Of a stretch of DNA of 64,000 bases, positions 1 through 64,000 are shown one piece after another. Made by a program: the position numbers and the translations under genes. The stretch lies in assembly GCF_018977255.1 (NCBI RefSeq), contig NW_024704745.1, positions 15,252,001 to 15,316,000 on the forward strand. The letters run 5' to 3'. Source of the stretch: Callorhinchus milii (lineage: Eukaryota). The notes beneath the pieces are model-generated. The model was not told where the DNA came from and did no database searches. It saw only the letters and a program-made list of their open reading frames with translations. Numbering within the stretch: the first letter of the stretch is position 1; each line of letters begins with the position of its first letter.

Positions 1-617
1 CTAAACTTAGCAAACTAGATATAAAAATCCAATGGTTAATATCAGTATTTATACTCTTAGTACTTTGGGACATCTTCCCAATGTGAAAGACGCTATAAAA
101 ATATAAATTTGTTGTTGTTCTATAAGCAAGATTTTTAAATTTCCACTTAAAATGTTCAAGTAATCAGTCAGAGAAGTGTGCAATACCTTTCAGAAAGTTT
201 TGAACTGAACAAACGTAAAGCACAATGGCTATTTGGATTTTTCCATAAAGTGCAATTTGAATTTACTTATGTAAAAAGTTTAATACAAATCGTTTTTAAT
301 ACAATTTCTTGTTTTACTTGTCTGAAAATGAAAAAATAGTCAAACAAAAACAATAGGAAAAAGGAAGAAATGAAATATTGCAGTCTATAACAGCAGTCTT
401 CAACCTGTATCACAATAAAGACTGGTAGTGTACCAAGGAAGGTGGGTTCTCCTGAACAGGATTCATAGGTTGCTGAATGGAAGGTTAATGTTACATATGG
501 AATACTAAACTCAAAGGAGGAAGACAAACACAATCTCATCAATTCAATGCTTCAGCTTGTAACAGAATGGTATAGATAACAGCAAAATAACTGTCCCCTG
601 CAAAGCATTAAACTCAC

Positions 618-694
618 CTGTTCAGTGGCCTTTAGAAAATACGGCAATACAAGAAACAATGGGTCCAGGGGAGTAACAAACAGCAGACGTCCAT
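618..694 (-). CDS. RNASEH2B: RNase H2 subunit B, exon 4 (77 nt); gene continues left of the window
   Basis: (D)GRLLFVTPLDPLFLVLPYFLKATEQ matches the TPxDPLFL motif; ag/gtgagt boundaries. Confidence 0.93.
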
Positions 695-744
695 CTGGAA
701 AGATTGGAATGATAATTGTTACGTGTTTCTTCCCTACCAATTGT

Positions 745-1078
745 ATCCCTCTGCTCAGTGGGCACCTGAGCTGCTTCACATCACCCACCTCGCCCACCAC
801 ACCATTGCTGGGCAGGCCTTCAGCCACTCTGCCTCCATCCTCTGGAACTCCATCCTGCAGAGCTCCGCTCTCCCCCTCCGTTGACTCCTTCAAGACCTGT
901 CTCAAGACCCTCCTCTTCGACTGTGCCTTCAGTCACCCTCCTTCCCCCCCCTGCCCTCCACCCTCCCCGATCCAGAACCCCAGCTCAGGTCCTAAACACT
1001 GATTGTCCAGCGCCTTGGGATATCCTCCCAACGTGAAAGGCGCTATAAACATGTAACTTTGTTGTTGTTGTTGTTATT
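745..1078 (+). mobile_element. L2-type LINE 3' end fragment
   Basis: Degenerate ORF2 C-terminus (SFKTCLKTLLFDCAFS), tail gtgaaaggcgctataaa followed by (ttg)n. Confidence 0.7.
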
Positions 1079-1686
1079 GCCATGCACTCCCATCCCATCT
1101 GGCCATTCAGGTGGATGTTAAAGATCACTATCTTTTCACTATTTGAAAAGAGAAGGGAGTTCCTCCTGCTGTCTTGTCCAACAATCCCTACACAAAATCA
1201 AGGTCATTCACCTCAAGGCTATCTATGAGGCACTGTTGTACAAATTAGCTGCTGCATTCACTTACACATGCACAGTTACTATATTTTACAGCAAATCCTG
1301 TGAAGCACTTTGACACATTCCTCCAAAGCACAAACAAAAGCAGGAAGAGAGGAAACAAGGTAAAGAGTCTGGAAGAGAGTGGCAGGGACATTGTGGCTAA
1401 AAGTTCAATTACCAATTGTGGGACAGTGGAAATGAGGAATGAACAGTGGACTAGAATCAGAAGAGCAGAAACCATAGGTTTGGATAACATAGGGCAACAG
1501 CAACAACTACAACTTGCACTTATATAGCGCCCTCCACACAGGCTAGCATCTCAAGAGCATCTCAGAGGGCAGGAAAATAAAGTTGGATAAGATTAAATAA
1601 GTGGGTGGGGGGGGGGATTTGAAGTTCAGGACAATGATCCTGAAGTTGATCCACTGGGGACTGGGAGCCAGTGGATCCTGGTGATG

Positions 1687-2004
1687 ATAATAATAATAAT
1701 AATCCTTGCATTTGATATAGCGCTTTTCATGTCGGGAGGACGTCCCAAAGCGCTTCACAGAACACACTATAAAGTGAATTGACTGTATATTTGTGGACGA
1801 ACGCGGCAGCCAATTGCGCACAGCAATGTCCCACAAACAGTCGTAGATTGAAAATGACCAATTTTTATTATTGCTTTGTTTTGGAGGGATTATGATTAGG
1901 CGTGTAGAGTAAGGAAACTTGCCCAAGGTTTCGCCCTGCCTGGAATTGAACTCAGGTCTCTCGCTTGCAAAGCGAGTGCTCTAACCACTGAGCTACAGGA
2001 CTCC
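1687..2004 (-). mobile_element. tRNA-derived Deu-domain SINE, full length
   Basis: Head with A box tagctcagtgg and B box gttcaattcc; central tgtgggacattgctgtgcgcaattggctgccgcgtt; tail aaagcgctatatcaaatgcaagg(att)n. Confidence 0.85.
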
Positions 2005-2261
2005 ACGATGGTGGTGGTAATGAGAGAATACAGACTGCAGAAGTTTGGAGAAAATAGAGCTTGTAATGGTGGAGCTAGGGAGGCTGCGGAGGAAATCCAG
2101 AGGACTGCATCACTGAGTTGAAAAAAGGCAGAAATAAAGATTTCAGAAGGAGAGAGGATAAAACAGGAATTTAATCAGGCAAAACTTCAGAATTAAAAAA
2201 ACTTATATATAAACCTTACATATACCATTCAACCAAAATTACAGGAAAAGCTAATACTGAC

Positions 2262-2369
2262 CACTCTGGACAGATTGCCCAATGAACCAAGAGTGATAGT
2301 TTTCATCAAAGGCCTTCACTTCATATATCTGAGAGGCGTTACTGTTGAACAGGTACAAGGAAGCTTCAT
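2262..2369 (-). CDS. RNASEH2B: RNase H2 subunit B, exon 3 (108 nt)
   Basis: (D)EASLYLFNSNASQIYEVKAFDENYHSWFIGQSVQS matches human IYLFN..QLFEVKVF....HSWFINQSVQS; ag/gt boundaries. Confidence 0.93.
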
Positions 2370-3928
2370 CTAAAACAAGAGATAAAAACAAAGCATTCTG
2401 CATATTGGATTTTATGTGCTCATATACCACAGTACCAAATTGTTCATCACCAGACAGACCAGATATTTACTAACTATACCAAGATACTGAATTTGTCAAT
2501 ACATGTATCAAAATTCACAGTGTTGTTAGCACAATATTTTACAGTCAAAGTCAAAATTGCAAAGAAGTATTTTTGACATTTAAATAGTTCCGTTTTTTTC
2601 CACTTCTAGCTTTTCTCCAGAGTTAAGCAAATTGTATTAATAACTTGTGTTAACAACAGAGAGAAAAAACATAAGCTACATTAGGACTGGACTATGCCTT
2701 ATCAAGGCCCATCAGTAATTACTTTAAAGAAAGCAACTCCCTGAAAGAGGTTTTATATCAAGCTAAGGACTGAATGCAGTATTATACAAAGACAAATTGA
2801 AGACTGCACGTTTTAAGTGCTTTAAATGGTAAAGTCCAACCATTTGAAACATTGTAATCAAGCATTTCGGGAACCAGCCCTCACGTTTGTCATCAAAGAC
2901 TCATCATCCTCATCAACCTTGCTTCATTTCATCTCTTTAACCAATGCAAGACGCTTCATAAAACTCTACATGTTTCTTATGCACCATTACTTTCTCTGTT
3001 CTTCCAAAAATTATTTGAGATTCAGTTGAGTAACGCTCATCGCTTCTGCCATGCACTGCACTGTGACCACTTTTACACCATGGCTTTGGAGGCTTGAAGT
3101 GCAGCACATATCAGATGCCAATGCTGTCTTCTGAATAAAGACTTGTAGTGCCAGAGGAGGTGTCATGTTTACATGGAAACATAGGTTGGTGACTGCATCA
3201 GGTGTTGAAACGTGTAAAAATATCACAACAATTTTATTTTGAGTGGAGACCAGTTCCACTACCATAATTTTGGTAGCACCAATTGTGAAAATGAACTGCA
3301 CGTGTTTTCTTTGCACATCGGGAGAACGTCTGGGGCCATTATGTCCCACATGCAATATACCATACATTTTGATTAGCAAATAGTGTTGCATCTTTTTTAT
3401 TTCATCAATTTTCATAAATTTTCATCAAGGAGACAGAGGTTGTAGAAGACAGCATCTGACTCACTCTAAATTGTGTCTGTGATAACTCAGCACTGTGAAA
3501 TTCTGCAGTGTTTCATTACAGGCTGCCGGCAGAGGCAGGCTTAATTCTGCAAACAAATGTATAATTTAGAAGCAGAATCAAAGTCGCGCATAGAGAAGAG
3601 CATCTCTCCAGAGTTGTCACAAGAACAAAACGCCACCAAGATCAGAACAGACTCAGGGTATGTACCACAGGCAACGAACGTTGCATTATTACACTCAAAA
3701 CTTATATCAGCGCGTTTTAAACTTGGAAACCTGGCACAATGATGGCATCATGCTGGCAGCAATGCACAACAAATTTGATTAAAGACATGGGATAGAGCTC
3801 AATCATTTATATTGATGACAATTTCGAATTACAAGTCAGTCATACAAATCAATCAATCAACTAGTCATGCAAGCTCCTTGATATACATCAAACACAAATT
3901 GCACTCACACTGCAAATGCTCTACTTGC

Positions 3929-4000
3929 CTGTTTTGGGATTGCGAAGTCTGGTAAAAACAGGGCCACAATTTGTGTTCTCTAGTGCATCAGTGATTGACT
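3929..4000 (-). CDS. RNASEH2B: RNase H2 subunit B, exon 2 (72 nt, GC donor)
   Basis: tttttcag acceptor; (E)SITDALENTNCGPVFTRLRNPKT resembles human FVKLVNPCS; donor CAG|gcaagt; frame joins exons 1 and 3. Confidence 0.85.
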
Positions 4001-4488
4001 CTGAAAAAGAAATCACAGTCAGACCATCAAGAAGATTTCACTTGTAGTTGTTCAAATGGGATATTAACATATTCACCATGGTGGCTCAGCAGTCATAAAG
4101 GCATGTAATTCTGCACCATAGAAGGATCTACTAAGCGCTTCAACATTATAGGCTGACCCTGTTGTAACACTGTATATTTGGGTCCATAAAATTAGACACT
4201 GTGTTATCAAAGGTCCAGGACCAATCTCTAGATCTAACAAGACCGGATGCAGTTCAGCTGTTCAGTTGGAGGTCAGTTACTGAAAGAAAAGATGCTGTCC
4301 GGAGGTGAACTACTGATTAACAGGTTCCAAGGTTTTTGGAAAGACTGTTCCAAAGGAACGTAAAGTCCCACAAACCTAAAATGAGGTACTATCTCCACAT
4401 TCCAGACTCAGGTTGCTAAATATAAAAGGGTATTAATTGTAGGCAGGAGGAGGGCGATAAAGACTCAGTAAAATGAATATATTACGCA

Positions 4489-4799
4489 GGAGTCCTGTAG
4501 CTCAGTGGTTAGAGCATTCGCTTCGCAAGTGAGAGACCTGGATTTGATTCCCGGCAAGACAAAACCTCGAGCAAGTTTCCTTACTTCACAAGCCTGATAA
4601 TAACCCCTCAAGACAGAAAAACAACAATAAAATTGGTGACTTCAATCCACAACTGTTTGTGGGATACTGTTCTGCGCAATTGACTGCCCGTTTCACCCAC
4701 AAATATACAGTCAATTCACTTTACAGTATATTCTGTGAAGCGTTTGAGACGTCTAGAAGTCATGAAAAGCGCTATATCAAATGCAAGGATTATTATTAT
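4489..4799 (+). mobile_element. tRNA-derived Deu-domain SINE
   Basis: Same family: ggagtcctgtagctcagtggttagagc head, (att)n tail. Confidence 0.85.
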
Positions 4800-4830
4800 A
4801 TACACACACCACAGCAATACTGGTACTCGT

Positions 4831-5152
4831 GGAGTCCTGTAGCTCAGTGGTTAGAGCACTCGCTTTGCAAGCGAGAGACCTGAGTTCAATTCCAGACAGG
4901 GCGAAACCTTGGGCAAGTTTCCTTACTCCACATAGAGCCTAATAATAATCCCTCCAAAATAAAAAACAATAATAAATTGGTCATTTTCAATCAACGACTG
5001 CTTGTGGGACATCGCTGTGCGCAATTGGCTGCCGCGTTCGCCCACAAATATACAGTCAATTCACTTTACAGTGTGTTCTGTGAACCACTTTGGGACGTCC
5101 TCCTGTTGTGAAAAGCGCTATATCAAATGCAAGGATTATTATTATTATTATT
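4831..5152 (+). mobile_element. tRNA-derived Deu-domain SINE
   Basis: Same family, in tandem with the previous copy; intact A/B boxes. Confidence 0.88.
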
Positions 5153-5759
5153 ACTCAGAAGGCATTGCTAAGGAATTCAAAAAGAAATAACATCTGCATA
5201 TCACATTCCGAACACATGCATTCTTACGCTTAGGGAAATGAAGTAAAAACATGTTGGTTTTCTGAATTCATAGCTAGTCATTTCGCAAATGTTATAAATC
5301 CAATTGCGGCCAATGTTTAGACACCTCAAGTCACAATTAATACAACAAATCCAGTTTGCAAATATCGCTAATTCGTCTCCGAGCGTGTAAAAACGCACCG
5401 ACGATCAATGGCAGACTGAATTCAGCAGTGATAACAGCCCAAGGAATAAAACATGAGTGAACCATGAAAATGAATGGAACACAAGGTGTGTAAAAAAAAT
5501 ATTTCGAAAACAAAATCCTTGAGAGTGTATATCTTTAAAATAACGTTAAGGTTGACATATGAGGGGTGGGTGGATCGGGGGGGGGGGGGGGGGGGGTTGC
5601 TTTCGTGATCTAATCGTGATGCAAAATGCATTCGCCTTATTGCAATAAGCATAAAGACCACTTTTTATGGCCATCAACACGTCGACAAAGTGCTTCACGG
5701 TTTGTGCCAAGCGCTAAACGGGACCGTATGTGAGTGCAAGGGTTGTTATTATGATTCAT

Positions 5760-6089
5760 ATTATAATAATAACAATAATCCTTGCATTTGATATAGCGCT
5801 TTGCATGTCGGGAGGACGTCCCAAAGCGCTTCACAGAACACACTGTAAAGTGAAGTGACTGTATATTTGTGGAGCCAACGCGGCAGCCAATTGCCCACAG
5901 TAATGTCCCACAAACAGCGGTGGATTGAAAATGACCGATTTATTATTGTTTTGGGGGTTTTGGAGGGATTATTATTAGGGCTGTGTGCGGAGTAAGGAAA
6001 CTCGCCCAAGGTTTCGCCCTCTGCCTGGAATTGAACGCGGGTCTCTCGCTTGCAAAGCGAGTGCTCTAACCACTGAGCTACAGGACTCC
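5760..6089 (-). mobile_element. tRNA-derived Deu-domain SINE
   Basis: Same family, reverse orientation. Confidence 0.85.
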
Positions 6090-6405
6090 ACGGTATCTCG
6101 CAGGCAGACAGCCCGACTGAACCGCAACCCGGGGGGGGGGGGGTGGTGGGGGGGAAACAGGGCCTAACAGGGCCAATGTGGTGAATGGGGCCAATGCTAT
6201 GGACCAGGGCCGGGAGTTGGGGGAGTGGAGGGGATAAAGTCTCCTTCTCTTTCTTCTCCTTCTCGTCCTTTTTTTTTGTTGTTGTTGTTGTGTGTGTGTG
6301 TGGAAAGGTTCCCATCAAAATCCGTGACCTCTCAACGCAGGAACCACGAGGCTTGAGAGCCCCACCACGACCCGCAGCCTGGAGCCTGGGGGGGGGGGGG
6401 GGGGT

Positions 6406-6715
6406 CCGGGCCTGGGCCTGGGCCTGGGCTGGGCCGGGCTGGGTCTGGGCCTGGTCCCGGGCCTGGGTCTGGGTCTGGGTCTGGGCCGGGCCTGGGTCTG
6501 GGCCTGGGCCTGGGCCGGGGTCTGGGTCTGGGTCTGGTCTGGGCTGGGCCTGGGTCTGGGCCTGGGCCTGGGTCTGGGTCTGGGCCTGGGCCTGGGTCTG
6601 GGTCTGGGCCTGGCTCTGGGCCGGGCCTGGGCCTGGGTCTGGGTCTGGGCCTGGGTCTGGGCCGGGCCTGGCCTGGGTCTGGGTCTGGGTCTGGGCCTGG
6701 GCCGGGCCTGGGCTG
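6406..6715. repeat. (CTGGGY)n hexamer repeat in RNASEH2B intron 1
   Basis: About 50 units of cctggg/tctggg seen directly. Confidence 0.9.
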
Positions 6716-6773
6716 ACCAGGTCACTGACCTCCGGGGCAGATCCCGACACCTCTCCCCCTATCACACCGTTAC

Positions 6774-6852
6774 CTTCTGCCAACAGCACCCACTGAGCCT
6801 CCTCCCGCTGCCGCTCCCGCTGCCCCCCGGCCCCGGCCCCGGCCCCGGGCAT
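6774..6852 (-). CDS. RNASEH2B: RNase H2 subunit B, coding exon 1
   Basis: ATG at 6852; MPGAGAGAGGQRERQREEAQWVLLAE resembles human ...RQHVFLVSE; phase-1 donor AG|gtaacg; GC-rich context. Confidence 0.8.
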
Positions 6853-7019
6853 CTCCCGCCTCTCTCTCCCCCACACCCCACACCTCTCCCCCACACCCCG
6901 ACAATCCCAGAGGATTGAGCTATTCCCACACTCCGCTTTCCCTCCTCCCGCAAACAGGCGCCAAACTCATCCGGGAAGCGAGCAGTCAAGAGGCCCGGAG
7001 TGGGGGGGGAGGAGAGGGG

Positions 7020-7735
7020 GAGGTACCTCCCTCACACCGCCCCCCCCCACACACACACCTCCTGCCCCCCCACACACACACACCTCCTGCCCCCCCTCCC
7101 CTCAAACACCGCCCCCCCCCACACACACACACCTCCGCCCCCCCTCCCTCAAACACCGCCCCCCCCCACACACACACACCCTCCTGCCCCCCCTCCCCTC
7201 AAACACCGCCCCCCCCCACACACACACACCTCCTGCCCCCCACACACCGCCCCCCCCACACACACACCTCCTGCCCCCCCCCCTCCCCTCAAACACCGCC
7301 CCCCCCCCACACACACACCTCCTGCCCCCCCCCTCCCTCAAACACCCACACACACCCCTGCCCCCCCCCCACACACACACCTCCTGCCCCCCCTCCCCTC
7401 AAACACCGCCCCCCCCACACACACACACCTCCTGCCCCCCCCACACCGCCCGCCCCCCCCACACACACACACACCTCCTGCCCCCCCCACACACCGCCCG
7501 ACCCCCCCACACACACACACCTCCTGCCCCCCCCACACACCGTGCCCCCCCACACACACACCGCCTGCCCCCCACACACACCGCCCCCCCACACACACGC
7601 CTCCTGCCCCCCCCCACACCCGCCCCCCCCACACACACACACACCTCCTGCCCCCCCCCCCACACACACCTCCTGCCCCCCCCCACACACACACCTCCTG
7701 CGCCCCCCCCACACACACACACACCTCCTGCCCCG
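7020..7735. repeat. C/A-rich compound minisatellite upstream of RNASEH2B
   Basis: Repeated cctcctgccccccc(ca)n and ctcaaacaccgccc units with extreme C skew. Confidence 0.9.
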
Positions 7736-7787
7736 GCTCTGGGCATCACTTGGTGCTGTGTTGTCTGCTTAAAGAAACACTGTATAT

Positions 7788-8770
7788 CAGACCCTAAACC
7801 ACTGTGCCATCAGACCCTAAATCACTGTGCCATCAGACCCTAAACCACTGTGCCATCAGACCCTAAACCACTGTGCCATCAGACCCTAAACCACTGTGCC
7901 ATCAGACCCTAAACCACTGTGCCATCAGACCCTAAACCACTGTGCCATCAGACCCTAAACCACTGTGCCATCAGACCCTAAACCACTGTGCCATCAGACC
8001 CTAAATCACTGTGCCATCAGACCCTAAACCACTGTGCCATCAGACCCTAAACCACTGTGCCATCAGACCCTAAACCACTGTGCCATCAGACCCTAAACCA
8101 CTGTGCCATCAGACCCTAAATCACTGTGCCATCAGACCCTAAACCACTGTGCCATCAGACCCTAAACCACTGTGCCATCAGACCCTAAACCACTGTGCCA
8201 TCAGACCCTAAACCACTGTGCCATCAGACCCTAAACCACTGTGCCATCAGACCCTAAACCACTGTGCCATCAGACCCTAAACCACTGTGCCATCAGACCC
8301 TAAACCACTGTGCCATCAGACCCTAAACCACTGTGCCATCAGACCCTAAACCACTGTGCCATCAGACCCTAAATCACTGTGCCATCAGACCCTAAACCAC
8401 TGTGCCATCAGACCCTAAACCACTGTGCCATCAGACCCTGAAACATTGTACTGTCAGACCCCAAATCACTGTACTGTCAGAACCCAGAACACTGTCGTCT
8501 CAGACCCTAAAACACTGTACTGTCAGACCCCAAAACACTGTACTATCAGACCCTAAAATATGGTGCGATCAGACCCTGAAACACTTTACTGTCAGACCCT
8601 AAAACACTGAACTGTCAGATCCTAAAACACTATCAGGCCCTGAAACACTTTAATGTCAGAGCTTGAAACACTGTATCGTCACAACCTGAACATTGTATTG
8701 TTAAATGCTGAAACTTTGTATTGGGAAACCCTTAAACATTGTATTGTCAGAGACCCTGAAACATTGTGGC
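7788..8770. repeat. 23-bp satellite CAGACCCTAAACCACTGTGCCAT
   Basis: About 28 near-perfect units to about 8437, then progressively degenerate units. Confidence 0.95.
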
Positions 8771-9239
8771 ACAAACAAATGTAACAAGTGATTTCACAGA
8801 AAGGGAATTTCACATCAGTGCGACACCGCGTAATTTAATACAATTAATTGGTGGATCTATTTACAGCTATTTACTTTTTAAAAATACTGTATTTTTAAAT
8901 GTAGCTTAACTGCTAGAACTAAGAAAATTTCTTGCGAGGATCGGACTTTGAGCTCACAATAGTGGAGGGCAGTGCTGGGGGAGCAATCTAACGTCGAATA
9001 AGACGTTTTAAATAAAGATCCCGTTTACACGTTTAGGTGGTTGTTGAAGAACCCATGACATGATTCAAAATGAGAAGGGAATTTCTCCCGGTGTCCAAAT
9101 CAACAATCGGATGGTTAGGTCAGTCATTCACCTCAAGGCTCTTTTTGGGGGGCATTGCTGCATGCAAATTGGTTACCACATTTGCCTACATTTGACAGCA
9201 ATTACCTGAAGCGCTTTATGAAGCTGACATTATACAATA

Positions 9240-9735
9240 CAAAATTACATTTGTATAGCGCCTTTCACATCTGAAGGACGTCCTAAGGTGCTGGACAGTC
9301 AGGGATTTAGACCCCTTGGAGGGGGGTGGAGGTTAGGATAAAGGAGGGTGGAGGACAGGGATGGTAGGAGGGTGGCTGAAGGCACAGTCGAAGCGGAGGG
9401 TCTTCAGACGTGCCTTGAAGGAAGCAATGGAGGGAGTGGAGCGAAGGGAATGTGTGATGGAGTTCCAGAGGGTGGGACAGAGAGGCTGAAGGCCCGATCG
9501 CTGATGGTGGGGCGTGCCGGGCGGGGGGCATGGAGCAGGCCAGAGCCTGCTGAGCGGAGGGAGCGGGCAGGTTGATAAGGAGTGAGCAGGTTGGAGAGGT
9601 AGGAGGGGGCAAAGCCGTGGAGGGCCTTGAAGGTGAGGATGAGGATTTTGAACTCTATCCTCTGAGGGATGGGGAGCCAGTGGAGCCGGGCGGGTGAGGA
9701 TGATGGGGTCATGGAGCCTGGTGCAGGAGAGGACA
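9240..9735 (-). mobile_element. L2-type LINE 3' fragment
   Basis: LHWLPIPQRIEFKILILTFKALHGFAPSYLSNLL, the ORF2 C-terminal signature, plus 3' tail. Confidence 0.85.
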
Positions 9736-10854
9736 CTGTAAATGTGTGAATCCGAGTGGTAAAGGGTCACTGGGCTGTTTGACCATGAGAGGAGATGGAA
9801 TATCACAGACAAGTCTCTTCCTGTCCACACACAAGCACCTTCCAGCCAGGACCATTGAATGTGATAAGAAGTGGGAACACTGGCTGTATTTTTCCTCCTA
9901 CTTATACAAACTAATTGTAACATCCCATCTGCTGCCAAGCTGAGACCAGGTAACCTGGCACAAATCTGGGTCTTCCAAGTCTCAGTTCAACGCCAGGCAG
10001 TGCCTTTGTCAACCAAGTGCTCAAAGAGAGCAGCTTGGGAATGGAGCAATCTATATGCAGGGTTTGATAAATTTATAAGATAGTATTGTTCTGATTAAAA
10101 ATGGGGGGCGTTATTTGAATAGAAAATGTTCTTTTTGTTTCTATTTAATCATGTATTGTAACTATTTCTTAAAATTAGATACTGAAATAATGGGCACAAT
10201 GTGTTTGAGCTCAGATTGCAATCCAAAGTGCCTGTTCCCAGCCTCCAAGACACAGTCGTGTATTAACTACCTCAGCTGTGGAGGTGCTCATCGATGATTG
10301 GAAAAATGTGAACAAATTTACTGGAACAAACCTGAATCCTTTCTGAAGTTCAAAATATGGAGGAGGTTAATTCTGTTCTGAACTGTAAAGGGAACATGAC
10401 TGTTGACTAAAGATGCTCCTACAAAATACACAGTCACTACACACTTCATAGTTGTGAAGCACTTTAAACATCCTCGCGAATAGAAACATACTATTCTTGG
10501 TGGAGACCCAGGCATCCTACATGGCTCAGCCAACTTAAGACCAAAAGATTCTGTGGTTGAATTCCTTGGAAGCTCAAGCTTTTAACCTTTTTAGAGCAAC
10601 AATATATCTTTAAAATTATCCTCTGTGGTGACAGATAAGCAAAGTCACCCGAGGGCAGTACTTTTACACTGTGATGACTGGCCTAACAGAAGCCAGGAAG
10701 GTGTGTGTTATCCTAAAACCACCTTGGAGGGTGTGAATGTGTGAACCAAAGCTGTGCAAGCTCATAGAACGGACGTAGATGTAAAGTAGCATGTTACTTG
10801 ATAGCCATCATTATGTATAGCTACGGTCTCTTGGCCATGCACATATTTATATAA

Positions 10855-11127
<273 letters not shown>

Positions 11128-11189
11128 TAGGAGAAGGTTTCAGAAAGTTGCATATTCTAAGCTTTTTCAAGCCTCAAAAACAAATGTCA

Positions 11190-11530
11190 TAGAGGGGACC
11201 TCTATAGAGGTATATAAGATGCTGAATGAGATTGAATGAGATTGAGAAAGTAAACCTACAAGAATATATTCAGATATACCAAGCCAGCAGAAAACAAGGT
11301 ACAGGTTCAGAGTTGTAAAGGACATTATTTAGGACACACAACAAGAAGTGTTTCTTTACACGTTGCTGCAACTGCAGTAGATTACCAGGAGGGATGGCAG
11401 AAGCTAGGTTGCTGGACACTTTTTTTAAAAAAACTATGCGGTAATGAGAGATGATAGCATGGATATTCTGGAAGGCTCAGATTGAATAGGCCGAAAGGTT
11501 TTATTTATCCAAACCTCTTTTGTGATCTTA
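11190..11530 (+). mobile_element. Old CR1-like LINE 3' remnant
   Basis: agaggggacctctatagaggtatataagatgctg (RGDLIEVYK-like) and a gccgaaagg..ttgtgatctt-type tail. Confidence 0.55.
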
Positions 11531-11741
11531 TGTCATCCAGTCTGCCCTAAACCCTATGGGCTTGCAAGAGGTCTTCCAAACTATTTGGCACTCAACCAGA
11601 CAGAGGCCAACATTATTCACTTCGACTAACATATGTGCCACACTTGTTTTTAAATGTATAACACTTATAATGAAATTAAAATTTTATTTGGTACTATTGT
11701 GTAGCCTCGAAGTGCTACATTTTAATTAGGAGCCTTAATAA

Positions 11742-11915
<174 letters not shown>

Positions 11916-11918
11916 TAA

Positions 11919-12197
<279 letters not shown>

Positions 12198-12576
12198 TAA
12201 CCAGACTCAGACATGTTCATTTATTAGCACATCTCTACTTTTATATGGTGTTTCCTGTTTTGGGAATGGGCTATCCTGCAAGTGAGAGAATTGGCAGCTA
12301 TTCTGCCCCCAGGACTCTGCTATTGTTTTTTAAGCACCTGCAGGAGACGAGACTGGGGTCGTGGCTCAACTCCAGGTATCTCCCTTTCCCATTTGGAAAA
12401 GGTCTGCTCGGTCACTCCTCACATGGCTGATATCATTGACTGAGGAGCGGTCAAATTGTGTCCCCCCTGAAGTAGGGTCAAGTAGATTGTTTTCTTTTCA
12501 ACCAATGATTCACCCACTGTGCATTCCATCATCTTCAGATTCGAGGGTAATGACTTAGATTTACTATTTATTCTAG

Positions 12577-12732
<156 letters not shown>

Positions 12733-13118
12733 TGATCCTTTTTACTTCCTGATTCACCCAATGGGTCAATGTGGGATGTAATAAAACAACAAATTGCATT
12801 TATAAAGCGCCTTTCATGTCGGGAGGATGTCCCAAGCCACTGCAGTCGAGGGTTTGCATCCAAGCTGGGGTTGGATTCGGGAGGGATGGGGGCCAGGAAG
12901 ATGACCGGTCAGAGGAAGGTTTTGAGGACCTTGAAGGAGGTAAGGGAGAGTTGAGGTGATAGGGCTCTCGTTGGAGTTCCACAAAGTGAGAGCAGATAGG
13001 CTGAAAGCCTAATTTAATACTGCAAATTAATAGGGACAGTAATCCCTGGTTAATCAGCTCAAAGCATACGGTAAAAGTTCCCTCCTCCAATAATCTTGAA
13101 ATACAATTAAACCTATAC

Positions 13119-13311
13119 CAAACTAGTTGCATAGTTTTCCAGGTAGATGGAGAGTGCAGCTTCCACAGCCCCACCTCCTGGAACTAAAGACTTGGACTCA
13201 AGCACTCTCTTCACAACACAGAGTGCATCATGTAGGGAGCGCTCCATCTCATCACACATGAAATCATTTGCTCCTCGCAGAATGATTGATGCAGAAGTAC
13301 GGGCCTTTGTA
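13119..13311 (-). pseudogene. TCP1: T-complex protein 1 alpha (CCT1) internal exon (exon 10 equivalent)
   Basis: TKARTSASIILRGANDFMCDEMERSLHDALCVVKRVLESKSLVPGGGAVEAALSIYLENYATSL, 193 nt, ag/gt; downstream exons absent. Confidence 0.92.
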
Positions 13312-13719
13312 CTGAAAAATACAAAATAAACTTTACAACAAGAGGACTTGTGAGGGTTGGGTGAAACTCATTTTAAAATGTCAGCATCAATTTATACCTC
13401 ACTTTTAGAAATCAGAATCTAGATCCCTTTTTCAATCACAAACTTTGTGTGCATTGCTCCTGAATGAACAATACCTATTGCTTATATACTGTTATGCAAA
13501 ACAATATTCATTGCCGACTTAAACCAGGAATAGATGTGACAGTACTACTTTCATCAGGAAACGGCTTAGATTATATTTATATGCACAACAAATTTAATCT
13601 GCATCTGTGCAGTCAATATAAAAAAAATTCAACACAATTACAATCCCAACATCTTTTTCAATTCTGCAACATTAACAGCAGCATTACAAGATACTACACT
13701 GTATACATTGGAGATAATT

Positions 13720-13852
13720 TTTTATGGTCAGCTAATGCATTACTGAGAAGACATCAGCAAGGTCTTCAGTCACACAAGGCTGAATATTCTCTATCCCAAG
13801 CGTACAACTGCTCATGCCACAGATATTAGCAGGGCAGCAAATAAATGGGAGT
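13720..13852 (-). ncRNA. SNORA20: H/ACA box snoRNA SNORA20 homologue in the TCP1 intron
   Basis: 5' hairpin ctcccatttatttgctgc...gagcagttgtacgcttgggat matches recalled SNORA20; H box AGAGAA; second hairpin cagc...gctg; SNORA20 is a known TCP1-hosted snoRNA; 3' box reads ATA/CCA rather than ACA. Confidence 0.8.
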
Positions 13853-13879
13853 TCAGTAAGGTGTACATGTTTTCCTTAC

Positions 13880-13929
13880 TTTTTAACAAGTATCAGTTCA
13901 TCATCGCATATCCTTTCTTGAACCACCTC
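13880..13929 (-). pseudogene. TCP1: TCP1 exon 9, 3' half only
   Basis: EVVQERICDDELILVK(N) with AA|gtaagg donor, in phase with the next exon; 5' part replaced by the 16-bp repeat and an L2. Confidence 0.88.
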
Positions 13930-13989
13930 CGGTCCTGGCAAGGACCGGCCCTGGCAGGGAGCGGCCCTGGCAGGGACCCGCCCTGGCAG

Positions 13990-14925
13990 GGATCGTGGGA
14001 CCAGAGGTTGTGGGCAGAGATGCTGGAGGCCCAACTCGTGATGGTGGGGTGGGTCGGGCAATAGACATGGTGCAGGCCGGAGCCTGCTGAGCGGAAGGAG
14101 CTTACAGGTCGGAGACGTAGGAGGGGGAAAGATCATGGAAGGCATTAAAGGTGAGGGCCAGAGTTTTGAATTCGATCCTCTGAGGGATGGGGAGCCAGTG
14201 GAGCTGGGCGAGGGTGGGTGTGACTGGGTCATGGAATCTGGTGCGGGAGAGAACACAAGCTGCAGAGTTCTGGATAATCCGCAGCATGTGGAGGGAAAAG
14301 TTGGGAAGGCCGACCAGCAGGGCATTGGCATAGTGGAGCATGGTTGCAATGAAGGCATGTATGAGGGTTTCGGCGGCCTGAGGCAGTGGCAGACTCGGAC
14401 AATGTTACGGAGGTGAGGGAAGGCAGAGCGGGTCATGGCACGGATGTGGGGGAGAAAGGACAGTTGAGGGTCAAACACGATGCCTAGGTTCCTAAGTGGC
14501 TTCATGAGATGGAGTGTGCATCTGTGGATGCTAATGCTGCCGGTGCTGAGGGTGCGGAGGCGCTGGCGTGAGCCAATCAGGAGAGCCTCGGTCTTGCTGT
14601 CGATGAACGGTAGAAAGTTGGCTAGATCAATGGTCCTGGGGTCAAGGATGGAGGCAGAGAGATAGAGTTGGGTATCATCCGCCTAAATGTGGAAATTGAC
14701 CCCATGTCTGCGGATGTTGTCACCAAGTGGGAGCATGTACAGGTAGAAGAACAGAGGACAGAGCTCCGAGGAACACTGCAAGAGATGGTGCGTGGGCTGG
14801 AGGAGAAGCATTTTGTGGAGATAAAGTGGAGCCAGTGTTAGAGATAGGATCTAAACCATTCAAGGACAGAACCTCGAAGGTTATGGTGAGAGAAGAGGTG
14901 GTGGAGGAGGATAGAGTGGTCCACA
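13990..14925 (-). mobile_element. L2-type LINE ORF2 fragment (RT to C-terminus), degenerate
   Basis: RNLGIVFDPQLSF, IQNSAACVL, LHWLPIPQRIEFK; degenerate ADDTQLY near 14670. Confidence 0.85.
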
Positions 14926-15825
14926 ATATAATATATTATTTATATATAATAATATTAGTTCATTTGTCATCATTATTGTATAAGATCTATTACTTTTTAA
15001 ATATTTTTTATTATTATTGCTGTACCATTCTTCTTGTATCAAACTCTGCACGCTAATCATCTCAATGCTCGCCAGACTTTACTGGCTCCCTATCTCTGAA
15101 ACGATCGATTTCAAGATCCCCACCCTCACATACATATCCCTTCAACCCCTACCATCTCATACCTCCCAGATTTGCTCATACCCCACTCCTCTGCCCTCCC
15201 TTTCACTCAACTGGCCTGTTGCATGATCCCCAATACCTCCACACCACCAGTGGTAGCCAAGCCTGTACCCACTGAACAATGATTCAACCTCACACCAAGG
15301 TGGAGTTTGACAGAGAGGCCAGGGAGGTTGAGCAGGTCAGAGCCAGAGTGAGGAAATCTTTGCAGTATCTCAGGAGATGACTTCTCTCTTGACCGTGAAT
15401 AGTTGAAGGACATTTTGGGACATCCAATCTTTGATAACCAATAGAGAAATGGACTAATGTCAATTCACCTGGTATCAAGAGTAGCGCCCTGAGATGTCTT
15501 CCGGCGTGGAGGGCGCTATATCAATCCAAGTTGTTGTTGTTGTTCAAGAGTAGTCCTCGAGGTCCATGTCTAACGCCAGATACAAGGCTTGCTCAACAAC
15601 AGCTGCTTAATCCAAACCCTCGTGCAGTAGCAAGGCAGGTCAATGTTGGAACTGGAACACAGACATTTTTTGGACAGTAGATGCTTTATGCACACATTGC
15701 GAAAATTCTGTCCCTTTCTCACCTCCTACACCCTCTCTTTGCCAATGTGTCTGTAGACATATGAAATCCCCATAATTTTAATGTTTTAATTCTTGTGGAT
15801 TGAAGTGACCAAATTTTTTTTTGAG

Positions 15826-15939
15826 GATTATCAGGCGTGTGGACTAAGGTAACTTGCCCAAGGTTTCGCTGTGCCGGGAATCGAACCCAGGTCTCTTGCT
15901 TGAGAGGCGAGTGCTCTAACCACTGAGCTACAGGACTCC
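15826..15939 (-). mobile_element. SINE tRNA-derived head fragment
   Basis: Reverse complement of the SINE head with gttcgattcc B box. Confidence 0.75.
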
Positions 15940-17206
15940 TACGTATAGCGCCTTATTATGTCTTCAGTACGTCTCAACGAAGTGAATTGACTGTATATTT
16001 TATGAGCAAAACACTTTAGCCATTTGCGCACAGCAGTGTGCCACAAACAGTCATGGAATGAGTAACCAATTTTTTTTAAGGGATTATTGTTCCCGAAAAA
16101 GCGATCCACCAATCGACTAACAACTGGGTTCTTACTTACTGCTAGGTAAACAGAGGCATGTGGAGAAAGGAAACTTGCCTAACGTTTCACCTTGCCTGGG
16201 AATCAAACCCAGGTCCTCTCACTTGCGATATGAGTGCGCTAAGCAATATACTACAGGACTCCACTTGATACTGATCGGTCAGAACAGTAGAGGTCCTGGC
16301 ATCAAGGGCGAATGCAAACTACATCTCCCGGGCACAAAATGGTTAGGAAACTAGCATCAGCAAATTGTCTGTAAATAATTACAAAAGCCTTCAACAAATT
16401 GCTGGAAAAAATAAGCCCCTCTACCCCCTCCTCTGGCCTCCAGTCAACCATTTCCACATTGTTGATCCTGTTCCCAACATCTTTGTCCTCCCTTATTCTT
16501 TGAATGAAGCCACCACCCACTCCTCGAACATATAGCCACATCTCTCTGGCCACCCAAACTCCCTTCTTCACACCTTTGCTAGCCAATCATTACTCTGCTT
16601 CTCCACTGGTACAGCACTCCCCGCCTTTCAAAACCACTGTCATCACCTTCTCCTGATGAAACCGTCACTTGACCCTTCTCTGCTCTCCAGTTACCGAACG
16701 ATCTCCAACTTGCCCTTCCTATCCAAAGCCCTGGAATGAGTTGTCACCTCCCAGCTTCACTTCTTCCTTGCAAGGTGGAACCCTCAAAGTGAGAATTCTG
16801 CCCAGACACGTGAAAATTTCCATGTGTAGGTGGCATACATATATGGAATTCTCAGTGTGGTTGGATACTTTCCAGCGTGGTGATGGGTTTCTGCACGCTT
16901 TAGACACTTTGCTGAAAAAGCCAAATTTCATTGTAATAAGAATAATAATACTTGCATTTGCTTATAGCTCCTTTTGTGTCTGGAATCTCAAAGCCCTTCA
17001 CTGGATATATTGTAAAGTGTAGTGACTGAGTATTTTGTAGAGGAATGCGCCAGTGGGTTTTGTCTGCTGTAGATTAGCGATTGCATTTATTTACACAACT
17101 AAAGTTACCATTCTTTGTAAATCATTGTGTGAAGCATTCCAACACAGAGTACCACATCAATTTTAATGCCTGTTTTGTTATTTATTCCCTTTTGTTTCCT
17201 CTTTAG

Positions 17207-17509
17207 TTGCTCCCACTGTTGTCATAGAACCGTATCCAGACATCCCTGTGGCTGACAGTGGAGAAAGCACCATAGCCACCTGTCTAGCAAAAAATGCAAA
17301 GCCAGCCGCTTCTATACATTGGAAAGGTCCTTTCATTGTCAGTTTTACTCAGAGTGCCACACGTCCTGCTCCTGATGGAACTGTAAACGTCTCAAGCCCA
17401 CTTCGTCTATCTGCAACCAGAGAGATGAATGGACAGTACGTTTACTGTGTGGTGGAACATCCAGCACTGAAGACTGCTGAACAATTGGGTTATCAGTTAA
17501 ACATTCATT
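17207..17509 (+). CDS. Nectin/PVR-like Ig C2-set domain exon (orphan)
   Basis: 303-nt phase 1-1 exon APTVVIEPYPDIPVADSGESTIATCLAKNAKPAASIHW...DGTVNVSSPLRLSATREMNGQYVYCVVEHPAL, with Ig Cys-Trp-Cys and the nectin-type CxxxxxKPAAxIxW motif. Confidence 0.82.
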
Positions 17510-19475
17510 GTATGTATAACCATCTCTTCCTACACTGTTTTAACGTCCGGTTCAGTAAATACACAGTTTAGTAACACTTGTTAATGCCATTTTAGTAAAT
17601 ACACATAATAGAAGTAACAGTTGTTAATGCTGCTGTTTCTCCTTTCAACTTTCCAGTCAGTTTTCAGTTACATCATCAAATCTTGGAGGAGTTTTAAATT
17701 TCTGGGGTAAGGTTTTCATACATAGCTCCCATCCACACCTTCTCAACTCAGTCATTGACCTCATTGACCTGCACATTGAACACTCTCTCTCTCTCTCTCT
17801 CTCGCAGGCATACAAGTTCTCATTAGTTCTACTTTCTCTGCTTAACGCTTCAAATTTTACTTCCTGCACTATTGCTCCCCACATCCCACACCTCCTGCTG
17901 AGACACTTACACCGCTTCCAAACTCAACTATTGCAACAACCTACTGCTCCGCAGATCCTCAGCTGCTTCCGACACAAGTTACAGACCATCCAGAACTCTG
18001 CAGCGTGTGGCATCTCCTGGAGCAGGCTCTGTGAGCACATCAGCCCATCCTCACTCAGCTTCACTCGTTTCCTTTCTGCTCCCTTTCAAATGTCTCCATG
18101 GCCTACCATCACCCCACCTCTTCTATCGCTTGTGTTCCATTCTTGTTCTTGTGCTCAGCAAATTTTGCCAGCTTCACCTATCCCTCTCTGAAACTCCATC
18201 CTTGTGTCCCTGCATCTTGTCTCATGCTTCCCTGTTTGCTCATCTTTTGTACTATAGTACTGACCAAGTGAAAAGTCAAATTCTCTCTCTGTCGCATGCA
18301 CACAACAATTATGCATGCATCTCAGGCTTATTGAGATATTCTTTATTACATGAAAGATTTGGAAAATTATGAGATTCCAATTTTATAGTCAATTACACCA
18401 ATAATGCTTTGTTTCGTGGACTGAGAATCACAGCATGTGAAGACTCGTATCACCACTAACTGAATTGAACCTATTTAACAAATGTATTTGGGTACTTGGA
18501 GCAGGCAGAGAAAGAATGTTTACCACTTTATGATCTGAATTAATGCTCTGTTCTGAAACAAAATTGAAAGATCATTGTTCTACTTACAGTATGCAATCTT
18601 TTGTCCGTCTCTTCCACCATTGTCCTGTTTTGCTTCATTGTTTATGATTTTACTAGATTCATATCAGGATAACAGTCTTTTGTTTTATTTAATAAAGTTC
18701 TACAAGAGTCTTCAAACTTTCTAGCTTTCACAGCAGAATTGTTATAGTGGAGTTTTATCTGTCTATACTTCTCTGTAGAAAACTTTTCTGAATCTTCCAA
18801 ATCTTGAATTTTGAATCGTCCTTGGAATCTACATTCTAAAACTGCTTGAAGTGTGTTAGAAACATCTCTTCAATCTCCTGGCACCAAATGGTCCAGTGAT
18901 CTCATCTGCTATTGTGTTGCAGGAGAAATTTATTTCCCTTGATATAAGTTTCCATTCTTCTTAATTGTTTTTGGTACCTTTTACAGATTGATTTAGACTG
19001 TTTTTACTTCATGTCTGGTTAATATTAAACTGACTTCTTTATAAACCTATTGTGTTGACAGAACAATGGCATTTTGATTGAGCAATCAACAAACCTTTGG
19101 CATTTGAATAACTTGACCAAATTCACCCCTTTTACAACTTGAATTCAGCTTTTCTGAGCCACAAATTTAAGTTGGACTTTTCCTTCCGCTTAGTTTTTAG
19201 AATAATAATCCTTGCACTTGATGTAGCACTTTATCATATCATTGTTTCCAAAAAGTTACACAGCTTATTTGTAAGGCTTAGTGACTTCATTTGTAGTCAA
19301 ATACGGCAGTCAATTTGTTTGTAGGAATGTCCCACACACAGCCATGAATTGAATGATCATTTTTTGTTATTTGGGAGATTATTGGCCAGGACACTGGGAG
19401 AAGGTCCCTTCTCTTGTTGAATATTGCCATGGAGTGTGGATTTTGAAGTGGATTTTAAAATGGTATTTTTTTCAG

Positions 19476-19581
19476 ATGTGCCATCAGTTGCCATTACAGT
19501 TGTGAAGACTGAGCAAGATAATTTACAGCTGAAATGTAATGCAGATGCTAATCCTCCATCTACAGGAATCAGATGGACAAG
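19476..19581 (+). CDS. Nectin/PVR-like third Ig domain, first half-exon
   Basis: (Y)VPSVAITVVKTEQDNLQLKCNADANPPSTGIRWT, CxADANPP motif; in phase with the previous exon; ag/gtgag. Confidence 0.8.
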
Positions 19582-19951
19582 GTGAGGAAATGTCTCTGTT
19601 ATAGTGACTGGGCTTATTTTTGGTCATCTTGATGTTTGTCACATATGGAAACCTATCACCATGCTTAACAGTATCCGAATCAGAGTTCCAATTATGAATG
19701 CCACTTACAAATGGAAAGTTTTGAAATTGCCTTTACACTTATAAGCACCGAGCTCAAATTCAGTGCCGACTGAGAAAATTGAACTTTTCTGTCTCTGCTG
19801 ACTAGAAGAGCACCAGTGACACTGACCTGTGTCCATTTCCAAGGGAAATTAAAATGATAATAATCCTTGCATTTGATATAGCGCTTCATCACGTATTCAA
19901 GATGTCTCAAAGCGCTTCACAGAATATAGTGTAAAGTGAATTGACTGGAAA

Positions 19952-21290
19952 CAATAGAGCCTCACTAATCCGGTCACTCAAGTGGCTGGTATAAGTGGCC
20001 TACTTAGTGAGGTGACCTGACTACTGAAACAGGCCGGGTGATTCAGGTCATTGATGTAATGTTAAGGGCATTGGTAATGGGCAAAGGTGATGAACATTCA
20101 ACAACCTTACTTTGCAATTTCATTAAACTAAAGGCATTGTCACATTTAAAACAGATCTTAGGTTTCATAATTTAAAGTTCACACAAGAGGTTAAAATCAC
20201 ACAATATGTTCATTTCTTGAAGAAAGAGTCCAGCATTGTTTGCCTGGCGGCTGATTAACCTGCACTGCCTTGGCCAACCATTGACACTCAGCATGAGCCA
20301 AAGTCTGCCACGAGTCGAGTCCATGATCAAGGCAAAAGTCCTTCACTTGTCCCAACAAACCCAGTGCAGCATCATAAGTGAGAGGGTTCTTTGATGTTGT
20401 TGGTTGCCCTTCCCGTTCGTTCTCCTGTTCCTTAGTGTCCCTGGTTCCTGGTAGAAACTCCTCCAATGGACATTACTGCCATCCCTCATTCAATTCCTCA
20501 GTGGAGGGCACATCACTGCCAATGGCTACATTCTCCTCGGCACTGAGGATAGGGTTGTCCAGTGACAGGCACTGACTGGCCTGAGCCAACAAATGGGCAC
20601 ATCATCATCAGGCTCATCCACACTAAAGCCAGCCTTGGCAAAATACTTCTCTACTATTGATCTACACCCCACATGTTGACTGCTGAATCAATCCAGATGA
20701 CTGCATGAAGAACATTGATGGATTGCTTCCCACCAGTGCAGCCATCATCACAAACTGAAAGGCTCCTGTCAGGGAGAGCCCTGAAAACAACACCAGATTC
20801 ATCCATGTTAAATATGTCCTTGGGTGCACAACCAACTGTAATCATAGGGAATTTATCCATCCAGTTGTTAACAGCAGCAGGCTCAATGTCACCCTTTTCC
20901 CCAGACACAATTGCAGACCCAATGTTGTGTCTGGACTTGAAATGGACAAGCCAGCCATTTGATGCCTTGAAGCCAGTCTGGCCAAGTGATGCTGCAAAGC
21001 TGAGTGTTTTCTCCTGTATCATAGGGCCAGACACAGGCATGTTGAGACCACTGGCACGCTGGAACCACTCCCATGTAGGTTTATGAATGTCCTCAAACTG
21101 AAAGTTCAAACACACACATTTTCTATCAGTTTGTTGAATTTCTTCAAAAGCTGTGATGTATTCAGCCTTCCTTTTCAGAATGCATCCAACTTGTGTTCCA
21201 CCAATGCCATAGATAACAACAAACTGTCTATGACTTTTGCCCTCACTATTTTTGATTAAGTCCACTCCCTCACGCGAGGACAACTCCATC
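19952..21290 (-). mobile_element. Tigger/pogo DNA transposon remnant, internally deleted
   Basis: CENP-B-type HTH (PVSGPMIQEK, FKASNGWL) and IFNMDESG start of the DDE domain, then jumps to the C-terminal part; TIR-like caatagagcctcactaatccgg at the left end. Confidence 0.85.
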
Positions 21291-21294
21291 TGTG

Positions 21295-21529
21295 GTAAAG
21301 TGAATTGACTGTATATTAGTGGGCAAAACACAGCAGCCAATTGTGCACAGCAGTGTCCCACAAACAGGTGTGGATTGAAGTGACCGATATTAATATTGTT
21401 TTTTTCTTGAGGGATTATTATCAGGCGTGTGGAATAAGGAAACTTGCCCACGGTTTCGCACTGCCAGGAATCAAACTCAGGGCTCTCGCTTGTGAGGCGA
21501 GTGTTCTAACCACTGAGCTACAGGTCTCC
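21295..21529 (-). mobile_element. 5' part of a Deu-domain SINE (3' part at 19858-19947)
   Basis: Head and central domain here; tail on the other side of the Tigger fragment. Confidence 0.75.
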
Positions 21530-22048
21530 TGTATATATAGAAGATATATACATATCATTTACACATTACAAAAGACTGCAAGAATACGGTAATCGTGATA
21601 ATGCCCCAGACAGAGTGACCAATGCTGGAATCAGCAACTTTATTGGCTGTTCACGATTTGCAGCTTTTCTCCCACCTAATTATTCTTCTCAGGCTTTGTC
21701 AGAACAATTATTCATTCCCCAGTGCTCTCTTCTTCAATTCTGCTAATTGTCGCCAAACTACTTTTTCAATTTAGTGGTTTTAATCTTCTTGAAAGAAAAC
21801 TCCCCAAAAGAGTGCAATTTAGATAGGAGCTGCATATGAAATGGTCTACAGAAGTGGTTATAAAAAGCAGCAGGAAGTATAAAGCGCACCGGATGCTGTG
21901 ATGGGGGAGGGTTTCTGGAGGATGAGATCAGATGGTCGAAAGGCCTTCTTCATTCAAATCGATCTTGTGATGCCTGGACTGAGCTGACAAAATACTCAGC
22001 ACTGTAACTAAAAGTAGAAGCACTGGGGATTTGTCAGGGGCCGGGCCT

Positions 22049-22081
22049 GTTCATCATCGCATATCCTTTCTTGAACTACCT
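22049..22081 (-). pseudogene. TCP1: 33-bp duplicate of the TCP1 exon 9 fragment
   Basis: 32/33 identical to 13896-13928 (VVQERICDDE). Confidence 0.8.
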
Positions 22082-22082
22082 G

Positions 22083-22310
22083 ACCGGCCCTTGCAGGGAC
22101 CGGCCCCTGCAGGGACCGGCCCCTGCAGGGACCGGCCCCTGCAGGGACCGGCCCCTGCAGGGACCGGCCCCTGCAGGGACCTTGCAGGGACCGGCCCCTG
22201 CAGGGACCGGCCCCTGCAGGGACCGGCCCCTGCAGGGACCGGCCCCTGCAGGGACCGGCCCCTGCAGGGACCGGCCCCTGCAGGGACCGGGCCCTCGCAG
22301 GGACCGGCCC
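22083..22310. repeat. 16-bp minisatellite GCAGGGACCGGCCCCT
   Basis: About 14 units seen directly. Confidence 0.95.
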
Positions 22311-22339
22311 AAGGGTGGGGTGATTGGCAAGGAGGGCGT

Positions 22340-22600
22340 GTCGGGGCGGGGCGGGTGACTCGCGGGGCGGGGCGGGTGACTGGCAGGGAGGGCGGGGCGG
22401 GGCGGGTGACTGGCAGGGAGGGCGGGGCGGGGCGTGGCGGGTGACTGGCAGGGAGGGCGGGGCGGGTGACTGGCAGGGAGGGCGGGGCGGGTGACTGGCA
22501 GGGAGGGCGGGGCGGGTGACTGGCAGGGAGGGCGGGGCGGGTGACTGGCAGGGAGGGCGGGGCGGGGCGGGTGACTGGCAGGGAGGGCGGGGCGGGGCGG
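22340..22600 (+). promoter_or_regulatory. GC-box (GGGCGG) minisatellite, putative ACAT2 promoter; repeated at about 39725-39900, 47775-48043 and 58125-58514
   Basis: 25/30-bp units gggtgactggcagggagggcggggc(ggggc), preceded by tgattgg (inverted CCAAT), directly upstream of the ACAT2 exon 1 homologue. Confidence 0.6.
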
Positions 22601-22648
22601 ATTTCCTGGTGCCCCCCCCCCCCCGCCTCCTGCACTCGGTGCAGCGCT

Positions 22649-22700
22649 GTGAGTGGGAAAGACGCTGTTGTGATCCTCTCCGCAGCGAGAACCCCAATAG
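22649..22700 (+). pseudogene. ACAT2: ACAT2 exon 1 copy 1 (GTG at the expected start)
   Basis: VSGKDAVVILSAARTPI(G) matches the thiolase N-terminus VVIVSAARTxIG; phase-1 donor AG|gtaaca. Confidence 0.8.
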
Positions 22701-25195
22701 GTAACACAGAGAGAGCAGCGCCACAGACGGGCAGCGGGTGGGGACCCCCGGACACTGGGGGGGACCCCCGGACACTGGGGGGGGACCCCCGGACACTGGG
22801 GGTGTGTGTGTGTGTGTGTGGAGGCGCTGTAAGGTTTGCATTTAAGTACTGGAAATTCATTGCATTTCCCTCTGTTTTCTAACCTCTCTGAGGATCTGTG
22901 GCGTTTAGTTCTAAGGCTACCAACTGCCCTCCAGTAATAACTCAATCCAAGTCACAGGTGTGTTAGTTGCTTCTTTATTTTGTCTTTCCAAACTCTCAGT
23001 AAAGCACCACTTTACATCACACATTCTTTGTTCTCACTCCCAGTATCCTTTTATACTTTCTTTCATTGGCTCCTGTTAATTGATCCCAATTGAGTATTCA
23101 ACAGACATGAGCTGCAGAGTTCCGGATGATTTGCAGTTTGTGGAGGGAAAAGTTGGGATGGCTGACAAGCAGGGAGTTGGCATAGTCAAGCCTGGATGTG
23201 AAGAACGGGTGAATTAAGCTTACACTATAGAGGGTTACATTATAGACAATATATCTCATGTAAAGATTATTATTCTAAACCTGTATTGATGTCCATCCTA
23301 GGTCAGGCAATAGGGAGGAGTACTTAGCTGGGAATGAAGGTTTATTGGAGGGAATTGTTAGTAGCAGGCATCACTGTATTCTGTTTGGTGATGAGTTTAT
23401 TGTCTTCTGATAATCTCCATATGTCTTTCTTCCTTCAATTCCTGTCCATCTCCCATCACTCTGCCTATGTGTGAGAATGCGTGTGTCTCTTTCATGAGTC
23501 TTTATCTTTTAATTTTGTCTGTCTCCTGCAAATTGTGAGCTATATTCATTTGTTCTTTCTCATTTTTCATTCTCTTTTCCCTCACTCACTCTCTCTTTCA
23601 CAGTCAGTCACATCGCTATCTCTTTCTGTATATTTAGTTAAAAATAATAATGTATTAATAATGCATTGCATTTGATACAGCACCTTATCATTCTCAAAGT
23701 ACTTCACAAAATATACTGTAAAGTGAATTGACTGTATGTTTTGCGGGTGAAACGAGGCAGCCAATTGCGCACAGCAGTGTCCTACAAACAGTCATGGATT
23801 AATACATAAAGAAAGCCTCTTTGCCTTCCAAAACTGTGGGGATTAGAGATTAATGAACAAGGTTGTTGGTATCATATCTTGGATTTTAGCAACGCAGTGA
23901 TCATTTAAGTGTGAAGCAAGATCCAATTTGTGCTTACTCATCACCTTGAGCAGATAGGCTCAGATGCATATTAGTTTGCATTGGCTGCCCTTTGAGCGTA
24001 CTTGGGCAATCCATTGAAAAGTCGCAAGATTTCAAAGGACCGTTCTTTAATGTTACAAAGAGTTGTTCTCAAGCTTCCCTGATGACCTAATGGATAAAGG
24101 GCCAGCACAAAGGTGTATAAGCAAAGATTGCAGACAGACTGAATTGATATAGACAGAACAGCAACTGGGACAGTTAATCTCAGTGCTCCTTTCACCAATT
24201 ACTAGTCTAAATTCAGTCCTCAGCACAAACTTGATGACTGAATGGTCTGCTAGAACATCGTATGTTTCTACACAGTGGGAGGAGCTGGGGATGAAACACT
24301 GATTCCTGGGACACCACTTGTCACTATAATAAATAATAATCCTTGCTTTTGTTATGGCGCTGTTCATATCAGGAAGATGGCTCAAAGTGCTTTACATGAG
24401 TTACTTAAAGCGTTGTGAAAATGATTATTTTGTAGAAAAACACAGTAGCCAATTTGTCACATCTAACATCCCATAAACAGCCATGAGGTGAATGATCAAT
24501 TTTGTCTGGGAATTTTGGCCAGGATACCGGGAGAAACTCTTTTCTCCCTGCACTTCCCTTCTTCACTGCCTTCTAATTAGAGACTGTCCATTTTATCACC
24601 AAAATTCAGCTTCCCAACTAAGTTCCTATCCATCACACACAACTGTCTCCATTTCCACGTTATTAATTCCATGTAGGAAAATGTAGGATGTGTCTGTATC
24701 CCAGCACTTGTAGTACAAACTGTTTAACAATTTGCTTCACCAGTGATATTATCCTGTTTCTGATTTCCACATTCTTTACAGTGCTATTAAAGGCTGTTTG
24801 GTAGTGTAGTAGCAATATTATGTTATCAATTACCCTGAATTACACAACAAACATTTGGTCCTGAATTCAACACATATTTTGTCTCGCTAATGCTGTACTT
24901 TTGGGATTGGGTGAATATGTTATTAGACACAGAAATGGCCAAACCGTACAAAGCTATGCCTTACTTTTCCAGATATGCAGGGTCTTGGGTATTCTTTAAA
25001 ATATTCTAGGTTTGAGTGATCACATTGTTAGTGTCATTTCTGAGCAATATACAAGTGTGCTGATATCTCTCCAACTAAAGTGAACAGTAGCATATCTAAG
25101 ATTGACTGTTCCCAGCAGATTTTACTCAGTCCAAAGCATATCTAATAAAAACAAGTTGCACAATTATATTTCCTCACACACACAATGTCAAATTA

Positions 25196-25201
25196 TTTAT
25201 T
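25196..25201 (-). terminator. Candidate polyadenylation signal for DLEU7 copy 1 (present in every unit)
   Basis: AATAAA about 550 nt after the stop, followed by a (TG)n element on the minus strand. Confidence 0.4.
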
Positions 25202-25746
25202 TTGTGTTTGCATGACATTAATTTCAGCTGAACTAGCATAGAAAAAAGGATACTTTATGAATGCCTGCAGAATTAAATTAATACAAAATCTTACCCTTTT
25301 TTCAATGTGTGTGTGGTGAATTGGCAAAAGTTGCATAAACAGTGCAATGACTTGTAAGAAGTACAGTATAAGTAACACTAAGGTGATAAGCATTTCTTAA
25401 GAATTTGAAAGTGATGCATAATTCATTGGGAACAGCTCCAGCATGTCACCAAAGGTACATGTGATGATGTCCTTACATTGATGGCCTCCTTGTTCAGATT
25501 GTTTGAACCTCAGGATCTCTCAGACTTTCCAACTAACAGCAACTTGCATTTATATAGCATCCATCACTCAGGGCAGTAACTCGGAGCATCTAAAAGTGGC
25601 GGAACCCAAACTGGGGGGAGAGAGGAGGTGACCGTAAGCACAGTCGAAGAGGAAGCGATCTAAAGAAAGGGGAAGGAGGGGGCAGGTGGGGGGATTGGGG
25701 AGAGAGAGTTCCAAAGCTTTGGGGGCAAATAACACATTATCTTACA

Positions 25747-27236
25747 CTAAGAGCAATAAAACGACGATTCCAAATGATTTCTCCTATCTGGGAACTTTTT
25801 AAGGAAGCCTTTCAGCATTTCAGTAGCCTGCAGGTGCGATTCCGAATTGTACAAAGACAACGAAAGTAACAGCTGGTTGACAATGTTCATCAAACAATCT
25901 TCGATCTCTTTCAGATCGCCATCAAGCTGGAAGCCGTCCTTCCTGGTCGCCAAGCGAACGCAGATGTTTCTTAACTCCACGCTGAGCTACAAATCAACAA
26001 CAACAACAACAACAAGATTCCATTTATAAAGCGCCTTTCACGTCAGGAGGACGTCCCAAGGCGCTGCACAGTTGGGTCATGACCCGAGCAGGGGGGAAAT
26101 GGTCAGGGTGAGGGGAGGGAAGGGAGGGAGCGAGGAGGGGGAAATGGTCAGGGTGAGGGAGGGGAGGGAGGGAGCGAGGAGGGGGGAAATGGTCAGGGTG
26201 AGGGGAGGGAAGGGAGGGAGCGAGGAGGGGGAAGAGAGTCGAGAGGGGAGCTGAAGGCTCGGTCAAAGAGAAAGGTTTTGAGACCGGCCTTGAAGGAGGA
26301 AAGGGAGGAAGCAAGGCGAAGGCACTGGGGGATGGAGTTCCAGAGCCTGGGGGCTGAGAGGCTGAAGGCCCAACCACCGATGGTAGGGCGGTTGGGGCGG
26401 GGGACGTGGAGCAGACCGGAGCCAGAGGAACGGAGGGTACGGGCAGGTAGGTAGGGGGATAGTAGGTCGGAGAGATAGGAGGGAGCAAGGCCGTGAATGG
26501 CCTTGTAATAAACAATAAACAATTAAACAAGAAGATATATTAGCAAAATGCAAATATTGGATTTGCCAATTTTTGCCAATTCACCACACACACATTGAAA
26601 AAAATCAAATGCACAGCGCAAGCTGATTTATGTGTCTCTATCTGACATTGGCGGTTAGGTTTTTCTTGATTATTAATATTGGCAGTGAGATATTTACCAA
26701 AGCTGTACACTCAAACGGTGACACAGGTGAGCGAAGAGGTTTGCACTCCCTCGTTTTAAACAGCAAAGAGTTGCCATTATTTCTTCGCGCATCTGCTTTA
26801 AGGATGAGCGCGACAATAAAGTGGGTGTACACGTCGATGGGAAGTAGAAGTTTTCAGGACCTGCGTGTCACCCCCCACCCCCTCTCCCCCTCCCCCCCTC
26901 CCTCCCTCTCCTTTACCCACAAGATGCCACTCTCACCTTTAATTCCACAGGGAAGAAGTGTGGCTCCGGCAAAGGGCACAGTCCGCGCTGCTCCACGGCG
27001 GTCAGTTCGGAAGTCAGGTCCACGAAGCGGCTCAGTTTGCTCTCTCTGGCCATGTGGGCAATGGTCCGCCGGCTGTGCGGAGGACCCGGCGGGTGGCGGG
27101 TGGCCGGGCAGGGCTGGTCCGGGCAGGGCTGGTCCGGACCAATGCATCGCTCGCTCTCCAGCCTCTGCCGCAGGGTCTTCAGAGCCACCCACTGGTGGTC
27201 GATGCACGTCTGCAAAGCGGCTGCTGGTCTGTGCAT
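25747..27236 (-). CDS. DLEU7: DLEU7 homologue copy 1: exon 1 27236-26937, exon 2 25986-25747, 179 aa
   Basis: MHRPAAALQTCIDHQWVALKTL..IAHMARESKLSRFVDLTSELTAVEQ..FPVELK|LSVELRNICVRLA..FQLDGDLKEIEDCLMNIVNQLLLSL..FPD parallels recalled human [56 protein letters not shown]; phase-0 AAG|gtgag and ttgtag| sites. Confidence 0.88.
25996..26507 (-). mobile_element. 5'-truncated L2 insertion in the DLEU7 intron (also about 30674-31186, 33274-33789, 35878-36375, 43442-43957, 63971 onward; partial at 45803-45918)
   Basis: YKAIHGLAPSYLSDLL..APRLWNSIP..FKAGLKTFLFDRAF* plus (gtt)n tail; empty site visible in copies 2, 7, 8 and 9. Confidence 0.9.
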
Positions 27237-28348
27237 CGTCGAAGCAGCGGCAAAGATTCACTGCTGAGGGATGGGGTGGGATGGTGGGGGCATGTGGGTG
27301 GGGTGGGGGTGGTCGCTGCAAACTGCACTCCTCAATGAGTGTCTCCCCCCCCCCCCACCGCCACCCCCTTGTTTTTGGTACCCCAGATCAGCTAAAAGTT
27401 TCTGCTCTCATCAGCCCCCTCACCAATAGCTTTCTGCCGCGTGTACACCCAAAGCGATAACACTTTTATCACTGGAAGAAGACTTTGCATATATGGAGAG
27501 CATTTTTTTTTTTGGGGGGGTGGGATGGAGTTGTCACTCTGGGGGGGGCAGTAAAGCTATGCCTTACTTTTCCAGATATGCAGGGTCTTGGGTATTCTTT
27601 AAAATATTCTAGGTTTGAGTGATCACATTGTTAGTGTCATTTCTGAGCAATATACAAGTGTGCTGATATCTCTCCATCTAAAGTGAACAGTAGCATATCT
27701 AAGATTGACTGTTCCCAGCAGATTTTACTCAGTCCAAAGCATATCTAATAAAAACAAGTTGCACAATTATATTTCCTCACACACACAATGTCAAATTATT
27801 TATTTTGTGTTTGCATGACATTAATTTCAGCTGAACTAGCATAGAAAAAAGGATACTTTATGAATGCCTGCAGAATTAAATTAATACAAAATCTTACCCT
27901 TTTTTCAATGCGTGTGTGGTGAATTGGCAAAAGATGCATAAACAGTGCAATGACTTGTAAGAAGTACAGTATAAGTAACACTAAGGTGATAAGCATTTCT
28001 TAAGAATTTGAAAGTGATGCATAATCCATTGGGAACAGCTCCAGCATGTCACCAAAGGTACATGTGATGATGTCCTTACATTGATGGCCTCCTTGTTCAG
28101 ATTGTTTGAACCGCAGGATCTCTCAGACTTTCCAACTAACAGCAACTTGCATTTATATAGCATCCATCACTCAGGGCAGTAACTCGGAGCATCTAAAAGT
28201 GGCGGAACCCAAACTGGGGGGAGAGAGGAGGTGACCGTAAGCACAGTCGAAGAGGAAGCGATCTAAAGAAAGGGGAAGGAGGGGGCAGGTGGGGGATTGG
28301 GGAGAGAGAGTTCCAAAGCTTTGGGGGCAAATAACACATTATCTTACA

Positions 28349-29302
28349 CTAAGAGCAATAAAACGATGATTCCAAATGATTTCTCCTATCTGGGAACTTT
28401 TTAAGGAAGCCTTTCAGCATTTCAGTAGCCTGCAGGTGCGATTCCGAATTGTACAAAGACAACGAAAGTAACAGCTGGTTGACAATGTTCATCAAACAAT
28501 CTTCGATCTCTTTCAGATCGCCATCAAGTTGGAAGCCGTCCTTCCTGGTCGCCAAGCGAACGCAGATGTTTCTTAACTCCACGCTGAGCTACAAATCAAA
28601 TAAACAAGAAGATCTATTAGCAAAATGCAAATATTGGATTTGCCAATTTTTGCCAATTCACCACACACACATTGAAAAAAATCAAATGCACAGCGCGAGC
28701 TGATTTATGTGTCTCGATCTGACATTGGCGGTCAGGTTTTTCTTGATTATTAATATTGGCAGTGAGATATTTACCAAAGCTGTACACTCAAACGGTGACA
28801 CAGGTGAGCGAAGAGGTTTGCACTCCCTCGTTTTAAACAGCAAAGAGTTGCCATTATTTCTTCGCGCATCTGCTTTAAGGATGAGCGCGACAATAAAGTG
28901 GGTGTACACGTCGATGGGAAGTAGAAGTTTTCAGGACCTGTGTGTCACCCCCCACCCCCTCTCCCTCCCTCCCTCCCCTTACCCACAAGATGCCCCTCTC
29001 ACCTTTAGTTCAACAGGGAAGAAGTGTGGCTCCGGCAAAGGGCACAGTCCGCGCTGCTCCACGGCGGTCAGTTCGGAAGTCAGGTCCACGAAGCGGCTCA
29101 GTTTGCTCTCTCTGGCCATGTGGGCAATGGTCCGCCGGCTGTGCGGAGGACCCGGCGGGTGGCGGGTGGCCGGGCTGGGCTGGTCCGGGCAGGGCTGGTC
29201 CGGACCAATGCATCGCTCGCTCTCCAGCCTCTGCCGCAGGGTCTTCAGAGCCGCCCACTGGTGGTCGATGCACGTCTGCAAAGCGGCTGCTGGTCTGTGC
29301 AT
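28349..29302 (-). CDS. DLEU7: DLEU7 homologue copy 2: exons 29302-29003, 28588-28349; 414-nt intron without L2
   Basis: Near-identical to copy 1, open frame, splice sites intact. Confidence 0.88.
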
Positions 29303-30424
29303 CGTCGAAGCAGCGGCAAAGATTCACTGCTGAGGGATGGGGTGGGATGGTGGGGGGTGGGGGGGGGGTGGGGGTGGGTGTGGATCGCTGCAAACTGCAC
29401 TCCTCAATGAGTGTCTCCCCCCCCACCCCCCCACCGCCACCCCCTTGTTTTTGGTACCCCAGATCAGCTAAAAGTTTCTGCTCTCAACAGCCCCCTCACC
29501 AATAGCTTTCTGCCGCGTGTACACCCAAAGCGATAACACTTTTATCACTGGAAGAAGACTTTGCATATATGGAGAGCATTTTTTTTTTTGGGGGGGTGGG
29601 ATGGAGTTGTCACTCTGGGGGGGCAGTAAAGCTATGCCTTACTTTTCCAGATATGCAGGGTCTTGGGTATTCTTTAAAATATTCTAGGTTTGAGTGATCA
29701 CATTGTTAGTGTCATTTCTGAGCAATATACAAGTGTGCTGATATCTCTCCATCTAAAGTGAACAGTAGCATATCTAAGATTGACTGTTCCCAGCAGATTT
29801 TACTCAGTCCAAAGCATATCTAATAAAAACAAGTTGCACAATTATATTTCCTCACACACACAATGTCAAATTATTTATTTTGTGTTTGCATGACATTAAT
29901 TTCAGCTGAACTAGCATAGAAAAAAGGATACTTTATGAATGCCTGCAGAATTAAATTAATACAAAATCTTACCCTTTTTTCAATGCGTGTGTGGTGAATT
30001 GGCAAAAGATGCATAAACAGTGCAATGACTTGTAAGAAGTACAGTATAAGTAACACTAAGGTGATAAGCATTTCTTAAGAATTTGAAAGTGATGCATAAT
30101 CCATTGGGAACAGCTCCAGCATGTCACCAAAGGTACATGTGATGATGTCCTTACATTGATGGCCTCCTTGTTCAGATTGTTTGAACCTCAGGATCTCTCA
30201 GACTTTCCAACTAACAGCAACTTGCATTTATATAGCATCCATCACTCAGGGCAGTAACTCGGAGCATCTAAAAGTGGCGGAACCCAAACTGGGGGGAGAG
30301 AGGAGGTGACCGTAAGCACAGTCGAAGAGGAAGCGATCTAAAGAAAGGGGAAGGAGGGGGCAGGTGGGGGGATTGGGGAGAGAGAGTTCCAAAGCTTTGG
30401 GGGCAAATAACACATTATCTTACA

Positions 30425-31910
30425 CTAAGAGCAATAAAACGATGATTCCAAATGATTTCTCCTATCTGGGAACTTTTTAAGGAAGCCTTTCAGCATTTCA
30501 GTAGCCTGCAGGTGCGATTCCGAATTGTACAAAGACAACGAAAGTAACAGCTGGTTGACAATGTTCATCAAACAATCTTCGATCTCTTTCAGATCGCCAT
30601 CAAGCTGGAAGCCGTCCTTCCTGGTCGCCAAGCGAACGCAGATGTTTCTTAACTCCACGCTGAGCTACAAATCAACAACAACAACAACAACAAGATTCCA
30701 TTTATAAAGCGCCTTTCACGTCAGGAGGACGTCCCAAGGCGCTGCACAGTTGGGTCATGACCCGAGCAGGGGGGAAATGGTCAGGGTGAGGGGAGGGAAG
30801 GGAGGGAGCGAGGAGGGGGGAAATGGTCAGGGTGAGGGGAGGGGAGGGAGGGAGCGAGGAGGGGGGAAATGGTCAGGGTGAGGGGAGGGAAGGGAGGGAG
30901 CGAGGAGGGGAAGAGAGTCGAGAGGGGAGCTGAAGGCTCGGTCAAAGAGAAAGGTTTTGAGACCGGCCTTGAAGGAGGAAAGGGAGGAAGCAAGGCGAAG
31001 GCACTGGGGGATGGAGTTCCAGAGCCTGGGGGCTGAGAGGCTGAAGGCCCGACCACCGATGGTAGGGCGGTTGGGGCGGGGGACGTGGAGCAGACCGGAG
31101 CCAGAGGAACGGAGGGTACGGGCAGGTAGGTAGGGGGATAGTAGGTCGGAGAGATAGGAGGGAGCAAGGCCGTGAATGGCCTTGTAATAAACAATAAACA
31201 ATTAAACAAGAAGATATATTAGCAAAATGCAAATATTGGATTTGCCAATTTTTGCCAATTCACCACACACACATTGAAAAAAATCAAATGCACAGCGCAA
31301 GCTGATTTATGTGTCTCGATCTGACATTGGCGGTCAGGTTTTTCTTGATTATTAATATTGGCAGTGAGATATTTACCAAAGCTGTACACTCAAACGGTGA
31401 CACAGGTGAGCGAAGAGGTTTGCACTCCCTCGTTTTAAACAGCAAAGAGTTGCCATTATTTCTTCGCGCATCTGCTTTAAGGATGAGCGCGACAATAAAG
31501 TGGGTGTACACGTCGATGGGAAGTAGAAGTTTTCAGGACCTGTGTGTCACCCCCCACCCCCTCTCCCCCTCCCCCCTCCTCCCTCCCTTACCCACAAGAT
31601 GCCCTCTCACCTTTAATTCCACAGGGAAGAAGTGTGGCTCCGGCAAAGGGCACAGTCCGCGCTGCTCCACGGCGGTCAGTTCGGAAGTCAGGTCCACGAA
31701 GCGGCTCAGTTTGCTCTCTCTGGCCATGTGGGCAATGGTCCGCCGGCTGTGCGGAGGACCCGGCGGGTGGCGGGTGGCCGGGCTGGGCTGGTCCGGGCAG
31801 GGCTGGTCCGGACCAATGCATCGCTCGCTCTCCAGCCTCTGCCGCAGGGTCTTCAGAGCCGCCCACTGGTGGTCGATGCACGTCTGCAAAGCGGCTGCTG
31901 GTCTGTGCAT
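30425..31910 (-). CDS. DLEU7: DLEU7 homologue copy 3: exons 31910-31611, 30664-30425
   Basis: Open frame, splice sites intact, L2 in intron. Confidence 0.88.
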
Positions 31911-33024
31911 CGTCGAAGCAGCGGCAAAGATTCACTGCTGAGGGATGGGGTGGGATGGTGGGGGTGGGGTGGGGTGGGGGTGGGTGTGGATCGCTGCAAA
32001 CTGCACTCCTCAATGAGTGCCCCCCCCCCCACCGCCACCCCCTTGTTTTTGGTACCCCAGATCAGCTAAAAGTTTCTGCTCTCATCAGCCCCCTCACCAA
32101 TAGCTTTCTGCCGCGTGTACACCCAAAGCGATAACACTTTTATCACTGGAAGAAGACTTTGCATATATGGAGAGCATTTTTTTTTTTTGGGGGGGTGGGA
32201 TGGAGTTGTCACTCTGGGGGGGGCAGTAAAGCTATGCCTTACTTTTCCAGATATGCAGGGTCTTGGGTATTCTTTAAAATATTCTAGGTTTGAGTGATCA
32301 CATTGTTAGTGTCATTTCTGAGCAATATACAAGTGTGCTGATATCTCTCCATCTAAAGTGAACAGTAGCATATCTAAGATTGACTGTTCCCAGCAGATTT
32401 TACTCAGTCCAAAGCATATCTAATAAAAACAAGTTGCACAATTATATTTCCTCACACACACAATGTCAAATTATTTATTTTGTGTTTGCATGACATTAAT
32501 TTCAGCTGAACTAGCATAGAAAAAAGGATACTTTATGAATGCCTGCAGAATTAAATTAATACAAAATCTTACCCTTTTTTCAATGCGTGTGTGGTGAATT
32601 GGCAAAAGATGCATAAACAGTGCAATGACTTGTAAGAAGTACAGTATAAGTAACACTAAGGTGATAAGCATTTCTTAAGAATTTGAAAGTGATGCATAAT
32701 CCATTGGGAACAGCTCCAGCATGTCACCAAAGGTACATGTGATGATGTCCTTACATTGATGGCCTCCTTGTTCAGATTGTTTGAACCGCAGGATCTCTCA
32801 GACTTTCCAACTAACAGCAACTTGCATTTATATAGCATCCATCACTCAGGGCAGTAACTCGGAGCATCTAAAAGTGGCGGAACCCAAACTGGGGGGAGAG
32901 AGGAGGTGACCGTAAGCACAGTCGAAGAGGAAGCGATCTAAAGAAAGGGGAAGGAGGGGGCAGGTGGGGGGATTGGGGAGAGAGAGTTCCAAAGCTTTGG
33001 GGGCAAATAACACATTATCTTACA

Positions 33025-34509
33025 CTAAGAGCAATAAAACGATGATTCCAAATGATTTCTCCTATCTGGGAACTTTTTAAGGAAGCCTTTCAGCATTTCA
33101 GGAGCCTGCAGGTGCGATTCCGAATTGTACAAAGACAACGAAAGTAACAGCTGGTTGACAATGTTCATCAAACAATCTTCGATCTCTTTCAGATCGCCAT
33201 CAAGCTGGAAGCCGTCCTTCCTGGTCGCCAAGCGAACGCAGATGTTTCTTAACTCCACGCTGAGCTACAAATCAACAACAACAACAACAACAACAAGATT
33301 CCATTTATAAAGCGCCTTTCACGTCAGGAGGACGTCCCAAGGCGCTGCACAGTTGGGTCATGACCCGAGCAGGGGGGAAATGGTCAGGGTGAGGGGAGGG
33401 AAGGGAGGGAGCGAGGAGGGGGGAAATGGTCAGGGTGAGGGGAGGGAGGGAGGGAGCGAGGAGGGGGGAAATGGTCAGGGTGAGGGGAGGGAAGGGAGGG
33501 AGCGAGGAGGGGGAAGAGAGTCGAGAGGGGAGCTGAAGGCTCGGTCAAAGAGAAAGGTTTTGAGACCGGCCTTGAAGGAGGAAAGGGAGGAAGCAAGGCG
33601 AAGGCACTGGGGGATGGAGTTCCAGAGCCTGGGGGCTGAGAGGCTGAAGGCCCGACCACCGATGGTAGGGCGGTTGGGGCGGGGGACGTGGAGCAGACCG
33701 GAGCCAGAGGAACGGAGGGTACGGGCAGGTAGGTAGGGGGATAGTAGGTCGGAGAGATAGGAGGGAGCAAGGCCGTGAATGGCCTTGTAATAAACAATAA
33801 ACAAATAAACAAGAAGATATATTAGCAAAATGCAAATATTGGATTTGCCAATTTTTGCCAATTCACCACACACACATTGAAAAAANTCAAATGCACAGCG
33901 CAAGCTGATTTATGTGTCTCGATCTGACATTGGCGGTCAGGTTTTTCTTGATTATTAATATTGGCAGTGAGATATTTACCAAAGCTGTACACTCAAACGG
34001 TGACACAGGTGAGCGAAGAGGTTTGCACTCCCTCGTTTTAAACAGCAAAGAGTTGCCATTATTTCTTCGCGCATCTGCTTTAAGGATGAGCGCGACAATA
34101 AAGTGGGTGTACACGTCGATGGGAAGTAGAAGTTTTCAGGACCTGTGTGTCACCCCCCATCCCCTCTCCCCCTCTCCCCTTCCCCTTACCCACAAGATGC
34201 CCCTCTCACCTTTAATTCCACAGGGAAGAAGTGTGGCTCCGGCAAAGGGCACAGTCCGCGCTGCTCCACGGCGGTCAGTTCGGAAGTCAGGTCCACGAAG
34301 CGGCTCAGTTTGCTCTCTCTGGCCATGTGGGCAATGGTCCGCCGGCTGTGCGGAGGACCCGGCGGGTGGCGGGTGGCCGGGCTGGGCTGGTCCGGGCAGG
34401 GCTGGTCCGGACCAATGCATCGCTCGCTCTCCAGCCTCTGCCGCAGGGTCTTCAGAGCCGCCCACTGGTGGTCGATGCACGTCTGCAAAGCGGCTGCTGG
34501 TCTGTGCAT
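33025..34509 (-). CDS. DLEU7: DLEU7 homologue copy 4: exons 34509-34210, 33264-33025 (QAT>QAP)
   Basis: Open frame, splice sites intact, L2 in intron. Confidence 0.88.
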
Positions 34510-35628
34510 CGTCGAAGCAGCGGCAAAGATTCACTGCTGAGGGATGGGGTGGGATGGTGGGGGGTGGGGGTGGGGTGGGGGTGGGTGTGGATCGCTGCAA
34601 ACTGCACTCCTCAATGAGTGTCTCCCCCCACCCCCCACCGCCACCCCCTTGTTTTTGGTACCCCAGATCAGCTAAAAGTTTCTGCTCTCATCAGCCCCCT
34701 CACCAATAGCTTTCTGCCGCGTGTACACCCAAAGCGATAACACTTTTATCACTGGAAGAAGACTTTGCATATATGGAGAGCATTTTTTTTTTTGGGGGGG
34801 TGGGATGGAGTTGTCACTCTGGGGGGGGCAGTAAAGCTATGCCTTACTTTTCCAGATATGCAGGGTCTTGGGTATTCTTTAAAATATTCTAGGTTTGAGT
34901 GATCACATTGTTAGTGTCATTTCTGAGCAATATACAAGTGTGCTGATATCTCTCCATCTAAAGTGAACAGTAGCATATCTAAGATTGACTGTTCCCAGCA
35001 GATTTTACTCAGTCCAAAGCATATCTAATAAAAACAAGTTGCACAATTATATTTCCTCACACACACAATGTCAAATTATTTATTTTGTGTTTGCATGACA
35101 TTAATTTCAGCTGAACTAGCATAGAAAAAAGGATACTTTATGAATGCCTGCAGAATTAAATTAATACAAAATCTTACCCTTTTTTCAATGTGTGTGTGGT
35201 GAATTGGCAAAAGTTGCATAAACAGTGCAATGACTTGTAAGAAGTACAGTATAAGTAACACTAAGGTGATAAGCATTTCTTAAGAATTTGAAAGTGATGC
35301 ATAATTCATTGGGAACAGCTCCAGCATGTCACCAAAGGTACATGTGATGATGTCCTTACATTGATGGCCTCCTTGTTCAGATTGTTTGAACCTCAGGATC
35401 TCTCAGACTTTCCAACTAACAGCAACTTGCATTTATATAGCATCCATCACTCAGGGCAGTAACTCGGAGCATCTAAAAGTGGCGGAACCCAAACTGGGGG
35501 GAGAGAGGAGGTGACCGTAAGCACAGTCGAAGAGGAAGCGATCTAAAGAAAGGGGAAGGAGGGGGCAGGTGGGGGATTGGGGAGAGAGAGTTCCAAAGCT
35601 TTGGGGGCAAATAACACATTATCTTACA

Positions 35629-37109
35629 CTAAGAGCAATAAAACGACGATTCCAAATGATTTCTCCTATCTGGGAACTTTTTAAGGAAGCCTTTCAGCAT
35701 TTCAGTAGCCTGCAGGTGCGATTCCGAATTGTACAAAGACAACGAAAGTAACAGCTGGTTGACAATGTTCATCAAACAATCTTCGATCTCTTTCAGATCG
35801 CCATCAAGTTGGAAGCCGTCCTTCCTGGTCGCCAAGCGAACGCAGATGTTTCTTAACTCCACGCTGAGCTACAAATCAACAACAACAACAACAACAAGAT
35901 TCCATTTATAAAGCGCCTTTCACGTCAGGAGGACGTCCCAAGGCGCTGCACAGTTGGGTCATGACCCGAGCAGGGGGGAAATGGTCAGGGTGAGGGGAGG
36001 GAAGGGAGGGAGCGAGGAGGGGGGAAATGGTCAGGGTGAGGGGAGGGGAGGGAGGGAGCGAGGAGGGGGGAAATGGTCAGGGTGAGGGGGGAAGGGAGGG
36101 AGCGAGGAGGGGGAAGAGAGTCGAGAGGGGAGCTGAAGGCTCGGTCAAAGAGAAAGGTTTTGAGACCGGCCTTGAAGGAGGAGGCGAAGGCACTGGGGGA
36201 TGGAGTTCCAGAGCCTGGGGGCTGAGAGGCTGAAGGCCCGACCACCGATGGTAGGGCGGTTGGGGCGGGGGACGTGGAGCAGACCGGAGCCAGAGGAACG
36301 GAGGGTACGGGCAGGTAGGTAGGGGGATAGTAGGTCGGAGAGATAGGAGGGAGCAAGGCCGTGAATGGCCTTGTAATAAACAATAAACAAATAAACAAGA
36401 AGATATATTAGCAAAATGCAAATATTGGATTTGCCAATTTTTGCCAATTCACCACACACACATTGAAAAAAATCAAATGCACAGCGCGAGCTGATTTATG
36501 TGTCTCGATCTGACATTGGCGGTCAGGTTTTTCTTGATTATTAATATTGGCAGTGAGATATTTACCAAAGCTGTACACTCAAACGGTGACACAGGTGAGC
36601 GAAGAGGTTTGCACTCCCTCGTTTTAAACAGCAAAGAGTTGCCATTATGTCTTCGCGCATCTGCTTTAAGGATGAGCGCGACAATAAAGTGGGTGTACAC
36701 GTCGATGGGAAGCAGAAGTTTTCAGGACCTGTCCTGTGTGTCACCCCCCACCCCCTCTCCCCCTCCCTCCCTCCCTCCCTCTCCTTTACCCACAAGATGC
36801 CCCTCTCACCTTTAATTCCACAGGGAAGAAGTGTGGCTCCGGCAAAGGGCACAGTCCGCGCTGCTCCACGGCGGTCAGTTCGGAAGTCAGGTCCACGAAG
36901 CGGCTCAGTTTGCTCTCTCTGGCCATGTGGGCAATGGTCCGCCGGCTGTGCGGAGGACCCGGCGGGTGGCGGGTGGCCGGGCTGGGCTGGTCCGGGCAGG
37001 GCTGGTCCGGACCAATGCATCGCTCGCTCTCCAGCCTCTGCCGCAGGGTCTTCAGAGCCACCCACTGGTGGTCGATGCACGTCTGCAAAGCGGCTGCTGG
37101 TCTGTGCAT
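35629..37109 (-). CDS. DLEU7: DLEU7 homologue copy 5: exons 37109-36810, 35868-35629
   Basis: Open frame, splice sites intact, L2 in intron, long 5' flank retained. Confidence 0.88.
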
Positions 37110-37904
37110 CGTCGAAGCAGCGGCAAAGATTCACTGCTGAGGGATGGGGTGGGATGGGTGGGGGTGGGGGTGGATCGCTGCAAACTGCACTCCTCAATGA
37201 GTGTCCCCCCCCCCCCGCCACCCCCTTGTTTTTGGTACCCCAGATCAGCTAAAAGTTTCTGCTCTCATCAGCCCCCTCACCAATAGCTTTCTGCCGCGTG
37301 TACACCCAAAGCGATAACACTTTTATCACTGGAAGAAGACTTTGCATATATGGAGAGCATTTTTTTTGTGGGGGGTGGGGGGTGGGGTGGGTTGGGGGGA
37401 TGAAAAGAACCAGCAAAGTTACCGACAGGGAGGTTTCCAGTTGCTAGAAGATTTCACCAGCAAATCCCAATTAGGCAGCAAAGAAAAAAAATACCCCCCC
37501 CCCCTTCTCCCCCACACCCACCCCCCACACACACATGTTCCATCAATGAGATTTGGTTACATCGAGTTTACATAGCAATACATCTATCTTGAAGCACATG
37601 GGTGTTTTGACTGAATCGCCTGAATTAGACGTTATTGCGATCACACCCAGTCTGCACCGCCTGTTTTCGTTCACGAATTGCTGGTCAATTCAAATGCAAA
37701 AATCGAGACGATGGCTTTGGCGTTGTAGTTATTCATTGCCAGGAAAGACCCTTTGAAAGAAGCGTCTGGCGCTTCAAGGGAAGCTGTCTGCAGGAGGTGA
37801 TAAACTGCTGCAGTTTGATGATCAGCAGCTGAACCGAGATACCTGGATGCAAGGATCACAACTCTCGATTTGATGTACTGCAATACACTCTGTGGCACAA
37901 ACTG

Positions 37905-38116
37905 CCACAATAATCCCTCCAAAACCCCAAACAATAATAAATCGGTCATTTTCAACCTACGATTGTCTGTGGGACATTGCTGTGCCCGCACTTGGCTGCC
38001 GCGTTCGCCCACAAATATACAGTCAATTCACTTTACAGTGTGTTCTGTGAAGCACTTTGGGATGTCCTCCCGACGTGAAAAGCGCTATATCAAATTCAAG
38101 GATTATTATTATTATT
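37905..38116 (+). mobile_element. Headless Deu-SINE in the DLEU7 5'-flank module (repeated at about 39185, 45492, 47459, 55024, 56301 and 57579)
   Basis: Central domain and tail of the SINE family, no tRNA head. Confidence 0.8.
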
Positions 38117-38210
38117 AACAGAAAAAAAATACCGTGCGTGCTAAATATTAGAGGTGCTGCATTAAGTGCCAGGCCCTTGCAGGGACCGGCCCTTGCAGGG
38201 ACCGGCCCTT

Positions 38211-38583
38211 GCTCCTCCACCCCCCGCACTGTCTCATGTGGTGTCCCTCAGGGCTCTGTCCTGGGTCCCCTCCTCTTCACCCTCTATATGCTCCCCCTCG
38301 GTGACATCATCCGCAGACATGGAGTTAACTTCCACATGTATGCGGATGACACCCAACTCTACCTTTCCTCCTCTCCTCTCAACTCCACGACCACCGATGT
38401 CCTGACAGCCTGCCTGTCCGACATCGAGTCCTGGACGAGAGACAACTTTCTTCAGCTCAACGTGCGAAAAACCGAGGCCCTCCTGATTGGCTCACGTCAG
38501 CGCCTCCGCACCTCAGGCGCTGACACCATCAGCATCCAAGGCTACACTCTCCACCTCTCAAAGCCAGTCAGGAACCTCGGCGT
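38211..38583 (+). mobile_element. L2 reverse-transcriptase core fragment
   Basis: [43 protein letters not shown]. Confidence 0.92.
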
Positions 38584-39447
38584 GATAACACTTTTATCAC
38601 TGGAAGAAGACTTTGCATACATGGAGAGCATTTTTTTTGTGGTTGGGGGGTGGGGTGGGATGGGGTGGGGTGGGGGGATGAAAAGAACCAGCAAAGTTAC
38701 CGACAGGGAGGTTTCCAGTTGCTAAAAGATTTCACCAGCAAATCCCAATTAGGCAGCAAAGAAAAAAAAATACCCCCTCCCTTCTCCCCCACACCCACCC
38801 CCCCCACACACATTTTCCATCAATGAGATTTGGTTACATCGAGTTTACATAGCAATACATCTATCTTGAAGCACATGGGTGTTTTGACTGAATCGCCTGA
38901 ATTAGACGTTATTGCGATCACACCCAGTCTGCACCGCCTGTTTTCGTTCACGAATTGCTGGTCAATTCAAATGCAAAAATCGAGACGATGGCTTTGGCGT
39001 TGTAGTTATTCATTGCCAGGAAAGACCCTTTGAAAGAAGCGTCTGGCGCTTCAAGGGAAGCTGTCTGCAGGAGGTGATAAACTGCTGCAGTTTGATGATC
39101 AGCAGCTGAACCGAGATACCTGGATGCAAGGATCACAACTCTCGATTTGATGTACTGCAATACAGTCTGTGGCACAAACTGCCACAATAATCCCTCCAAA
39201 ACCCCAAACAATAATAAATCGGTCATTTTCAACCTACGATTGTCTGTGGGACATTGCTGTGCCCGCACTTGGCTGCCGCGTTCGCCCACAAATATACAGT
39301 CAATTCACTTTACAGTGTGTTCTGTGAAGCACTTTGGGATGTCCTCCCGACGTGAAAAGCGCTATATCAAATGCAAGGATTATTATTATTATTAACAGAA
39401 AAAAAATACCATGTGTGCTAAATATTAGAGATGCTGCATTAAGTGCC

Positions 39448-39693
39448 CGGCCCTTGCAGGGACCGGCCCTTGCAGGGACCGGCCCTTGCAGGGACCGGCC
39501 CTTGCAGGGACCGGCCCTTGCAGGGACCGGCCCTTGCAGGGACCGGCCCTTGCAGGGACCGGCCCTTGCAGGGACCGGCCCTTGCAGGGACCGGCCCTTG
39601 CAGGGACCGGCCCTTGCAGGGACCGGCCCTTGCAGGGACCGGCCCTTGCAGGGACCGGCCCTTGCAGGGACCGGCCCTTGCAGGGACCGGCCC
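39448..39693. repeat. 16-bp minisatellite, variant GCAGGGACCGGCCCTT
   Basis: About 15 homogeneous units. Confidence 0.95.
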
Positions 39694-39944
39694 AGGGGTG
39701 GGGTGATTGGCAGGGAGGGCGTGTCGGGGCGGGGCGGGTGACTCGCGGGCGGGGCGGGTGACTGGCAGGGAGGGCGGGGCGGGGCGGGTGACTGGCAGGG
39801 AGGGCGGGGCGGGGCGGGTGACTGGCAGGGAGGGCGGGGCGGGTGACTGGCAGGGAGGGCGGGGCGGGGCGGGTGACTGGCAGGGAGGGCGGGGCGGGGC
39901 GGATTTCCTGGTGCCCCCCCGCCTCCTGCACTCGGTGCAGCGCT

Positions 39945-39996
39945 GTGAGTGGGAGAGACGCTGTTGTGATCCTCTCTGCAGCGAGAACCCGAATGG
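39945..39996 (+). pseudogene. ACAT2: ACAT2 exon 1 copy 2 (donor GT>GG)
   Basis: VSGRDAVVILSAARTRM(G), followed by ggaaca. Confidence 0.75.
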
Positions 39997-40037
39997 GGAA
40001 CACAGAGAGAGCAGCGCCACAGACGGACAGCGAGTTG

Positions 40038-40253
40038 GGACCCCCGGACACTGGGGGGGGGACCCCCGGACACTGGGGGGGGACCCCCGGACACTGGGGG
40101 GGGACCCCCGGACACTGGGGGGGACCCCCGGACACTGGGGGGGGACCCCGGACACTGGGGGGGACCCCGGACACTGGGGGGGACCCCCGGACACTGGGGG
40201 GGGACCCCGGACACTGGGGGGGGACCCCCGGACACTGGGGGGACCCGGACACT
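40038..40253. repeat. About 20-bp minisatellite GGGACCCCCGGACACTGGGG after ACAT2 exon 1
   Basis: About 11 units here; 3-5 units at about 22741, 48181 and 58655. Confidence 0.9.
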
Positions 40254-43192
40254 GTGTGTGTGTGTGGAGGCGCTGTAAGGTTTGCATTTAAGTACTGGAA
40301 ATTCATTGCATTTCCCTCTGTTTTCTAACCTCTCTGAGGATCTGTGGCGTTTAGTTCTAAGGCTACCAACTGCCCTCCAGTAATAACTCAATCCAAGTCA
40401 CAGGTGTGTTAGTTGCTTCTTTATTTTGTCTTTCCAAACTCTCAGTAAAGCACCACTTTACATCACACATTCTTTGTTCTCACTCCCAGTATCCTTTTAT
40501 ACTTTCTTTCATTGGCTCCTGTTAATTGATCCCAATTGAGTATTCAACAGACATGAGCTGCAGAGTTCCGGATGATTTGCAGTTTGTGGAGGGAAAAGTT
40601 GGGATGGCTGACAAGCAGGGAGTTGGCATAGTCAAGCCTGGATGTGAAGAACGGGTGAATTAAGCTTACACTATAGAGGGTTACATTATAGACAATATAT
40701 CTAATGTAAAGATTATTATTCTAAACCTGTATTGATGTCCATCCTAGGTCAGGCAATAGGGAGGAGTACTTAGCTGGGAATGAAGGTTTATTGGAGGGAA
40801 TTGTTAGTAGCAGGCATAACTGTATTCTGTTTGGTGATGAGTTTATTGTCTTCTGATAATCTCCATATGTCTTTCTTCCTTCAATTCCTGTCCATCTCCC
40901 ATCACTCTGCCTATGTGTGAGAATGCGTGTGTCTCTTTCATGAGTCTTTATCTTTTAATTTTGTCTGTCTCCTGCAAATTGTGAGCTATATTCATTTGTT
41001 CTTTCTCATTTTTCATTCTCTTTTCCCTCACTCACTCTCTCTTTCACAGTCAGTCACATCGCTATCTCTTTCTGTATATTTAGTTAAAAATAATAATGTA
41101 TTAATAATGCATTGCATTTGATACAGCACCTTATCATTCTCAAAGTACTTCACAAAATATACTGTAAAGTGAATTGACTGTATGTTTTGCGGGTGAAACG
41201 AGGCAGCCAATTGCGCACAGCAGTGTCCTACAAACAGTCATGGATTAATACATAAAGAAAGCCTCTTTGCCTTCCAAAACTGTGGGGATTAGAGATTAAT
41301 GAACAAGGTTGTTGGTATCATATCTTGGATTTTAGCAACGCAGTGATCATTTAAGTGTGAAGCAAGATCCAATTTGTGCTTACTCATCACCTTGAGCAGA
41401 TAGGCTCAGATGCATATTAGTTTGCATTGGCTGCCCTTTGAGCGTACTTGGGCAATCCATTGAAAAGTCGCAAGATTTCAAAGGACCGTTCTTTAATGTT
41501 ACAAAGAGTTGTTCTCAAGCTTCCCTGATGACCTAATGGATAAAGGGCCAGCACAAAGGTGTATAAGCAAAGATTGCAGACAGACTGAATTGATATAGAC
41601 AGAACAGCAACTGGGACAGTTAATCTCAGTGCTCCTTTCACCAATTACTAGTCTAAATTCAGTCCTCAGCACAAACTTGATGACTGAATGGTCTGCTAGA
41701 ACATCGTATGTTTCTACACAGTGGGAGGAGCTGGGGATGAAACACTGATTCCTGGGACACCACTTGTCACTATAATAAATAATAATCCTTGCTTTTGTTA
41801 TGGCGCTGTTCATATCAGGAAGATGGCTCAAAGTGCTTTACATGAGTTACTTAAAGCGTTGTGAAAATGATTATTTTGTAGAAAAACACAGTAGCCAATT
41901 TGTCACATCTAACATCCCATAAACAGCCATGAGGTGAATGATCAATTTTGTCTGGGAATTTTGGCCAGGATACCGGGAGAAACTCTTTTCTCCCTGCACT
42001 TCCCTTCTTCACTGCCTTCTAATTAGAGACTGTCCATTTTATCACCAAAATTCAGCTTCCCAACTAAGTTCCTATCCATCACACACAACTGTCTCCATTT
42101 CCACGTTATTAATTCCATGTAGGAAAATGTAGGATGTGTCTGTATCCCAGCACTTGTAGTACAAACTGTTTAACAATTTGCTTCACCAGTGATATTATCC
42201 TGTTTCTGATTTCCACATTCTTTACAGTGCTATTAAAGGCTGTTTGGTAGTGTAGTAGCAATATTATGTTATCAATTACCCTGAATTACACAACAAACAT
42301 TTGGTCCTGAATTCAACACATATTTTGTCTCGCTAATGCTGTACTTTTGGGATTGGGTGAATATGTTATTAGACACAGAAATGGCCAAACCGTACAAAGC
42401 TATGCCTTACTTTTCCAGATATGCAGGGTCTTGGGTATTCTTTAAAATATTCTAGGTTTGAGTGATCACATTGTTAGTGTCATTTCTGAGCAATATACAA
42501 GTGTGCTGATATCTCTCCAACTAAAGTGAACAGTAGCATATCTAAGATTGACTGTTCCCAGCAGATTTTACTCAGTCCAAAGCATATCTAATAAAAACAA
42601 GTTGCACAATTATATTTCCTCACACACACAATGTCAAATTATTTATTTTGTGTTTGCATGACATTAATTTCAGCTGAACTAGCATAGAAAAAAGGATACT
42701 TTATGAATGCCTGCAGAATTAAATTAATACAAAATCTTACCCTTTTTTCAATGTGTGTGTGGTGAATTGGCAAAAGTTGCATAAACAGTGCAATGACTTG
42801 TAAGAAGTACAGTATAAGTAACACTAAGGTGATAAGCATTTCTTAAGAATTTGAAAGTGATGCATAATTCATTGGGAACAGCTCCAGCATGTCACCAAAG
42901 GTACATGTGATGATGTCCTTACATTGATGGCCTCCTTGTTCAGATTGTTTGAACCTCAGGATCTCTCAGACTTTCCAACTAACAGCAACTTGCATTTATA
43001 TAGCATCCATCACTCAGGGCAGTAACTCGGAGCATCTAAAAGTGGCGGAACCCAAACTGGGGGGAGAGAGGAGGTGACCGTAAGCACAGTCGAAGAGGAA
43101 GCGATCTAAAGAAAGGGGAAGGAGGGGGCAGGTGGGGGGATTGGGGAGAGAGAGTTCCAAAGCTTTGGGGGCAAATAACACATTATCTTACA

Positions 43193-44686
43193 CTAAGAGC
43201 AATAAAACGACGATTCCAAATGATTTCTCCTATCTGGGAACTTTTTAAGGAAGCCTTTCAGCATTTCAGTAGCCTGCAGGTGCGATTCCGAATTGTACAA
43301 AGACAACGAAAGTAACAGCTGGTTGACAATGTTCATCAAACAATCTTCGATCTCTTTCAGATCGCCATCAAGTTGGAAGCCGTCCTTCCTGGTCGCCAAG
43401 CGAACGCAGATGTTTCTTAACTCCACGCTGAGCTACAAATCAACAACAACAACAACAACAACAAGATTCCATTTATAAAGCGCCTTTCACGTCAGGAGGA
43501 CGTCCCAAGGCGCTGCACAGTTGGGTCATGACCCGAGCAGGGGGGAAATGGTCAGGGTGAGGGGAGGGAAGGGAGGGAGCGAGGAGGGGGGAAATGGTCA
43601 GGGTGAGGGGAGGGAGGGAGGGAGCGAGGAGGGGGGAAATGGTCAGGGTGAGGGGAGGGAAGGGAGGGAGCGAGGAGGGGGAAGAGAGTCGAGAGGGGAG
43701 CTGAAGGCTCGGTCAAAGAGAAAGGTTTTGAGACCGGCCTTGAAGGAGGAAAGGGAGGAAGCAAGGCGAAGGCACTGGGGGATGGAGTTCCAGAGCCTGG
43801 GGGCTGAGAGGCTGAAGGCCCGACCACCGATGGTAGGGCGGTTGGGGCGGGGGACGTGGAGCAGACCGGAGCCAGAGGAACGGAGGGTACGGGCAGGTAG
43901 GTAGGGGGATAGTAGGTCGGAGAGATAGGAGGGAGCAAGGCCGTGAATGGCCTTGTAATAAACAATAAACAATTAAACAAGAAGATATATTAGCAAAATG
44001 CAAATATTGGATTTGCCAATTTTTGCCAATTCACCACACACACATTGAAAAAAATCAAATGCACAGCGCGAGCTGATTTATGTGTCTCTATCTAACATTG
44101 GCGGTTAGGTTTTTCTTGATTATTAATATTGGCAGTGAGATATTTACCAAAGCTGTACACTCAAACGGTGACACAGGTGAGCGAAGAGGTTTGCACTCCC
44201 TCGTTTTAAACAGCAAAGAGTTGCCATTATTTCTTCGCGCATCTGCTTTAAGGATGAGCGCGACAATAAAGTGGGTGTACACGTCGATGGGAAGTAGAAG
44301 TTTTCAGGACCTGCGTGTCACCCCCCACCCCCTCTCCCCCTCCCCCCCTCCCTCCCTCTCCTTTACCCACAAGATGCCACTCTCACCTTTAATTCCACAG
44401 GGAAGAAGTGTGGCTCCGGCAAAGGGCACAGTCCGCGCTGCTCCACGGCGGTCAGTTCGGAAGTCAGGTCCACGAAGCGGCTCAGTTTGCTCTCTCTGGC
44501 CATGTGGGCAATGGTCCGCCGGCTGTGCGGAGGACCCGGCGGGTGGCGGGTGGCCGGGCTGGGCTGGTCCGGGCAGGGCTGGTCCGGGCCAATGCATCGC
44601 TCGCTCTCCAGCCTCTGCCGCAGGGTCTTCAGAGCCACCCACTGGTGGTCGATGCACGTCTGCAAAGCGGCTGCTGGTCTGTGCAT
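43193..44686 (-). CDS. DLEU7: DLEU7 homologue copy 6: exons 44686-44387, 43432-43193
   Basis: Open frame, splice sites intact, L2 in intron. Confidence 0.88.
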
Positions 44687-46349
44687 CGTCGAAGCAGCGG
44701 CAAAGATTCACTGCTGAGGGATGGGGTGGGGTGGGGGTGGGGGTGGATCGCTGCAAACTGCACTCCTCAATGAGTGCCCCCCCCCCACCCCCGCCACCCC
44801 CTTGTTTTTGGTACCCCAGATCAGCTAAAAGTTTCTGCTCTCATCAGCCCCCTCACCAATAGCTTTCTGCTGCGTGTACACCCAAAGCGATAACACTTTT
44901 ATCACTGGAAGAAGACTTTGCATATATGGAGAGCATTTTTTTTTTTGGAGGGGGTTGGGATGGGGTGGGATGGGGTGGGGTGGGGGGATGAAAAGAACCA
45001 GCAAAGTTACCGACAGGGAGGTTTCCAGTTGCTAGAAGATTTCACCAGCAAATCCCAATTAGGCAGCAAAGAAAAAAAAATACCCCCCCCTTCTCCCCCA
45101 CACCCACCCCCCACACACACATGTTCCATCAATGAGATTTGGTTACATCGAGTTTACATAGCAATACATCTATCTTGAAGCACATGGGTGTTTTGACTGA
45201 ATCGCCTGAATTAGACGTTATTGCGATCACACCCAGTCTGCACCGCCTGTTTTCGTTCACGAATTGCTGGTCAATTCAAATGCAAAAATCGAGACGATGG
45301 GTTTGGCGTTGTAGTTATTCATTGCCAGGAAAGACCCTTTGAAAGAAGCGTCTGGCGCTTCAAGGGAAGCTGTCTGCAGGAGGTGATAAACTGCTGCAGT
45401 TTGATGATCAGCAGCTGAACCGAGATACCTGGATGCAAGGATCACAACTCTCGATTTGATGTACTGCAATACAGTCTGTGGCACAAACTGCCACAATAAT
45501 CCCTCCAAAACCCCAAACAATAATAAATCGGTCATTTTCAACCTACGATTGTCTGTGGGACATTGCTGTGCCCGCAATTGGCTGCCGCGTTCGCCCACAA
45601 ATCAACAGTGTGTTCTGTGAAGCGCTTTGGGACGTCCGTCCGACGTGAAAAGCGCTATATCAAATGCAAGGATTATTATTATTATTAACAGAAAAAAAAT
45701 ACCGTGCGTGCTAAATATTAGAGATGCTGCATTAAGTGCCAAGTATGCCCTTGCAGGGACCGGCCCTTGCAGGGACCGGCCCTTGCAGGGACCGGCCCTT
45801 GCAGGGGCGGGGGACGTGTAGCAGACCGGAGCCAGAGGAACGGAGGGTACGGGCAGGTAGGTAGGGGGATAGTAGGTCGGAGAGATAGGAGGGAGCAAGG
45901 CCGTGAATGGCCTTGTAATAAACAATAAAACAAATAAACAAGAAGATATATTAGCAAAATGCAAATATTGGATTTGCCAATTTTTGCCAATTCACCACAC
46001 ACACATTGAAAAAAATCAAATGCACAGCGCGAGCTGATTTATGTGTCTCGATCTGACATTGGCGGTCAGGTTTTTCTTGATTATTAATATTGGCAGTGAG
46101 ATATTTACCAAAGCTGTACACTCAAACGGTGACACAGGTGAGCGAAGAGGTTTGCACTCCCTCGTTTTAAACTGCAAAGAGTTGCCATTATTTCTTCGCG
46201 CATCTGCTTTAACGATGAGCGCGACAATAAAGTGGGTGTACACGTCGATGGGAAGCAGAAGTTTTCCGGACCTGTCCTGTGTGTCACCCCCACCCCTCTC
46301 CCCCTCCCTCCCTCCCTCCCTCCCCTTACCCACAAGATGCCCCTCTCAC

Positions 46350-46654
46350 CTTCAATTCCACAGGGAAGAAGTGTGGCTCCGGCAAAGGGCACAGTCCGCG
46401 CTGCTCCACGGCGGTCAGTTCGGAAGTCAGGTCCACGAAGCGGCTCAGTTTGCTCTCTCTGGCCATGTGGGCAATGGTCCGCCGGCTGTGCGGAGGACCC
46501 GGCGCGTGGCGGGTGGCCGGGCTGGGCTGGTCCGGGCAGGGCTGGGCTGGTCCGGGCCAATGCATCGCTCGCTCTCCAGCCTCTGCCGCAGGGTCTTCAG
46601 AGCCACCCACTGGTGGTCGATGCACGTCTGCAAAGCGGCTGCTGGTCTGTGCAT
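46350..46654 (-). pseudogene. DLEU7: DLEU7 orphan exon 1 with +5 frameshift
   Basis: 305 nt instead of 300 (extra gggct), stop after 69 aa; its own exon 2 is missing. Confidence 0.85.
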
Positions 46655-48089
46655 CGTCGAAGCAGCGGCAAAGATTCACTGCTGAGGGATGGGGTGGGGT
46701 GAGGGTGGGGGTGGATCGCTGCAAACTGCACTCCTCAATGAGTGCCCCCCCCCCACCCCCGCCACCCCCTTGTTTTTGGTACCCCAGATCAGCTAAAAGT
46801 TTCTGCTCTCATCAGCCCCCTCACCAATAGCTTTCTGCTGCGTGTACACCCAAAGCGATAACACTTTTATCACTGGAAGAAGACTTTGCATATATGGAGA
46901 GCATTTTTTTTTTTGGAGGGGGTTGGGATGGGGTGGGATGGGGTGGGGTGGGGGATGAAAAGAACCAGCAAAGTTACCGACAGTGAGGTTTCCAGTTGCT
47001 AGAAGATTTCACCAGCAAATCCCAATTAGGCAGCAAAGAAAAAAAAATACCCCCCCCTTCTCCCCCACACCCACCCCCCACACACACATGTTCCATCAAT
47101 GAGATTTGGTTACATCGAGTTTACATAGCAATACATCTATCTTGAAGCACATGGGTGTTTTGACTGAATCGCCTGAATTAGACGTTATTGCAATCACACC
47201 CAGTCTGCACCGCCTGTTTTCGTTCACGAATTGCTGGTCAATTCAAATGCAAAAATCGAGACGATGGCTTTGGCGTTGTAGTTATTCATTGCCAGGAAAG
47301 ACCCATTGAAAGAAGCGTCTGGCGCTTCAAGGGAAGCTGTCTGCAGGAGGTGATAAACTGCTGCAGTTTGATGATCAGCAGCTGAACCGAGATACCTGGA
47401 TGCAAGGATCACAACTCTCGATTTGATGTACTGCAATACAGTCTGTGGCACAAACTGCCACAATAATCCCTCCAAAACCCCAAACAATAATAAATCGGTC
47501 ATTTTCAACCTACGATTGTCTGTGGGACATTGCTGTGCCCGCAATTGGCTGCCGCGTTCGCCCACAAATCAACAGTGTGTTCAGTGAAGCGCTTTGGGAC
47601 GTCCGTCCGACGTGAAAAGCGCTATATCAAATGCAAGGATTATTATTATTATTAAAAGAAAAAAAATACCGTGCGTGCTAAATATTAGAGATGCTGCATT
47701 AAGTGCCAAGTATGCCCTTGCAGGGACCGGCCCTTGCAGGGACCGGGGTGGGGTGATTGGCAAGGAGGGCGTGTCGGGGCGGGGCGGGTGACTCGCGGGG
47801 CGGGGCGGGTGACTGGCAGGGAGGGCGGGGCGGGGCGGGTGACTGGCAGGGAGGGCGGGGCGGGGCGGGGCGGGTGACGGGCAGGGAGGGCGGGGCGGGG
47901 CGGGTGACTGGCAGGGAGGGCGGGGCGGGTGACTGGCAGGTAGGGCGGGGCGGGGCGGGTGACTGGCAGGGAGGGCGGGGCGGGTGACTGGCAGGGAGGG
48001 CGGGGCGGGGCGGGTGACTGGCAGGGAGGGCGGGGCGGGGCGGATTTCCTGGTGCCCCCCCCCCCGCCTCCTGCACTCGGTGCAGCGCT

Positions 48090-48141
48090 GTGAGTGGGAG
48101 AGACGCGGTTGTGATCCTCTCCGCAGCGAGAACCCGAATGG
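48090..48141 (+). pseudogene. ACAT2: ACAT2 exon 1 copy 3
   Basis: VSGRDAVVILSAARTRM(G)|gtaaca. Confidence 0.75.
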
Positions 48142-51100
48142 GTAACACAGAGAGAGCAGCGCCACAGACGGACAGCGGGTGGGGACCCCCGGACACTGGG
48201 GGGGGACCCCCGGACACTGGGGGGGGACCCCCGGACACTGGGGGGGGGACCCCCGGACACTGGGGGGGGACCCCCGGACACTGGGGGTGTGTGTGTGTGT
48301 GTGGAGGCGCTGTAAGGTTTGCATTTAAGTACTGGAAATTCATTGCATTTCCCTCTGTTTTCTAACCTCTCTGAGGATCTGTGGCGTTTAGTTCTAAGGC
48401 TACCAACTGCCCTCCAGTAATAACTCAATCCAAGTCACAGGTGTGTTAGTTGCTTCTTTATTTTGTCTTTCCAAACTCTCAGTAAAGCACCACTTTACAT
48501 CACACATTCTTTGTTCTCACTCCCAGTATCCTTTTATACTTTCTTTCATTGGCTCCTGTTAATTGATCCCAATTGAGTATTCAACAGACATGAGCTGCAG
48601 AGTTCCGGATGATTTGCAGTTTGTGGAGGGAAAAGTTGGGATGGCTGACAAGCAGGGAGTTGGCATAGTCAAGCCTGGATGTGAAGAACGGGTGAATTAA
48701 GCTTACACTATAGAGGGTTACATTATAGACAATATATCTCATGTAAAGATTATTATTCTAAACCTGTATTGATGTCCATCCTAGGTCAGGCAATAGGGAG
48801 GAGTACTTAGCTGGGAATGAAGGTTTATTGGAGGGAATTGTTAGTAGCAGGCATAACTGTATTCTGTTTGGTGATGAGTTTATTGTCTTCTGATAATCTC
48901 CATATGTCTTTCTTCCTTCAATTCCTGTCCATCTCCCATCACTCTGCCTATGTGTGAGAATGCGTGTGTCTCTTTCATGAGTCTTTATCTTTTAATTTTG
49001 TCTGTCTCCTGCAAATTGTGAGCTATATTCATTTGTTCTTTCTCATTTTTCATTCTCTTTTCCCTCATTCACTCTCTCTTTCACAGTCAGTCACATCGCT
49101 ATCTCTTTCTGTATATTTAGTTAAAAATAATAATGTATTAATAATGCATTGCATTTGATACAGCACCTTATCATTCTCAAAGTACTTCACAAAATATACT
49201 GTAAAGTGAATTGACTGTATGTTTTGCGGGTGAAACGAGGCAGCCAATTGCGCACAGCAGTGTCCTACAAACAGTCATGGATTAATACATAAAGAAAGCC
49301 TCTTTGCCTTCCAAAACTGTGGGGATTAGAGATTAATGAACAAGGTTGTTGGTATCATATCTTGGATTTTAGCAACGCAGTGATCATTTAAGTGTGAAGC
49401 AAGATCCAATTTGTGCTTACTCATCACCTTGAGCAGATAGGCTCAGATGCATATTAGTTTGCATTGGCTGCCCTTTGAGCGTACTTGGGCAATCCATTGA
49501 AAAGTCGCAAGATTTCAAAGGACCGTTCTTTAATGTTACAAAGAGTTGTTCTCAAGCTTCCCTGATGACCTAATGGATAAAGGGCCAGCACAAAGGTGTA
49601 TAAGCAAAGATTGCAGACAGACTGAATTGATATAGACAGAACAGCAACTGGGACAGTTAATCTCAGTGCTCCTTTCACCAATTACTAGTCTAAATTCAGT
49701 CCTCGCACAAACTTGATGACTGAATGGTCTGCTAGAACATCGTATGTTTCTACACAGTGGGAGGAGCTGGGGATGAAACACTGATTCCTGGGACACCACT
49801 TGTCACTATAATAAATAATTATCCTTGCTTTTGTTATGGCGCTGTTCATATCAGGAAGATGGCTCAAAGTGCTTTACATGAGTTACTTAAAGCGTTGTGA
49901 AAATGATTATTTTGTAGAAAAACACAGTAGCCAATTTGTCACATCTAACATCCCATAAACAGCCATGAGGTGAATGATCAATTTTGTCTGGGAATTTTGG
50001 CCAGGATACCGGGAGAAACTCTTTTCTCCCTGCACTTCCCTTCTTCACTGCCTTCTAATTAGAGACTGTCCATTTTATCACCAAAATTCAGCTTCCCAAC
50101 TAAGTTCCTATCCATCACACACAACTGTCTCCATTTCCACGTTATTAATTCCATGTAGGAAAATGTAGGATGTGTCTGTATCCCAGCACTTGTAGTACAA
50201 ACTGTTTAACAATTTGCTTCACCAGTGATATTATCCTGTTTCTGATTTCCACATTCTTTACAGTGCTATTAAAGGCTGTTTGGTAGTGTAGTAGCAATAT
50301 TATGTTATCAATTACCCTGAATCACACAACAAACATTCGGTCCTGAATTCAACACATATCTTGTCTCGCTAATGCTGTACTTTTGGGATTGGGTGAATAT
50401 GTTATTAGACACAGAAATGGCCAAACCGTACAAAGCTATGCCTTACTTTTCCAGATATGCAGGGTCTTGGGTATTCTTTAAAATATTCTAGGTTTGAGTG
50501 ATCACATTGTTAGTGTCATTTCTGAGCAATATACAAGTGTGCTGATATCTCTCCATCTAAAGTGAACAGTAGCATATCTAAGATTGACTGTTCCCAGCAG
50601 ATTTTACTCAGTCCAAAGCATATCTAATAAAAACAAGTTGCACAATTATATTTCCTCACACACACAATGTCAAATTATTTATTTTGTGTTTGCATGACAT
50701 TAATTTCAGCTGAACTAGCATAGAAAAAAGGATACTTTATGAATGCCTGCAGAATTAAATTAATACAAAATCTTACCCTTTTTTCAATGTGTGTGTGGTG
50801 AATTGGCAAAAGTTGCATAAACAGTGCAATGACTTGTAAGAAGTACAGTATAAGTAACACTAAGGTGATAAGCATTTCTTAAGAATTTGAAAGTGATGCA
50901 TAATTCATTGGGAACAGCTCCAGCATGTCACCAAAGGTACATGTGATGATGTCCTTACATTGATGGCCTCCTTGTTCAGATTGTTTGAACCTCAGGATCT
51001 CTCAGATTTTCCAACTAACAGCAACTTGCATTTATACAGCATCCATCACTCAGGGCAGTAACTCGGAGCATCTAAAAGTGGCGGAACCCAAACTGGGGGG

Positions 51101-51228
51101 AGAGAGGAGGTGACCGTAAGCACAGTCGAAGAGGAAGCGATCTAAAGAAAGGGGAAGGAGGGGGCAGGTGGGGGGATTGGGGAGAGAGAGTTCCAAAGCT
51201 TTGGGGGCAAATAACACATTATCTTACA

Positions 51229-52151
51229 CTAAGAGCAATAAAACGACGATTCCAAATGATTTCTCCTATCTGGGAACTTTTTAAGGAAGCCTTTCAGCAT
51301 TTCAGTAGCCTGCAGGTGCGATTCCGAATTGTACAAAGACAACGAAAGTAACAGCTGGTTGACAATGTTCATCAAACAATCTTCGATCTCTTTCAGATCG
51401 CCATCAAGTTGGAAGCCGTCCTTCCTGGTCGCCAAGCGAACGCAGATGTTTCTTAACTCCACGCTGAGCTACAAATCAAATAAACAAGAAGATCTATTAG
51501 CAAAATGCAAATATTGGGCGTTGAATCAAATGCACAGCGCGAGCTGATTTATGTGTCTCGATCTGACATTGGCGGTCAGGTTTTTCTTGATTATTAATAT
51601 TGGCAGTGAGATATTTACCAAAGCTGTACACTCAAACGGTGACACAGGTGAGCGAAGAGGTTTGCACTCCCTCGTTTTAAACAGCAAAGAGTTGCCATTA
51701 TTTCTTCGCGCATCTGCTTTAAGGATGAGCGCGACAATAAAGTGGGTGTACACGTCGATGGGAAGCAGAAGTTTTCCGGACCTGTCCTGTGTGTCACCCC
51801 CCACCCCCTCTCCCCCTCCCTCCCTCCCCTTACCCACAAGATGCCCCTCACCTTTAATTCCACAGGGAAGAAGTGTGGCTCCGGCAAAGGGCACAGTCCG
51901 CGCTGCTCCACGGCGGTCAGTTCGGAAGTCAGGTCCACGAAGCGGCTCAGTTTGCTCTCTCTGGCCATGTGGGCAATGGTCCGCCGGCTGTGCGGAGGAC
52001 CCGGCGGGTGGCGGGTGGCCGGGCTGGGCTGCTCCGGGCTGGGCTGGTCCGGGCCAATGCATCGCTCGCTCTCCAGCCTCTGCCGCAGGGTCTTCAGAGC
52101 CACCCACTGGTGGTCGATGCACGTCTGCAAAGCGGCTGCTGGTCTGTGCAT
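51229..52151 (-). CDS. DLEU7: DLEU7 homologue copy 7: exons 52151-51852, 51468-51229; shortest intron
   Basis: Open frame (PDQPSPEQPS variant); lacks both the L2 and the inverted insert. Confidence 0.88.
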
Positions 52152-53253
52152 CGTCGAAGCAGCGGCAAAGATTCACTGCTGAGGGATGGGGTGGGATGGT
52201 GGGGGGTGGGGGTGGGTGTGGATCGCTGCAAACTGCACTCCTCAATGAGTGTCCCCCCCCCCACCGCCACCCCCTTGTTTTTGGTACCCCAGATCAGCTA
52301 AAAGTTTCTGCTCTCAACAGCCCCCTCACCAATAGCTTTCTGCCGCGTGTACACCCAAAGCGATAACACTTTTATCACTGGAAGAAGACTTTGCATATAT
52401 GGAGAGCATTTTTTTTTTGGGGGGGTGGGATGGAGTTGTCACTCTGGGGGGGCAGTAAAGCTATGCCTTACTTTTCCAGATATGCAGGGTCTTGGGTATT
52501 CTTTAAAATATTCTAGGTTTGAGTGATCACATTGTTAGTGTCATTTCTGAGCAATATACAAGTGTGCTGATATCTCTCCATCTAAAGTGAACAGTAGCAT
52601 ATCTAAGATTGACTGTTCCCAGCAGATTTTACTCAGTCCAAAGCATATCTAATAAAAACAAGTTGCACAATTATATTTCCTCACACACACAATGTCAAAT
52701 TATTTATTTTGTGTTTGCATGACATTAATTTCAGCTGAACTAGCATAGAAAAAAGGATACTTTATGAATGCCTGCAGAATTAAATTAATACAAAATCTTA
52801 CCCTTTTTTCAATGTGTGTGTGGTGAATTGGCAAAAGTTGCATAAACAGTGCAATGACTTGTAAGAAGTACAGTATAAGTAACACTAAGGTGATAAGCAT
52901 TTCTTAAGAATTTGAAAGTGATGCATAATTCATTGGGAACAGCTCCAGCATGTCACCAAAGGTACATGTGATGATGTCCTTACATTGATGGCCTCCTTGT
53001 TCAGATTGTTTGAACCTCAGGATCTCTCAGACTTTCCAACTAACAGCAACTTGCATTTATACAGCATCCATCACTCAGGGCAGTAACTCGGAGCATCTAA
53101 AAGTGGCGGAACCCAAACTGGGGGGAGAGAGGAGGTGACCGTAAGCACAGTCGAAGAGGAAGCGATCTAAAGAAAGGGGAAGGAGGGGGCAGGTGGGGGG
53201 ATTGGGGAGAGAGAGTTCCAAAGCTTTGGGGGCAAATAACACATTATCTTACA

Positions 53254-54222
53254 CTAAGAGCAATAAAACGACGATTCCAAATGATTTCTCCTATCTGGGA
53301 ACTTTTTAAGGAAGCCTTTCAGCATTTCAGTAGCCTGCAGGTGCGATTCCGAATTGTACAAAGACAACGAAAGTAACAGCTGGTTGACAATGTTCATCAA
53401 ACAATCTTCGATCTCTTTCAGATCGCCATCAAGTTGGAAGCCGTCCTTCCTGGTCGCCAAGCGAACGCAGATGTTTCTTAACTCCACGCTGAGCTACAAA
53501 TCAAATAAACAAGAAGATATATTAGCAAAATGCAAATATTGGATTTGCCAATTTTTGCCAATTCACCACACACACATTGAAAAAAATCAAATGCACAGCG
53601 CGAGCTGATTTATGTGTCTCGATCTGACATTGGCGGTCAGGTTTTTCTTGATTATTAATATTGGCAGTGAGATATTTACCAAAGCTGTACACTCAAACGG
53701 TGACACAGGTGAGCGAAGAGGTTTGCACTCCCTCGTTTTAAACAGCAAAGAGTTGCCATTATTTCTTCGCGCATCTGCTTTAACGATGAGCGCGACAATA
53801 AAGTGGGTGTACACGTCGATGGGAAGTAGAAGTTTTCAGGACCTGTCCTGTGTGTCACCCCCCACCCCCTCTCCCCCTCCCTCCCTCCCTCCCTCCCCTT
53901 ACCCACAAGATGCCCCTCTCACCTTTAATTCCACAGGGAAGAAGTGTGGCTCCGGCAAAGGGCACAGTCCGCGCTGCTCCACGGCGGTCAGTTCGGAAGT
54001 CAGGTCCACGAAGCGGCTCAGTTTGCTCTCTCTGGCCATGTGGGCAATGGTCCGCCGGCTGTGCGGAGGACCCGGCGGGTGGCGGGTGGCCGGGCAGGGC
54101 TGGTCCGGGCAGGGCTGGTCCGGGCCAATGCATCGCTCGCTCTCCAGCCTCTGCCGCAGGGTCTTCAGAGCCACCCACTGGTGGTCGATGCACGTCTGCA
54201 AAGCGGCTGCTGGTCTGTGCAT
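53254..54222 (-). CDS. DLEU7: DLEU7 homologue copy 8: exons 54222-53923, 53493-53254
   Basis: Open frame, no L2 in intron. Confidence 0.88.
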
Positions 54223-55328
54223 CGTCGAAGCAGCGGCAAAGATTCACTGCTGAGGGATGGGGTGGGATGGGTGGGGGTGGGGTGGATCGCTGCAAACTGC
54301 ACTCCTCAATGAGTGCCCCCCCCCCCCCGCCACCCCCTTGTTTTTGGTACCCCAGATCAGCTAAAAGTTTCTGCTCTCATCAGCCCCCTCACCAATAGCT
54401 TTCTGCCGCGTGTACACCCAAAGCGATAACACTTTTATCACTGGAAGAAGACTTTGCATATATGGAGAGCATTTTTTTTGTGGGGGGTGGGGGGTGGGGT
54501 GGGATGGGGTGGGGGGATGAAAAGAACCAGCAAAGTTACCGACAGGGAGGTTTCCAGTTGCTAAAAGATTTCACCAGCAAATCCCAATTAGGCAGCAAAG
54601 AAAAAAAATACCCCCCCCCCCCTTCTCCCCCACACCCACCCCCCACACACACATGTTCCATCAATGAGATTTGGTTACATCGAGTTTACATAGCAATACA
54701 TCTATCTTGAAGCACATGGGTGTTTTGACTGAATCGCCTGAATTAGACGTTATTGCGATCACACCCAGTCTGCACCGCCTGTTTTCGTTCACGAATTGCT
54801 GGTCAATTCAAATGCAAAAATCGAGACGATGGGTTTGGCGTTGTCGTTATTCATTGCCAGGAAAGACCCATTGAAAGAAGCGTCTGGCGCTTCAAGGGAA
54901 GCTGTCTGCAGGAGGTGACAAACTGCTGCAGTTTGATGATCAGCAGCTGAACCGAGATACCTGGATGCAAGGATCACAACTCTCGATTTGATGTACTGCA
55001 ATACACTCTGTGGCACAAACTGCCACAATAATCCCTCCAAAACCCCAAACAATAATAAATCGGTCATTTTCAACCTACGATTGTCTGTGGGAAATTGCTG
55101 TGCCCGCACTTGGCTGCCGCGTTCGCCCACAAATATACAGTCAATTCACTTTACAGTGTGTACTGTGAAGCGCTTTGGGACGTCCTTCCGACGTGAAAAG
55201 CGCTATATCAAATGCAAGGATTATTATTATTATTAACAGAAAAAAAATACCGTGCGTGCTAAATATTAGAGGTGCTGCATTAAGTGCCAGGCCCTTGCAG
55301 GGACCGGCCCTTGCAGGGACCGGCCCTT

Positions 55329-55700
55329 GCTCCTCCACCCCCCGCACTGTCTCATGTGGTGTCCCTCAGGGCTCTGTCCTGGGTCCCCTCCTCTTCACCC
55401 TCTATATGCTCCCCCTCGGTGACATCATCCGCAGACATGGAGTTAACTTCCACATGTATGCGGATGACACCCAACTCTACCTTTCCTCCTCTCCTCTCAA
55501 CTCCACGACCACTGATGTCCTGACAGCCTGCCTGTCCGACATCGAGTCCTGGACGAGAGACAACTTTCTTCAGCTCAACGTGCGAAAAACCGAGGCCCTC
55601 CTGATTGGCTCACGTCAGCGCCTCCGCACCTAAGGTGCTGACACCATCAGCTTCCAAGGCTACACTCTCCACCTCTCAAAGCCAGTCAGGAACCTCGGCG
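55329..55700 (+). mobile_element. L2 reverse-transcriptase core fragment, copy with TCA>TAA stop
   Basis: Near-identical to 38211-38583. Confidence 0.9.
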
Positions 55701-56604
55701 TAATAACACTTTTATCACTGGAAGAAGACTTTGCATACATGGAGAGCATTTTTTTTGTGGTTGGGGGGTGGGGTGGGATGGGGTGGGGTGGGGGGATGAA
55801 AAGAACCAGCAAAGTTATCGACAGGGAGGTTTCCAGTTGCTAGAAGATTTCACCAGCAAATCCCAATTACGCAGCAAAGAAACAAAATACCCCCCCCCCC
55901 TTCTCCCCCACACCCACCCCCACACACACATTTTCCATCAATGAGATTTGGTTACATCGAGTTTACATAGCAATACATCTATCTTGAAGCACATGGGTGT
56001 TTTGACTGAATCGCCTGAATTAGACGTTATTGCGATCACACCCAGTCTGCACCGCCTGTTTTCGTTCACGAATTGCTGGTCAATTCAAATGCAAAAATCG
56101 AGACGATGGCTTTGGCGTTGTCGTTATTCATTGCCAGGAAAGACCCTTTGAAAGAAGCGTCTGGCGCTTCAAGGGAAGCTGTCTGCAGGAGGTGATAAAC
56201 TGCTGCAGTTTGATGATCAGCAGCTGAACCGAGATACCTGGATGCAAGGATCACAACTCTCGATTTGATGTACTGCAATACACTCTGTGGCACAAACTGC
56301 CACAATAATCCCTCCAAAACCCCAAACAATAATAAATCGGTCATTTTCAACCTACGATTGTCTGTGGGACATTGCTGTGCCCGCACTTGGCTGCCGCGTT
56401 CGCCCACAAATATACAGTCAATTCACTTTACAGTGTGTTCTGTGAAGCGCTTTGGGACGTCCTTCCGACGTGAAAAGCGCTATATCAAATGCAAGGATTA
56501 TTATTATTATTAACAGAAAAAAAATACCGTGCGTGCTAAATATTAGAGGTGCTGCATTAAGTGCCAGGCCCTTGCAGGGACCGGCCCTTGCAGGGACCGG
56601 CCCT

Positions 56605-56977
56605 TGCTCCTCCACCCCCCGCACTGTCTCATGTGGTGTCCCTCAGGGCTCTGTCCTGGGTCCCCTCCTCTTCACCCTCTATATGCTCCCCCTCGGTGAC
56701 ATCATCCGCAGACATGGAGTTAACTTCCACATGTATGCGGATGACACCCAACTCTACCTTTCCTCCTCTCCTCTCAACTCCACGACCACTGATGTCCTGA
56801 CAGCCTGCCTGTCCGACATCGAGTCCTGGACGAGAGACAACTTTCTTCAGCTCAACGTGCGAAAAACCGAGGCCCTCCTGATTGGCTCACGTCAGCGCCT
56901 CCGCACCTAAGGTGCTGACACCATCAGCTTCCAAGGCTACACTCTCCACCTCTCAAAGCCAGTCAGGAACCTCGGCG
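56605..56977 (+). mobile_element. L2 reverse-transcriptase core fragment, copy with TCA>TAA stop
   Basis: Tandem duplicate of the previous unit, 1277 bp period. Confidence 0.9.
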
Positions 56978-57831
56978 TAATAACACTTTTATCACTGGAA
57001 GAAGACTTTGCATACATGGAGAGCATTTTTTTTGTGGTTGGGGATAGGGTGGGATGGGGTGGGGTGGGGGGATGAAAAGAACCAGCAAAGTTACCGACAG
57101 GGAGGTTTCCAGTTGCTAGAAGATTTCACCAGCAAATCCCAATTACGCAGCAAAGAAACAAAATACCCCCCCCCCCCCTTCTCCCCCACACCCACCCCCA
57201 CACACACATTTTCCATCAATGAGATTTGGTTACATCGAGTTTACATAGCAATACATCTATCTTGAAGCACATGGGTGTTTTGACTGAATCGCCTGAATTA
57301 GACGTTATTGCGATCACACCCAGTCTGCACCGCCTGTTTTCGTTCACGAATTGCTGGTCAATTCAAATGCAAAAATCGAGACGATGGCTTTGGCGTTGTA
57401 CTTATTCATTGCCAGGAAAGACCCTTTGAAAGAAGCGTCTGGCGCTTCAAGGGAAGCTGTCTGCAGGAGGTGATAAACTGCTGCAGTTTGATGATCAGCA
57501 GCTGAACCGAGATACCTGGATGCAAGGATCACAACTCTCGATTTGATGTACTGCAATACACTCTGTGGCACAAACTGCCACAATAATCCCTCCAAAACCC
57601 CAAACAATAATAAATCGGTCATTTTCAACCTACGATTGTCTGTGGGACATTGCTGTGCCCGCACTTGGCTGCCGCGTTCGCCCACAAATCACTTTACAGT
57701 GTGTTCTGTGAAGCACTTTGGGATGTCCTCCCGACGTGAAAAGCGCTATATCAAATGCAAGGATTATTATTATTATTAACAGAAAAAAAATACCGTGCGT
57801 GCTAAATATTAGAGGTGCTGCATTAAGTGCC

Positions 57832-58093
57832 AGGCCCTCGCAGGGACCGGCCCTCGCAGGGACCGGCCCTCGCAGGGACCGGCCCTCGCAGGGACCGGCC
57901 CTCGCAGGGACCGGCCCTCGCAGGGACCGGCCCTCGCAGGGACCGGCCCTCGCAGGGACCGGCCCTCGCAGGGACCGGCCCTCGCAGGGACCGGCCCTCG
58001 CAGGGACCGGCCCTCGCAGGGACCGGCCCTCGCAGGGACCGGCCCTCGCAGGGACCGGCCCTCGCAGGGACCGGCCCTCGCAGGGACCGGCCC
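57832..58093. repeat. 16-bp minisatellite, variant GCAGGGACCGGCCCTC
   Basis: About 16 homogeneous units. Confidence 0.95.
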
Positions 58094-58562
58094 AAGGGTG
58101 GGGTGATTGGCAAGGAGGGCGTGTCGGGGCGGGGCGGGTGACTCGCGGGGCGGGGCGGGTGACTGGCAGGGAGGGCGGGGCGGGGCGGGTGACTGGCAGG
58201 GAGTGCGGGGCGGGGCGGGGCGGTTGACTCGCGGGGCGGGCGGGTGACTGGCAGGGAGGGCGGGGCGTGGCGGGTGACTGGCAGGGAGGGCGGGGCGGGT
58301 GACTGGCAGGGAGGGCGGGGCGGGTGACTGGCAGGGAGGGCGGGGCGGGTGACTGGCAGGGAGGGCGGGGCGGCGGGTGACTGGCAGGGAGGGCGGGGCG
58401 GGGCGGGTGACTGGCAGGGAGGCGGGGGGGGTGAATGGCAGGAGGGCGGGGCGGGTGACTGGCAGGGAGGGCGGGGCGGGGCGGGTGACTGGCAGGGAGG
58501 GCGGGGCGGGGCGGATTTCCTGGTGCCCCCCCCACCCCTTCTCCTGCACTCGGTGCAGCGCT

Positions 58563-58614
58563 GTGAGTGGGAGAGACGATGTTGTGATCCTCTCCGCAAC
58601 GAGAACCCCAATGG
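58563..58614 (+). pseudogene. ACAT2: ACAT2 exon 1 copy 4
   Basis: VSGRDDVVILSATRTPM(G)|gtaaca. Confidence 0.75.
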
Positions 58615-61600
58615 GTAACACAGAGAGAGCAGCGCCACAGACGGACAGCGGGTGGGGACCCCCGGACACTGGGGGGGACCCCCGGACACTGGGGGGGGAC
58701 CCCCGGACACTGGGGGTGTGTGTGTGTGTGTGGAGGCGCTGTAAGGTTTGCATTTAAGTACTGGAAATTCATTGCATTTCCCTCTGTTTTCTAACCTCTC
58801 TGAGGATCTGTGGCGTTTAGTTCTAAGGCTACCAACTGCCCTCCAGTAATAACTCAATCCAAGTCACAGGTGTGTTAGTTGCTTCTTTATTTTGTCTTTC
58901 CAAACTCTCAGTAAAGCACCACTTTACATCACACATTCTTTGTTCTCACTCCCAGTATCCTTTTATACTTTCTTTCATTGGCTCCTGTTAATTGATCCCA
59001 ATTGAGTATTCAACAGACATGAGCTGCAGAGTTCCGGATGATTTGCAGCTTGTGGAGGGAAAAGTTGGGATGGCTGACAAGCAGGGAGTTGGCATAGTCA
59101 AGCCTGGATGTGAAGAACGGGTGAATTAAGCTTACACTATAGAGGGTTACATTATAGACAATATATCTCATGTAAAGATTATTATTCTAAACCTGTATTG
59201 ATGTCCATCCTAGGTCAGGCAATAGGGAGGAGTACTTAGCTGGGAATGAAGGTTTATTGGAGGGAATTGTTAGTAGCAGGCATCACTGTATTCTGTTTGG
59301 TGATGAGTTTATTGTCTTCTGATAATCTCCATATGTCTTTCTTCCTTCAATTCCTGTCCATCTCCCATCACTCTGCCTATGTGTGAGAATGCGTGTGTCT
59401 CTTTCATGAGTCTTTATCTTTTAATTTTGTCTGTCTCCTGCAAATTGTGAGCTATATTCATTTGTTCTTTCTCATTTTTCATTCTCTTTTCCCTCATTCA
59501 CTCTCTCTTTCACAGTCAGTCACATCGCTATCTCTTTCTGTATATTTAGTTAAAAATAATAATGTATTAATAATGCATTGCATTTGATACAGCACCTTAT
59601 CATTCTCAAAGTACTTCACAAAATATACTGTAAAGTGAATTGACTGTATGTTTTGCGGGTGAAACGAGGCAGCCAATTGCGCACAGCAGTGTCCTACAAA
59701 CAGTCATGGATTAATACATAAAGAAAGCCTCTTTGCCTTCCAAAACTGTGGGGATTAGAGATTAATGAACAAGGTTGTTGGTATCATATCTTGGATTTTA
59801 GCAACGCAGTGATCATTTAAGTGTGAAGCAAGATCCAATTTGTGCTTACTCATCACCTTGAGCAGATAGGCTCAGATGCATATTAGTTTGCATTGGCTGC
59901 CCTTTGAGCGTACTTGGGCAATCCATTGAAAAGTCGCAAGATTTCAAAGGACCGTTCTTTAATGTTACAAAGAGTTGTTCTCAAGCTTCCCTGATGACCT
60001 AATGGATAAAGGGCCAGCACAAAGGTGTATAAGCAAAGATTGCAGACAGACTGAATTGATATAGACAGAACAGCAACTGGGACAGTTAATCTCAGTGCTC
60101 CTTTCACCAATTACTAGTCTAAATTCAGTCCTCGCACAAACTTGATGACTGAATGGTCTGCTAGAACATCGTATGTTTCTACACAGTGGGAGGAGCTGGG
60201 GATGAAACACTGATTCCTGGGACACCACTTGTCACTATAATAAATAATTATCCTTGCTTTTGTTATGGCGCTGTTCATATCAGGAAGATGGCTCAAAGTG
60301 CTTTACATGAGTTACTTAAAGCGTTGTGAAAATGATTATTTTGTAGAAAAACACAGTAGCCAATTTGTCACATCTAACATCCCATAAACAGCCATGAGGT
60401 GAATGATCAATTTTGTCTGGGAATTTTGGCCAGGATACCGGGAGAAACTCTTTTCTCCCTGCACTTCCCTTCTTCACTGCCTTCTAATTAGAGACTGTCC
60501 ATTTTATCACCAAAATTCAGCTTCCCAACTAAGTTCCTATCCATCACACACAACTGTCTCCATTTCCACGTTATTAATTCCATGTAGGAAAATGTAGGAT
60601 GTGTCTGTATCCCAGCACTTGTAGTACAAACTGTTTAACAATTTGCTTCACCAGTGATATTATCCTGTTTCTGATTTCCACATTCTTTACAGTGCTATTA
60701 AAGGCTGTTTGGTAGTGTAGTAGCAATATTATGTTATCAATTACCCTGAATCACACAACAAACATTCGGTCCTGAATTCAACACATATCTTGTCTCGCTA
60801 ATGCTGTACTTTTGGGATTGGGTGAATATGTTATTAGACACAGAAATGGCCAAACCGTACAAAGCTATGCCTTACTTTTCCAGATATGCAGGGTCTTGGG
60901 TATTCTTTAAAATATTCTAGGTTTGAGTGATCACATTGTTAGTGTCATTTCTGAGCAATATACAAGTGTGCTGATATCTCTCCATCTAAAGTGAACAGTA
61001 GCATATCTAAGATTGACTGTTCCCAGCAGATTTTACTCATTCCAAAGCATATCTAATAAAAACAAGTTGCACAATTATATTTCCTCACACACACAATGTC
61101 AAATTATTTATTTTGTGTTTGCATGACATTAATTTCAGCTGAACTAGCATAGAAAAAAGGATACTTTATGAATGCCTGCAGAATTAAATTAATACAAAAT
61201 CTTACCCTTTTTTCAATGTGTGTGTGGTGAATTGGCAAAAGTTGCATAAACAGTGCAATGACTTGTAAGAAGTACAGTATAAGTAACACTAAGGTGATAA
61301 GCATTTCTTAAGAATTTGAAAGTGATGCATAATTCATTGGGAACAGCTCCAGCATGTCACCAAAGTTACATGTGATGATGTCCTTACATTGATGGCCTCC
61401 TTGTTCAGATTGTTTGAACCTCAGGATCTCTCAGATTTTCCAACTAACAGCAACTTGCATTTATACAGCATCCATCACTCAGGGCAGTAACTCGGAGCAT
61501 CTAAAAGTGGCGGAACCCAAACTGGGGGGAGAGAGGAGGTGACCGTAAGCACAGTCGAAGAGGAAGCCATCTAAAGAAAGGGGAAGGAGGGGGCAGGTGG

Positions 61601-61657
61601 GGGGATTGGGGAGAGAGAGTTCCAAAGCTTTGGGGGCAAATAACACATTATCTTACA

Positions 61658-62602
61658 CTAAGAGCAATAAAACGACGATTCCAAATGATTTCTCCTATCT
61701 GGGAACTTTTTAAGGAAGCCTTTCAGCATTTCAGTAGCCTGCAGGTGCGATTCCGAATTGTACAAAGACAACGAAAGTAACAGCTGGTTGACAATGTTCA
61801 TCAAACAATCTTCGATCTCTTTCAGATCGCCATCAAGTTGGAAGCCGTCCTTCCTGGTCGCCAAGCGAACGCAGATGTTTCTTAACTCCACGCTGAGCTA
61901 CAAATCAAATAAACAAGAAGATCTATTAGCAAAATGCAAATATTGGATTTGCCAATTTTTGCCAATTCACCACACACACATTGAAAAAAATCAAATGCAC
62001 AGCGCGAGCTGATTTATGTGTCTCGATCTGACATTGGCGGTCAGGTTTTTCTTGATTGTTAATATTGGCAGTGAGATATTTACCAAAGCTGTACTCTCAA
62101 ACGGTGACACAGGTGAGCGATGAGGTTTGCACTCCCTCGTTTTAAACAGCAAAGAGTTGCCATTATTTCTTCGCGCATCTGCTTTAAGGATGAGCGCGAC
62201 AATAAAGTGGGTGTACACGTCGATGGGAAGTAGAAGTTTTCAGGACCTGTGTGTCACCCCCCACCCCCTCTCCCCCTCCCTCTCTCCCTCCCCTTACCCA
62301 CAAGATGCCCCTCTCACCTTTAATTCCACAGGGAAGAAGTGTGGCTCCGGCAAAGGGCACAGTCCGCGCTGCTCCACGGCGGTCAGTTCGGAAGTCAGGT
62401 CCACGAAGCGGCTCAGTTTGCTCTCTCTGGCCATGTGGGCAATGGTCCGCCGGCTGTGCGGAGGACCCGGCGGGTGGCGGGTGGCCGGGCTGGGCTGGTC
62501 CGGACCAATGCATCGCTCGCTCTCCAGCCTCTGCCGCAGGGTCTTCAGAGCCACCCACTGGTGGTCGATGCACGTCTGCAAAGCGGCTGCTGGTCTGTGC
62601 AT
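61658..62602 (-). CDS. DLEU7: DLEU7 homologue copy 9: exons 62602-62318, 61897-61658; 174 aa
   Basis: Open frame, one PDQPx unit fewer (15 nt, in frame). Confidence 0.88.
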
Positions 62603-63721
62603 CGTCGAAGCAGCGGCAAAGATTCACTGCTGAGGGATGGGGTGGGATGGTGGGGGTGGGGGTGGGGTGGGGGTGGGTGTGGATCGCTGCAAACTGCACT
62701 CCTCAATGAGTGTCTCCCCCCCCCCCCCCACCGCCACCCCCTTGTTTTTGGTACCCCAGATCAGCTAAAAGTTTCTGCTCTCAACAGCCCCCTCACCAAT
62801 AGCTTTCTGCCGCGTGTACACCCAAAGCGATAACACTTTTATCACTGGAAGAAGACTTTGCATATATGGAGAGCATTTTTTTTTTTGGGGGGGTGGGATG
62901 GAGTTGTCACTCTGGGGGGGCAGTAAAGCTATGCCTTACTTTTCCAGATATGCAGGGTCTTGGGTATTCTTTAAAATATTCTAGGTTTGAGTGATCACAT
63001 TGTTAGTGTCATTTCTGAGCAATATACAAGTGTGCTGATATCTCTCCATCTAAAGTGAACAGTAGCATATCTAAGATTGACTGTTCCCAGCAGATTTTAC
63101 TCAGTCCAAAGCATATCTAATAAAAACAAGTTGCACAATTATATTTCCTCACACACACAATGTCAAATTATTTATTTTGTGTTTGCATGACATTAATTTC
63201 AGCTGAACTAGCATAGAAAAAAGGATACTTTATGAATGCCTGCAGAATTAAATTAATACAAAATCTTACCCTTTTTTCAATGTGTGTGTGGTGAATTGGC
63301 AAAAGATGCATAAACAGTGCAATGACTTGTAAGAAGTACAGTATAAGTAACACTAAGGTGATAAGCATTTCTTAAGAATTTGAAAGTGATGCATAATCCA
63401 TTGGGAACAGCTCCAGCATGTCACCAAAGGTACATGTGATGATGTCCTTACATTGATGGCCTCCTTGTTCAGATTGTTTGAACCTCAGGATCTCTCAGAC
63501 TTTCCAACTAACAGCAACTTGCATTTATACAGCATCCATCACTCAGGGCAGTAACTCGGAGCATCTAAAAGTGGCGGAACCCAAACTGGGGGGAGAGAGG
63601 AGGTGACCGTAAGCACAGTCGAAGAGGAAGCGATCTAAAGAAAGGGGAAGGAGGGGGTAGGTGGGGGGATTGGGGAGAGAGAGTTCCAAAGATTTGGGGG
63701 CAAATAACACATTATCTTACA

Positions 63722-63961
63722 CTAAGAGCAATAAAACCACGATTCCAAATGATTTCTCCTATCTGGGAACTTTTTAAGGAAGCCTTTCAGCATTTCAGTA
63801 GCCTGCAGGTGCGATTCCGAATTGTACAAAGACAACGAAAGTAACAGCTGGTTGACAATGTTCATCAAACAATCTTCGATCTCTTTCAGATCGCCATCAA
63901 GCTGGAAGCCGTCCTTCCTGGTCGCCAAGCGAACGCAGATGTTTCTTAACTCCACGCTGAG
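63722..63961 (-). CDS. DLEU7: DLEU7 homologue copy 10, exon 2 only (exon 1 would lie beyond the window)
   Basis: Open exon 2 ending ESWFYCS*, acceptor intact. Confidence 0.8.
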   Translation of the reverse strand, partial: LSVELRNICVRLATRKDGFQLDGDLKEIEDCLMNIVNQLLLSLSLYNSESHLQATEMLKGFLKKFPDRRNHLESWFYCS

Positions 63962-64000
63962 CTACAAATCAACAACAACAACAACAACAACAAGATTCCA

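Follow-up and report, generated by a model that had tools for sequence, protein, structure and literature searches.

The 13q14 region lost in chronic lymphocytic leukaemia contains DLEU7, which adjoins RNASEH2B in human; to our knowledge, the functional literature on this gene is very small. In Callorhinchus milii, a 64-kb window (the whole stretch of DNA analysed here) carries a DLEU7-like unit many times over, which raises the question of whether these units are genuine DLEU7 genes, how such an array could have formed and whether the number of copies has any meaning for the animal.

The identity of the genes was addressed at the level of single exons, scanned in two copies. Both exons exceed the 27-bit gathering cut-off of the Pfam DLEU7 family (PF15760), exon 1 with 31.2 and 32.4 bits and exon 2 with 31.8 bits, and their profile ranges adjoin each other (83–126/129 for exon 1 and 130–193 of 194 for exon 2). 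Exon 2 aligns with the C-terminal end in all 22 representatives found. In a 16-sequence alignment with the C. milii RefSeq form P0008 as the first row, 13 invariant and 5 nearly invariant family columns are kept, and the copies also share the N-terminal H-Q motif of the family. The C. milii protein is similar in size to its relatives (179 aa versus 139–274 aa) but extends 12 residues beyond the usual FPD(I/V) end. The predicted structure is a six-helix fold, in which residues 31–50 form the lowest-confidence stretch (pLDDT 53–58); a structural search gave no informative relative. Furthermore, the two exon translations of each of the nine complete copies are the exact prefix and suffix of a C. 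milii RefSeq protein, with lengths summing to the whole, the RefSeq name is "leukemia-associated protein 7(-like)", and a 118-aa UniRef entry crosses the exon junction. The assignment to DLEU7 made in an earlier sequence-only reading is therefore upheld by the profile matches, the family-invariant residues and the RefSeq name. At the other end of the window, the segment 618–704 on the minus strand is a probable RNASEH2B exon, with a weak match to five RNase H2 subunit B chains (E 0.0047–0.011, query residues 68–96); a Pfam scan of this open reading frame piece was empty at E ≤ 0.01. The remainder of that gene falls beyond the window; the exon, if correctly identified, would give the locus the conserved synteny of DLEU7.

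Our comparison across lineages covered proteins of sharks and bony vertebrates. It retrieved one DLEU7 protein per named shark species (Chiloscyllium, Hemiscyllium, Pristiophorus and Heptranchias) and one per named bony vertebrate, with two in polyploids (salmonids, carps and suckers). By these searches, DLEU7 elsewhere is a single-copy, fast-evolving gene, whereas for C. milii the window alone contains 10 or more gene units and RefSeq lists 12 XP accessions, all for genes on one 81.18-Mb contig. Judged against these shark and bony-vertebrate proteins, the expansion may be lineage-specific, as proposed earlier. DLEU7 was not retrieved in squamates (PMC13005343). The exact RefSeq matches place the array already in public annotation. 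Full-text literature searches found no paper describing a C. milii DLEU7 array, so that the earlier statement that no description was known stands for the literature but not for the NCBI annotation of the species, with its 12 protein accessions.

The window holds nine complete two-exon genes on the minus strand, a tenth exon 2 cut off from its partner by the window end, and a frameshifted orphan exon 1. Alignment of the exons of one copy with the window by blastn gave ten exon-1 matches (94.0–100% identity) and ten exon-2 matches (98.75–100%), all on the minus strand and above 25.7 kb. Exon 1 is 300 nt long in the complete copies, except for c9 (285 nt), and exon 2 is 240 nt with the stop included. 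All donors read AAG/GTGAG and all acceptors TTGTAG/CTC, in phase 0, and the spliced product has 100 + 79 = 179 aa (174 aa in c9). The frame is open in nine of ten exon-1 copies and in all ten exon-2 copies. Exon alignment and splice-site inspection thus recover the nine open copies, spliced in phase 0 into a 179-aa protein, that had been read from the letters.

The copies were assigned to the C. milii RefSeq protein forms labelled P0001–P0008. Copy c1 (25747–27236; exon 2 25747–25986, exon 1 26937–27236) has a 950-nt intron with a SINE-like insert and encodes the P0008 form (V17, C38, C43). Copy c2 (28349–29302; exon 2 28349–28588, exon 1 29003–29302) has a short intron of 414 nt, encodes the P0007 form (A17) and is followed by an AATAAA at 27799–27804, 545 nt past the stop. 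The next three copies have long introns: c3 (30425–31910; exon 2 30425–30664, exon 1 31611–31910; 946 nt) encodes the P0007 form, c4 (33025–34509; exon 2 33025–33264, exon 1 34210–34509; 945 nt) the P0004 form (T155P), and c5 (35629–37109; exon 2 35629–35868, exon 1 36810–37109; 941 nt) the P0003 form. The P0003 form is also encoded by c6 (43193–44686; exon 2 43193–43432, exon 1 44387–44686; intron 954 nt). The single N at position 33886 falls inside the c4 intron. The orphan exon 1 (46350–46654, minus strand) carries a 5-nt insertion that causes a frameshift and premature stops; it is without exon 2, and its intron remnant breaks off within the SINE-like insert and is fused to a module that we call Z. 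Beyond it, c7 (51229–52151; exon 2 51229–51468, exon 1 51852–52151; intron 383 nt) encodes the P0001 form (C38S, D40E) and c8 (53254–54222; exon 2 53254–53493, exon 1 53923–54222; intron 429 nt) the P0008 form. Copy c9 (61658–62602; exon 2 61658–61897, exon 1 62318–62602; intron 420 nt) encodes the 174-aa P0006 form, in which a 15-nt in-frame deletion has removed one PDQPC repeat unit. The exon 2 of c10 (63722–63961), with S176W, equals the suffix of P0002, and its exon 1 lies past the window end.

The units recur with a period of 2075–2605 nt, and each comprises both exons and the intron between them, preceded by ~325 nt of upstream sequence and followed by a 3' region with an AATAAA. The introns occur in two forms, one of 383–429 nt and one of 941–954 nt that contains a 530-nt SINE-like insert (25998–26527 on the minus strand in c1), which has a (TTG)n end and lies 11 nt upstream of the exon-2 acceptor. 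The insert is present in c1, c3, c4, c5, c6 and c10 and absent in c2, c7, c8 and c9. Its contig depth was very high in four of four sequencing runs.

Self-alignment of the window reveals a further level of organization, in which the gene units are nested inside four larger blocks bounded by minisatellites. The array had been taken to start at 25747; in fact, repeated DNA begins at ~22318, in higher-order blocks. Each block is headed by a copy of a spacer module, T, the first at 22318–24949, with 16-mer and 30-mer minisatellites at the module start, and the others at ~39490–42395, 47747–50431 and 57871–60860. The Z modules, of which the first lie at 37313–39489, have a period of ~1275 nt and seven copies (starts 37313, 38584, 44889, 46857, 54425, 55703 and 56980). 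They are the ancestral 5' flank of the DLEU7 gene and carry a LINE RVT_1 fragment on the plus strand; no relatives were found for their 113-aa minus-strand open reading frame. At all six unit junctions, and nowhere else in the window, there is a common piece of ~24 nt (27527–27552, and again at 29603, 32202, 34807, 52432 and 62900). Every long self-match is direct rather than inverted which, with the near-identical units and their open frames, supports the proposal that intact copies were recently amplified in direct tandem.

Taken together, the C. milii locus is probably real and young, a nested array that arose by tandem amplification of the entire DLEU7 gene unit. Because the ~24-nt piece is common to all six junctions and unique to them, one founding duplication followed by unequal crossing-over is indicated. 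As we infer from the anatomy of the array, a single non-homologous duplication would first have fused the 5' flank of the gene to its 3' flank, leaving the junction piece; unequal crossing-over and gene conversion would then have multiplied and homogenised the units; and bigger blocks, in which a T spacer is combined with between one and five gene units and between one and three Z flanks, would finally have been duplicated at the TE-derived minisatellites. Copy c2 has the short intron yet carries exon variants that recur in c3 and c4, the neighbouring copies with long introns, pointing to sequence exchange between units. Trees of the copies gave no resolved order.

By comparison with young tandem gene clusters, which form by founding duplication, unequal crossing-over and concerted evolution, the array likewise consists of head-to-tail direct repeats with one common junction, 94–100% identity, mosaic sharing of variants among neighbours and one decayed member. 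It differs from them in being nested, with short gene units within minisatellite-bounded blocks of 8–17 kb, and in that the amplified gene has no known multi-copy state elsewhere. It also resembles the ampliconic families of sex chromosomes in having many near-identical open copies of a small gene, but the C. milii copies are direct tandems rather than palindromes and lie on an 81-Mb contig. A holocephalan X candidate in print is a ~500-kb scaffold of another species (PMC12952989). As recent gene amplifications go, the one in C. milii is real but ordinary.

At least some copies appear to be transcribed. In run X5, guessed to be RNA, as is the RNA label of each run, depth was 251.7 and 258 on exon bins and 0 on unique intron and upstream bins, whereas the DNA-like run X1 covers all bins, intron and upstream included. 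Two 2013 runs, X13 and X15, also guessed to be RNA, were nearly empty, with depth 0 over exon 1 and no more than 10.7 over exon 2. No exon–exon joint was seen among the 15 joints listed of 113. At place 25927, X5 contains both of two exon-2 variants (119.8 of 303.8); should X5 be RNA, its transcripts come from at least two copy types or alleles. The only 3'-UTR contig of X5 bears a c9-private variant, a hint that few copies dominate expression.

Differences between the copies were examined for traces of selection. They had been described as only missense or in-frame, and the listed variants (V17A, C38S, S43C, T155P and the 15-nt in-frame deletion) are all present, as are D40E in c7 and S176W in c10; five synonymous sites exist besides, so that the differences are not solely of these kinds. 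Over the whole CDS, there are 5 nonsynonymous and 5 synonymous sites (p = 0.054), or 6 and 5 with c10 included (p = 0.081), and in the Pfam-matched part 2 and 4 (p = 0.024, post hoc). A control open reading frame in the same array has 8 nonsynonymous and 0 synonymous sites, against which the 6:5 of the DLEU7 CDS gives a one-sided p = 0.040. Exon variability is not below that of the 3' flank (9/525 versus 10/796, p = 0.49), and the 3' flank is as poor in indels as the exons. The selection signal across the copies is therefore weak, and not significant over the whole CDS. The caution that open frames in copies so young do not prove selection is upheld by both the site ratio and the exon–flank comparison.

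These data bear on the view that the amplification, though real, is neutral and follows from the instability of a repeat-rich region: the work of the gene would be done by one or a few copies, and the others would be silent or redundant passengers, intact only through their youth and gene-conversion homogenisation. The equal variability of exons and 3' flank, the non-significant whole-CDS ratio, the decay of one unit to a frameshifted orphan exon, the equal amplification of the non-genic modules T and Z and the c9-private 3'-UTR contig in X5 all speak for such passengers. Set against them are the open frames in nine of ten exon-1 and all ten exon-2 copies, the post hoc synonymous excess in the conserved domain, the contrast of the CDS with the control frame and, if X5 is RNA, its two exon-2 variants. 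On this evidence, we consider a purely neutral by-product possible, though rather unlikely.

A second explanation is that the assembler inflated or mis-ordered the copy number and that the true locus has far fewer units. According to PMC12952989, the C. milii reference was assembled with Falcon from PacBio CLR reads, which are long but noisy. In the window, many of the differences between copies in the upstream and intron parts come from G or C runs of unequal length. All 24 sequencing runs consisted of contigs. Contig depth did not scale with the number of exact occurrences in the window, being 174.8, 176.3 and 242.1 at 4, 2 and 3 occurrences, and in X1 it was nearly flat (156–242) over modules of differing assembly copy number. 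However, the differences between copies are clean structural variants and substitutions that occur in consistent combinations, and collapse or duplication errors would not create a 530-nt insert, a 15-nt deletion or a frameshifted orphan exon. The blocks also differ in unit number and junction types, which simple stutter would not yield. Consistent with separate copies, the other letters seen in runs from other studies are letters of other window copies at eight of nine places checked and include a c5-private combination and a c9-private variant, and X1 contains both paralogous letters at place 27110. An assembly artefact is improbable.

Diversification of the copies as paralogues that gain different partners under selection in the N-terminal low-complexity stretch is highly improbable, for although codons 17–43 hold four of six nonsynonymous sites and the 15-nt deletion, all outside the Pfam-matched part, this stretch is the least conserved part of the family, coincides with the low pLDDT noted above and is a slippage-prone PDQP(C/S) repeat, and the numbers of sites are too small for any test.

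What, then, might a real, young amplification of DLEU7 mean for C. milii? DLEU7 function has been studied in mammals only, where a report cited in PMC3616974 describes inhibition of NF-kB through binding to TACI/BCMA. The copies would encode near-identical helical 179-aa proteins with all family-invariant residues, and together they would raise the dose of a protein that in mammals reportedly damps NF-kB signalling via TACI and BCMA. That the array is held by selection as a copy-number-variable dosage device, with copy number differing between individuals or sexes, is doubtful in our view. If it were so, chimaeras would carry a roughly tenfold dose of a small helical inhibitor of TACI/BCMA-like TNF-receptor-family signalling, copy number would tune B-cell or germline NF-kB signalling, and the elephant shark would be a natural over-expression model for a barely understood gene. 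The gene models are already public and no long-standing question is opened; the array is a documented oddity rather than a new kind of locus. It illustrates clearly how a nested array can be built from a founding junction by unequal crossing-over and, as a natural amplification to about twelve copies in a compact genome that evolves slowly, offers a comparative handle on the effect of DLEU7 protein dose.

Our blastn searches of the window, with the exons of one copy as queries, revealed ten matches to DLEU7 exon 1 (94.0–100% identity) and ten to exon 2 (98.75–100% identity), all on the minus strand and none below 25.7 kb. Exon 1 spans 300 nt (285 nt in the ninth copy, c9) from the ATG to the AAG/GTGAG donor, and is separated by an intron of 383–429 nt or 941–954 nt, with the acceptor TTGTAG/CTC, from a 240-nt exon 2 that ends in a TAG stop codon. 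The intron lies in phase 0 in all copies, the two exons encode 100 and 79 residues, and an AATAAA is located 545 nt past the stop codon in each unit. The sequence-only reading had proposed at least nine complete copies; nine intact exon 1–exon 2 pairs with splice sites and phase 0 are indeed present, as judged by blastn and the exon translations. In addition, exon 2 of a tenth copy, c10, occupies 63722–63961 on the minus strand, with its matching exon 1 past the window end, and an extra exon 1 (46350–46654, minus strand), which lacks a partner exon 2, is disrupted by a 5-nt insertion and by premature stops. The single N of the window, at 33886, falls within the intron of c4.

The identity of these genes was assessed by a Pfam search run on each exon separately, with the spliced join left out. 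Against the DLEU7 profile PF15760 (cut-off 27 bits), exon 1 scores 31.2 and 32.4 bits and exon 2 scores 31.8 bits, and their profile ranges abut, at 83–126/129 for exon 1 and 130–193 of 194 for exon 2. Exon 2 also gave a weak match to MazG, which at E 0.19 and 12.5 bits (cut-off 22) was dismissed as chance. A search with the exon-1 ORF returned one protein among two candidates, the 179-aa ‘leukemia-associated protein 7-like’ of Callorhinchus milii, whose 90% cluster holds nine sequences. Eight of these are RefSeq forms (P0001–P0008) with 12 XP accessions, all on one contig of 81,177,816 nt, and the remaining one, a UniRef entry of 118 aa, crosses the exon junction. Each of the nine complete copies corresponds exactly to one RefSeq cluster protein, which begins with the exon-1 translation and ends with that of exon 2, the lengths adding up; P0002 ends with the exon-2 translation of c10. 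At the level of sequence, the assignment to DLEU7 made by the earlier reading is firm, with both the profile check and the RefSeq matches in its favor. Since the RefSeq form P0005 and the third accession of P0008 are without counterpart in the window, about two further copies would lie outside it if one accession corresponds to one gene.

Relatives of the array genes are found widely among vertebrates. When exon 2 was searched with phmmer, 22 of 1.84 billion representatives matched at E ≤ 0.001, all aligned at the C-terminal end of proteins of 69–274 aa; the ten that were looked up are DLEU7/LEU7 proteins from gar, bowfin, bamboo and epaulette sharks, lungfish, ratite birds, a frog, teleosts and sturgeons. 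A profile search built on a 16-sequence alignment found at least 66 proteins at E ≤ 1e-5 among 8000 scored candidates, which had been preselected by shared words. Within these candidates, each named species has one DLEU7 protein, Pristiophorus and Heptranchias included, or two in salmonids, carps and suckers; among the matches listed, only the C. milii cluster contributes nine members from one species, and no holocephalan DLEU7 besides that of C. milii was found. The C. milii form keeps 13 of the 13 invariant columns of the 16-sequence alignment. Most other aligned species have a protein that ends at FPD(I/V); the C. milii proteins extend 12 residues further (RRNHLESSFYCS), encoded in exon 2 (e.g. 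28349–28390). Near the start of the window, a probable RNASEH2B exon at 618–704 matched five RNase H2 subunit B chains (E 0.0047–0.011) and gave nothing in Pfam; this exon lends weak support to a conserved DLEU7–RNASEH2B synteny.

Self-alignment of the window shows direct repeats only, in a nested design built from four modules. Module X (1048 nt, ten copies; e.g. 24950–25997) comprises the 3′ flank and exon 2, and module Y the intron, exon 1 and some 325 nt of upstream DNA. Module T (about 2.6–3 kb, four copies) is a spacer that opens with minisatellites, and module Z (period about 1275 nt, seven copies) contains a LINE RVT_1 fragment. Block 1 consists of T, five XY units and two Z; block 2 of T, one XY, Z, an orphan Y and Z; block 3 of T, two XY and three Z; and block 4 of T and one XY, followed by the X of c10 at the window end. 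The minisatellites opening each block, a 16-mer (containing CCCTGCAGGGA) and a G-rich 30-mer, lie at 22082–22600, 39447–39902, 47775–48043 and 57833–58514, and the LINE fragment of Z also holds one or two units of the 16-mer.

The junctions between modules bear on how the array arose. At Y-to-Z joins the sequence runs on as the gene's own upstream flank, and at Y-to-next-X joins a piece of about 24 nt intervenes, identical at six of six junctions and, with up to two mismatches allowed, absent from both strands of the rest of the window. We infer from these joins one founding non-homologous duplication, with later unequal crossing-over. The presence of the junction piece in blocks 1, 3 and 4 implies that this event is older than the block duplications or has spread across them. 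In c1, c3–c6 and c10, a 530-nt SINE-like insert with a (TTG)n end precedes the acceptor by 11 nt; c2 and c7–c9 lack it. The insert-free c2 nevertheless shares the amino-acid difference V17A and one synonymous exon-2 site with c3 and c4, which points to sequence exchange between units; the X-module tree likewise places c2 with these neighbors, and neither the X- nor the Y-module tree has a well-supported branch.

The array was further compared with 24 sequencing runs, all as Logan contigs, 23 of them with one organism label and one a marine plankton metagenome. Contigs of runs X13, X15, X5 and X1 were aligned to 22700–27600; any RNA label is a guess, as none of the 24 runs is on record as RNA. 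X1 covers every bin, including intron and inter-unit DNA, and therefore behaves as DNA. Its per-contig depths (156–242) do not follow the number of times each stretch recurs exactly in the window: three contigs identical to the window have depths of 174.8, 176.3 and 242.1 for 4, 2 and 3 occurrences, respectively. X5 reaches 251.7 in the exon-2 bin and 258 in the exon-1 bin, with 37–81 in the 3′ flank and zero in the unique intron bin 26636–26799 and at 27292–27600, holes that prove nothing according to the tool's warning; the pattern is as spliced RNA would give, if the guessed label holds. X13 and X15 (2013) leave exon 1 uncovered and reach a depth of no more than 10.7 over exon 2. No exon–exon joint occurs among the 15 listed of 113 joints in these four runs. 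A 266-letter X5 contig, of which 36 letters are unplaced, stops at the exon-1 donor, and a 126-letter X13 contig stops at the exon-2 acceptor, ends that are only suggestive of splicing. The alternative letters in the runs are those of other window copies at eight of nine places, the ninth lying inside the SINE, so letters that distinguish paralogues in the assembly turn up again in data sets of other studies; a five-letter combination private to c5 is present in an X1 contig, and a 3′-UTR letter private to c9 in an X5 contig. Within the assembly, the tandem amplification is real, with variants among its copies that reappear in independent data. The metagenome run, X17, contains 6% of the sampled words of 21300–27300, which may be repeat sequence or environmental DNA.

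Constraint on the copies was examined by counting variable over ungapped columns in the nine complete copies. These amount to 6/285 in exon 1, 3/240 in exon 2, 26/370 in the intron, 10/248 upstream and 10/796 in the 3′ flank. Variants that tell copies apart lie at exon-1 positions 50, 99, 112, 120 and 127 and at exon-2 positions 60, 163, 222 and 224. Variation is lower in the exons than in intron and upstream DNA together (p = 0.0003), but comparison with the 3′ flank (p = 0.49) and with non-coding DNA as a whole (p = 0.089) shows no such reduction. Indels number one in the exons and one in the 3′ flank, and are elsewhere concentrated in G/C runs; since they are as rare in the 3′ flank as in the exons, the coding-versus-noncoding indel contrast fails as a test of selection. 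Coding sites divide into five nonsynonymous and five synonymous (dN/dS about 0.29, one-sided p = 0.054), or six and five when S176W of c10 is added (p = 0.081). Consistent with the earlier caution that open frames in copies so young do not prove selection, neither the comparison with the 3′ flank nor the 5:5 count is significant. The Pfam-matched part, codons 57–179, a partition picked post hoc, has two nonsynonymous and four synonymous sites (p = 0.024), and a control ORF in module Z has eight and none, versus 6:5 in DLEU7 (one-sided p = 0.040); these counts hint at constraint on the conserved domain but do not prove it. The control ORF, 113 aa on the minus strand and open in seven of seven modules (37671–38012; also 38948, 45257, 47224, 54789, 56066 and 57344), was set aside as a gene: it has no Pfam family, no Atlas match and the 8:0 count, and probably arose by chance within TE-derived DNA.

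An AlphaFold2 model from the 16-row alignment predicts six helices (mean pLDDT 81.8, pTM 0.75). Confidence falls to pLDDT 53–58 at residues 31–50, the N-terminal PDQP(C/S) repeat stretch, which carries most of the amino-acid differences and the 15-nt deletion. Foldseek found nothing for the model at E ≤ 0.001 (best E 0.55), and VIA-align ranked the HIP1R THATCH core first (Z 11.5, rmsd 3.1 over 144 residues) and HHM second (Z 11.2). According to the tool's own note, values of this order are common among helical bundles, and Z 11.5 lies below the level it names, so the predicted fold says only ‘elongated helical bundle’ and no fold relative is claimed. Mammalian DLEU7 is reported to repress NF-kB by binding and inactivating TACI/BCMA (PMC3616974), and by analogy the chimaera proteins may act likewise. 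DLEU7 has also been named among fast-evolving genes not retrieved in squamates (PMC13005343).

Several other features lie outside the array. An ORF with a CD80-like C2-set immunoglobulin domain (PF08205, E 7.7e-12) is located at 17248–17571 on the plus strand, and a 265-aa ORF at 20654–21451 on the minus strand, just before the array, has a Tc5 transposase DNA-binding domain (PF03221, E 5.5e-17), which identifies it by sequence as a pogo/Tigger-like transposon remnant. Six tRNA-like ARAGORN matches of tRNA-Ala and tRNA-Glu types (1931–2002, 4491–4562, 4833–4904, 6021–6083, 15866–15937 and 21456–21527), all outside the array, are probably heads of tRNA-derived SINEs, because at least one abuts a SINE body. 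Furthermore, a very GC-rich low-complexity zone at 6408–8631 (GC 0.67), with GGGCCT 53 times, a 44–46-mer 15 times and a 23-mer 37 times, may be a CpG-rich promoter region of a neighboring gene.

The reference assembly was produced from PacBio CLR reads with Falcon and Dovetail scaffolding (PMC12952989), and the excerpts of that source contain nothing on a sex-chromosome tie of the DLEU7 locus. Among the papers listed by full-text searches of open-access main texts, judged by titles and abstract starts, none describes a DLEU7 array, and the searches returned no paper that mentions both DLEU7 and Callorhinchus. The sequence-only reading's statement that no description was known holds for the searched literature, but the gene models themselves are already public in the RefSeq annotation. 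The significance of the array is modest: it is a case of the well-known young tandem gene array, in a gene for which no multi-copy state is known in other lineages.
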